A stretch of DNA of 63,768 bases, the filler included, from Choristocarpus tenellus KU-1152 (taxonomy: Eukaryota > Protista > Phaeophyceae), in the NCBI GenBank assembly GCA_964200185.2. It is 10 parts of 10 records of this genome, joined end to end, with 100 filler letters (N's around TTAATTAATTAA, not from the genome) between each part and the next. Parts side by side here need not be neighbours in the genome. Positions count along the whole stretch, not along the records: positions 1 to 14,604 come from CAXNAD020001153.1; positions 14,705 to 23,019 come from CAXNAD020004865.1; positions 23,120 to 25,823 come from CAXNAD020025480.1; positions 25,924 to 29,200 come from CAXNAD020021089.1; positions 29,301 to 36,952 come from CAXNAD020005811.1; positions 37,053 to 42,666 come from CAXNAD020010245.1; positions 42,767 to 53,663 come from CAXNAD020002642.1; positions 53,764 to 57,091 come from CAXNAD020020775.1; 2 more parts are not named here. One strand, 5' to 3'. Every line of letters starts with the position of its first letter. Within the stretch, counting starts at the first letter, position 1. The notes beneath the pieces were generated by a model. It was not told where the DNA came from, ran no database searches, and was given only the letters and a program-made list of their open reading frames with translations. Shown piece by piece: positions 1 through 63,768 of this stretch. The position numbers and the translations under genes are program-made.

Positions 1-2649
1 TTTGGCCCCCAAATGGACGCGGCTCTACCCTCTCTAAGATACTTTAGCTCCAGGGGGGATTGTGTTGTGAAGAGAAGAAAATTGTATTGGGCTGTTTTAC
101 ATTGCGTAAGGGATTTTGGTATGTACTATTGTCATGCCGAGAGAGGAGGGGAGAGATCGTCAATAGTACTAGGGAAACAAGCAATGAAGACCATAACAAT
201 TTTAACAATGATGTAGCCTATTGAGATTTATCCATGCAATCACCCTGCCCCTCTATCTCATCAAATTATTCGTATGATTATTACTATAAACATTAATATT
301 ATAGACAGAGATACCGCCTCTTCTTAGTGAGACCCCTCCCCCCCACCCCCCCCCCGCTCCCCCTCCTGTTCTTGTTTCCTCATGACTGCCTATTTCTTAG
401 GGTTAGGGTTACTGGAATGGTCCACATTGTCATACCTGCCTAAACTTGTAGTAGACAAAGTGGGTTGGGAAAATGAGTCTTGGTTCAAGGAGGCTGCTGA
501 TCGTTTGACTGGGGACAAACTGGTCCAGTTCTGTTTGCGTCAATGGTGGGCATGCCTAGAATTCTATGACTTGGAGTAGACGCCCATATTTTGTCGTTGT
601 TCCTAGTATAGAGTGTTCTTGAGTATGTTGTATCTGTTGGTTGAGCTAAGTGATAGAAATATAAGCGATGCCATTGTGATTTGGCTGGGAGATGCTACAG
701 ACCTTGGTGTTGTATTTCTGGTGCATACACATAACAAAGTACAATGTTGGCATAGTAAACTCAGTTCCATGGAGGTTCCTATGATGATTTGTTTTTGGCA
801 TTGATCCAAAAAATATTTAGATATCTTAATGCCTATGCTTTTGGAGGCACCATATATTTTTCATGGTGGCAAAGGACAATTCGTAACACACCTAGAGATA
901 ACACCACACAGGGCGTTCGGACTTGCTCTGTTCTGAAATAGGATAAATAGATAGGTGCATATCATCATTGACAAACAAAACTTCAACATTCTTCTCAGAA
1001 GGGAGCGATCATGTCTTCCTGCTGTTCTAACAGACAGTCAACACATTTTGGTGTGGCTACGACCTTGAGGGTAAGAGAGTGACCAGGATACTCTCTTCTA
1101 GAATCACGAGAACTGTCAGCTTTGAATATCCTCTTACCATGTTATGTATGACACACTGATACATAGAGCAGACAAGGCTATAGAGTTGTCATCAACCTGG
1201 GCTGGGCAATGAGATGTCATCACAGGCTAACATGTGGTGATTAAGGTATACTGCTGTATTGAAATGTGAGGGGTGGTAGGATTACTTCTTACAGTCCTAG
1301 TAGTTCACGACAGTGTCCAAATTCAGCTGGGTCAGATTGCTCAACCTGTCCTTATGTGGGAAACCTTTTCATGCTCCATTTCCTTGTAATCCAATACAAA
1401 TTAGATAGGAACTGACATAAAGGTCTCAAGACTTTCCAGAATGACATGCATACCACTATATATTAAGTAGACTTTCAAAAAGAGGTATGTTGTTTGTGTA
1501 CTCACCTAATTGCTCACTCCTACTACTGTACTCTTAGTATTCAAAGGTAATCGACTCCTATACAGGTGTCGCCCCTCTTGACAACATCTCTTCGAAATGT
1601 CATTGAACGTAAAGATGTATAGGTGGTTTTCATTTATTATGAGTATTATGTAAGCAATGCACCAAGTGTTTCATGTGCAAAATCAAATAGGTATGTTCAC
1701 ATCTCCTGGAGAAGAATACGGCTCTGAGGTGTATGCACTGAACGGAATACATGTGATCAATAACCTCCACTCTACTGCCCACCCTACCCAGCAGAACCAC
1801 CACGATTGCTACAAGTCTAAAGGACACAGAACACACCATCCAGGCTTAGAAGACACAAATTCCGTAGCCTGGATGCTCTCAACGAATCTCCTTGATCTTT
1901 CCAATAGATGATAGCTTCAGCTGAGTCTATTTTGATGCACAAGGTGCTATGCAACAAATAATGCTCAACCTCAGGACTGTTCTCCTACCACACTCGCTAC
2001 CAAACATACAAGAGTCATCTATTGTAGAAAATGCTTGTTCTTCATCCTTCCCTTTAACGTCTTCAGTCAGACAAATCAACCTATCAGTCTCAAACGACAA
2101 ATGTCTTACTGATGATGGGCTATACATCACTTCTGTCATAGATTATCTCACCAATACGGTCATTGCAATAGGGCCAAGAAACAAAGACTCCATCTACTCC
2201 AAATTCTTTCACCCGCAGCACATCACACACAATGAAAGAAGATCAACCACATGTTGCATCTGTCTGCCCTAAACAATCACGGATCAGCCTGCACATTGTA
2301 GCAATGCAACATCAAATACAATTCGAGAAGAAGCAATACACACACTCCTCAAGTATACACATACATCCTCAAGGTAGGGGACACTTTGATGAAAGATACA
2401 ACACTATACTACCAACAAAACGCAACAGCAGACCCTGCATGCATGGAATCATCATTTGTAACCAAATCACTATCCAAAGAAGAGAACAAGAGAGCCTAAC
2501 CCGAAGAAGGAAATATGTACTCTGCAAACACTGTCCGCCAACCTGTCAATGCCATCACCACTAGTGTTCAAGAAACATTGGCCTTCATTGTCAAATGGTT
2601 TCAAGAGATTGATTGTATGTGATTTTCAAAGATAAGTAAGCCACAAGGC

Positions 2650-5600
2650 TCAAATGTCAGGGGTGGAAGTACCGCCTGGACCCTCCCCAAACGCCCTGTG
2701 AGCCTCTCCCATATCCACCTCGTCCACCATAGCACTAGGGTCTGAGTTTTCATCCCAAGAACCTTCCTCAATACCTCCCCAACCTGCCATCCATTCACCC
2801 ATGGACGCCTCAAGAGCACCAACAGGCCACTGTTGTGACTTTAAGTCTACCCATTCCTGAATCTCCTCATTTTCTGAATTAGCATCCAAAGCCCAGGGGG
2901 GGAGTGCAACTGCAGCATTTGGGGAGACTATATTCCGCTCTCCACGTTCACAGGCAAACATGGTTTTGACATGCTCCACTTCATCATCCCGAATGTTCCT
3001 GCCAGAGGAAGCACCAAGGAAATAGAGTGTGTGAGGTGGTAGAAGGATGGGACCAAAGTGGATGGAACATATTGGTATGTGGATGAGCAGCAAAAATGCC
3101 AGATAAAACAACACACGACCCAATCTCAAAGAGTGAATAGGTCTCAAGAGATTGTATGCTAGATATGGAAAACCTTCTACACTTAAGAACACATGCGTGT
3201 GCCTCAACAGCCAGGGGTTTGGAAATAAAAGTCTCGAGAACTTTGAGACTTCATAAAGACTTCATAAAGACTTCATAAACAATAGAAATTCAAAATTTCG
3301 CAGCAACCAACACTTCCCAGGCCTCTCCTCTGGAATATTCACTACAAGTACCTCAACTACTTTGGTGAATGATGCCAATACTATAAAAAAAAAAAGCACC
3401 TTCGAATGAACGGAACAAACAAAAAATGCTACGAGCGATTGGAACACGCTTCTCACAATGCTCACAAAACATTCATCAATGAACACTTGTCCTGTGCATC
3501 TCTTCTTGTACATCAACACACACACAAATACTCCAAATATTTACCAATACAATAGCCCAGACCACACAGTAAGCCACTGCCTTCGAGTGTGTACTAACAG
3601 GGAACACCACAAGCAAGAGGCAAACAAGAATATCATAACTTTAACACACTTTTATTCAACTTAAGACCCTTTGTTCAACTCAACACCCAAGAAGGACATC
3701 TTACCCCCACTACCATGTCCCACCTAGTACTTGGAGTATGACTTCCTAAAGCCTAGGAGTCATGAAGATTGCATGAGTAGTAACAGCAGGTATGTATATT
3801 TAACCATTCAAGGCCGTTGAATCAACATGGAAGTAACGGAAAATTCAATACAAAAGAAAAAAGGAGGGTGTAACTTTCATCCCCCCATCATTTGTAAAGC
3901 GTCCTCACACCCTCCCAAGGAATTCGCTCACCGGAAAACATCATAAAGGGATCGGATGATAGGGCGACGGCTGTAGGCAGGCCGGGCTGTCTGAAACTCA
4001 TCAAACAGGTACATATCTCCTGCAGTATAATATTCCAACGCCTGGACACACCATCAACACAATCAATCATCACACAGCATCAGCACATACACAAAGGTCA
4101 ACATATTTAGGTCACCTTGATGAGGGTGTATGAAGATAAGAGTTAGGGTTAGGGTTTCATGTAGTCGAAGTGGTCCTGACTGAAGGTGATCGAATTGCTA
4201 CCGTGAGGCTGTGACCAGCTAAGATAGTACTAAGGAGTACCTAGTATCTATTTCAGAATATCACAACTCACTATAAATCTGCCACAAAATTTACAGAGCG
4301 TACCATTTTCCTCTTTGAGTCTTGTTGAGACTTGTAACAGCATTCACATCTGCACACAGTCAGTTCAAACTCTAGTCATTACCAAACAATCACAATCACC
4401 ACCAATCCGCTTCACAACCTTGAGCCATGTGCACAACAGCGGTTGCAGGCTAAAGAGGCTGTTACCTCCAGGAATTTTGAGGTTTCGAACCCAATCACTA
4501 CCAGGCTTCTTTCTCGTAGAAATATAGTGCTGGATAGTCCAAGTCCACACAACAATCAGTTGACATTGTACACCAATAGTAATAAATACTACTATCATCT
4601 TGTCCGTCTGCTGCTATACCACAAGCACACCACACGAAGAATATGGTGGTTGTAAGGTGGAATTGCTAAGAAAGTGGAGATGGTTCCAGCAAAAGATGTG
4701 AAGGGGTACAACTAGAAACAGATCAAGAGCAAGTACATAGTTTGAGAAGTGAAGTAGTAAAACAGTGTGTAGTGCCTATGGCCACAGGTTGGGATAGTCC
4801 CCAGACTAGAGTGAAGATAATAATCATAAGCAGAGAAAAATAGACCTCTACCTTGGGCGGGTTGCCTGACCAATCCAGGAAATGTCAATGGTTTCTGCTG
4901 GCTACAAATATTGGGGTTGGTAGGACAGTATAATGCCAATCGATCATTGAAAGGATAATGTGTATCTGAAATGATGACAACGGTTTCATCCACACAGGAC
5001 AGTAACAGTGGTCACAACTTATCAGTATATCACAATACTTCAATACTCAAACTGAAGATATACAATTGGTAAAAATAGCATCAAAGACCAGAATCTACAT
5101 ACAACCATGAAGTACTCACTCATCGCATATGATCCAACAGCATCAATATATTATCTTGATATTAAAATTAGAATAACCCAACAATCACACTTCAGCCCTG
5201 TTGCACACCCTCACACCTCCTCCTCTTACACCCTTCACCTGCTTAGTTGGAGGCAGGCTTTTGAGCAGGTCCTTGTTGGCCTCAATGAACTCGGAGTAGG
5301 TGTCCACAGCATGACTTTCAAGGAGCTCGCTGAAGTTGTATGCCAAGAAAGGTGAAATGAGATACCCCTGAAGATTAAAAAATATAATAGTAAGAAAATG
5401 CAGTAGTGGTCAGCTTCTGAATTCAAATACTTGGTATATCCCACATGATCAAACATATGTAACCAAATGTTGCTATCTGTACCCAACCTCTATACCTCAC
5501 TCCTCCACTCACTGTCTCATCGCACCATCAATCAACACTCCTGGCAACAGCATTCCTTGGGAGCTGTATATGGTGTAGATATTTTGACATCATTGTCTCT

Positions 5601-8600
5601 ATGACACTACAACTATATCTTTGGGTTAGGGTTAGGGTTAGGGTTTGTCAAAATAATACGAATAATAATTGATATAAAGAACACGGTATAACAATAGCTA
5701 AGAAAAAACCCCAAAAATATCAGCATGTCACTGGCAGCTCCAATTAATGAGGGAGGAGGGAGGGGATCAGATACATATCACAAACTGACCATTCTTGTAT
5801 AAAATTCTATTAATAGCAATGCTTCTAAAAGGTTCAAAAGCACCAAATAGGCACCAACAACGCATTTATACTATCCTATGTATATTATACTATACTATGT
5901 AATTGACAGCAAACCTATAGAGAAACAATAAAAATGAACTATTTATTTCTTATTTCAAGGGTCATTTCATCTCTTCAAGGATTTCATTAGCCTCTTCAAA
6001 AATAAAAATGAGATAACAATGACAACCAGTCAGCCAGAGTTGAAACCAAAGCAATGCACAGATTCCACCCATCATTAAGTTTATGAGCTAAAGCCACTTG
6101 CAACTCTTTCGTAAGTAAAAAATATTGCTACTGTCATCATAAAATATTGCTACAACTTTAACCTGGAAAATTACAACCCCTGAACCTCCAATCTACAATA
6201 AAAATTAACATAGTGTTCAAATATTTAAAACCGTTGTCTCCCCCTCCTCCTCCCCCTCCCCATCAAACCTATCCCACTAAACTGTCCAAGTGTTTGTACT
6301 TACAAGATTAAGCACCCAATAGTACAAGATTGCTGCATGCCTGGCCATGAACCTGTCAGACCAACGCTCATCACCTCCAAGGGACTCCATTATCTTGAGA
6401 TGTTGCAGCTCATTCCATTCCTTCCAAACAAGCACACACACGTTCATCAAGTTTTGTTAGCATTATTATTATTATAATTGGTATACTTCAAGAACAAGAT
6501 AGAGTTAGGGTATAAAAACTAGGGTCGGTTGCATTGATTGGGTTAGGGTTAGGGATTAATGTCTCGCTGGGAATTGCATTCTTGGTCCCAAGTAACTACA
6601 TGTGGAACACTATATCAATTTCATTGTGATTAGCATGGTTGGCATCAAACTCACAGGGGTATGTACATGTATGTTTGAAATGTTGAATGCATACATACAC
6701 ATAGATATGTATGATCTACACATAGATATGTGTGATCAAGTAAAGAGGTACTCAAAATTGACACTAAGTATGTGGTGCTGTACCTGTGCCAACCTCAACT
6801 GCCCGAATAGCTCAATAGTCTCCTCAATAATAAATAATAAATAATAAATAATAAATAATAAATAACACATCCTTACTGATTACAGCCCTTGCACCCTTTG
6901 ATCATGTTACAGTACCTTTCCACGGTCCAGAATAGGAATAGGAATAGGAATAGAAATAGGAATAGGAATAGGAATAGGACCTCCCCTAGTGACCTGCCTC
7001 CCTACTCCAGTCTTCTCTTCTGGTAGGGTTAGGGTCTGGTATGGACGCGCAAACACCACAAAAATCTCTTTTTTCCCAACCTGCAGCACCTGAATCTCTT
7101 CAACCGTGTTGCTTGACTACATTTGTCGAAAGAAGGTACAGGCCTACAGCGGTACACAACTAGGGTACACTGACTTTCTTTGTCAGGTAGGACATTCATT
7201 GCGAGGGTATCTGTCTCCTTTGAGGACAACCATCATTTCATTTCCTGCACATTTTTTTTCTAACACATAGCCCCGCCACTACTCTTCCTACAAACAGAGA
7301 CTCAAACCCTAACCCTAACCTACAAACAGAGACTCAAACCTTAACCCTAACCCTACATCTCCTCAATGTCCTTCAATCACAAATCACTCACTGGGTGGAA
7401 ACATAACCCTAACCCTAACCCTTCCCTATCCCCCCCAACAAAAGACAGTCAAATAGGAGAGTTGGAGTAAAAGTAACAAATATATTACCCAACCCTTTGC
7501 CAAAAATAACTATCTTCCACAAACACTGCAATGGGCATGAAAGCTGCCATAGAAATATCCCAACCATATGCTTGTAACCCCTAAAAAAATATACGTATGT
7601 ACAAATAGTGATTCATCGCTCTCTAGCAAATCCCAAACAACCAATCAAATTCAGCAGGACCAGTACACTTGCCACAAAAAAAAACAGGGCAACTGATAAC
7701 ATCCCCATATCCCTCAACTATTACAACCAAACAACTCATTTTCAACAAAATAATAGTATCGTCATAGCATTGTAACTAGGACAGCTGTCAGCTAATAGTT
7801 ACTTGATATTTGATATTTACAAGTGAGCATGCTCAGACAAGGTGACAAGGTTTCATACACAAGATACGTTTGAGTGTATGTATGATGTATGATGTATGAT
7901 GTAGGATGTGAGTTGGTCTGTGCTCACCTCGGCAAAATGTACCTTGCGAACCTCTGACCCAGCTGTCCACCACCCCAAGGTCTCATACAGGTGGAGCATT
8001 GAAAGGTATGAGAAATAAGGCACTCTGTCTCACAGTTCATCCACGTTTGATGCACACACATTTATGTGTACACACATTTATGTGTCATGGCCAAAGGCAA
8101 ACCAGTTCAAGAGAGCAAGAAGTAGGCAGTCATGGGGAAACAAGAACAGGAGGGGGAGCTTGGGGGGGGGGAGGGGGAGGGGTCTCACTAAGAAGAGGCA
8201 GTATCTCTATGTCGACACCCAAAGCATCAGTTGCAGTTAGTCTCCACTCTATAATATTAATGCTTATAGTAATAATACTACTACCAATTTGGTGAGAGAG
8301 AGTGGTAGGGTGATTGTATTGATGAATCTCAATAGGCTGAATGAAAGGATGGCACAATAGGCTACAATATTGTTAAAATTATTATGGCCATCATTGCTTG
8401 TTTCAGTAGTACCATTGATGACCTCTCCCCTCCTTTTCTCTTGACATGATAATAGTACATAATACCAAAATCCCTTACATAATGTAAACCATCCCAATAC
8501 AATTTTCTCCTATTCAGAACCCTAATCAAAGTTGAGAAATTGAACCATCTGACATCTATTTTTGAGGTTTTGTCCTCAACATCTTGAAATGGAGCTCTAA

Positions 8601-8772
8601 TGTGATCAACACACTCATGACATACTTAGGGTTAGGGTTATCTGAAAGCAAACAACACCTGGTACAAAACAAACAAACGTCCACAACTAAAGAAAAGTCT
8701 ATTCAATGACAAATACCATCACAACACTCTCTTCTGTGCTGGTTACACATGACATAGATAGTCGCATCACAG

Positions 8773-8808
<36 letters not shown>

Positions 8809-11800
8809 TATATATATATATATATATTCATATACACGCCTCCATATTGTCTGAAACACCTGCAGTATGAACACCCGCAATAAATCGGTTTTCCTTAATA
8901 TAGATGAAGTTTCGTGCTATGCCATCTTTATGAGTACTTGGGCCATTGACTAAGTGTCTACTACATTGACTAAGTGTCTACTACAACATTGACTAAGTGT
9001 CTACTACAACATTGACTAAGTGTCTACTACAACATTGACTAAGTGTCTACTACATCGACTAAGTGTCTACTACAACATTGACTAAGTGTCTACTACAACA
9101 TTGACTAAGTGTCTACTACAACATTGACTAAGTGTCTACTACAACATTGACTAAGTGTCTACTACAACATTGACTAAGTGTCTACTACATTGACTAAGTG
9201 TCTACTACATTGACTAAGTGTCTACAACATTGACTGAGAATGATCATATTCTTCCCTCCGTTGTTCCTGTCAAACAGCGAAAAGCTAGTGACTCAATGTA
9301 CAAATGGACAAAAGATTAAACAGAAAGGAGGAAGTATTGAGAGATGGAAGAACAACAGAAACTGTAGGTGGACTGACCGAAGAGGTCTGAGGTCTCACTG
9401 ACAACAAATAAAACAAACAAAAAATCGATTGCCAACAGACTGATTGGCTACAAGGTAGAGGATTCCACAGTGAGTAGACACATACACCATACTAACATAC
9501 ATAACCAATCTTCTGAGCAGTGCTGGAGAACATCATTGTTGCTTAAGCCCCACCTCCCCCCACCCCTCCAACTCAGAATAACTGTGCATTGAATTTTATC
9601 TCCCCAAAATAGTGCAGCCCAAAGACAAAGGCATCTAACATTCCACTAAACACACAATAAAATTACTCACAAGAACATAACAGTCACCTTCCATCCTCCA
9701 TCGCTATTTTCAAGGCACTACTAATCCTTTCCCTTTCCAAACACATACAAAGAGTCATTCCATAGCAAAGAGGTGAAGCCTGATTACTCCCTCACTCCCT
9801 CCTTTCCATACCCAAAGCGGCACTTCATATTGGCATCCATAATTCCTCTGCTACACATTATGAACAGGCAATCAGCTACCCCTAACTCCAACCCCAACCC
9901 CAACCCTAACCCTAACCCAATTCACCTCTACACCAGAACAGTACCTTGCAACTGTCTCCAAGAACCAGAAGCGCTGTATCGGTCGGTCCTCAAACACAAA
10001 ATCTGAGTACAGAAGAGTAATGCCAGATATGCAGGGGACATACAAAGGGTTAGGGCTTACTAGGTGATACGGTTTGATCATGAAAGAAACTGTTCACTGT
10101 GTCTGTTGGGTGTTGCCGTACACCTTCAGGTGTGTACCTTATATTGTCATACGAACCCACCCAACCCTCCAAATTGGGGAAAGATTTTCTCATCTCTGAT
10201 ATATTGTCAAAACAGTGGATCAACACATTGTGGAACCCTAACCCTACAAATAGTCAATCCCATTACCATTATCATTAATGAAACCCTAACCCCAATTTGT
10301 TGAAATGTTACTGCATGATATTCGGCATGTGTGAAAGTGTGAGGTGTGCCTGAGTGTCAATGAACAGAGCAATGACCAACAATCATATCTTGGTTGTGAG
10401 TGAGAAGTCAATCCCTAATGGTACTACAGTCTCTATTGCCGTGAAAGAAGATTCTTCCACCAGGTCACTACCACTCTCACTGTCATTTCAAAACTTACCA
10501 GTTCCTACTTGCAATATCACATTCAAGTGGAACTAGCAACAGAATGCTTAACTGGTCCAAACTTTGTTCCTGCCACAATTTCACAATCATCACCATGAAA
10601 TAAATACACACATATCAACACTAAGTGCCTTCATCATGCCCTCCTCTCTCTGCATCTCTAATTGGATAACACTTCTAACTCGAACAACATAATAATAAAT
10701 ATAAAAATGAAAAATGAGAAAGTGAATACCTGCAAAATCTGTAGTAATTCTTACATCCCCACTGATGGGTCCTAGTACAACATATGTGATCGACTTTCTT
10801 CAAAGCAATAACAAAAAATCAAACTATAGTGAAGGTAGTAGTATAAAATAGTAGACAGTAATAATAACCACTTAGAGTACAAATCTATATATTCTATGTC
10901 CATCATGGAAAAAAAATGATAACAATCCTAACCCTAACCCTAGCCACCCTATCCTCACACCACTAATACAATGAGCACAAGCAACCGCAACTGCTCTTAG
11001 TGCCTCCACAATCTTATCAAACCCTTACCTTACACCTCTCAGCACGATTGCCACTCCAATCACGACCACAGAATCCCTAGGCCAACCAAACAACTGTCAA
11101 ATCTAACCCTAACCCTAACCTTGAGCAGGCAGGAACAGTACCAAAAAACTGAGAAATATATTTATACACATAACACACATATATGTTTATATAGAGATGT
11201 GAGGCGTCCCTACCGGCAACACTTTTCCCCCTTTAACTAAAGGTAACATGAAAGCTTGTCTTTTCCTTCATTCTACAAACAAAAATATGTTCCCAAAGAG
11301 AATACATACTCCTCTATCCATTAAGACTGTATTGTTATGGTTTTTGAGAGTAACTTTTTCAAATGTGAGATTCATAAATAACAAATAATATAGTTCGAAA
11401 AGCCAACAACTTTGGCTTGCACATAGATATCTTCAAAATGTTTTTTCATTTCGAAATGGTGGAGAAACCGTCTACTGAACACTTTTTGGGGGGGGTTTTT
11501 TCGGGGAAATGTCAGATTTAGGCAAAAAACAGCAAAATTGGCCAAAAGTGACCGGAAATTGTGGTTGATCGACCATAATGTTCTCAATGAGACCTCCGAT
11601 GAAGACACGGTTACTTTTGTTGGATTCCTTGGCGATTTTTGCATTGAAGGCATTATTCTTCACTCTCATTTTCTCCTGAGGGTGTGTTCTGGATCACTTG
11701 ATCCCTGTTGATATAGACGTTTACAACTTGGCCACAACTTGGTGGTTTCAGGTATTGATAGAAAATGAGAGTGAAGAATAATGCCTTCAATGCAAAAATC

Positions 11801-12969
11801 GCCAACGAATCATCCAACAAAACCAACCGTGTCTTCATCGGAGGTCTCGTTGAGAACATTATCAACCACCATTTCCAGTCACTTTTGGCCAATTTTGCTG
11901 TTTTTTGACTAAATCTGACATTTCCCCGAAAAAAAACCCAAAAAAAGTGTTCAGTGGACGGTTTCTCTACCATTTCGAAATGAAAAAACATTTTGAAGAT
12001 ATCTATGTGCAAGCCAAAGTTGTTGGCTTTTCGAACTATATTATTTGTTATTTATGAATCTCACATTTGAAAAAGTTACTCTCAAAACCCATAACAATAC
12101 AGACTTAATGGATAGAGGAGTATGTACTCATATTCTTCTCTTTTTCACATATTCAAGAATGCTAACCCTAACCCTAACCCTTAAGCCCTTAAGAGGGGAA
12201 AGAACTATTCATCACCTTGCTACTACAGCACCCACCCCACAACCCTTTCCCTGACCAATCAAATCACAGGTACAGGCATAACACACCTATTATTGATATA
12301 CTACATATTGTACCACAGAAGTGAAGTCACATGTTACCAGGCCATATCCAAACAGAGTTCTATTATATTTTTTTTTGTGAGAGGAAGGCATGAGATAGAT
12401 AGACGGACTTCTAATAAATCAAAAGGGAAAATCAACGTCCATTTCCATCAAACTTTGCTTCCATCCATGTCAAACTACTGAAGTGGCCTCCATCGATCGG
12501 TGAAATCAATGTCCACAGTCTTGTTTAAAAAAACCCAACAACAACAACAACAACAAACCTTGAGTACTCTTTCTTATCCATCTAACATTCTTGATCAAGG
12601 TCTTGATCAAGGTCTTGACCAAGGTCTTGACCAAGGTCTAACCAGAACAAACAACAAGCAACCAAGGGAGGACACAACAAATCCCCTTCTCAAACTCCCT
12701 TCTCAAACTTACCAAGAAAAATGCAGAGTACCCTATATGGCCAGTAAACAGCCAAAGGTGTCTGTGTGCGAAGGATTTCCCCTGCCTCTACCACTCCCTT
12801 CCTGGATTCCCTCTTCAACATGGCACGGGTAGCCTCCATGCGGTTCTTCTCCCTGAGAGTGATGGCCTCATTGCTCAGCTTCAGTTCCTTGAGTCGATTC
12901 TGCAGCTTCTCACTGTTGGTATCGCTTGGTACGGATGACAATGAGGGATGCAACCTGTCAAATACTGAT
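2650..12969 (-). CDS. PTOX: Plastid terminal oxidase (alternative oxidase family di-iron quinol oxidase), 5'-partial
   Basis: GT-AG exons 12969-12713, 10002-9945, 8024-7928, 6420-6304, 5367-5239, 4041-3932 and 2998-2650 splice in frame. The product reads ...[50 protein letters not shown]...[40 protein letters not shown]...[23 protein letters not shown]...[15 protein letters not shown]...[19 protein letters not shown]. All four iron-ligand motifs (E, ExxH, E, ExxH) are present. The start exon was not found before the contig end, and the first acceptor position is approximate. Confidence 0.96.
8944..9236. repeat. Minisatellite, 20/23-bp unit CATTGACTAAGTGTCTACTA(CAA), about 13 copies, intronic
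   Basis: Directly visible head-to-tail repeats with no unique spacers. Confidence 0.95.
11305..12124. mobile_element. Foldback MITE (Tc1/mariner-like, TA target) in a PTOX intron
   Basis: Near-perfect inverted arms 11305-11674 and 11760-12124 enclose an ~85-bp spacer. TA flanks both ends (11303-11304, 12125-12126). Confidence 0.85.
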
Positions 12970-14049
12970 CTGGGTTTCCACACCAAGGAACGGCGGAGGG
13001 GAGAGGGGGAAAGGTGTGTATCACTCAAATCAGTAGAGGAGGAAATGTGGCAAAAAGGTTTTGTATTTTGTGGGATGGCGGGGGTGCAATAGGGGGTTAG
13101 GTGGAGTTGGTAGGATCATGAGGCAAGTACATCATACTGAGCAGTGTTTTCTGTGCACTATTAAAAGGAGGAGTATGTTAGCCCTGTTAGGGGAAATTCA
13201 AGAGAGAGTTTGAATCCGGGGAAAAAACTTGGGCTGTGGATGAGGTTGTTCTCATAGGTGTTGCAGGTAGGTGCTATGCGAGCTTTATTGTTTGCAAAGT
13301 AGATGAGATCAGATGGTGGATACTTTGAAATCGGCTGTTAGCTAAATGATGCGGACCTCTTCCCCCACCTTTGATAAATCAACTGGTCACATGGCATCAA
13401 ACAAAGAGAATAGGACTTCTTATAGGAAAAAGGGATAAATAGTGATGACAAAGAAATAAATAAATTCAAAGAGTGGTATGGGTGTGGTAATCATGCCCCT
13501 GCGGTATCCTGCAACAGCATAAACCACCTATTTTTTCTTTAAAAATCAAATCGCTGGACACATACACAGCAATCAAATCTTATAACCTGTTTTTATACCT
13601 CTTGACTGTATGCATGAATGAACCCTAACCCTAACCCAAATATGGTACCAAAAAAAACTAATACTACTACTGTACACACTTATTAATACTATCATTATCA
13701 GTATTAATACCAGTGCTGCAGTGCTAATAGACATGAATTCCCCTGAGTCAGTCAGAAATTTATGAGAAATTTACGAGAAATTTCCATTACCAGTTGTGCA
13801 TTCCTGACAGCCAGTTCCTCCCCCAGTGTGTACCACAACAAATATACCCAAGACTTGTCGAAATTTATCCCCATCAGCACATCATGCCAAGGTATGTAGC
13901 CTCCATTCTCATTCATTCATCTACCCCAATGTCACTTGACAATGCATCAATTTGCCTAAGCTGACCTCCCCCTACACTACTGTTCAGACTACATGGTTAG
14001 GGTTAGGGTTAGAATTAAAGATGGTGTGACGTCACCAACACCTTTAGAC

Positions 14050-14604
14050 TACATGGCACATGGTACATGGTATGTGGTACATGATACATAGTACATGGTA
14101 TGTGGTACATGGTACATATTACATGTATGTGGTACATGGTACATAGTACATGGTACATGGTACATAGTACATGGCACATGGTACATGGTACATAGTACAT
14201 GGTACATAGTATGTGGTACATGGTACATGGTATGTGGTACATGGTACATAGTACATGGTATGTGGTATGTGGTACATGGTACATGGTACATGGTATATAG
14301 TACATGGTATGTAGTACGTGGTACGTGGTACATGGTACATGGTACATGGTATGTGGTATGTGGTACGTGGTACATGGTACATGGTACATTGTATGTGGTA
14401 CATGGTACATGGTATGTGGTACATGGTACATGGTACATGGTACATGGTATGTGGTACATGGTACATAGTACATGGTATGTGGTACATGGTACATGATATG
14501 TGGTACACGGTATATGGTATGTGGTACATTGTATGTGGTACATGGTACATAGTACATGGTATGTGGTACTTGGTATGTGGTATGTGGTACATGGTATGTG
14601 GTAC
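14050..14604. repeat. 7-bp satellite (CATGGTA / TGTGGTA / CATAGTA variants) running into the contig end
   Basis: Visible 7-nt period; it explains the spurious repetitive ORFs in this interval. Confidence 0.95.
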
Positions 14605-14704
14605 NNNNNNNNNNNNNNNNNNNNNNNNNNNNNNNNNNNNNNNNNNNNTTAATTAATTAANNNNNNNNNNNNNNNNNNNNNNNNNNNNNNNNNNNNNNNN
14701 NNNN
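14605..14704. other. Artificial contig-joining spacer (first of nine)
   Basis: Identical 44N-TTAATTAATTAA-44N blocks occur at 14605, 23020, 25824, 29201, 36953, 42667, 53664, 57092 and 60029. The linker has stops in all six frames, and genes are truncated at these points. Confidence 0.97.
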
Positions 14705-14919
14705 CCAAGCCCCACAAATGGACAAACAAGGGAAACATTCGTACCCTCTAAGATAGTTTCACTCAGGTTCGTTCATACACTCAAGATGCAATTTACAGAT
14801 TACATCATTTGAGAGAACCCAATACTTCAACATGGTCCTCTTCTCTTCCACTTGTTCACCTCACCCCTCTATTCAAATCGCATTGTACCTTTTGCTTTTC
14901 TTGTGTGGGGGGTGTCAAG

Positions 14920-15737
14920 ATCTTGGGAGGCATGGAGGATGATGATCTGGCTGATCTGCTACTTGCATGGTACTACAGGTCAGTTATCAAATTTGTGTCC
15001 ATGCCAAAAAGAGATGTTGAGTTCATGGGGAATGTCTTGTCATTGATTGATAGGCAATGCACGTGATGGGATAGCATGTGTGCTTTCCTACCTTGGCCTC
15101 CATTAATGCAATCATAACTGAAAAAATGCCAAGATAATGGACCACTAGTGTGAAAAAGCACCACCTGAGAATAGGTTATAAATTAAAAAATGGTGTCTGG
15201 CTGAATGCTGTATGCTTGAAAAATGTAAGTTATGTTGCACAAACCAGTACATCAGTACCAGTGGAGTCAAGTCAAAATCAAACACAACAAGGGTGCTTTG
15301 CTATGAGCACTCTAATCACCGTTGCTGCTGTGCACACCTAGGTGGGCGAAATGTACGATATCAGTCTAACAGAGGTCACTCACTGCTTGCAGACAATTCA
15401 GTCCTTAGCCAAGGTCATCCCAATATTCAAGGATACAGTACTGACAAAAGGTCATTTTCTGTCATTACATCAGTCAAAAACAGTTCCCTCATCCCATTCC
15501 TTCTGACCTCAATACCCCCCCCTTCTCAGTGGCTATTACACAGGACGCTACAAGGCCCTGCAAGAAGTGCGACAGGCCCATCACTATCACCCATCACAAT
15601 GGGACAACATGCATCGGTGTCCTCCACGACATGATCAAGTGAATCCACTACCACCTCAACGTCCAGGAGGCACAGAGCATAACCACTCAGGGTGGGGGGA
15701 AAAGGAAGAGGCAGTTCAGCAAACAGGACGAGTGTGA
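14920..15737 (+). CDS. SMN: Survival motor neuron (SMN)-like protein, last two exons (YG-box)
   Basis: Exons 14920-14978 and 15530-15737 join at phase 2 to give [28 protein letters not shown]...RV*. This matches the SMN C-terminal oligomerisation YG-box (LxxWYxxGYxTGxY). The 5' part lies off the contig. Confidence 0.85.
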
Positions 15738-16151
15738 ATGGCACTGTACTGTATTTGGTCAATGTAGCAGTAGACAAGACAAGTGTGCCTAGTTTTTCAC
15801 TATCACACTCATCAATCACCCACACACGTGGACACAACAGCCTTGACAAAGGCTATCAACCTCTTTATAAATGTAGTGCTTAAAAAGTACCAACTCACTA
15901 ATGATTTCTCTTCCAGGCTGATTTGCATGTATGTGTATTGATCTGTGGTGAAATTATGATCCACACACATCACCTTTCCCATCCTCCCCCCAAGCATGCT
16001 CTCTTTATACTTCCTTTGCCTCACCCTGTATATGGACATGATAGACACAATAGACTAGGGTTTTGTTCAATAATTATATAAGCATGGACAGGTGTTGAAC
16101 ATCCCATGTGCCTCACACTTAGTGTGCTCTAATATTCCAATCATCACTGGA

Positions 16152-19100
16152 TTATTCTGAAGCCTTGTTTATCATCCCAGTCTGGATGGCATAAGGGAAG
16201 AGGCCACCGGCCTTGATTACTGGTCCAGCATCTCCAAGAGGGTTTAGTGCGTACTCCTTGCCTGTTTTGACCGGAGCAGACATTGCAGGGGGAAAAATTG
16301 TCAAGGGTCAAATGAAATGGAATCGGGTAAAGAGGTGTATGTGCACATAGATATTCTCCACCTGAAATGCTTAGTTTGAAATACGATATAATAGTTTGAA
16401 TCAAAATACAAGTGCTTCTTTGCTCAAAAATTAGTGCACTGGGGATGCTTGTCTGTGAAGGACAGTGAATTGTTGTGAGTCATGATGAGAAGTGGATTCA
16501 GCGAAGCGACTACAAGGTGAACTAGTTGGTTTTCAAGTGCACATGTTATTTTACTTGACATCCTCATACATTTCCACTATGGAAATGGGTGAGGGAAGTG
16601 CTCTGTGCCATGGGCACCAATCATGATCTATCAACAAAATCTACAACTGCATTAAATACTGGCACTGCATTGGGTTGGAAAACATTTCCAAGCTTGCACT
16701 TCTGGTGCTTTCAGGTGTTTCACTCATTGATCTGCAGTGAATGCTCAATAATCAACGCATTTTTGTCAAAAATCAAGACCAGTCAAGATTTTCAAAAAGA
16801 GTTGGTAAGGTTTGGCACTGGAATATATATTAACATAGTCAGAGAGTGTAATACTATAGTGGTAGTGACCAATTCAATTGGGATAATGGTAAAAAATATC
16901 ATAATATTGCCATGTGCTTGACAACAATACGACATTACCAATGCAGGGGGACTTTCGACCTGTTTGATTTACTAGAAAACAATGCAATCATACACTACCA
17001 AACCCGATGGTTTCTTAATATGCGACTCATGCATTAGTATGTATGACATGGACCCCTCGTACACACATCTAACCTAGAGTAATCTCAAGCACTTTTTAAG
17101 TCTAACATCCCTATGTATGAGCTTGAGATGTATCCGGGGTCTGTATCCGAGTGAGGTCTACACCGCTCTTAGTGAGGGCAAAGCCAGTTCCCATAATGAG
17201 TACAAACATCCCTGTTGCTGGTCGAAGTATTGTCTAAGAAACACGAAATAGAATAGAAGCCTCTCATCGTGATGGGAATGTTAGACAGATATTCCCGCCT
17301 GCAACCCTCATAGACTACAGAGAGTATTAGCGTAACACCCTTCCCTACAAATTTACCTTAAAACAAAAATTACCCCGCTTGTTGGAGAGAGTTCTGTAAG
17401 TTTGATTAGTGGAATGGTGTGAGGTTGAGAGGAGATACTTGCTTGTCCTTGTACCATCCCACTAACCAACAGTTTGTAGCAGTGAATTCAAATTAGCCCA
17501 ATTTAGTGCAAGTCCCTACCCCCAATCTTCTTTTCTTTGGTTCTTCCCCCTTACCACAAATACCATACTTCAAGCAAGAATTGCTAGGATGTACCTCCTC
17601 AGCCCATTAAAAAGTTCAGTCACACAGAACCGGGCACATAAAAAGTACAAGATTACAATACCACCCTCCCCACTCCTGACCTGTACTGTGATTAACAATG
17701 GTATCCTTGTCAAGATCCACTGTGACCTCATCCCCAGTGCCAAAGAGGTCTACCAGGCGCTCCTTGCACTCGTATGGGTACAGCTGGTCCACATCCAACA
17801 CAAGATAAAAACAACCACATGGACCAAAGGAGGAAAGGGTTTGAATTGATGTGTGGGTTTGTGTGTGTGCATGACGATATTAGTTGACTTACTACACACA
17901 TTTAATCATGCTGAGACAGATAATGGAACTCGCTACCAGATAGCTGTTGTGTCAAACAATACACCAAACAAGGTAGGATACCATATATATATATATATAA
18001 CGATTGACTCCTATGTTTCCATCCAGTACCACAGGGTAAATCCCACACCATGTAAAATGTAAATTGGTTCCCACTGATAATAGTATGTGGTGTATACAGG
18101 ATGCAAGAGTGGGCAAAATATCACAGTCTGAAATAAGTCACCCTGCATTAACGTTCTCCCCCCAGGCACTGCCCTTCCGTTCAAACATTTGATGGATTCT
18201 AAACCCATAGGATAGGACCCCCCACACTTCACACAAAGCCTTGGCCAAGGATAATCAGCACAATTGTATATACACTACAGTATCAGAATGCTGCCAGATT
18301 TCAAAAAACGCGAAAAAGGCCTGGAGCTGCCCTCAATGCACCAGACTGTTGATCTATGGGGTAGGGTGATAAGAATACAGAGGATGGTGGTAAGGTCTTG
18401 AGAATCTCTACCCCACCTCGCCAGTGGCAATGCAGTTACGGAAATAGATTCGAGCGTAAGACTCTGCAACCACCACACGTGTACCAGCTGCTCCCATGGC
18501 GATTGGCGCATGCTGAGGAAAGGTAAATGAGGATGGTGTACATGCAAGTGGGGTGGGTGGGGGAGAGAGATAAATGGGTCATCGAATAGGATAACAGTGC
18601 TGAATCTCACAACCTGACTGTACTTACCAGCTTCAAGAAAAGCTGGCAACAGAGTCCGAGAAGTTATTCAACACAGGGAAGCCAAACGGCAGGTGTGGGG
18701 GGGATTGTACATGGCTTACCTCTCGTGATGATCCACAACCAAAGTTGTCGCCAGCAATGACAATTGGGTACTTGGTTTTCATTTCCCCATCAGCAACTGC
18801 GAGATACATGCAGGCAGCGGCCATGGTGATGGGGATATATACAATATTTTTGTTGCTATTTTGACTTTAAAAAAACGTGGGATTAGGGGTACAACAGCCA
18901 CACCACGTAGACAAATAAATATTTGGCACGGAGGTGGTTGGTAGGGAGATGCAACATGATCTATCTGTTGCTGTGTTCCAACTTTAAATTCTTACAACCC
19001 ATCTTCTCTTCTGTTCAAGGCACTGATTATCAAAGCAATTTTTCTGGTCTCTTACATGTCCCTCGCCCATGGGCGATTGAGACATTTGAAGGGGTACAGC

Positions 19101-20060
19101 AAGGGAGGAGTGACTGTGCGTACTGGGTGGTACTGGGACTATTTCAGACTTACCGTAACGCGTCTCGTAAACATCTGGAAGACCCACCAGTGCGTAGGAT
19201 CCCAATTTCTCGTATTCGTCAGGCTGGGGTGGGAGGGAGGAGAGGAGTGCGTCAGGTTCGATAATCGGGGTTGTCGGGATCTCTTCCATCAGAGCAGGGA
19301 TGCTAGAATACTGTGGGAGGGAACTCGATTCTCTGTGAAATAAGATGTACCTTAAGAAACGTTTGGGCAACTAAGGACATCATAAGGCGAGGGCTTCCAT
19401 TTGACACGAGAAAATGTACACAATGTTTCTGGGAGCGGCGCTGTGACCGCATAAAATATCTCACGTCCTTCGAGAGTTCTGGATCACATTACACAACGCA
19501 ACACATCGAAATGGTAGCAATAAAGAAGCGCTCCCGAAGCAAGAAGTACTGGCGTACGCCTTTAGTCCATTAACATCCCAATCCCTCTAGCGAAAAAAAC
19601 TCCCTTGACCATGCCCACCTTGGAGGGTACCAGGGTGAGGTACTCAGCAGGGATGATCTGGTCGGTATCGATGTTGTCCTTAACAACAAAGCATGTGCCG
19701 GTGTAGACACTGGGGCGATCCCGATTCTGTGGCATTTCCTTTTCCCTTGGATCAATGCCCTCAACAGTTGCGGCTTGCCGCGTTACATGCTATGGAGAAG
19801 GTCAAGTTGGGGCGACGTTGCCAACAACGCTTGGATTAGTTGAATAATCTTTGAGCGCAGCAAGACTTGAGTCTCACTTCTTTCCAAACATCGCACGGTA
19901 ATTCATCAATAACCATTCAGACCAGAGGTTCACACAATACCTTGTGGTAGCGAGTCCCGCCATTCAGACTCTTGCCCACAGAAGACCCCACGAATGCAAA
20001 GACCTCACCCGCTGTGGCCAAGGTCAAGGCGATGGACGCCACAAACGTAGCTGGTCGCAT
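16152..20060 (-). CDS. leuD: 3-isopropylmalate dehydratase (isomerase) small subunit, plastid-targeted, complete
   Basis: Seven in-frame exons: 20060-19941, 19789-19619, 19223-19154, 18796-18720, 18512-18417, 17783-17681, 16261-16152. Motifs DNIDTDQIIPAEYL, AGDNFGCGSSREHAPIA, AESYARIYFRNC and GDAGPVIKAGGLF are present. The N-terminus MRPATFVASIALTLATAGEVFA-FVG resembles a heterokont signal peptide plus ASAFAP-type Phe. Confidence 0.96.
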
Positions 20061-20315
20061 ATCTCTTTATCACGACAGCTATCCCCTGGAGTTAACCACA
20101 AGTTCTCTGTGGTAGGGGATCTAGTATGACCTGCAGTGACTTCCTATGCAGCGCTGTACCTCTTGTGGTGTGCGTGGGGCTATGGACACATATCCATATG
20201 TAGAGTTGTATGGGCATACAGGCAGACCTGTAGTGTTTTTGTGATCTTTGGACAACAAGTGAGTGTGGTTTGGACTTGGCGTTGCAGCCAACGCCGAGAG
20301 AACTATACTCGTCCT
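20061..20315. promoter_or_regulatory. Putative bidirectional promoter/5'UTR region
   Basis: Only 255 bp separate the divergent start codons at 20060 (-) and 20316 (+). The region lies in a CpG-rich zone. Confidence 0.5.
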
Positions 20316-22856
20316 ATGTCTCCCGTAGGGATACTGCGGTCTCTGTGGGTGGCGTGTGTCGTCTTTCTGTCGGCAACCATCTGCAATGCATTTGTTGTCA
20401 GGTATTGTTCAAGCACCTTGCAGACCTCGACACATGTTGATTTCTGAGCGCGTGCTCCCCTGTCTTCGATCAAAAAGGTTTACTGAGTCTATGCCACACC
20501 GTGCTGCGTACTGCGTCGAATTCCTCCATGTAATCCTAGTGCCCCTTCCTTTATTATCTACACACTTTTATGGGGGTCACTTGCCCGCCCAGAGCCTTGT
20601 GCATACACCCATTTAGCCCCCCCCATTTCACCTATCTCCATCACTGCCCGAGCACGAGCAGTCCCTCTATGACCAGTGGCTTTGGTGGGTTATGTCAAAG
20701 TTATGGAGCCACAAGAAAATGCACAATGGTCAGGCCACACACCGGAATGTCCTCTTTGAGGATGGGAGTTGAACCTGAGGATGTGAGCGGGAAGAGGTTA
20801 TGGGTCAAGTTCTCAGCCTTCGGGTTCGGGGGACGCACTTGCCAGCTAGAGCTACGGGATTCGGGGGACTGCATCTTCAGCAAGGGTATGGTGACGGTTC
20901 AGCCCGGGGCATGGCGTATTGAGGTGTGAATCTTGGAGTGTAATGCCTTGGCTCGAGGATGTCATTACCAAGACTGCCCAGGGTAGGTTTCCATTTAGTC
21001 TCTCCTGCCTGTTTATATCAGAGAATTTTGCAATAAAACTCACTACAGACTTGGTTGAAGGCTGTCGTGCGTGTCTCATACAGATCGAACCCTTCCAGCA
21101 GTCTCGGGACAAACCCCCGCCGTCTTGTCGCCTCTTATGAATACAACCCTGACTATCTCACCTACCGCGATAAGCTCCCAAGACACTGTTTCCTCTCCTG
21201 TAAACCATTACGCAGGAGGAACAAGGGCAGGATTACTTGCAGTTTACCTGCCCTCTAACGGAATTGTATAGTGAGATCTTCGACATTCCCAGCTCACTCC
21301 TTTTCTGGAGAGTGCCCATGTTGAAGGAGACGGAAGATGCCATTTCCCTGAAGGGGGGACTGATCATCAGTGAGAAAAAGGCGTGGTGAGTGTGGATCCT
21401 ACCTACAGAAGATGGCAGGAAGGTACAGAGCAGAGAATGTGGCAGGTTGGAATACTGCTTGGAATTTATTCTTCAGGCGGAGATTCAGTGCAGGTGGAAT
21501 GTGTGTGTGGGGAACAGCCGGGCATTCTCCAGCCCACTCTGTTGATACTGTCGCAGTGCATGTAACCTCTCAAGCGCTTATGATGTAGAAAACAATTGTA
21601 TATCTGCACAGGTTTGGACTCAAGACTGATTTTATTGACGAGGGAAACTTCGAGGCCCGTGTGTTGGCGGATGATGAGGAGTTCCCGGAGGAACCACCAG
21701 TCGACCTTAGCAAAATCGAAATGCCGGTAAGAACACTTGTGCAGAATGACATGTAGGCGTGAAGATAAAAGGTTGCTTTTGCAAATAGTTACTCAAGCTG
21801 CACCCCAGCTATCATCTTCCTCACGGACTGTCGACTTCTGAGTGCATGTATATAGTGCAGTAGTGTAAATATTTAGCATTTGCAGCATGAACGGGAAAAT
21901 ATACAAGCAGTAGTTTTATGCACCTTTTGTTGTCTCACCTTTGAGAGTGCAGCAGAAAACCCCTCCACACAAGGCTCTCTCATTAGGCATTTTCTACATG
22001 TGACTGTATTTAGATGTTACTGATCGTGAGTCGGTAGCTTATCTTGAATACTTGAGGTTGCCATGTGACTCATATCGCCATGAATACAATATGCCCCGCC
22101 TTTATGGGTGGTGTGTACTGATTGGGATAGTATAATCTGTCTCTTCCGATGAAAACAGATTTGATGGGCCCTTCATGTTTGCTGACAGTTGTCTCAAAAT
22201 CGTTTACGTGTTGTCAGCATTGCTTGTGATATGTTACAGTAGGTCCCTACAGTATTTGCAGTACTGTGTTAGATGTTCATGAAGAAATGATATTGTTGCA
22301 ATGGCACAATGAATTCTTACTTTGTACTTGAACGCACAAAAAGGTAACCCAATTATGGGTAGCAAAACACCTTTTTTGATTGATCATGTGCATGTCTGGG
22401 TACTGTCTCTTCCTGTGGGTATCAGGTGGAAGAAAATAATCTTCACAAAAAGAAATTGTTACTCTTTCAGATTTGGTCTCTTGATATTTTTTTTACATGT
22501 ATAATAAAGTAGTCAAGGAATTTTGTGTGTGTGTGTGTGTGTGTGCATGTGTAAGTGTAAGTGTTTCAATAACTGCTGCAAGCGATCACAAGCGTATTTT
22601 CCTGTCCCTTCCACCCCACACCACCTTGAACGAAGATACTACCTCAAACCCACAATATGTAACCCACTTGCCCCAACATGAGTTGACACGTTGCACCCAT
22701 TTTGCCAATTTCATGACTTGTACAAAAATTGTGGAGCAGAAGGGATTGACTCAAGTAAAGAAGCTAAGCTCAGGCATGTTCACCGGTAAACAGAAGGGGT
22801 CAGGGCCTCAGGTGCTGGAGCCCCCTCTTCCGGCAGATCTCATTGATATGGAGTAG
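20316..22856 (+). CDS. Hypothetical protein with bipartite plastid-targeting presequence
   Basis: Exons 20316-20401 (MSPVGILRSLWVACVVFLSATICNA-FVV), 20617-20923, 21216-21385 and 21612-21726 splice in frame (...RLWVKFSAFGFGGRTCQLELRDSGDCIFSKGMVTVQPGAWRIE|EEQGQDYLQFTCPLTELYSEIFDIPSSLLFWRVP...|FGLKTDFIDEGNFEARVL...). The end is uncertain: either read-through to TAG at 21754-21756 or a final exon at 22740-22856. Confidence 0.7.
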
Positions 22857-23668
22857 ATTTATGATGACCGGGGACGTAATGGATGTGGATGGGGTGAACA
22901 AAGGAGCAGAGCAACCCCCTCCCACCCCCTTGTCTTTTTTTTTTAACACCACCCGGAAAAAGGGGAAGTACAGTGTATTGGAGGGGGGGGGGACATGGTT
23001 GCGGTTGAGGGAGGGGTTGNNNNNNNNNNNNNNNNNNNNNNNNNNNNNNNNNNNNNNNNNNNNTTAATTAATTAANNNNNNNNNNNNNNNNNNNNNNNNN
23101 NNNNNNNNNNNNNNNNNNNGTGTACGTATAGGACTCCTGATGCACAAGTCGTCAGGTATGCTGGATCTCTCACTTGAATTAACATCAATATCATCATATA
23201 AAAAGGAACTGATCCACGATGTCTTATCACAATTGGGGACCATAATGACCAAATAATAAATAATCAAGTAGTACTAATATATCAAATCTAGAACTTCAAT
23301 GTCATAATGGTGTTTATGAAACCGCCATCAAGACATATCGCCTGTAACATGCCCCCCTAGCATGAAGCATAACTGCTTCAATGTGATAAACAGGCGATTG
23401 GACAAGGAAATATAATGTCACTCCTCATCCCATCATGAACGCAGCAGAAATGAAATGAATATCACTTTCAGGTCCTAACATATCAGTAGGCAGCGCTGGG
23501 TATCCAGCGGAGGAGGAAACCTGGAAGAAAACCCCCACCATTCCAACGTTTGCCCTGACAACAGATATGTTGGCGCGACACTCGCACCTCATGGCACTCA
23601 CTCTGCATTTGACTCAACGTTCAAAAGAAAAAATCTTACACCAGAGCCTCATACACACGTCAAAAGTA

Positions 23669-24320
23669 GGGTACTGTCTAAAAAGACTCCACCCCTTTTA
23701 AGCTAAACAAACACAAATACAGGCACAAGAACCATAGCAGCACTGGACTTGGGTACTGCCATAGACTCTCTCCCTTCAGAACTAAAATGCAGCAACGACA
23801 GGACACTAAGACCATGACTCACAGTCACAAAAGAGATTGGGTGCTGTCATGGAGAGGCTTACCCTTGCTAGGAACCATGAACATATACAAAAAAAAACAT
23901 CTTACAATAAAAAAATAAAACTAGGGAGTATCTCAGCAAGTCTCTCCCTCTTCACAACTATCAACAAAAGTAAATACAGGCATAACATTACAATAGCACT
24001 GAAATGGGGTACTGCCGTAGACTGTCCCCCTTCACAACTATAAACAAAAACTATAGGACACCAAGATCATGTCTCACAGTCACAAACAAAAATGAGGTGC
24101 TGCCAATTAAAGGCTTGCCCTACGTATGAACAAAGAACATAAAAAAAAATAAGACTCAGAAAAATAGGGAGTGTCATAGTAAGACTCTCTCCCCTTACAA
24201 ATATCGACACAAATTAATATGGATGCAAAATCACAATAGCACTGAAATAGGGTACTGCCATAAACACTTCCCCCTTCAGAACTATAAACGCAAACAATAG
24301 AAGACAAGAATCATGTCTCA
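23669..24320. repeat. Diverged ~83-bp tandem array with ~250-bp trimeric higher-order structure
   Basis: The core GGG(T/A)..CTGCC...AGACT..CCCTT recurs at about 23669, 23751, 23839, 23924, 24007, 24094, 24167 and 24250. Every third unit is most alike. Confidence 0.75.
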
Positions 24321-24556
24321 AATACAAACAAAAATGTCCAAAAGCTACATAAAATAGTAAATGTCATAACAAGGCTACTCACACTGGTTGGAATGCGAAA
24401 AGGCAGACATGCTATTCGCCTGTAACATGCCCCCCAGCGTGAACTAGGAATACATGCTTCACGCTTACCACAGGCGATTTTCACAGGTCATGACAATAAG
24501 TATCATCCATCACCTCGAATCGTGGTGTGGCAGCATGTATTAATTGCCACATGGCG

Positions 24557-24680
24557 ACATAGGGGCTCCAGTTCCGACTCTGTTCCCACTCTGCCAGTTG
24601 TTTCCAACATAGGGACTCCAGTTCCGACTCTGTTCCGACTCTGCCAGTTGTTTTCAACATGGGGACTCCAGTTCCAACTA
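24557..24680. repeat. ~50-bp tandem repeat (CATAGGGACTCCAGTTCCGACTCTGTTCC...), about 2.5 copies
   Basis: Directly visible. Confidence 0.85.
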
Positions 24681-26604
24681 AACCCGTGGATTCCAACAAT
24701 GGTTGACAGATCTCCTCGTTTCTACTAAGAATGTGGAAAGGGGACAAGTTATTGATGCGTGGACGTGATGCATACACACGTTGAGCCGTCACGACTGTAT
24801 TGAAATTCTCGCAAAGTCTGACCCTGGGCTGGAACCTCTCCGAATTACTGATTCCCAGCAGAACCTGTGAAGTAAAAGAACAGCGTGACACACACAAAAC
24901 AGATCGGGAATGTGAGTGTACAAATGGCGAGGAAGAACTACCAGGGCAACATCTGTACCATGACGACCAGAAACCACTCGTTTACGACTATAGGTGGATG
25001 ATGTGGGATTCAGAGACCACTTGTTGTACAACTATAGAAGGATGATGGTTCCCTCGGAGCCACAGATGCCATCACACCCAAGGAGACGAGGCCAAGTAGA
25101 AGGAATTCCCGTAGACAACAAAGGTGATCCAGAACCATCCAAGGAGACCGCCGAACCAGGTGCAAAGAAAAAATCCAGGCTATCGTAGGGAGCTACCAAG
25201 AATCCTAAGTGTTGGGGTGAATACTGAGTACTCTCTCCAGTTTGAAGGTAGGCGGTAGGACCTCCATGTTACAGTGCGCCCCAGAAGCTTATCTCCACAG
25301 GATGTATAGCTCCAATCTACAGGCCTATAGATGATACTGATGCATGTATAGGACTCCTGATGCACAAGTCGTCAAGTTTGCTGGATCTTTCACTTGGATT
25401 ATCATCAATATCATCGTATAAAAAGGAACTGGTCTACGATGTCTTATCACAATTGGGGACCATAATGACCAAATAATAAATAAATAGTCGAGAAGTACAA
25501 ATATATCAAATCTAGAACTTCAAGGTCATAATGGTGTTAATGAAACCGCCATCAAGACATATCGCCTGTGACATATCTGCATCAGGCACGCGTTCAAGTT
25601 CTTGAGCAGGGTTGGTGCAGATGGCTTACGGCGCAACTTCCATGTTGTTATCCTGGCACCAGTAACACTCGTCGGTGCTTGGTGCTCCGTTTCTTTGTGC
25701 CCTGGTGCAACAACACTCTTCATTGGTTTAAAGTATCTGGGGGGGGGGGGGGGTGGTGACTCTCTATTTTGGGGCCATTTTTGGCTTTTGCGGTTTTTTG
25801 GGTGTTTTGTTTGAATTGGTGGGNNNNNNNNNNNNNNNNNNNNNNNNNNNNNNNNNNNNNNNNNNNNTTAATTAATTAANNNNNNNNNNNNNNNNNNNNN
25901 NNNNNNNNNNNNNNNNNNNNNNNCAACCATCCTCGTAGTCCCGCTCCATCCCAAATTTGAAAATCCTCTGTTAACAGTGGAGTTATTGTAACTCTTGATC
26001 GACTCTGAGGGCGGCACCTACACTTTATGTAGTGAACTATGTGCTTGATAGGTATGGCTTGATGTATGGATTGGTGTGGAAAGCAATACAATTTCCTATC
26101 TCAACTCGTGTAGTTTTCTTTGCTCAGACCATTAGTTAGTAGGTGCACCCTTTCTACCACTTACAACTACCACTATTATTTGTAGTGGTGTTAGATATAG
26201 GTCACCTTTTTGGGATCTCCTGGCACTGATGAGTATAATATGCGTGGTTATAGACACTTGTGCATGCCACCTTTTGGCATTGAGGCCAACCAAAGTGAGA
26301 TGGTGTGGGTTGGACCCACGACTGGTTCGCAGTTTCCTTGACATGATCGGTGGATTCAATCCAGCAAAGTTCGAGATTGTGTTTTCGGTTCTGACTGGTC
26401 AGAACCAATCACACTGGAGATTGATTCGCGGCAGAGACTGTCAATATACGCCCAGCATGTCTCAGTCTCATCTCCCATTTCCTCTCCGAACCTCATCTCT
26501 GGTGACTCTCATCACCCTCCATCACACAGAACCAGGCCCCAGAACAGTGGTACTCTCTCCAAGCCGTGTTTGGGGAATCACCAGAGATGTAGGGCCTCGC
26601 CACA

Positions 26605-29200
26605 ATGGCGGACAAGAAGGAATTGCAACAAACTCATGAGGTTGTTGACAGTGGCAATAAAGTGGAGATGACTTCGAGAAATAAAGCACCATCAGGGAAG
26701 TGTAGGTTGAGAAGAAAGATCATCCAATATCTCGAAACGTGCAGATCCTGAGCCCTGTTAAAAAAGACTAATACACCGTTGGGGGTTGGGCTGTGTCACA
26801 ATGCCTGGGGGACAGCCTTCGAGGTAACCCGGACAAGACCCTCTATCAAGCGTCAGCTGAAGATGGCGAGTGTAATGAGAACCAGAGGTTGGTATCCATG
26901 ATAACTCCTTCATTCAAGTCCAAGTTGTTGCATAGGTCTAACACAGTTTTGGCGTTGGAGATTGTGGAGGTCAGCCCCACTGGTGTGACCCTGTCAAGGA
27001 TTAACCAGCAGGATAAAATGAGAGCAAAGTAGCGAGAGCAACCACAGCCAACCACAAACCCAGAGCAACGAAATCAGCTAGCTGATGGAAAGAATGGACT
27101 GTATGATGAAGATTTTGCAAGAACTATGTCGGTCGAGAACATCAGAAAAATGGGGAGAAGACGGAGGGAGCGATAAGGGAGAGAGGGTCGATATCATCAA
27201 CATCGATGGCAGAGAGGTTTCAAGAGAAGTCATTGATGCAAGCATGGAACAGGGTGGAGGTGAGAAAGTATTTCGTACTCCTCAGATTCATCCCCCTATT
27301 AATAAAAACGGGGAATGCCAGGACAACGAAGTACGAGCTACAGAGGATCGTGGAGGAGACAGCAGATGGGACGGAAGAGGTGGCAGGACAGCTAGAATAT
27401 CTGGCAGCATTTACGATCAGGGACTACATACCGAGGGGGGAGCTGGGGAGAAAAACATTTAAAGGGGACTACGAATTGCCCGACAACTTCGACTGTTTTG
27501 TGGCAGCAATGGTGAGGTTGTGCAAGTATGGGGATAGTTAGAACAAGGGCAGAGGAGGATAGAACGAGTAATAGAAGATTTGGAAGCAGCTAGGTGTAAG
27601 GTACGAATGTTTTATGGTGCCAACAAACCCACGCTACTAGAGAGTCCCAGGATTGTTGAACTGACGTTTAGAGCAGTGGGGGAGGATCTACAGTGTTGGG
27701 AAAAGCAGTTGGCAGCAGTAGCAGACATACTAGGGAATAAATTAAACGCACCACCTCCCCGTGACACGCTGATACCACTCCCGCCGAGCCCGCGCTTCAC
27801 ATGTTTGGAAACGACACTGGGTCAGGCAAAGAACATGCTGCCAGCTCTATATAGCACTGAGTCCCGCTCCCGTTCCATGAAGAGGGCGGGGACATGGGGG
27901 GAAAGAAGGGCTTCAAAATCTCCCAGAGCTGAAGACAGAAATAGAGCAGGAGTCTCAAAAGGGGGGGGAAGGACCTACAACCCATGTTTTGCGTGGAAGT
28001 CAGGATAGGAGTGTGACTTCCTGAAAAAAAATTGTTTTTGCAAATACGACCATTTCAAAGAAGGTGAAAAAGAGAAGAAGGAAGACCAGACCGATGCCAA
28101 GTCTACAATGAAAGACCCATGAAGATGCGGGCCCACCCCTTCCCGGGGTGGGCCGGCAGGAAGAGACCGATGGACGTCAAGACTACCACAACATAGGCAA
28201 GAGACGTCAAGGATTCCAACGCCAGGATCATACGCCGGACACTCAAAGGTAGAGGGCGAGGTGAAGGGAAGATGGTGTGTTTGAGTGCCTTGCAGCATGT
28301 ACGCCAGAGGATCGGTTGCGCCATCTACTCAGAAGTGTTATGAGGCAGCTTGGGACCAATGGTCTGAGTTCCGTACATACATGGGATTGAGTAGGTGGTT
28401 GGACCCTGGGAGTAGAGAGATAGAGGTAGTAAAGGCCCAAGCGGAGTTCATTTGTTTCTGTTGTGGAAGTAGGGGGAACCAAGTAAGCAGTCAAGGGTAA
28501 AATAGCAGCAATCCAATACTACCATAAAAATTTCCTCAACTTACAGCTTCCCACAAAACATTTCATGATCCAATCTGTACTCAAAGGAATAGGGAGGAGC
28601 CACAAAAAAGTAGGGAGCGAGCCCAGGAAGAGGAGACCCTTGACGTGGAGAATAATTGTAAAGACAAAGCAATGCACTGAAATGCTAGGTAGGGAAGGTA
28701 TATTGACAAGGCTAGGTCTGGGGTTTTCGTTCTTCTTTCTAGCTAGAGCTTCAGAGTTGTGGATCTATGAAGGGGGAGGAGCTCATCGAGATTTCGCAGT
28801 AAGAAGGAGGGACGTGGTATGGAGAAAGGGAGTTAAAAGATTAAGTTGGGAAGATAGACACCAGGCAGAAAAGGTAGAGGTAACACTCACAGGGTCAAAA
28901 GGGGATCAGGGTAGAAAAGGAGCAGTGTTGACAAGATGCAAGGTAGGGAAGGAAGGGGGAGAAGAAAGTATGGGAGGTTGGGAGGTGGTAATGGCTATTA
29001 TGGAATGTTTCCCAGATCTTCCCCCGGATACCCCTCTGATGACATGTAGGCAGGAAGGGGGATGGAGAGTGATCACGAGGGGCCAAGCAACATGTGTCTT
29101 AAGGAGAATAGTAAAGGAACTTAGGCTAAGACCAGAAGAGTACGCCTTGCATTCGGGTAGGATAGGGGGAGCCACGAGATTGGCAAGCATGGGGGTATCA
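26605..29200 (+). mobile_element. Degenerate tyrosine-recombinase retrotransposon (DIRS/Ngaro-like): gag-like region plus YR, no RT/RNaseH
   Basis: Interrupted gag-like ORFs 26605-28120 end in a Cys/His cluster (CFAWKSG*ECDFLKKNCFCKYDH). The YR at 28285-29200 has one frameshift and shows a SAM-like N-terminus (STQKCYEAAWDQW), ARASE (catalytic R), SKGDQ (K) and HSGRIGGAT (HxxR). It is cut by the contig end. Confidence 0.85.
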
Positions 29201-29628
29201 NNNNNNNNNNNNNNNNNNNNNNNNNNNNNNNNNNNNNNNNNNNNTTAATTAATTAANNNNNNNNNNNNNNNNNNNNNNNNNNNNNNNNNNNNNNNNNNNN
29301 GGGTCGAGCCCATCCTCAATGAAAAGCTCCATCCTAAATTTTTGAAATCGGCTGTTAGTGGGCACTGATCAGATTTTCCAGTTGGGACACATCAACGAAA
29401 TACAAAGGTTACTGACCAGTACTACAGTAGGTACTGGTCAGGCATTCTGCAGGAACTGATCAGGTAGTATAGTTGGCACTGTTCTTGTCATGGGGTACTG
29501 GTCCTATGCCCTTCCTCGTTGGCTCTAATTTATCCAATGACCCTTTTTATGGCAACACGACATATCAGCTATGCCTGCCACGATTGATCTTTTTTGAATG
29601 TATAATAGCAAGTCCAGTACTTAGCATT

Positions 29629-29889
29629 GACCCAAAGTAAACGAGAGGTACCCAGGTTTTGCCCGTTTTGCATTTATAACCAGTTTTTCTATCTTTTGCG
29701 ATTCACCCATATTTCTACAGATGACTTGCCAAGTTTGACTTGAGACTGTTGTTGATTTCTCTATTGTTTGAAGCATTTCGACATAATTCAGAAAGCATCT
29801 TGTAAAATTTGTAGAAAAAAACGAATTTTGCACACGCTTGTCAGCATCCTTAAAATGTAACTCCGGGTACCGCTCGTTTACCTTTTGTC
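29629..29889. mobile_element. MITE subfamily C
   Basis: Imperfect ~30-bp TIRs GACCCAAAGTAAACGAGAGGTACCCAGG / CCGGGTACCGCTCGTTTACCTTTTGTC, flanked by ATT on both sides. Confidence 0.75.
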
Positions 29890-32078
29890 ATTTCTAGTTC
29901 AAAGTTACTCATGTCCAATTGCTAGCTTACCCGCCCCATCAGGCTTCTGAGTAGCTTTCTCCTTCCAAACCATCAGAACTTCAAACTCTCCATTATCCTC
30001 CCTTTGCCCCTCAGTGACATAAATGGTGAAGTCGTGGCTCAGAGTATCGGAACACTGGTATTTGGCAAAGAGCCTTGCAGATCTCCTCGCAATGGTCCCT
30101 TCTTTACACCATTCTCTTTTTGCACCTGTAAATGTACCTCCTCCAACCCGGACAGCTTCTTCTTGGTAGAGCAGTAAAAACCACAGGCAAATAATCAGAT
30201 CTACTGACCCTCACAAGTGAAGCCACATAACTTTCCTCATCTCCCCTACCCAGATTAAGCGGATCATTGAGAAATAGTCACTGCACCTCCAGCTCAGCCA
30301 TGGCTCTGTCCCTCGGCCATCTTCCTCCATTGATGCACTACACAGTACTGTACTTCTTTGTGTGTGGATCTGGGAGAGTTCCACTTGTTCTAGCAGAATT
30401 TGTCTTGTCCAAGTTGCAATCTTCCATATCCGCCACAAGGAACCTTGATGAAACTTGTGTCCAGTCTCCATTGGTTGCTCCACTAACACATTTTCAGAAG
30501 AAGCATCATCACTGTTGCCTTCAACTACTATTGGGGGTCAATTCCTCCTTGCAGATGCTGATGAGTTCCGTAACTGGGGGGATAATTTACCTCAATAAGC
30601 CATCTCACCAACCATGGAGGCGTCCAGTGAAATTACACCTGAAACTTCGATAAAGAGTTTGTGTCCTCCAGTTCCTACTCCTGCCGCTGTTGTGAACGTA
30701 CTCCCTCTTAAGCTTTGTACATGCCTCATTATTCCTCCCTTTTCTCGAAAAAAATGGGTCCTTCTGGGTTCCTTGTGGACAGAGATTCACCTTTGTTGTC
30801 CTCTTGTCACTGTTCACCTCTTGTACCATTGAAATGTTGGGATTGGAAATTGGTAGGGCAGCTTCTGCCGATTTCTCCTGGAAATTTGATTCGCTGAAAG
30901 TACGGTGGAAGAAACAGGAACAAAGAACCGATGAGATCAAAGCCGTCCGAGATACTACCGGAAGTCGATGCGTGTTCGGTGGGGGAGAGGTATTTATTGC
31001 ATCGTCACTGAAGAATATTTGAGATGCAATTTGGAAAACTAATTCAAATTGAACTTTCAGAATCCTGACAAAACCCTCTTGTTGTGCCCAAGACTGGTTC
31101 GATGGTGTGTATCATGATGAGAAAAAATAAATCATGTCGTACGATGGCATCTAAGCGCGAATAGCGTTAGCCAGGAGCAAGGGTGCTTCTACACGCTGTC
31201 ATGTTTGGGAAGGACGTGTGCGCATATACCACCCAAACCACGCGGTGGTGGTAGTGTTTATTCATTCCCTTTCCCCCTCGTGAAGAGTGTATTTTGTGCG
31301 ACCTGGATCCAACCAACTCAACAAGATTGTTCTGCTTCCCTTTCACCACCAAACGTTGCTGGGTGTCAACGTTCCTTCATCCTTCCTCTACCAACGACTT
31401 CAAATTGTCACTTTTGGTGGTTCACGATTACACTTTAGAATTATTGTATGGGAAGTATGTAGACCAATTTCGTGTGTTTTTGATATCCATAGAATAGAAA
31501 GTATGTTCCCCATACAACAAGTTCCCCGATAGTGGAGACAAAATCCCTTCAATAATATTGTGGTATGGCATAGTTCTTATCTGGTGAGGATACTACTGAC
31601 TTATGATCACCTAAAGCATCTAAATCCGCTTCTTTTAATCATCATACAAATAAATATCTTATATTATATAATATATCATAATGTGTGTAGTACTACAATC
31701 CATATGTTCGAAAAACTCGGAAACCTGTCTGAGTGGTGATTGGTCCGCATTTTTGTGGAGAGTGGTTGAAGTGAGAGGAGAGAGGAATTCACAGAACGGA
31801 TTTACTTGGTTTGAAGTACCACAAACCCGCCGCTTCTGGACTTACGAGTTTCGAGTCCAGTAGTATATCATACACAATCTAACCCGATAACCTTCTCCAC
31901 CATATCTCCCAATTCTAGGTTCATTCAAACTGATCTTTCTGTTGTGACTAGGGAACTAGTTTCTTTTGTCCTGTTGATTTGTCACCATTTTGACTGAAGT
32001 TGCTGGTGCTGGTGGTAGGAGTAACTAGAAACCTGTGGGAAAGGGCTGCACTACTTGAATCTGCTTAACCTGGAGTTA

Positions 32079-35000
32079 ATGGATATTGCAGGGAGATATG
32101 GTTGGCCAGGCTGGGTCGTCGCCTTACTCGGATTTTCAGCCTTAGGCATTGATGCAGGTGCCCAAGGGGTCAAGTGGAATCCCTTCTTGTGCATTTATCA
32201 TTTTGCAAGGACTTGACTCTGGGATATGGTTGGGTTGCACTTGTTCTCTCTTTTCAAGGCTCTACTACTACGATTATTTGCATGCACAGTGTTTAGTTCC
32301 TATAATCAGGGAGGGAGAGGTTTCTCAACAGCCAAACGGCATCATCCATCGCGCATCCCCCCCCAAACTCCCACAGCTTAGCTATCACCATCGATCACTA
32401 TCGTCCCGAAACCACGTGTATGCATCCTTCCCTATGCCTCAGCTATCTGCAACAATGTTACAGTCCAGGGTGAACTAGACGGTGTATACCTCACTGTGAA
32501 TGACGGCAATTTCATGTGGATGCATGAGACCCAGCCCTATGGCATCACCTTCGAGGATGATGTTCAAGACACATTGAACAATTGCAACACCTGCGTATTA
32601 AACTTCACAGGAACTTGGGGTGAGTTGTGCTCCAACGCGATCTTCTTACTGATAGAGTAGTGTCTAATTGTGCCATTTTGTCCACACAACAAGTTTCTTG
32701 TTTTTCGTCTAAGATCCCATGTACTGACAGTTATTTTCTAACCTATTGTGTCAAACTTCGGTCTTTCACCACAAACACCAATGCCCGTTGCCTCTCCTAG
32801 AAATTTGACTAGTGACATTTCTGCTTGCATGGCCTATATGCTCTTTCTCCTCACTGCAGGCGATGAAGCACTAAGCTACGCGTGCTCGGATAGAGCGTGG
32901 TATATCTACCAGGAGACACTTGGTGTCAGGGACTATCCCATCTGGGGGGTACGTGGCATTCGCACGATGCCTTCAACTCTCTGATCTCACTCCAACATCC
33001 TTCCACTCCCGCTCATCCTTCAATTGCTGCATAAGGGGGCAGTGGCGGGGACTTGCCATTGCATCTGACGACCTCAAAATGATGTGATGGGGTGATGACA
33101 ATGACAGCTTACAATCGAATACACATCGATACATTTGTAATCCCGTTGAGTCTGACTGATTGAGACTATCTGACATGTTGCCAAAGTTTGTGGATCCTTT
33201 TCCTCCCATCCCCGACCCCACTCTCCATTCCTCTACTCCATGGATTGCTTGGGGCCGGACGATTCTTTGTGATGCCATAAAAAATTGGATTTTTTTCAAT
33301 GCAGGTGCTGGACTGTGCAGATGACCCTTCAGAGCTAACCAGTGTTAGATGGAGAGAATTCGCGTGTGAAGACTGTGTTGGAGAAAATAGGAACAGTACC
33401 ATTACTGTGGCATGCAATGTTGCTGAAGATGATGATATAGTGGACAACGATGAAATCACTACTTCCGAATGTGAGCGATCACGAGAAAACAGAATGGAGT
33501 ACAATGAGTGATGGTTGCTACTGACTGCAGTAGGACTGAAAAATTACACTTGTGTTTGTTAATACAGTAGAGTGATAAATCAGAAGGTGGGACAAGCTGG
33601 TACCTGCAAGACCTTGCGATATCAGAAGTATTTCCTATCCATCCAGTGACATACTTGAGCACTTCAGGGTTTTCCAACCAGAATACATTGTGCTCTGGGT
33701 CCACATACACAGATATTATATAACTAGGTTAAACACAGATGTGTTTCCAGGGATTTTTTTTCTGGTTTTGTTCTGACTGAGGAGACTTTCTTGTACTTGC
33801 CTTAATAGATCAGGTTCCGTTGTAGAGTTAGAGTTGGTGCATGGTATGAAACACGTGGACTCATTTGTCACACACCTCTTGAGCCGGCAACACCTAATTG
33901 GTTTCCCCGTCCTTTGCTGTCAGCTTGAGCCCCTCCGTGATTGCTGTTGTCGTGTCTTCCTTCTTATACCACGGTAGTATCTGAGTGCACCAGTGTGGCA
34001 GTTGAGGGTGAGTTTGCTGGTACATATACTGTTGTTGCGAACAACAATGAGACCTGGCTGCATAATTCAGAGGACTACACCCTTCGCAAGGAGGTTGATG
34101 TGCAGGAAAAATTGAACGAATGTACTGATTGCTCCCTCAACTTCACAGAGACATGGGGTGAGTTACTATTATTACTGTTGAAGCAGCTGAAACAACGTGT
34201 TAGCAGCTGAAACAATGTGTTAGCAGCTGAAACAATGTGTTAGCAGCTGAAACAATGTGTTAGCAGCTGAAACAATGTGTTAGCAGCTGAAACAATGTGT
34301 GTGGTGTGATCTGACTTGTTAACTGATGTATCATTCTTGGAGGCTGCTGTTCTTCTACTGCATCACGCCGTGGTGGTGTTGGGACTGAGGGGGTCTAGTA
34401 GAGGATTTGGAGGGGCATACACCCTCTATTGTGTTTAGTGTGACCTGTGAACAATTCTGTTGGTTGACGTTTGTACCACTGCTTTTCTTGTGAAAAATTA
34501 ATATATATGGACTCCCAACACACACTTAATACTTTGTATGGTTGAGGTGGTGTACTGTGTACTGAAGTTCCCAGTCCTTTTGATGACCCATTGTGCCCCC
34601 CCCCTCTGGAGTACACCTGTTCTCATATTCCCATAGTGTGTGTAATTTGCACAATCCATGAGTGCAACAAAAAAATAAAATGATGCGAAAATTGAATACA
34701 ACTACTACACTGCCATTTGTTTAATATATATATATATACTACACTGCCAGTTGTTTAATATAGCTCTTGATGACGTGCTTGGGATAATTTGTCTCCTTGT
34801 CTTGCAGGATCTGGTGCAACTAGCTATGCTTGTTCAGATGAGGCGTGGTACCTGTACCAAAGGGAGGGCGGAGTCGTTGACTTTCCTATCTACGGGGTAA
34901 GTACTTCATGAGTAACATCTTTTTTTTAATAATAATAATATATATATATATATATTTTATCATGGACTGTACGCTTGATTTTTTTATTATCTTTTTCAGC

Positions 35001-36560
35001 AATGTCACTCGCTCGCACACCAGGGAGGCTTTTGGCATGCTGGAGGGCCTTTCCCATTAGCAATGCCTTTTGCTTACGTGTAGAAATTGCTTTTTATTAT
35101 TTTGTGTTTTCATTTTTTTTTGCATCAATACCCAACACATTTATCGCCCATCCGCTATGACTGTCTCAACATCCTGAGGATAAGTGCTCTGATGTCTGCA
35201 CTCAATGCGTGTAGGCAAGGCTATATATATATAATATATATATATATAGATTGTGAGCAGGAAGGCAAGGGTCTAGTCTCTCTCACATGTGGGCACACAT
35301 CTTTTTCCTTTTTCTTCTCCACCAGCGCCCCCCCTCCTCTGTTAGATGTTAGAAAAGAGCCCAGTAGTGACAACATTGCTTTCTTATTTTTTTTATGAGA
35401 GTCAAGTCAACACGGTTTTCCGAATGTCCCTCTCTTCCCCTACCCCATGGTGTGTGAAGGAGATGTATGGTCAAATCAAGGCGGTCATGTCCAGGAGAGT
35501 AAGAATTAAAAGTCTGTATAAAATTCAATAGTTGCCGAGATTGTGAATGCTCCACTCTCTTGTCCTCTCCTCTCCCCTCCCCCTTCCCCTCCCCTTCTTT
35601 TCCACCCTTTTTCCTATCCCCCCTTCCTTCCCCTTTTATCCCATCCATGTTTCCTGCTGTGTGATTGCTGTTGTGGCATTGCTGGTGTCTGACTGAACAA
35701 CTGTAATGAGCACTGTTGTGGTGCAGGTGCTGGACTGTGCTAAACATCCTGCTGACATGACTAGCATTCGATGGATGGAGTTTGCCTGTTCTGACTGTGA
35801 GGGGGTTGAGAGGACTAGTGACATCACTGTTACCTGCTTGGAGACTGAGGACAATGATGATGATGAAGTTGAAGGTGGAAACCAGTTGGAAGAAGGTGGA
35901 GGTGAGGGAAAAATAAATAAATATATATATATATATATAGTGGAGTGGAGGGCACACTTTTTATAGTGTTAGGTACAGATTAGGTAAAACGAGAATTGTT
36001 ACACTGTGCCCTTTGGTTGTTGAACGCTATATATTTTTAATTATTAGTTGAAGTTATTATTATAATTGTGTTATTATTATTTATTTGAAGTTATTTTTTG
36101 AAAGTTATTTTGCTAATGGAAAGAGCAGGTCCAACATCATACCCCCCCCCCCCTCCCCCCCCAAGTCTACGGCTTATGTTGATGTCGATACCTCAACTCT
36201 ATTGCACAGCAGTAGCAATGTAATATCAAAGTAAAATATCATCAAAGTAATGATCTCACTTGATGCATGATCACAGTCATCTCTCCCTTCACACATACCC
36301 ATTTCCCCTTCTCTCTTTTCCTCTGTTATGGTGTGATTAATCCCCCTCAGTAAACTGTATATCCATGGCTGTCACTGGTCCGTCTGAGCTAGCTGCGGGA
36401 GGGTTTAAAGGGGGAGAGTTCACCTGGAATGGGAGAGATGATGAAGATGGTATTGCCTTCGGCAGCAGGATCTTCAAGTTGGAGGGGAGTGATACGTCAC
36501 AGCTACAGTTCATTGACTCAGGGGCAGGAGACTTTTTTGAAGGCTATGAAGATCTACTGG
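32079..36560 (+). CDS. Secreted/extracellular Cys-rich repeat protein, 3'-partial
   Basis: Signal-peptide exon 32079-32157, then module 1 (32443-32619, 32860-32948, 33305-33470), module 2 (33978-34157, 34808-34896, 35727-35901) and a further exon 36351-36560. All are GT-AG and in frame. The modules are clearly homologous: LNxCxxCxLNFTxTWG, SYACSDxAWYxYQ, VLDCAxxPxxxTSxRWxEFACxDC. Confidence 0.85.
34182..34280. repeat. 20-bp minisatellite AGCAGCTGAAACAATGTGTT x5, intronic
   Basis: Directly visible. Confidence 0.95.
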
Positions 36561-38379
36561 GTGAGGGATAGTGGCAGAACAGATAAGATCACAGTGGTAC
36601 CAGGGTATCAGTTGTACCAGGATATCGATGGCTGGAAGAGAACACCAGAATTGTTAAAAACTAGTTGTGTGATATCTAGTTGTGTGATATCTAGGTAGGT
36701 TATCGACCTGAAGTTGTGTGCCGCTGCAGTAGGAGGTAGATGTAGATTTGGTGCATCTGTTACATGCACTCTTTTTAATTACATAATATTATATAATATT
36801 ATATATAGCCCTATTGGTGAGTTATTCACTCATAAGAAAAAATGCAAGAACTTTCTTGGGGTTTTTGAGAGTGGGACGATTATGAATTTGAGAGTTGGCA
36901 GCATTCACAGTGATCCCCCCCCCCCCCACACATCCCCCCCAAAATCACCTACNNNNNNNNNNNNNNNNNNNNNNNNNNNNNNNNNNNNNNNNNNNNTTAA
37001 TTAATTAANNNNNNNNNNNNNNNNNNNNNNNNNNNNNNNNNNNNNNNNNNNNACCCTCCGGGAGGCCAACAACCCCCAGCACAAACTGTCAATAACAGTA
37101 ATAACATCAATAAATTTTTCCAACCGCCCGAGAATTAACTAAATAAAAAAATTGAATTGATATGAGAGCGTGCCGCACGAAATTATGTCAGGTCAGGGGA
37201 CAAGCACCGGCCCGACCAATCAGCATGTGTTGGATTGATTCGACCAATCAACACGCCTCACCAAACCATTTTTTTTTCTTTCGGGGATCTCTCTTACCAA
37301 TCCTCTACCACGCCAAGAAAGACCCGCAGAATAATAATAATAATAAAACGTGAACGGCCCGTTTCGTCGCCGCTGCTGCAGCAAAACACCATCGGGACAG
37401 TTGGGGGTTGGAAGGCGTTAACGGTTTATCTCTTTGAATCGCCGACGCCTCGCCTCGCTTCGCAATAAAATACAAAGAATAATAATTAAGAACAAGAACA
37501 CTGAGAAGACAAAAATGAAAAAAATAAAAATTACTAGAGCTTTTCTTGATCTCTCGTCTCGACCTCAAGAGATGTAAGTGGTGAACACAGAACAACGTAC
37601 ACTATACACACAGGCACACAGGCACACAGGCACACACACACACACATATACGTATTCAAAGTTGCAACCCCTCCTGTTGGATGCACTTGCCATGCATCCC
37701 CCTCCAGGCGTTCGTGACATACGTTCTTTTTATCGTGTCACCCCCATTTCGGATGAGAAACTGTTTAAAAAGAACACCGCACCGAGGCGAAACTATTGAA
37801 AAAAAAAAACTAACTAAAAACGAAATGGAAGGCGGAACAACTGTATCATTTATTTTTTTTTAAGATAAGAAAACGTAGGCGATGACAACAACACCCGGCA
37901 GATGACTCAGGAAACTAAAAAATGAATAAATGATGACGTACGAAAAAAAACTCCACCCTGGTTCTCAACCCACATTGCAGGCGGTTTCTTCCCTACTCTT
38001 GTGGCATTGATGAGTCTCCATCCACACTAAGTAACCAACTCACTGCCTTTCTTTCAGGTAGAATTGAGGACTCCAAAACCCCCGTGCCGACCGCGTACAG
38101 AAGTTGTGATCGGAGTTTGTTTGTTTGTTTTTTTTAAATCAGATTTTTTCTTTTTCTTTGTTGGTTAGCCACCTCCCGGACCAAAATAAGAGGAGGCGTT
38201 GGCTATCATAAATCCAGCATTTTCTTTTGTCTCTTCGACGATACCCCCCCTACCCCAACCCCCCTGTCCTTCCCTACGGTGTACCCTGCTTTCATCAGGT
38301 TAGTTGAAATAGGTTAGTTCAAATAGGGCATAGAAATCAACCCCAGCAATCCCGGAGCCTGCACGGTCTGAACTCGTAC

Positions 38380-40711
38380 CTCATCCACATTTTGAAGGAC
38401 CAGGGCATCGGCATCGATGTAGACCACACTGCGGTACTCTATCAGAGTCCATACTCTCAGCTTTGTGTAACCTTCATCCACCAAGCACACACAGGGTTCG
38501 GGTTAGGGTTAGGGTAGACACTAAAAAGAGAGAGGATCAAAAACAGTGCGGTAAATGTATCGATAAAATATATATAGGGTTAGGGTTAGTGCCAGAGGAA
38601 GGAGGAGGACCACGAGAGGAAAAGGCGTTGCACGAAGTAAGGGTTGTTTTTAAATGACTTCAGTGTTGGATGATTGCAAAATCCAATGAGCTGCGACAGC
38701 AATTCTTGACAAATAGCAGGGCCTTTCCTGAATCAGTTGTCACAGGGGATAACACATCACACATACACTCACGTACAAGAGAGAGCTGACCCAATGTGTA
38801 ACATTATCCAAACTTTGTCTGTACCTTACATATATATATATATATATAGCACGGTTCTGTTTTGCTTTGTAACTCTTGATCTTTGTCAATCTTATAAAAT
38901 CTCCACCTGTCATGTTAGTTGGTCATTGCCTACTCATCATCCATCACTACGCCATCACTCAATCCCCTCCTAAATTGGTACTTCTCCTCTGTAGCCAAAG
39001 TCCAAATCATTCACAGCTAGGTGTGCATCCACATTATCTTAATCATTTTCACTTTATCCTGGGTCTGCACGGGTGGGTATTTTTTAACCCTAACCCTAAA
39101 AGCTCCCGTAAGAAAAAAAGATGCTACCGATGTGGGCCTGTTGCCAAGGCCTCACCCACAGAAAAAAAATGATGACGAAAACATAACTTCTCCCTTCCAG
39201 GTGGGGTATCAGCGGTGCCGGAGTGTGTACCATTGGTCTTCCTAACCATGCAGAGCCATGACTCCTTCACTTCCCTTGTGGTACCATCTGGTAAGACACT
39301 TCTAGTGACTATACACACTCACAGTTCGACAGGACATTTACGGTAATCTGGGATGAGACACCCTTCGTGATGACCCAAGGTGGCTACGTTTAATCTCAAT
39401 GGACGTATCCCAAGCAGTTTCGTATCACCCTGAACCACAGTACTTTACACTAACCAGTATCACATAGGGACCAAAGCAGTGGTCACACTCATGCACTATC
39501 TGAGCATTGCAATTCTCCGCCTAAGCCCAAATTTGTTACAGTCCTATTAAAGGACAAGGGTATGGGTTTCCTTGTGCCACCATCAAAGAGGCTGGTCAAC
39601 AGTCAGCACTATGAACATAGGGTTATAGTTCGGGCGTGATTGAAGTTCCGATGATAAGACTCAAGAAATGTGGAAATACTTAGAGTTGTTGTCAAAGAAG
39701 ATATCCGATTCCCTTTTGAAAAGCAGAGTCCGGTGGCGGTGGTGCAACATTGCCATAGCCAAAAGGTGACGTAGTTAGCACATAGGAACCAAACTGTATC
39801 AGGACAGGGATATCTATGTTGTACATCGCTGGAAACAGTCCCAACAAAGTGTCTCACAAAGTCATTCTCACCAACATCTGTCCAGCCTGGAACATGGGAT
39901 CTCCCCTTTGTTGGAATAGCGAGTGGCTCGATCTGAACACAAGACGGACGCCCCACCACCAAGCGGATTCCATGGCGAGGCCGGGCAACGGAGCGTTGGC
40001 GTTTGCTATAGGGTTTAGTCATGGGAATGGACCTCTTCACAACAGCAAAATATACACGATCACCACATCAGTCTGACACAAGCAGGTTCATTAAGTCAAC
40101 TGACAGCAAAATAGGACGAGCTACAACCCTGTTGATTGCAGCTAAATGCATCGCCTTGCCTTATTCAGACTGTTCACCTTTAACCTGTCCAAATATTCAA
40201 ATCCAATGATACTCCTTACAACGAACACTTCATAGTATCATTGAGTCGTTGTACTATTTAGGCGGCCCTATTTAGCAAGGAGCCCTCGTTGCATGCTTGG
40301 GGGAACGATGCCCCCACATATCCTCAGGAAACTATACCGCGTCGTCTGATCGATGTCTAGTCCACGAAAATATGCAACCCTTGTTCCTCAATTTGTCCGC
40401 AAGCATTGAGAACTATTGTGGTACTAACAACGATACCAATAGCCACGCAAAGCTTAAGCGCATTGACTCACCTCAATTAACCTATTAGCCAAGCCCTTCA
40501 AGATCTTCCTCCCTCGTGCAGAGACGGCAGGTGTCACCATTACCACCCTCTGCTTGGTGGTGCGTGTATCTCGAAGGGATAGCAGTAAGGCCTCCGCTCC
40601 TGTAACGAAATCGTCTGTGGTCACCATGGTGACATAGGCTTGTGCCTTTACTGTCTCCATGGTGACATAATTTTGTGCCTTGACTGGGCAGTCTTGTCGT
40701 TGATCAGCCAT
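38380..40711 (-). CDS. Glycosyltransferase family 8, glycogenin-like, 3'-partial
   Basis: Exons 40711-40472, 39932-39872 and 38471-38380 give AYVTMVTTDDFVTGAEALLLSL...VVMVTPAVS...IEPLAIP...WTDVGYTKLRVWTLIEYRSVVYIDADALVLQNVDE. These are typical GT8/glycogenin motifs, including the DxD (DAD). Confidence 0.9.
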
Positions 40712-41003
40712 GACCCTGACTATTTACAGATCCAGAGGTTGGTGAAGAGTACAACATTTGACAGTAATAGTAGTAGTACTGGTAGAAATAGCAGTAGTAT
40801 CCACAACATTTTGACATTTTGATTAAACCACCAATTTCCATTTCTATTGTAAGACTGTAACTGCCTGGTGGTGAAGATATCAATAATTTATAGACACATG
40901 TGAGTTCCACTCCACTCACTACGACAGAAGTAGCTCCCAAGTCCAGGGATTAACGTGAGGGAGGTATCCACGACACGGGCAAGGACGCCCAGTAGTGCAT
41001 GGA

Positions 41004-42371
41004 ATGGTGGGCCATTCACCAGCCTGGGATGGTGGAGAAAAAGGTGTTGAGACGATATCCCTCACGGCAACAGCATGCGTGTTTGACCTCGTGCAGACCA
41101 CAACGACTGCCATTGTGGTGCCCAGGAAACTTGTCCTGGATCGGCGAATAGCCAAACATCGGGACGCTCTAAGGTGAAGAACTTTAGTTCCCCCAGCACA
41201 CTAGAAATTTATGTGGTTCTAGAGAAAATTTTGAGCACCCTAACGCCCACTTCTTTACTCGATATCTTTCCCCCAGCAGGAGTGCATTAGTTTGTGCATG
41301 CTTCATAGTTCTACTGCAGAGTGCAATGAACATCATGCCTATATTGGACTTACGTCATCATAGTTAGCAGAACTACGCATCTACACTCTTTTCCTCACGC
41401 CAATAACCCAACCAAACGTTGCTAAGCTCTTCATTGTCGCAGGCGGGCACGGGCTCTGACAGCACCAGATCCTACAACATTGGATTTCGATGTCTCATCA
41501 TCAGAAGAAGACCTCGAGATGGACAGCCGGGTGGCTGCCATCGAAAGTCGTCAGGTTGGTCACGTGCAGTGAGCTTCGAAACGAACGTCTGAAATCAGTA
41601 TGTACTGAAGCAAGTGGAATAATTCTGTGGCTATGATGGTGTGGTTGTGGCATGACCTGAACACTCTTAATTCAATTAATAGTACTACCACTAGTGCTCA
41701 ATAAGGTAGAAAATGAATGTATTATATTTTTATCTGTGTTTTCCAATTACAGCTCTTCGGGTGAAGTATTATTCACAGACCTTGACAGGATCCTCTTGTG
41801 TTTCACCATCCTTCTAATGAAGGGAACCTCCCCAAATTCTCTCTAGCACGAGGTTTGAGCATACCAGAGCTCAACATTACATGCAATCGTACGTTGCAGT
41901 AGATAGATACTACATGTTGATGTTTGCTAGGTGCTACGCCAGATCACATATGCTACTTGCCTTGAAGAGCTCTAATGCACTCTTTACTGTTGGGTCACAA
42001 ATCAGATAACGTAAATCTACCACTCGAATTGCTGCCACCTAGGACACGGGTTTTTTCATTCCCTTTGCAGCTCAAGATTTGACAGTGGTTGAAAGTGGTA
42101 GACCTTGGTAACAAAATACCTGTAACTAAAGGCCGTTGAGTACCCACATGAGCTTCCCTCAAATGCAAATCATCCCATCATGAGCATATGATCACTGAGC
42201 TTTTTTCTTTCACGATATAGAGGTGATCCCACCTGATGGGAACTCTTAACACAGCTGGGTACTCCAACTTAACCTTTGTATCCTGCAGGAGATCGATTTC
42301 TTTGAACAACGACTCTCACGGACATTGAATAAGGATGATATCATGGGGGCAGTTACAAATATATCTGAGAG
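41004..42371 (+). CDS. Hypothetical multi-exon gene, 5' part, divergent from the GT8 gene
   Basis: Candidate in-frame exons ~41004-41173 (...RRIAKHRDALR), ~41443-41554 (RARALTAPDPTTLDFDVSSSEEDLEMDSRVAAIESRQ) and ~41789-41852 (DPLVFHHPSNEGNLPKFSLAR). A later candidate exon ~42289-42371 (EIDFFEQRLSRTLNKDDIMG) could not be phased confidently. No recognisable domain. Confidence 0.35.
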
Positions 42372-42587
42372 GTAAGAATATGAATGTAGTGAGGTGATAG
42401 GGATCCCCCAGTCCAATATAAATGTAAGTGCACAAAGAGGATGAAAATGATTTGTAAATGCGCGTGGCAGTATGTTGCGAGCAAGGAAGGCGTTATGACG
42501 ACTCGGAAATTTATGAGCCAGATCAGTTGAGAGGTAGGCAAGGCTAAATTATAAGGATCCTAAGAAAGGGTATGACTCAAAGTATCT

Positions 42588-42623
<36 letters not shown>

Positions 42624-43118
42624 GACACCCAGGGGGGGAAGGAGCGCAGAGTGTCTTCAGCCCCCCNNNNNNNNNNNNNNNNNNNNNNNNNNNNNNNNNN
42701 NNNNNNNNNNTTAATTAATTAANNNNNNNNNNNNNNNNNNNNNNNNNNNNNNNNNNNNNNNNNNNNGGTATTTGGGGGAGGTTTTTTTTTTTTTTTTTTA
42801 ACACGGGGGGTAGGATTTCAGGATTGATAGTTTCATGATATAGAGGGGTTGTGTTTTCGAGCAAATGATTCAATTTTTTTCCCTTGCCTGGTTGCAGTGG
42901 TGCAGTCCTTTTTCTTCTTCAGACAGAGACACGTTCACATTAGTTACTCCTGCAGTTTCAGCAGGGAGTGGGTTGACAAGCATGCTATTGTTGTAGTATA
43001 TATTGTTGTATTTTATTGAGTACTCACAAACACACTCTCAGTGACAGCAGTGTTTCAAATCATGTCCACAATTTGGTGCAATTTGGGAACTTTATGTGGA
43101 CAAAAATCTTTGATACAG

Positions 43119-46100
43119 GGCCTGACAGTGGATGGCAAGGGCTTTGCGGACAAGATGGCCCTTGACAAACAGACCAGCGCTGCAGCTAGTAATGCTAAAA
43201 AATCTGCTGGTGGGAAGCCCATGGTGCTTGAGGCTGAGCAGGTTGGTTATGATACCTCTAGTCTTTTTCTATTGCAGTGATGGTATTGTGCTTGTCTTAC
43301 ACCAATATCATTTATGTAATTGATTGTCATCTGGCCTGTTTGAAGTGTTGCTTGTGTCTGTGGTATCCTGTGTCTCTCAATACTAGAATCAGATGCACAT
43401 GCACATGCGCATGCACACAGTGGACACTTGGTCTTTGAGCAATTTTGCCCTTTGTGAAGACAGTAACTTGCAGTGTATGTGCAACACCTTTACAGCGCCC
43501 TTCATGATCCACTCCTGTATCGAGGGATCTATTGAATGTGAGACTGGTGTTTCAGACTGGTGTTTGGTTATTTTTGATAGAGATTGAAAGGAAGAGGAAA
43601 GGATCAAGTGACTAGTGTCCCTTTAATAATACCTTGATTTTTTTGTGACTCATATTCTGTTTGCAACCTTGCACTTTGCAATTAATGCCTACGGTATCTG
43701 CAACTGTGGGGCACGTCTTCACCTCACCAGTCCTACCCACCTTGACATTGATACAGATACATAACATTTATTTGCTTGATTACCTGGAGTGTGTTGTGTT
43801 GTATTGAAGAGTGTTGAAGTTGTTAGTGTGAGATAGCTATACCTTACAACCCTTTAGACTTGACTGTTCAATGTTTTGATGCATGTTTTCAACACACATA
43901 CACACATATGTAGGTATATATATGTATATATTTATATATATATTGTGCTACGGTAGGAATACTTGAAAGCACTTGGAATGTTTATAATGTGTCATTATGT
44001 TATTTTGATTTTCTTAGTTGTAAAGCAATGTTGCTGCCATTCTTGAGCGAGTTAGTTTAGCTGTACAGGACCTGTGTTGGAAATTCTAGCGTCAGGGTTT
44101 GCTTGGTGGGCAGAATTGCATGGTAGTTTAAGAGATTGTTTATGGTTTAATATATACTTGTTTTATTATTTTAGTATACTTCATGTATATTGTGTAACAG
44201 TCTCTTTACACCATACCGTCCTGATCATTACAATCGTGTCTTGGTGGCATCAATTGTTGGAATTGGGTTATTTTGGACAGGTTCTCATTGAGTCTGTCCA
44301 CCCCCTTGCAGTTGTATTTTTTGTGTTGAGCTATAAACTGACCAATAATCACGAAAATGGAATGTTGAGGGCAGTCTCAGATGCCCTTGTCCAACCAACA
44401 ACCACAATAGAGACAATAAATAGATCATGCAGCAACAGGTGGTGTTCCATTCGAATAACTGATGCCACCAATGCAACCCCTCCACCCCCATGCTTGCATG
44501 GATACCCTCCTTCACCTTAAATCCCAACATGACCCCCTTTGGTGTGTGCTGTGTACTCTGTACTATGTACTGTGTACTGTGTACTGTGTACTTTGGACTT
44601 TGGACTTTGGACTTTGTACTATGTACTTTGGACTTTGGACTGTGTACTATGTACTTTGGACTGTGTACTGTGTACTGTGTACTTTGGACTTTGGACTTTG
44701 GACTTTGTACTATGTACTTTGGACTTTGGACTGTGTACTATGTACTTTGGACTGTGTACTGTGTACTGTGTACTGTGTACTGTGTACTGTGTACTGTGTA
44801 CTGTGTACTGTGTACTGTGTACTGTGTACTGTGTACTGTGTACTGTGTACTGTGTACTGTGTACTATGGACTATGGACTTTGGACTTTGGACTTTGGACT
44901 TTGGACTGATGGAGCAGACGTCGTGGTTGGAGAAGAATGGTGTTGAGTCGACTGATACAAGTGCTAAGTACATCTGGTATCAACAACCAGGAGCCAAGGT
45001 GTGTATACCCCCCACTTACATACACAAATACCTCCTTGTTCCTGGTCCTGTTACTCTCCCAACTTCAACTGTAGTGGTAACTGTAAAATTGACCAAAATA
45101 TTGAAACAGGAGGTGCACTTTTTGGCTCAAGGTGGAGTCCTTGCACCTGTGATGCCTGATTTCATTTTGTGGTTTCCATGCAATGGCAAGGCGTGTTTCT
45201 TTAGTATGTTACTAGTTTTTTGCTCTGAAACACATTGAAGACTTGTTATTTAGTATTTAGAACAGTAAGCACTGACACAAGAGAGGGGTGGGGGACTTGT
45301 CATCTCAACATAAGGGTTGATCGAATGTACTTCTCTGGGTAGTTTTTTCCAAAAGTGGATAACTATGAATGTCAGAAGGAGAAGAGAAGAAAGCTCAAGG
45401 AGGCGTGATTCTTGGAGACTTATTTAGGACATCATGGAATGTTTGTATATTCTCTTGAGTTAATGCTCTGGTCTTTTCATGTTGAAATACTTCTTAATTT
45501 TAACATTTCTATTTTTTTATGTTTTCCAGATTGTGGCACTGTTTGCTGGGAAGGGGGAGGGGGAGGGTGGCATTGGTTTTGTCTCTGAGGTGCAGGGAAA
45601 GGAGGGGCATGTGGTGGGTGTGGTCCTTGATGCTACCAGCTTCTATGCCGAGGGAGGAGGACAGGTGTGTGCTGTATGTGTGTATAAAGTTTTTAATGCA
45701 AAGTGGAAAGTTTTTTTGGGCAGGAAGGGTGTATCTTTTTACCTTTGGAGCATAGTTGACACACCAGGGTATGCTGTACCTTATTCTATTTTAAGGAGTA
45801 TACATTTTGTTGGGGGAGGAGTATATACGTGCTTGCTTTGTAAGTATTGAGACATAGGCATGTATTATGCATTCAGTATGTTGAAGTAAGGTAAGAACTG
45901 TACAAAGGTGTACTATGCTTACTGACTAGTATTTAGATCTTTCTGTGGAATGAGATAAAAAAACTTTATAGCTTGTGTTTTGAATCTTTAAAAGAGTAGA
46001 TTCGTTGCATGCTTATTGAGGAATTTATAGCTTTAGTAGGGTTGAGATGTAGATGGTGATACTATGTGACTGTCACTATGCTATGAGTCATTGATGGTGA

Positions 46101-49100
46101 ATGTTGAACAGCTCTCACCATCATGAGCTAAACCCTAATGCTATCCATTTTTTCAACCTCAGACTTGTTTGTGAATGGAAATTGGTCATTTTTAAACTTC
46201 TGTGTTGGCCTGTCAGAAAAAATGTGGTTCTGTTTACTGAATAGAACTTAGGATATGGGTTATGGTCAAGTTTATCGATCAAGTAGGGAGGACTACAAAA
46301 GTTGGTATATGTTTGTATGTTGTTCAGTGCATCTTGCAGTGTAACTTTTGTTGAGGGGGGGGTGGGAGCAGGGGACACTGTGGGAGCTGACAGAATAGCT
46401 TGTCTTGAACTTGAAGGTATGGATGGCACTCTATTTTTGGGTGGGTGCAATGTAGTCACGGAGGATTATACTATGATTATACTATGATTATACTGAGAAT
46501 TGGTATGGTTGGTATGGTTGGTATGGTCAATAGCAGTTCATGGTCTGACTCTACCATCCCTTGTCCAATATCATCACTGGTACTTGGGATTATTAGACAA
46601 GTGAGGCAAGATTTTTTTAAAATAAGTTTCCTCAAGTTAGATAGCACTTCTTGGGTATCACCCTTGGATCCCTGCCCACTAACCCTAACACTCTAGATTA
46701 AGAAGGTGGATTAAGAAGGTGGTTGATTCGACTCGACAACTATCACTCCAGAGTGATTGTGTTATTGATAGGTGACAGTTACACCATGTTACTATTGGTT
46801 GATATATTGCTTTTTGTTGTGTCACTTGCCCTGCCTGCCTATGAATATTGTCACTACTTTATAATGTTATTATTATTCACAGGATGTTCATCACTGCATA
46901 TCTACTCCAAGTGTACTCCAACCGAACCCCAACATTTTGTTCCATAGCATCATGTAATTATTATGTAAGTATGTATTTTATTGTATTTTAGTATTATTTA
47001 GCAAGTATGTAAGTACTATATAATAAGTATGTATTAGTGTTTTATTATTATTTAGCAATTATGTAAGTACTATATAATAAGTATTATTTTATAGTATTTC
47101 AGTATTATTTAGCTAGTATGTAAGTACTCTATAATAAGTAAAACCTCGTTGTTAATACTGTCATGTCATGGAAATGAAAGGCATCTTTTCTCACTATTTT
47201 CCATCTCAGATTCAAGACACTGCTCCACTGCCCCACAATGGTTAAGAGTCTCCATCATATTCAAATCTCTCACCCCCCTACATCAGTGCATCCATTTTGC
47301 TTGTGAAGGCTCAGCTCACCTGTGACCCTTCCCACTCTCCTTGGCAGGTGTTTGACTCTGGACTTCTGACATCTGCTGATGGTAGTGTGACTGTGGCTGT
47401 TTCCCAGGTTCAATCATTTGGGGGTTACATACTTCACATTGGAAAGGTGTGCTTGTGAACTGCAAAATAGAAGCAATATTGAGGCACAGGGTATATACAT
47501 ATATTTATTTTAGGAGTTATTGAAGAGGACTTGCCCCTAATAGTCAACACATTCTTCTGGTTCATACATATTCTCAATTTTGCTTTGAATTTTGATAATA
47601 ATAATAATGTACCCTTTCAAGTCTTGCTGGTAGAAATTCATTCAATCAATCAGTTATTGTGACTAGCCTGTTTGTTTTCACCCATTTCACTTGGTGTACA
47701 CTGATTATAGTGAATAGTTGACTCTAAGTTGTATTAGAGGACTGCTTGGGTTGAGGATCAGTACAGTACATTTGATATAATGTCTGTAACATGCATACAA
47801 TGGACTTGGTTGTGAAAGTATGGTTGTGTGTGAAGACTGATGAGAGGGGTTGGCTTAGGTCTTGCATCTGTTGAGTAGTGTTGGTACTAATGTAGAGGAA
47901 GTCAAATGTGGTAGGAGGGGAATAGCTCTAAGTAGTTACGTTGCTAATTTTCAGTGATAGGTAGGAAAGGGTCCTTTACAGCTAGCAGGTATAGAAAGGG
48001 TGGGTGTGTTATTTAAGGGGAATACATTTCTTGTATGAGGTTATTGGAATGTGAGACAGCCAGCAAGTCAGCGTAAATAATATTCTTGTAGTGTATAGAA
48101 TGTTCTTGTACTATTTATTGTATACAATATTCTTGTACCATTTTAGTGTATAGAATATTCTTGTACTATATTTTGTATAGAATGTTCTTGTACTATTTAG
48201 TGTATACAATACTCTTGTACTATTTAATGTATAGAATATTCTTGTACCATTTAGTACCATGGATAGTACTATTAAAGTTGGGTTGTTGGGCTTAGGAGTG
48301 GGCTAAAAAAGGAAAGCTGACCGTAGATAATTGATTATGCAATGATGCACTACATGATGCACTACCCAAATTGGAAGGGTTTTAAAGGAAAAGGGGATCC
48401 TGATCAGTTGATCCTTTGACATTGTCACCAAATTTGCTAACAGTACTCTACATTGAGTGCTTCTATTGGCTAATTATGCGATGCTGAAGAACTGACCAAT
48501 GAGAAGGGCTCCTTGGTTATCCTTTCTGATTTGACTATCTCTAGGTTGTAACTTCCAGTGTATGATCATTTGAGATTTTACCTCATTAGGACTGGACCTC
48601 AGGGACCATAGGTGTATCTGTATTTTGTTTATAGTTGTAGATGTTTGTTGATAGATGTGTCTTGATCTTAGTCTAAGATGTTCATGTCCATTAGTGTCAC
48701 CGGGCACCTGTTTGATTAGGCCTCCTCTCTCCCTAGGGATCTGCTGGCGGTGAGATCAAACTTGACAGGGGGGATCTGGCATGCCAACTCCAGGGGTTGT
48801 GTTGAGGCCCATGTTACATTGTGGATGGCACCATAATTATACCTCCAAGTACTTAATAACATAATTGGTCGAGGCATAGGGTTAGGGTTATGGTCAGGGT
48901 TAGGGTTAGTTTGGATTTGCATCTTGGAATAGTCTGACTTATGTGCAGACCTGGTCATATCTGTTCTATGTCCTTGCATTTTCCTTCTGCTTTCCTGTCT
49001 CTCAATTCCTTTCAATTCCTGTCAATTTTGTTGATTTTTTGTTGTAACAGCCCTTTTTCTGTTGTACATGCTGAGCACAGCAGTTGTAGTGCATAATAGT

Positions 49101-52100
49101 GCATTAGGAAGAACAAGTAAATAGCCGTTCTGATTTGATTGAAAGGATTATCTTATTTTCTCATGCAAATCCCCTGCATTGTCATATCGCCTTCAAAAAA
49201 ATCTGTGCCTTTATGTGTGTAGGTGGAGAGTGGTACCTTATCTGTGGGTTCAAATGTGACGTGTATGGTTGATTATGAACGGAGGTCCAAGATTGCACCC
49301 AACCACACCATGACTCATGTGCTCAACTTCGCCTTGAGGAAGGTGGGAATATGTGTATGTATATGTATTGTGTATTTTACACCTTCTCCTTGATGCTTCA
49401 CATTCCCTAATCCTAGCCTTGAACTAATTAATGATCTGATGTAAGCCCTAAACACTACCCCTGAACCTCTTGACTCTTGAGTGTATTCTCATGTGTGTGC
49501 TCGATGGATCTTACTACAATGACAAATGACTTTTGTGATTGTTGGGATCAGCCAGTTTGGGGTGTTTTTCATCAAACTGATCAAATTCTGATATTGCTCC
49601 AATATTTATTGCGTTGTAATGTGTTCATTTTGTAGTGCCCCACTATTTACTTATTTATCTCACATATGTATGTATACCATAATCTTACTTCCTCCAGGGC
49701 CTCATTTCTTTAACTAAGGTTGATTTTCGATTATGATACTCAATAATTATGATACTCAATAATTATGATACTCAACACCATGCGTAGAGCACTACCATGG
49801 TTAAGAATTCACCGGAGGTGTCACTGAAAAGACCTGGATGGGAGGAACAATAATTTCTGGAACAATAATTTTTTATCAATTTCACTTTTTACACTACTTA
49901 GTTCAAGTTCTAACATTCTGGAGTTTCTGTTTGGGAGGGTTGATCATTACATATATTCCGTGGTTGAGGAAAAGGTCAGATTCAAACACGAGCTTGAGGA
50001 GGGACCCTCCCCAACCAGGCACCATGCCATTTTCTGTGGGGGAGTTGGTATCATACACTTGACTTCATAATGGGCATTGATCTTTGACCAGAAGCTGGAG
50101 AATTGGGGCCTTGCTGCTTACAGCTGAACTGAGATACCTTTGAGGTTATGGGTATGGGCAGTTATGGAGGGTGCTGCTACAGATCTGAAAATACCCTTAA
50201 ACTGTATAGAACAACCTGATCGTTGTCCCTAAGGCTGGGTAAGGCTATGGTGCTACCTGTGCCTTTGGAAATATAGTGAACTGTGAGGATTCAAGGCTAT
50301 TTTGTAGCTCAAGTGGAGGTATATGTGTAAACATGATTTTTTTGTTTTGTTTTATTAAGTACAATTTGTTTAGGTACTATTTTACTGAGTAATACTGTTT
50401 TCACTGACAAAAAAATAAAACGCATTCTGGGCTAGAAGAGGGTCTTGTTGTCAATGTAACCGAAACCCTGACCCTACTCTGTTCATCATAGTCCTCTGTA
50501 GTGTACCACCGGTTTTGAATTCTCCATTCACACTTGATTTGTCTGAGAGAATGACTTAGGATATCAAAATATTTTAAGGGTATTTGTTGATGTAGTCCCA
50601 ACCCTAACCTTGTCTATCAATGTCTCTATCTCTGTCTCAGGTGTTGTGTGAAGGGCCAAAGGCTGGCAATACAGAGGGGATGTGTGAGCAGAAGGGATCC
50701 ATGGTGGACGAGAACAAGCTTCGATTTGACTTCTCATGGCCTAAGGCACTTACGCCTGAGCAGGTACTAGCAATTCCTCATGAAAATGACTGTGTGTGTG
50801 ATGTACTTTCAGATGGAGTTTGTATGTATAGGAATGTTACATTTTTTTTTCATGGTTTTACAAGAGGGTTGGTCTACATAGTTTTTCACACTCTGAGATT
50901 GCAGGAGACTCCCTGCTAGATGGGTGGGATTCAGTGTGTGGATTTTTTCTTTACTTTTTATTCTTAGTGGATTCTGAAGAGTAAGTTTATCGTGTGTTAA
51001 CTAGTTAGGGTTAGGGTTTAGTATAAAGGTGTAGAAGTTAGTTGATGGTTCTATTGCATTGGCAATCCTACTTTCCAAAGTGTAGTTAGGTGTTTGCTCT
51101 ATGGTTTGTTTCAGCTCTGTTAGTGTGTGTATTGGAGTGTTTCCCTCTATACTACAGAACAAAAACTCTTTCCATGATACAGGTGAACACAATGCGATGC
51201 TGCTACTCTTGATGTCTTGCCTAGCTGATTACCCTTTGTTACTTCAGTTGTGATCCTGGTAGTCCCTGATATTGGGATGACATCATCCCTTTTTTGTGAT
51301 TGTGTTGTTGTAGGTGTCAGAGGTGGAGAAGATGGTCAACGACATCATTGACAGGGAGCTGGCTGTACATGCCTATGTTGCACCTTTGGAGCAGGTACAG
51401 TGCAATTACTGTCAACAGGAATCAAGCACCTATTTGAGTGCTCAACTGCTTTCACACTTTTCACATTATCTTTAAGTAAGTTCATTAGTGAAGAATGTAT
51501 GCTTGAGAAATGATTGTGATGAAGTTAGTGATGCGATGAAAGTAGGCAGCAGAGTGATATAGTTGTCACTAGCTGTAGCTCCTGTTCTGCATTGAGAGAT
51601 ACTCTACTAAACTACAGTTTGTTTATTATTTGATTCTTATTATTTTCTAGAAAAAGAGTTTTTGTCGACTTTCTTAGAAATATTGTTTTTGTGCTGCCAA
51701 CCAATCAAGAAGGTTAGGGATATTGTATTGTATACACTAATTGGTTTTTCTCTTCTGATCAATTACTATCTTTTTTGTGTTGTATACCCCAATTGTTTCT
51801 TCTCTTTCTGATCAATTACTATCTTTTGTGTATTGTAATCCCTAATTGTTTCTTCTCTTTCTGATCAATTATTATCTTTTGTGTGTTGTATACCCTAATG
51901 GTTTCTTCTCTTTCTGATTAATTACTATCTTTTGTGCACAGGGTGGGGGGTATGGTACTGAGTGGTGTATTATTCTCATTTTTTGTTCATGTATATTTTG
52001 AAAACAAATCTAAGGATCATACAGGGTTAGGGTTAGGGTTAGGGTGACACAAGCAATGTTGCGGTTCTCCTTCCCCTTCTTGTCCACACTGTCTCTGTGG

Positions 52101-53588
52101 CAGTATGAAGGGAGAATGTAGTAATAATAATAATGAATTGGCTATAATATTGCTAATTGCTCAGACTCAATAGAGAACATGGATGAAACTAAGTAGGGGG
52201 CCTATGTTGAATGATTGTCATGACTGATGCTTTTTTAGCTTTGTTTTACTAGTGACCTTGTAGTGTGCTTAGCAGTCTATAATATGCAATATGTTGTTTG
52301 ATATAAACCAAGTTAATTTTGGCTAAAGCACTTCTGAAACATTTTATTTCGTTCTTAGAGACCATACCTGAATGGATTTGGTGACTTTGGTAGGGTTGTT
52401 GATTGGGTGCAGTTTGACTTTTTTGTTGACTTTTTTGTTGACCAGCTCTTGGCGCATAGATGTATTTTCCATTTTAATGTAATGTAGTACTCACAGTATG
52501 ACAAAGTTTCATCTGAAAGGTCGTTACAACACCCAGTAAATAGTACAAACAATAACTAATGTGCAATGAAACTCTTGAGTGTGAGTCCTCTGTATGTCAG
52601 CAAAAATACTGTTTGAGGTGCTAATTTTTTGTGATGATAATGCTATACACACAGGCTGGACGTATCCATTCACTACGGATGGTCTTTGGTGAGAGGTATC
52701 CTGACCCTGTGAGGATGTTGTCGGTGGGGCAAGAGGTGAGACTAACCCTAACCCTAACCTGGTTGATTCTCCCTTGTCTTGAAGAATGTTTGTGCTATGG
52801 GCAGGCAGTCCCCCCCTTTGTGTTTGTAATACTCAGAGCATAAATGGTCTGGAGTAAGAAAAATAAAGAGTATGTGATACGGTTGTACTTTTACTTTATA
52901 TTATTATTTGGTTAATATCAGATGTTTGATGGCAGTACCACAAAATTCCCAAGTGAAGTCATCTCTTTTTTTTATGATGCACTGTACCTTGTATTGTACC
53001 TTGTCATGGTAAGACTGAGGTGAAGAGAGGTTTTTCTAGTTAAAGTATCTCTTAGAGATTTGGTTTGAAGTATGTAAATTATATCCCAAGAATGATTAAG
53101 GCGTTTATGTGGGCAACAAAAGGTCCGACCCAGGTGTGGCCTAGTTCATATCCAGATTTTCGATTTGGTGTCATGTGAGGAGGTACCTCTGTGGGGGTAT
53201 GATGGTCATTGCCATATGTGACTAATAGTTGATAATAAGTTGAATCTTTTCATTGTTTTTCAATCTACAATATACTGCATAGTATATAAATACATTTCAA
53301 TGTTTAAATGAAAATATCATCAGTGCTATGATAAAATGAACAGTTGACTTACTTGTAATCCTCTGTATTCATCTTTATGGTACCTTTATCGTATACAGTG
53401 CCTGGTAGTTTGTCTCCCCCCTCTCCCATACCTCAGACATTCTTATTTTATTTTATTGTTCTCCTCAGGTGCCGCCGATGCTGGAGGATCCAGAAAACCC
53501 TGCGTGGTCATCTGTATCAGTGGAGTTTTGTGGTGGAACACACCTGAACAACACAAGGGAGGCAGAGTCCTTTGCCATCCTGGAGGAA
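43119..53588 (+). CDS. AARS: Alanyl-tRNA synthetase (eukaryotic type), nine internal exons covering the editing domain; partial at both ends
   Basis: Exons 43119-43241, 44918-44998, 45530-45664, 47348-47446, 49223-49342, 50641-50763, 51314-51394, 52655-52735 and 53469-53588. Motifs: [33 protein letters not shown] (HxxxH), [35 protein letters not shown] (CxxxH). Confidence 0.97.
44545..44907. repeat. Compound 7-bp satellite (TGTACTG / TGGACTT) in an AlaRS intron
   Basis: Visible 7-nt period with two alternating variant blocks. Confidence 0.95.
48085..48255. repeat. ~28-bp minisatellite (TAGTGTATAGAATATTCTTGTACTATT-like), about 6 copies, intronic
   Basis: Directly visible, diverged copies. 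Confidence 0.85.
51725..51935. repeat. ~53-bp minisatellite (..CCTAATTGTTTCTTCTCTTTCTGATCAATTACTATCTTTTGTG..) x4, intronic
   Basis: Directly visible. Confidence 0.85.
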
Positions 53589-53763
53589 GTAAGATGTGGA
53601 TGGGGGAGAGGCTGGGGGGCGGGGGGTTACTGATGGTTCTAGGTTTTGACTATACTTGCCTACNNNNNNNNNNNNNNNNNNNNNNNNNNNNNNNNNNNNN
53701 NNNNNNNTTAATTAATTAANNNNNNNNNNNNNNNNNNNNNNNNNNNNNNNNNNNNNNNNNNNN

Positions 53764-54589
53764 CTGAAGCTCTGCCTTCTGGTCAGCCGTGGGAACGATA
53801 CCCACGAAGATGGAATCGCACTTCCCCGATCCATCTTGGTTGGTGAAGCCTAAGGTGTCCGTGGGGCCTATCATTACCACCTTCTCACATAGTAGTAAGA
53901 GAGAGGAGGGAAGAAATGGGGTGGGATACTGTTTTGGAGGATATTCGCATGAAATGGACAACTTTGGTGAAGATAGGTCATTCCACTTGGTCTGAAATCT
54001 GCATGTTGAGCAAGTCAACGGCATTTGCGCATTGAAGACTATTGGTCAGGTGCTCGAACCGAAGGAAGAGGGTGCAACATTACACTGGAATCAACAATAT
54101 AGACCTGAGAGGCAGACCAGAAGCCCTTGTACCACTGAGACATGACGTAGGTCTCCGCCACTCCCCCAACATCTGGGATCTGTCAACATATTTGATCAAA
54201 GTATATGGGTTGCTGAGTTGGAGGCAGTCGGAAAGTTCACACAGAACACAATCAAATAGTGATAAGCTGGTAAGCTGCTCTCTTCAGCATGCAACTCAAG
54301 GTGGTATGTTGGAATGTTGTTGACAATAATTTACGCCGTACTGTCTCTTCTGGCGAACTGATCCAACTCCCCTGGGGTAAACTATTATATTAACTGGTAT
54401 CTAACTTCGGCTGAGACACCCAACAACTGTTGTGGGTGTAACCTCGACCTTATCCACAACTCAGGGAGTTGTCCTCACCAGATCGCTAGCTGCGAGGATG
54501 CACGGCTGCAGGTCCAAAGACACCTGTGCAAGCACAGGGGATAACAGACCAGCGGCCATGGCGACCATCCACGAAACACGAGTCATCAT
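53764..54589 (-). CDS. Possible secreted hypothetical protein, 5' exons
   Basis: MMTRVSWMVAMAAGLLSPVLAQVSLDLQPCILAASDL followed by a GTGAG donor. Further short candidate exons follow (GSWISSPEET; IPDVGGVAETYVMSQWYKGFW; ...VVMIGPTDTLGFTNQDGSGKCDSIFVGIVPT). Splicing is not fully resolved. Confidence 0.35.
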
Positions 54590-57263
54590 GGTTGACTATA
54601 TCAATTTAGTACTCTTCTTCCTGTCGTTCTACGAGGCTGTTGAGGGTCGAATAGGGGTAATTTGACGCCTTTCTGCTTGAGAGGTTACCACGACGGATAA
54701 AAATCAACTTTCAGATATAGACTGGATCGAATACTCTGTAGTATGTTTGCTGTGTGTGAGTTAGCAATTTATAGTTTTGAAGTCTGGAAAAGAATAGTTT
54801 GATGATGTGTTATTTTGTGTAACTAGGATAGCAATCGGAATTACTTCCAGTACGTGCTGCCATGTCCCTTCCTCCTTGTACTAAATACTTTTTGAAAAAA
54901 TGATTCTATTACCTACGCAACCCTGGGTATGGTTCTACTATGAAGTAGGTAGAGATAGTTATCAACTTTTTTTTCATATTTTGGTATAGTATCAGACCTC
55001 TCCGCCTAGTAGTAGAGTTTTTTTCTTCCTGGCTGTAGGATTGACCTTTAAATTCTGGACGATGTCTTGATGTCATGTGTAGTACAAGAGTAATGAGTGT
55101 GCGAGGTGGGCGTCATTAAATTCCATTCGAAAAGCGAGATGGGTACGACCATTCAGTGCCACTTCACTAAACTATGGTCCATGACGGTATTGAACAGGAT
55201 TACCATGACTATGCGGTCTTTCGGTTCTGTGTGTATCCCTTTCAAGCTTCTGTTCACCCACCTTCCTCCCGAGTAATGAACAGAACGACTGACTGTTGAA
55301 CATACACCTACCGTGAATCAATTGCCCGACATGCCTTCTGAAAATTGAAACTCATCTTGCAGTAACCTTGACTTTTATTGTGTTCAAGATAATTCCTGAT
55401 CGTACACGAGAAAATTAGACGATGTTTTCTGGGCGGAGAAAAAGAAGAAAATGTAACGAGGATGGGCGAAAGGTTGAAAATGGATGGCTCAAACGAAGAT
55501 ATAGTAGCTGAGAAAGGGTGAGGTTTAGGTGGCAAGGTTAGGAAGAGGATGGACAGAAGAAAAAAAGACAGAGTCAAAGTTTCGAGAAAAATGACTAGGG
55601 GAACACGCTCAAGGCAAATACTGACCAATCTTCCGGGCAGGGGAGGAGGGGAGAGTGTCCGGCACCAAACGTGGAGGTGTGTCCTCAGCAGATGAAACGG
55701 CATGAGCAAGCTTCCTGGGGAGTGGTGATGAATTGACAAGAGTCAGGCAAAATCGTGTAGGGTGGTATCTGGTGAGAACTGGGCGTTGGGAACTGGTTAT
55801 TGTCGATCAAATTAGCAGAGCTAGACCTACATAGTGTAGGCTGGTATTTTTATGTGATCCATGGTGAAAGTGATAGTTGAGGACCAAGTGCGGTGCTAAG
55901 GTTCATACACAAGGATACACAAGGATAGGTTCCTAGTCAGCTCTAAGCGGACAGTTATAGCTTCTGCCAATACTGGTCGCAAATGCTAATGGAGTTATAA
56001 TTGGAGGACTCTTTGATGATGTGGTAATAACTCTAGGGATAGGTACGTTCGCGTGGAATCCTGATCAAGCGAATAGTCGTAGCTTATATTGCTCCAGACA
56101 CAAACTTGGTTATTCCTTAGCATGCATGACGAAACAGACAGAATAGTCAAATTGTAGTTTAATGACTGATTTTAAAACCAGTGAAAGTCACAATCGGGGA
56201 GGATGTTAGATCTATATTGATAACAGATTGTGGCGTTCCAGTCGCCAACATTGTTATACTTTGGGCAATTGTGATGAAATGGAAAGGTCAGGGCTCATCG
56301 TAGGGTGATATTTAGTGTGATACTATGTGAACGAATAGTTGGAGGACCTAGAATAAATACTAGGATTGGCAACTAGGCATGGATACACTTATTGTTGAGT
56401 GTCCTGCTTAAAACGTCAACCTGTAGTTCTTACGCCGCTCCTGTCTCAAAACTGAGATGTTTTAGGGCATCTATGATGAAATCAAGAGGTTAGGTCACAT
56501 AATACGGTGTTGGCTTGTTGAATAACAGTAAAAGTCATAACTCGGGATCGAACATCGATGTGATTAGTTGTAGGTATTGTCGTTCTTGTCACAACTGTTA
56601 CCACTCATTAGCATCTATGATGGAATTGACGGATTAGGGCACATTGTAAGGGTGGTAACGAGTTGGATATTCCGTAAAACTCGTAACTAGTAGGACTCAG
56701 CGGGGTAGTAGGGTTAGAACGTAAGGATATATATATACGCATATTCGTAGTTATGCTAAGTGATAGTAGAAGTCTGTGCCATTCTCGTTGCAATCATTTC
56801 TCCCCAAATTTTGAGGAAATACTATCCCACTTGGGCACCCAATTGCTGTAACTATAACAACATGCTGTCACGATGCCATATACTTAAGCAGTACATTCTA
56901 GACGAATTAATAGTTGGCATTAATGCGTGTACCCTCCTTTGATATGCCACAGTCTTGATATTTAACTTACCCTTCAAAAGAGGAAGTACGATGACAGTGC
57001 CAGCATACAGAGTGCATTGAAACTTTAATCAGTTGGTGGTATTTGGCCACAGGGTTGTCAAGTGTTGACCCGAAGTATCTGGGAGGGGGGGNNNNNNNNN
57101 NNNNNNNNNNNNNNNNNNNNNNNNNNNNNNNNNNNTTAATTAATTAANNNNNNNNNNNNNNNNNNNNNNNNNNNNNNNNNNNNNNNNNNNNCCCTTTTCC
57201 TGGTTTTGGTCCAAATGGACACCCTGGTGTAGACCCCTCCCCCCCCCCCAGATACTTTGGGTC

Positions 57264-58720
57264 AGAGGCATCATCTTAAAAGCATATTTGTCTCTGGACG
57301 TGGCAAAAGCAGTTTTATCAATGTCATCCTCAGCAACAGGGATTTGCCAATACGCACTCTGAATATCACAAACGGTGATGAATTTTGCACCCCCAACATA
57401 TCTCAGGCATAGGCCAAGTCTGTCAAACCAGGTGTTTGTTAACAGTTGACCTATACTCTACACAAAATCGTGGGGAGCCATCAGATTTGGGCACAATGGT
57501 AACAGGACTACCCCAAGGGCTGGCACGTTATTCAATGATGTCTTGCTCTTCTATAATAGTAACACATGAGCCAATTACTTGTTGAATACGGGGGTTTGCT
57601 CTGTATGGGTTCCTATCAACAGGCTTGGTACCGGGCTCTATAGGAATTTCTGCCTCAGCTAGAGTACATCTGCCCAGTTCTGCTGCTTTCAACGAAAATA
57701 CCGATCTATAATAGGCACAGAGGTCTAAAAGTTGAGACCCTTGTGACTGATTGAGGGAGGTATCTTTGAACGCATTTGTCTTACTGAAGGCTTGATGTAA
57801 CTCCTCTCTAGCTTTATTGTACGGTGCAGAATCGGTATTTAGAGCACCAACAGTGATTAGAATCTGATCAAAAATCGGGGTAAGTGACCTATCACAAGAT
57901 GCTTCTTGATACGGACCCTTCGAGCTGTTGGGTTTGCCATTTGAACCAATACTGATCTAATACTTGGTGACCAAGTACTGAGAGTGCGAGCAGCTACGAT
58001 ACGATTCCATGGGTGTGTAGGTTCAACGGTTTGATCTACAGCAGGCATAGAATGTATGACTTGCTCCACTACAACTGCAGTATCAAGCGACGGGCTAGCA
58101 TCAGTTGTGCAATGTATGATGATTTCATGACCTGGTGGTATATTATACTGTTTATGTACACGAACGGGTACAGGGTCAAAACCATGTCGCACACCCACCA
58201 CAGAGCACAAATGAGTGGTACTTGTATCAAGTACTTGTTGTGTGGGGCTCCTTGTCATGTGATGTCTTGCTGGAGTGGTACACAAACTGTTGTGGAACGA
58301 GAGACATTGTTCTTGCCAGTCAAGGATTGCACTGAAGGCCTTCATAATACAATTATTAAGCAGAATATTATGGGGACCAAGTTGGGGAATCACTAAAGCT
58401 TCAACTGGTAATGTAGTGTCACTAAGAGTAAGTGCAAAACGAATAAATCCACGAATAGGCAATGGCGAGTCGTTTGCCGCACCTTGGTGTTTATTGCACC
58501 AGGTGGGACAGGATGCACATCAAAACGTTCTGTTACAGCGTGCCCCAGAACTCACCTCCACAGGATGTATAACTCAAATCCAACGACCTTAAAACGACGT
58601 TATGGGAACGTTGCCCTTGGCAACAGTTTGTTGGGTGTCAGACTGCCGTTTCTCTCGATGCTCCACTCAGTGCTTAGCTCAAAGCTCAACTCAATGTTGT
58701 GTTCAAGATAAAAAAAAATG
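57264..58720 (-). mobile_element. Ty3/gypsy LTR retrotransposon pol relic (post-protease linker + RT N-half)
   Basis: The minus strand reads EIPIEPGTKPVDRNPYRANP...IE*RASPWGSPVTIVPKSDGSPRFCVEYR...FITVCDIQSAYWQIPVAEDDIDKTAFAT...FKMMP, with stops. ORF 57857-58462 resembles the protease C-terminus/linker. RT is truncated at a MITE end (57263). Confidence 0.9.
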
Positions 58721-59224
58721 AATAAGAGGGGTAAAGGATTTTGACCAAAAGCCCTCTTATTATTTTCTTCATCCACCCAATTTCTTTGGCCTTCTATGCA
58801 ACTGCTCTATACACGATCCAATCATAAACCAATATTCTGCAACTTCGTAGGATCTTTGACATTTTCTTCTGTAATGTTACGTCTGCATTACGAATCTTAC
58901 TCTATATCTTCTACAAAATCAGCATTTAGTCTGTAAGGCTACCTATGTGTTATTAATATTGCATATTGTTCGCACTTGTTAGAACGTGAGCAACAATGCT
59001 CGCACTATTTGTTTATCACAAATGTTTGTGTTTGCTAAAACATGAGAAGAAATGCTCGCGCTATTCTTGTACAACAAATGCTCGCATTTTGTTTGAACAC
59101 AAGAAGAAATGCTCGGACTATTCGCCCGTAACAATTCCTGTTAAGGGTGATTGCGAACTAATCTTCTGAAATACATGGTACATCACTTGCTCCGTCAATA
59201 GTTAAGTCATTTTCCTCTTGTTCT

Positions 59225-60028
59225 TCAATGGTACCAGATACATGGACCCATTGTGATGAAAACGATGGAGGACAAACAGGTGGTCTGGCTCCTCATCTCC
59301 TGGTGCCTCTCCTCCCGGCTAGGCTCTCTTGCGAGGGTCACTCCCCCCCTCCTGGCACGCTCCACCATGGAGCAAGTAGATAAAACCTCCTTATGGACAC
59401 TAGAGAGGATAATGGAGGTGGAAGACTCAACAGAGGATACAGATTTCTTTGAAGGAGGGTGCAATAATGGGTATCTCCGCCTAGAGACCCGCCAACAAGT
59501 AGAGGCACAGATGCCCACAAGTGCGGGGGGTCTGGGACTCTCCTCTATGAAACACCACCAACATGCGGCTTTCGTAAGGTCACAAGTGGCAACTCTCCCC
59601 ACCCTCCTCGCAAGGCAGCAAGGGCCTGAGTACTTCTCGCAAGCTGTCTGCACGAGCCCCACAATACAGGCCTTAGGATTGTCCATTCACTCCCTCCTTT
59701 CCACAGGAATCCCCTCAGAAGACCTTGCAGAAATCATTGGCCAAGACTGAGTATCCTGGGGGGAAACAACACCCCCTGCACCTGCCCCAGAGGTACACAT
59801 CCTAGCTGCTCATGACGCCAGGATCACAAGGAGGGCTCAGCACGAGACCACACGCCCCCTAACAAGATCCGTTTTGACTCATTCAGGATACATCTGGCCG
59901 GCGTTCCAAGTGAGGCACACCAATGGAGGGAAAGCTCCTCATTGGCCCTAGTGTGCCACCATGGCCAGTGTGGACAAGGAGCAAACGCCTGGGCCTCGAC
60001 GCAACCGCTGGAACCAGTAAGCCACATC
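59225..60028 (+). mobile_element. Non-LTR retrotransposon relic (RT thumb region)
   Basis: ORF 59253-59750 has LLISWCLSSRLGSLARVTPP and QMPTSAGGLGLSS...HAAF. This is the PxxxGGLG thumb motif typical of restriction-like-endonuclease non-LTR clades such as CRE. Confidence 0.7.
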
Positions 60029-60351
60029 NNNNNNNNNNNNNNNNNNNNNNNNNNNNNNNNNNNNNNNNNNNNTTAATTAATTAANNNNNNNNNNNNNNNN
60101 NNNNNNNNNNNNNNNNNNNNNNNNNNNNCATGAAAGAACACTGAATTTACATCACATCATTCTTGACTGAGAGATCAATGACCTCTGTTACAACAGAATA
60201 AATACATTGGTGCTTTGCAGCACAATCACACCTATACATAACATAGACTAAGCATATTACTCATCGATACTTTGCAACGCCATGATTCCTGATCGCTCGT
60301 AGTCTACGCATTTTTCTTACATGTACGATGCATTTGATTCAGGTTTCAACA

Positions 60352-60580
60352 TTAGAGACGCTCGCATGGCGTCTCTCCTCCGAGGTATTCGTGTGACATG
60401 CCTCCAGTTTTGAAGGCGACGTCCGTGATAGCAAAGAACCAGTAATCGTCAACCAGCCTTGCCCCAATGAGTTGATTTATCGCCCTTTCGGCGATCCCAT
60501 TGTTTTGTGATGTTCTAGGTGGAGATTTCCTCCATCGGGTACCGTTGTTCGCCAGCATCCTTTGGAACTTCACCGACCTC
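60352..60580 (-). mobile_element. Ty1/copia integrase fragment
   Basis: SPPRTSQNNGIAERAINQL...YWFFAI...ETPCERL matches the copia integrase core C-terminus (TPQQNGxAER...FW...TPYE). Confidence 0.75.
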
Positions 60581-60859
60581 CCAAGGTAAATTGTACAGGT
60601 TATGAACCTTAGTAGTATGAAGAAAAGGAACAGGTGATAGGCCTCAACGACATGAAGAAGTTGCCCAACTGGACTGGACCACTAGCACGACCAGTGGAGA
60701 CTTTGACACCATGGAGATTATCTCTGGTGGTTTATACCAGCAAAAGGGTCTATAAGTCATTCTGCGGCGAAAATACGTTGTCCTGAACTCACAGACACTA
60801 ACGGAACGGGAACGAACATGGCACTGGAACTACGAAAGAGGAATGAATGAAGGATGGGC

Positions 60860-61005
60860 GGAGGACAAGATTCCCGTGTAGCTCAAAACAAAGGACGCAC
60901 AGGGGACGAGATCCCCGTGCAGCTCAATGGAGGGTGCGCGGAGGACAAGATCCCCGTGCAGCTCAACGGAGGATGCTTGGAGGATTAGATGCCCGTGCAG
61001 CTTAT
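60860..61005. repeat. ~39-bp tandem repeat (GATCCCCGTGCAGCTCAA...) x4, possibly the 3' region of an LTR retroelement
   Basis: The repeats are visible. A decayed 'WTGP' reading upstream hints at a gypsy integrase C-terminus, but this is weak. Confidence 0.7.
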
Positions 61006-61891
61006 CAGAAGACCCGATATAAGCTACAGGAACCTGAAACGGGAAGTATATTTTTATTGCTTGCTATATTATTATTTTGTGCTACCCACATAAGTCAACG
61101 GTAATAATGTCAAAGTAGTTGAATGCAGACTAAAAACCCATACATAAATAATCCCATTCATAATCCGGATGTACTATCTCATTAGTTACATCTCTCATAC
61201 ACAAAATAAGGTACACCTCACTATTGTCTTCTTTTGCACAACACTAACGTTGTGGATGTGGATACACCAAGTGGTGCAGGTCTAGGTCCTTGACTAACTC
61301 GACTGACCGCCCGAGCATTCACATAATATCCAATGGACTATTACACACTAACGTTTTGACACGAAATCTCAACGAATGGGGGGACAGGCAGGAAGAATGA
61401 CAAGTTGTGCATTGAAGAGCTTACAAGGCATAGAGAAAAGGAAATCAGAGGGGAAGGGGAATGGCTAAGTAATGCAGGCATCAAGAGTGTGCAAAGATGG
61501 GGCGGTGGAAAAGGGGACTGGCGGGAAAAAAGACCAAGAAAACATCCTCATGGATGAGGAGGGAATAGATTCATCAAGGAAACGTGAAATGGATGGGGGA
61601 TAAAGGGCATAAAACAACTTAGGAGCCTTCTGGCAATGGAGGGAGAAGATAGTATTTCTCCCAAAAAAATGGGGTAGGGAAGACATGAGAGGTTAGGGGT
61701 AGGGATATAGACAGAAAAAAATGGACAATTTGTAAATAAGAAGAAAGGGAAAATATAACGAAGAAATCAAGAAGACAAACTTGAATCAATATTTGAGGGA
61801 AACTGATGAGGCACATAGTACGCCTCTACGTGTGATGGGAAGCGACTGTTCTTATGCTTCCAATGTACTGGTACGAAAATTCGTACTATCT

Positions 61892-62144
61892 GGGTGAACG
61901 TATCTTAGAGGGTACGAGTTTTGCCCTGTTTGTTCATTTGGGGCTTGGCTTCCCATGGGGTTTTTGTGATATTTTTCCTACTCCGAAACGAGTAGGTAAT
62001 ATGTATATGTTATGAAATGGTGTGTCCGGAACAAGGATACTGACAATTCCTAACAAATTCGACGGATAAAATTACGTGGAAATCGCAACATTGGATTTCG
62101 GCCCCCGAATGGACGCGGCCCTACCCTCTAAGATACTTTGGCTC
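61892..62144. mobile_element. MITE subfamily B, full copy
   Basis: Inverted termini GGGTGAACGTATCTTAGAGGGTA / TACCCTCTAAGATACTTTGGCTC, flanked by ATCT on both sides. End fragments of the same family occur at 1-50 and 14705-14764. Confidence 0.75.
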
Positions 62145-62424
62145 ATCTTGAAGTTTTGTTTGTCAGCTTTGACTCTTTTTGCTACATATTCTTACTCTAT
62201 AGATGTGCTGACTGGTAGTCACAAAGTGCAAGCATAGTGCCATGTTTCCTCTATTGACTTGTAGGAACCCGTCGCCATGGAATTTCGTAAGACCCATCAC
62301 ATGCGGAGATAGTTCCTGAGAAGTGGAGAGCCACAAGAAACCAATCGATGAGCAGACCAAAGACCACTACTCTCTCCTTTCAGGAAAGAGAAAAAAAACA
62401 GGCGACTCATGGTAGGTCTTTCAT

Positions 62425-62603
62425 GACCCAAAGTATCTTGTGTGGGGGGGGTCTGTACAAGGGTGTTTATTTGGGCCATAACCAGGAAAAGTGCACGTAC
62501 ATTATCCATCCAATGTATGCAACCAAAACACCCAAAAATCGCGACGTGAAAAACATTTGGCCCCAAATGGGCAGCCGCCACCCCCCCCCAGATACTTCGA
62601 GCC
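62425..62603. mobile_element. MITE subfamily A (poly-G/poly-C TIRs), full copy
   Basis: Termini GACCCAAAGTATCT..G-run and C-run-CAGATACTTCGAGCC, flanked by TCAT on both sides. Homologous along its length to 62831-63016. Confidence 0.8.
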
Positions 62604-62830
62604 TCATGTAACAGTGCCAAGTTCACCCATTTAGCAAGTTGGGATGGATGATGTGGCCTGGATATTCAAGAATGAAGGCGGTAGACAACTACCTGATGAA
62701 TAGTCAAGCCTACATCAATGAATCATGGATCACTGACTTTGATCGTGTTGAAAGTGTATGTGACTACTGAGCATAGACAAGACTGCCAGGACCATGGAAA
62801 GGGAGGGTATCTGCCTCAAAACCGAATAGT

Positions 62831-63016
62831 GACCCGAAGTGTCTGGGGGGGGGGGAGAGGGGGGTCTACACCAAGGTGTCCATATGGACCAAAACCAGGA
62901 AATGTGCACTTTTATTCTCCATCCAACGTATGCAAAAACCAAATCACCAAAAAATCGCGACATGAAAAAATTGACCCCAAATGGACAGCCGCCACCCCCC
63001 CCAGATACTTTGAGCC
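62831..63016. mobile_element. MITE subfamily A, full copy
   Basis: Same termini and interior as 62425-62603, flanked by AGT on both sides. Partial copies or ends occur at contig edges: 25725-25823, 57067-57091, 57192-57263, 63744-63768, plus a related end at 42574-42666. Confidence 0.8.
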
Positions 63017-63768
63017 AGTAATAATAAAAAGTCAACGACTTCAATATGTCAAATCTCAGATGTGAAGTTCATAGTGGGTTTATTAAACCGCCATATATAA
63101 ACGTTGACCGTAACACATCTGGGTTCTCCTGCAGCTATTATCGTTGGGGAGCAGATAACGATGTGCATCCCTGTGATGTATAATTGCACTTATTACAAAG
63201 CCGTGACAGAGAGCTTCTGAGGGAGCTTTTGTTTTCTTATGTACCTCAGTCTCCATTCCATGGGAATAAGTTTATCACCCGAATCAACATTAAATTGCAT
63301 GTTTTTTGGTATATCTCAACGAAGTATAGTGTACTTCAAAGTCCTAACTGCTTGTCATCGGTTAGTAAATACTGTTCACACAGATCTCCAATCCTAATAT
63401 TAATGACCACCAAAAATTACCTTGCACCTTCACTTATCATCATCCTCTGTCAATCTGTCTTTCTTGTTGCAGCACTCCATGTACACATATCTATCGTGCA
63501 CTCTGGTCTTTACAGTATCATACAACATCTGCAAATGTCAGTTGGCATGGAAAATAAAGGGTTGTAGTAACCAAGAGGAATACACACAGTAGTTGCATTA
63601 TAAGGATCCCCAGAAACAGAAGGGAAAAACAAGTTTTTAGTATACATATTCAAGCAAAAGGTTTCGTTAGTAATTTGTGTGTAGTGATTTTTTCGTCATC
63701 ACCTCTTTTGTGGTGGCGCCTTCATTTTGGGGTTCTTCTATTTGACCCAAAGTATCTGGGAGGGGGGG

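What the first reader, a model, noticed from the sequence alone, without database searches (positions are those of the whole stretch)
1..63768. CpG-island-like architecture: CpG-depleted gene bodies versus CpG-rich gene 5' ends, implying gene-body 5mC in a brown-alga-like genome
Seen in sequence: by hand count, AlaRS intron 46021-47100 has 5 CpG in 1080 bp, whereas mostly intronic 19141-19620 near the leuD start has 27 in 480 bp (about 12-fold denser). By eye, the CpG-rich zones coincide with gene starts (~18.9-21.9 kb, ~31-33.3 kb, ~37-42.6 kb, ~53.8-57 kb). Internal PTOX and AlaRS introns are CpG-poor and TpG/CpA-rich. Knowledge (from memory): 5mC deamination produces this pattern; Ectocarpus essentially lacks 5mC and DNMT1, with DNMT1 retained only in early-diverging lineages. 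Inference: this organism has, or had, heritable CpG methylation over gene bodies with protected promoters, a vertebrate-like layout unusual for this group.
Basis: partly seen in the sequence, partly recalled or inferred. Interest (0 to 1): 0.78.

Follow-up and report, generated by a model that had tools for sequence, protein, structure and literature searches.

The report
Methylation scars in early brown-algal lineage
In this alga, which branches just outside the familiar brown seaweeds, the DNA pair CG is about 2.3 times scarcer deep inside genes than near gene starts, likely the mutational scar of inherited CG methylation that spares promoters, a layout already measured in the sister alga Schizocladia.

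Summary
The hand counts are exact and the CpG loss is specific: window CpG o/e 0.43, GpC 0.79, TpG/CpA 1.28. The window is ten contigs joined by artificial linkers, so the 12-fold contrast compares extremes from different contigs; class averages differ 2.3-fold. Within contigs the gradient holds: pooled over four genes o/e is 0.68 in the first kb after the start codon and 0.45 in the second; gene interiors average 0.27. GC content does not explain it, GpC is flat, and synonymous codon junctions show the same loss. One CpG-rich zone is a head-to-head gene pair confirmed by spliced contigs. But gene starts (0.62) are no richer than transposon or gene-less contigs (0.54-0.61), the 53.8-57 kb zone has no detectable gene, and the richest kilobase lies inside a gene. 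So this is depleted gene interiors rather than vertebrate-grade islands. An AlaRS tree puts the organism sister to Fucales+Ectocarpales, where DNMT1 is reported (Discosporangiales, Schizocladia). Schizocladia's 80% CG methylation with unmethylated promoters is published, so this is a likely new member of a known kind. Methylation itself and DNMT1 were not testable here.

The parts
2854..12975 (-). PTOX/AOX-family gene interior (7 exons found, start not located); CpG o/e 0.30
   Evidence: tblastn with P0148 places exons at 12980-12714, 10003-9944, 8026-7928, 6423-6307, 5400-5236, 4044-3934, 3051-2854; AOX hit E 0.0027, below cut-off; o/e (3300-11299 plus 12130-14049)
11300..12129 (.). 830-bp palindromic insert in a PTOX intron, likely young; CpG o/e 0.69 against 0.30 around it
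   Evidence: self-blastn; arms 93% identical; ratio 2.3, p 0.0016
14770..18559 (-). leuD distal introns, exons and 3' transcribed region; CpG o/e 0.31
   Evidence: spliced joints in run X3; Aconitase_C E 1.4e-5
19055..21354 (.). CpG-retaining zone over a head-to-head gene pair (leuD ATG 20060 minus; predicted plastid-targeted gene ATG 20316 plus); the only gene start passing 500 bp/GC 0.5/o/e 0.6
   Evidence: one 965-nt X3 contig carries a CT..AC and a GT..AG joint; ATGs; island scan; o/e 0.64 within 1.5 kb
30579..33579 (+). 5' zone of a predicted secreted modular-protein gene (ATG 32079, inferred from signal peptide and splice phase); CpG o/e 0.61
   Evidence: no RNA laid here
33580..36952 (+). 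interior of the same gene; CpG o/e 0.33
   Evidence: ratio to its start 1.83, p 0.0009
37053..39210 (-). GT8 gene interior that breaks the rule: CpG o/e 0.79 (1.07 in 37053-38050); insert or second promoter, unresolved
39211..42211 (-). 5' zone of a GT8 (glycogenin-like) gene, ATG 40711; CpG o/e 0.61
   Evidence: Glyco_transf_8 E 0.0036 on exon 38371-38487, below cut-off
42767..53663 (+). AlaRS mid-gene contig: 9 GT-AG exons (321 aa), 8 introns at CpG o/e 0.10-0.24; whole contig 0.21
23120..29200 (.). comparison class: gene-less contig C3 (0.54) and transposon-like contig C4 (0.49-0.50)
   Evidence: C4 read as DIRS-like from a recalled recombinase motif, no Pfam hit
53764..63768 (.). comparison class: gene-less C8 (0.66), retroelement-fragment C9 (0.49) and C10 (0.61)
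   Evidence: RVT_1 E 9.5e-5 in C9, below cut-off; C10 integrase-like motif recalled, no relevant Pfam hit

Best explanation
CpG is specifically lost from long-resident DNA, most strongly deep inside genes, and kept within about 1-1.5 kb of start codons, likely because a DNMT1-type enzyme maintains CG methylation broadly while active promoters stay unmethylated, as in Schizocladia ischiensis. Shown: the CpG deficit, its gradient from gene starts, its independence of GC, the matching TpG/CpA excess on both strands, and the tree position. Inferred: methylated C deaminates to T in cells that pass on the genome; promoter chromatin (H3K4me3 in Schizocladia, from PMC13076208) keeps the enzyme off; transposon-derived contigs keep more CpG because they are younger and have not finished decaying. 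Untested: the DNMT1 gene and any methylation call.
For: Gene interiors o/e 0.27 [0.24-0.30] over 26.4 kb vs starts 0.62 [0.55-0.69] over 9.2 kb, ratio 2.29, GpC 0.83 vs 0.86; GC-matched windows 0.24 vs 0.58. All 4 genes with a located start fall from the first to the second kb (0.83 to 0.40, 0.61 to 0.52, 0.55 to 0.44, 0.72 to 0.43); 3 of 4 keep falling to 0.23-0.33. leuD introns 5' to 3': 0.81, 0.86, 0.47, 0.28, 0.25, 0.36 on one contig (joints). Codon-junction C|G: 10 seen vs 47.6 expected in internal PTOX+AlaRS exons, 24 vs 42 in 5' exons (p 0.006), with T|G and C|A in excess and G|C normal. Sense-strand TpG 1.28 and CpA 1.36 in interiors (symmetric); CAG/CTG 0.92-0.94 in every class, so no CHG signal. 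Age effect: young palindromic insert 0.69 in a 0.30 intron; old triple repeat in C3 0.22 vs 0.62 for the rest of C3; 2.85 kb downstream of the PTOX stop 0.35. Tree: sister to Fucales+Ectocarpales, 98/94 and 96/96; placement with Vaucheria/Chrysoparadoxa rejected p-AU 0.017, inside Ectocarpales p-AU 9e-6. DNMT1 reported in Discosporangium, Schizocladia, Chrysoparadoxa (bioRxiv 2024.02.19.579948); 80% 5mCG with demethylated promoters in Schizocladia.
Against: All 5 non-genic or transposon contigs sit at 0.49-0.66, level with gene starts, which global methylation explains only through youth; old degenerate repeats in C8 keep 0.77 (12 CpG). GT8 interior rises to 0.83-1.04 at 2-3.7 kb. The 255 bp between the two head-to-head ATGs is only 0.47 (7 CpG). 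Starts themselves stay depleted relative to GpC. Only 5-6 genes; class borders were drawn after seeing the profile, so p-values are optimistic. No Schizocladia, Discosporangiales, Ishigeales or Dictyotales sequence was available for the tree.
Confidence: 0.55

Rival explanations
1. Mosaic, gene-body-targeted CG methylation as in invertebrates: transcribed gene interiors are heavily methylated, while promoters, transposons and intergenic DNA are all lightly methylated.
For: Two tiers fit the data almost fully: dispersion falls from 2.41 to 1.06 with class alone, and starts equal non-genic DNA. 5 of 5 non-genic contigs are at 0.49-0.66 although their retroelement frames are already broken. Old repeats in C8 keep CpG.
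Against: Old repeat in C3 (0.22) and DNA downstream of PTOX (0.35) are depleted, though either could be intronic. Schizocladia shows only a modest gene-body rise and lacks DNMT3.
Confidence: 0.27
2. Fossil signature: methylation shaped the genome and has since been lost, as in crown brown algae; the CpG deficit has not yet relaxed.
For: Composition cannot date the process; the repeat-pair test (17 of 55 CpG sites vs 82 of 577 CpH sites differ by C/T, odds ratio 2.7) is also near the roughly 2-fold expected from the TpG excess alone (my calculation). DNMT1 was lost early in brown algae.
Against: o/e down to 0.10-0.24 in freely evolving introns and sharp start-linked gradients would be expected to blur after a long loss (inference).
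Confidence: 0.1
3. A methylation-free cause: GC-biased conversion near promoters, transcription-linked mutation or selection against CpG.
For: CpG o/e correlates with GC across windows (rho 0.40); starts are GC-richer (0.466 vs 0.410); CC/GG excess and TA deficit show other biases.
Against: GC term vanishes with class and GC-matched windows keep the gap; loss is strand-symmetric and is repaid by TpG/CpA at synonymous junctions.
Confidence: 0.06
4. Artefact of concatenating unrelated contigs and picking extreme stretches.
For: Ten contigs, two named zones equal whole contigs; 12-fold shrinks to 2.3-fold.
Against: Gradients hold within single contigs C2 (p 5e-6) and C5 (p 9e-4); C2 is matched without differences by one 7.8-kb contig of run X1.
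Confidence: 0.02

Closest known systems
Schizocladia ischiensis 5mCG landscape (single DNMT1; PMC13076208)
   Same: Neighbouring or same lineage; CG-context signal; promoter regions spared; gene bodies at least modestly raised.
   Different: There it is measured methylation (about 80% genome-wide); here only sequence decay. Here non-genic contigs are much less depleted than gene interiors; that paper's main text gives no CpG-depletion analysis. The organism may be a true early brown alga, a group the paper's text does not mention.
Vertebrate CpG islands in a globally methylated genome
   Same: CpG retained and GC raised around start codons, including a head-to-head pair; deep depletion (about 0.2) in long introns.
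   Different: Start zones reach only o/e 0.6 and GC 0.44-0.51, fail Takai-Jones, and do not stand above non-genic contigs.
Invertebrate/plant gene-body (mosaic) methylation (CpG o/e types of PMC6336885)
   Same: Depleted interiors of conserved genes, spared 5' ends, less-depleted non-genic DNA.
   Different: Those systems usually have DNMT3 and scale with expression; neither could be tested, and Schizocladia lacks DNMT3.
Crown brown algae (Ectocarpus: no 5mC, no DNMT1)
   Same: Long-intron gene structure, head-to-head gene pairs with short spacers, closest named AlaRS relatives.
   Different: No methylation reported there; no genomic control sequence could be fetched to compare CpG o/e.

Membership tests
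Schizocladia-type DNMT1 5mCG landscape | Lineage at or beside the base of Phaeophyceae | tested here: met
   AlaRS tree and AU tests; species not resolved
Schizocladia-type DNMT1 5mCG landscape | DNMT1 orthologue in the genome | not testable with these tools
   no genome held; none in the window's tested ORFs
Schizocladia-type DNMT1 5mCG landscape | About 80% genome-wide 5mCG | not testable with these tools
   only assembled contigs of 3 runs
Schizocladia-type DNMT1 5mCG landscape | Unmethylated promoter regions | tested here: inconclusive
   sequence proxy agrees at 3 of 3 start zones; methylation not measured
Schizocladia-type DNMT1 5mCG landscape | CG context dominant over CHG/CHH | tested here: met
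   by sequence proxy: CG 0.26-0.62, CAG/CTG 0.92-0.94 in all classes
Schizocladia-type DNMT1 5mCG landscape | Transposons and intergenic DNA also methylated | tested here: inconclusive
   0.49-0.66 in 5 contigs, but 0.22 and 0.35 in two older or downstream stretches
Vertebrate-type CpG islands | 500 bp or more, GC 55% or more, o/e 0.65 or more (Takai-Jones thresholds, recalled) | tested here: not met
   0 stretches
Vertebrate-type CpG islands | GC 50% or more and o/e 0.6 or more (Gardiner-Garden thresholds, recalled) | tested here: inconclusive
   at 500 bp: 3 stretches, 1 at a gene start and 2 in transposon contigs; at 200 bp: 27 scattered stretches
Vertebrate-type CpG islands | Promoters stand above a uniformly depleted non-genic background | tested here: not met
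   starts vs non-genic ratio 1.14 and 1.01, not significant
Mosaic gene-body methylation | Depleted gene interiors with spared 5' ends | tested here: met
   4 of 5 interiors at 0.21-0.33; GT8 exception 0.79
Mosaic gene-body methylation | Methylation scales with expression | not testable with these tools
   contig depth cannot rank genes
DNMT5 nucleosome-linker methylation | CpG spacing periodic at nucleosome scale (recalled) | tested here: not met
   pair-distance counts in 20-bp bins from 20 to 420 bp show no peak (523-646)

The most novel reading that the evidence does not exclude
The organism is a true early-diverging brown alga that still runs heritable CG methylation, and it targets gene bodies rather than the whole genome, without DNMT3: an independently evolved invertebrate-style mosaic methylome inside a class described as having lost DNA methylation altogether.
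Probability: 0.2. Interest if true: 0.75.

Novelty: new member of a known kind. Interest (0 to 1): 0.5.

Why it matters
Two recent studies differ on when brown algae lost DNA methylation: one finds DNMT1 kept in Discosporangium (bioRxiv 2024.02.19.579948), the other reports DNMTs absent across the clade and methylation only in Schizocladia (PMC13076208). A CpG-decay profile is a free read-out of inherited methylation. If this genome is an early brown alga, it moves the loss inside the class and shows the retained DNMT1 was active; computing the same profile across public brown algal genomes would map the loss without new experiments. If it is Schizocladia itself, the finding only adds that decay is strongest in gene interiors.

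Tried and rejected
No whole genome is held, so no genome-wide metaplot or DNMT search. Polymorphism test: runs X1-X3 show no other letters in single-copy DNA of C2. Repeat-pair substitution test (11 pairs): odds ratio 2.7, p 0.003, rejected as evidence for ongoing hypermutation because the existing TpG excess alone predicts about 2. Control from a crown brown alga: metagenome scan with Ectocarpus AlaRS returned 80 loci, none with the long-intron spread of a brown algal gene (scan covered 4 of 64 parts). No RNA holder is listed on record; X3 is read as RNA only from its GT-AG joints. No read cover was obtained for C6, so the 37-38 kb peak stays open. PTOX exon search found nothing at E 0.001; the representative search gave 19 hits; of 10 looked up, 9 were unnamed and 1 was Phaeothamnion at 40%, so species-level placement failed. 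PTOX start codon not located; a hydrophobic ORF at 13734 lies in low-complexity DNA and was not accepted. Pfam: 0 of 141 short ORFs from C1, C3-C6 and C8-C10 hit. No tRNA in 37641-63768. Nucleosome periodicity absent. Earlier scan notes: nothing.
Full report
Observation. The two hand counts are exact: 5 CpG in 46021-47100 and 27 in 19141-19620. The window as a whole has CpG o/e 0.43, GpC 0.79 and TpG/CpA 1.28. After masking 15 tandem arrays, CpG counts in 112 windows of 500 bp are overdispersed (2.47, p 8e-16) while GpC counts are not (0.88), and CpG o/e runs opposite to TpG+CpA o/e (rho -0.32). Positions across linkers are not neighbours, two of the four named zones are whole contigs, and the 12-fold contrast compares extremes on different contigs.

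Anatomy. C1 (1-14604) holds seven exons of a PTOX/AOX-family gene, start not found. C2 (14705-23019) holds leuD on the minus strand (ATG 20060) head to head with a predicted plastid-targeted gene on the plus strand (ATG 20316). Run X3, unlabelled but spliced at GT-AG joints, confirms five leuD introns and two plus-strand introns, and one of its contigs spans both genes' 5' ends; run X1 matches 14739-22514 without a difference. C5 holds a predicted secreted modular protein (ATG 32079, inferred), C6 the 5' part of a GT8 gene (ATG 40711), C7 nine mid-gene exons of AlaRS. C4, C9 and C10 carry broken retroelement frames (one weak RVT_1 hit; the other two read from recalled motifs). C3 and C8 gave no Pfam hit.

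Class test. CpG o/e is 0.27 [0.24-0.30] in gene interiors more than 1.5 kb from a start (PTOX 0.30, leuD 0.31, C5 gene 0.33, AlaRS 0.21), 0.62 [0.55-0.69] within 1.5 kb of a start (0.64, 0.61, 0.61), 0.54 in transposon contigs and 0.61 in gene-less contigs; GpC is 0.81-0.86 throughout. The GT8 interior (0.79) was kept apart as an exception and is not in the 0.27. In a Poisson model on 94 of the 112 windows, class removes the GC effect (-0.04+-0.10) and nearly all overdispersion (1.06). By distance from the ATG, all four genes drop from the first to the second kilobase (pooled 0.68 to 0.45); three continue to 0.35, 0.32 and 0.25, while GT8 rebounds to 0.83-1.04. leuD introns fall 0.81, 0.86, 0.47, 0.28, 0.25, 0.36. 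At codon junctions C|G is 10 against 47.6 expected in internal exons and 24 against 42 in 5' exons, with T|G and C|A in excess and G|C normal. The loss is symmetric between strands and CAG/CTG is near expectation in every class. Class borders were set after seeing the profile and rest on five or six genes, so the p-values overstate certainty.

What this means. The signature is the one established for 5mC deamination in CG context. The spared zone near starts is real, but it is not raised above non-genic DNA: what stands out is the depleted gene interior. No stretch meets Takai-Jones thresholds, and of three 500-bp Gardiner-Garden stretches one is the leuD pair and two lie in transposon contigs. 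Two readings remain. Under broad methylation with protected promoters, transposon contigs keep CpG because they are young; the young palindromic insert (0.69 in a 0.30 intron), the old triple repeat in C3 (0.22) and the DNA behind the PTOX stop (0.35) fit this. Under gene-body-targeted methylation non-genic DNA is simply less methylated; five of five non-genic contigs at 0.49-0.66 and old repeats in C8 at 0.77 fit that. The repeat-pair test cannot tell present from past methylation.

Lineage. The AlaRS exon's named hits are brown algae and Vaucheria. On 321 residues the window is sister to Fucales plus Ectocarpales (98/94 with 32 rows, 96/96 with 17 rows) behind a long crown stem; grouping it with Vaucheria and Chrysoparadoxa is rejected at p-AU 0.017 and nesting it with Ectocarpales at 9e-6. 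Rows were chosen from the 131 AlaRS hits held (named ochrophytes, top unnamed hits, diatom outgroups); the rest were left out. No Schizocladia, Discosporangiales, Ishigeales or Dictyotales row was available. The long stem fits Discosporangiales or Schizocladia (split from brown algae about 458 Mya) better than lineages within the 236-Mya radiation; this is a one-gene inference. The fragmented contigs lean against the long-read Schizocladia assembly but do not exclude that species.

What is known. PMC13076208 (passages, section 6, and parts of the peer-review file read; figures, the spreadsheet and one scanned file not seen) reports one DNMT1, about 80% 5mCG, demethylated CpG-like islands at promoters with H3K4me3/H3K9ac, and a modest gene-body rise in Schizocladia ischiensis, and no DNMT1/3/5 in surveyed brown algae; its main text does not name Discosporangium or Choristocarpus, but its unseen Fig. 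1a may list them. bioRxiv 2024.02.19.579948 (passages and section 89; supplements not seen, including the DNMT and GC tables) finds DNMT1 in Discosporangium mesarthrocarpum, Schizocladia and Chrysoparadoxa; PMC12459048 repeats this (passages). PMC6336885 (passages) classes a gene o/e mode below 0.69 as high methylation; PMC9998398 (passages) covers DNMT5 in other ochrophytes. Searches for Discosporangium+methylation+CpG and CpG depletion+brown alga+Ectocarpus+stramenopile listed no paper with all terms; Schizocladia+methylation+CpG gave only the paper above and its preprint (listing only); the 13 Choristocarpus papers listed show no methylome by title.

Verdict. A real, CpG-specific, start-anchored gradient that most likely records DNMT1-type CG methylation. 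The layout is known from the sister lineage, so it is a likely new member of a known kind. Its value lies in the chance that this is a true brown alga and in the open question of global versus gene-body targeting. Interest 0.5.

Noticed in passing
14605-14704 and eight further linkers: The window is ten draft contigs of 2.7-14.6 kb joined by identical 100-base N linkers; adjacency across them is artificial.
   Followed up: yes
14705-14765; relatives at 61890-61948 and near several contig ends (1-60, 57194-57264, 62424-62491, 62830-62902, 63743-63768): A roughly 60-bp element with summed contig depth about 380,000 against 17 for single-copy DNA in run X1 (not a copy number). It seems to be a very abundant short repeat that breaks the assembly.
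   Followed up: partly
19941-20924: leuD and a predicted plastid-targeted gene of no Pfam-tested family start 255 bp apart on opposite strands, and their transcripts merge into one X3 contig, suggesting overlapping 5' ends.
   Followed up: partly
14975-15527: A plus-strand GT..AG joint in X3 points to a third transcript converging on the leuD 3' end.
   Followed up: no
11300-12129: An 830-bp near-perfect palindrome (arms 93% identical) inserted in a PTOX intron, like a foldback element.
   Followed up: partly
32079-36952: Predicted secreted protein built of a repeated three-exon, cysteine-bearing module with no credible Pfam match.
   Followed up: no
37053-38050: The CpG-richest kilobase (o/e 1.07, GC 0.43) lies inside the GT8 gene and shows several CCAAT-like motifs by eye; insert or hidden promoter.
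   Followed up: partly
27110-29200: Broken gag-like frames and a tyrosine-recombinase-like frame (motif recalled, no Pfam hit) suggest a DIRS-type element.
   Followed up: no
14050-14604 and 44543-44908: Two 7-mer tandem arrays (79 and 52 copies) made largely of TG/CA steps sit in introns; masked for all class counts.
   Followed up: no
whole window: CCG/CGG is depleted beyond dinucleotide expectation (0.79 overall; 0.69-0.84 by class), possibly a flanking-base preference.
   Followed up: partly
introns of C1, C6 and C7 (e.g. 5620-5645, 12165-12180, 52020-52045): Short telomere-like TTAGGG tracts are scattered through introns (seen).
   Followed up: no
43119-53588: All eight AlaRS introns between the nine exons found are phase 0.
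   Followed up: no
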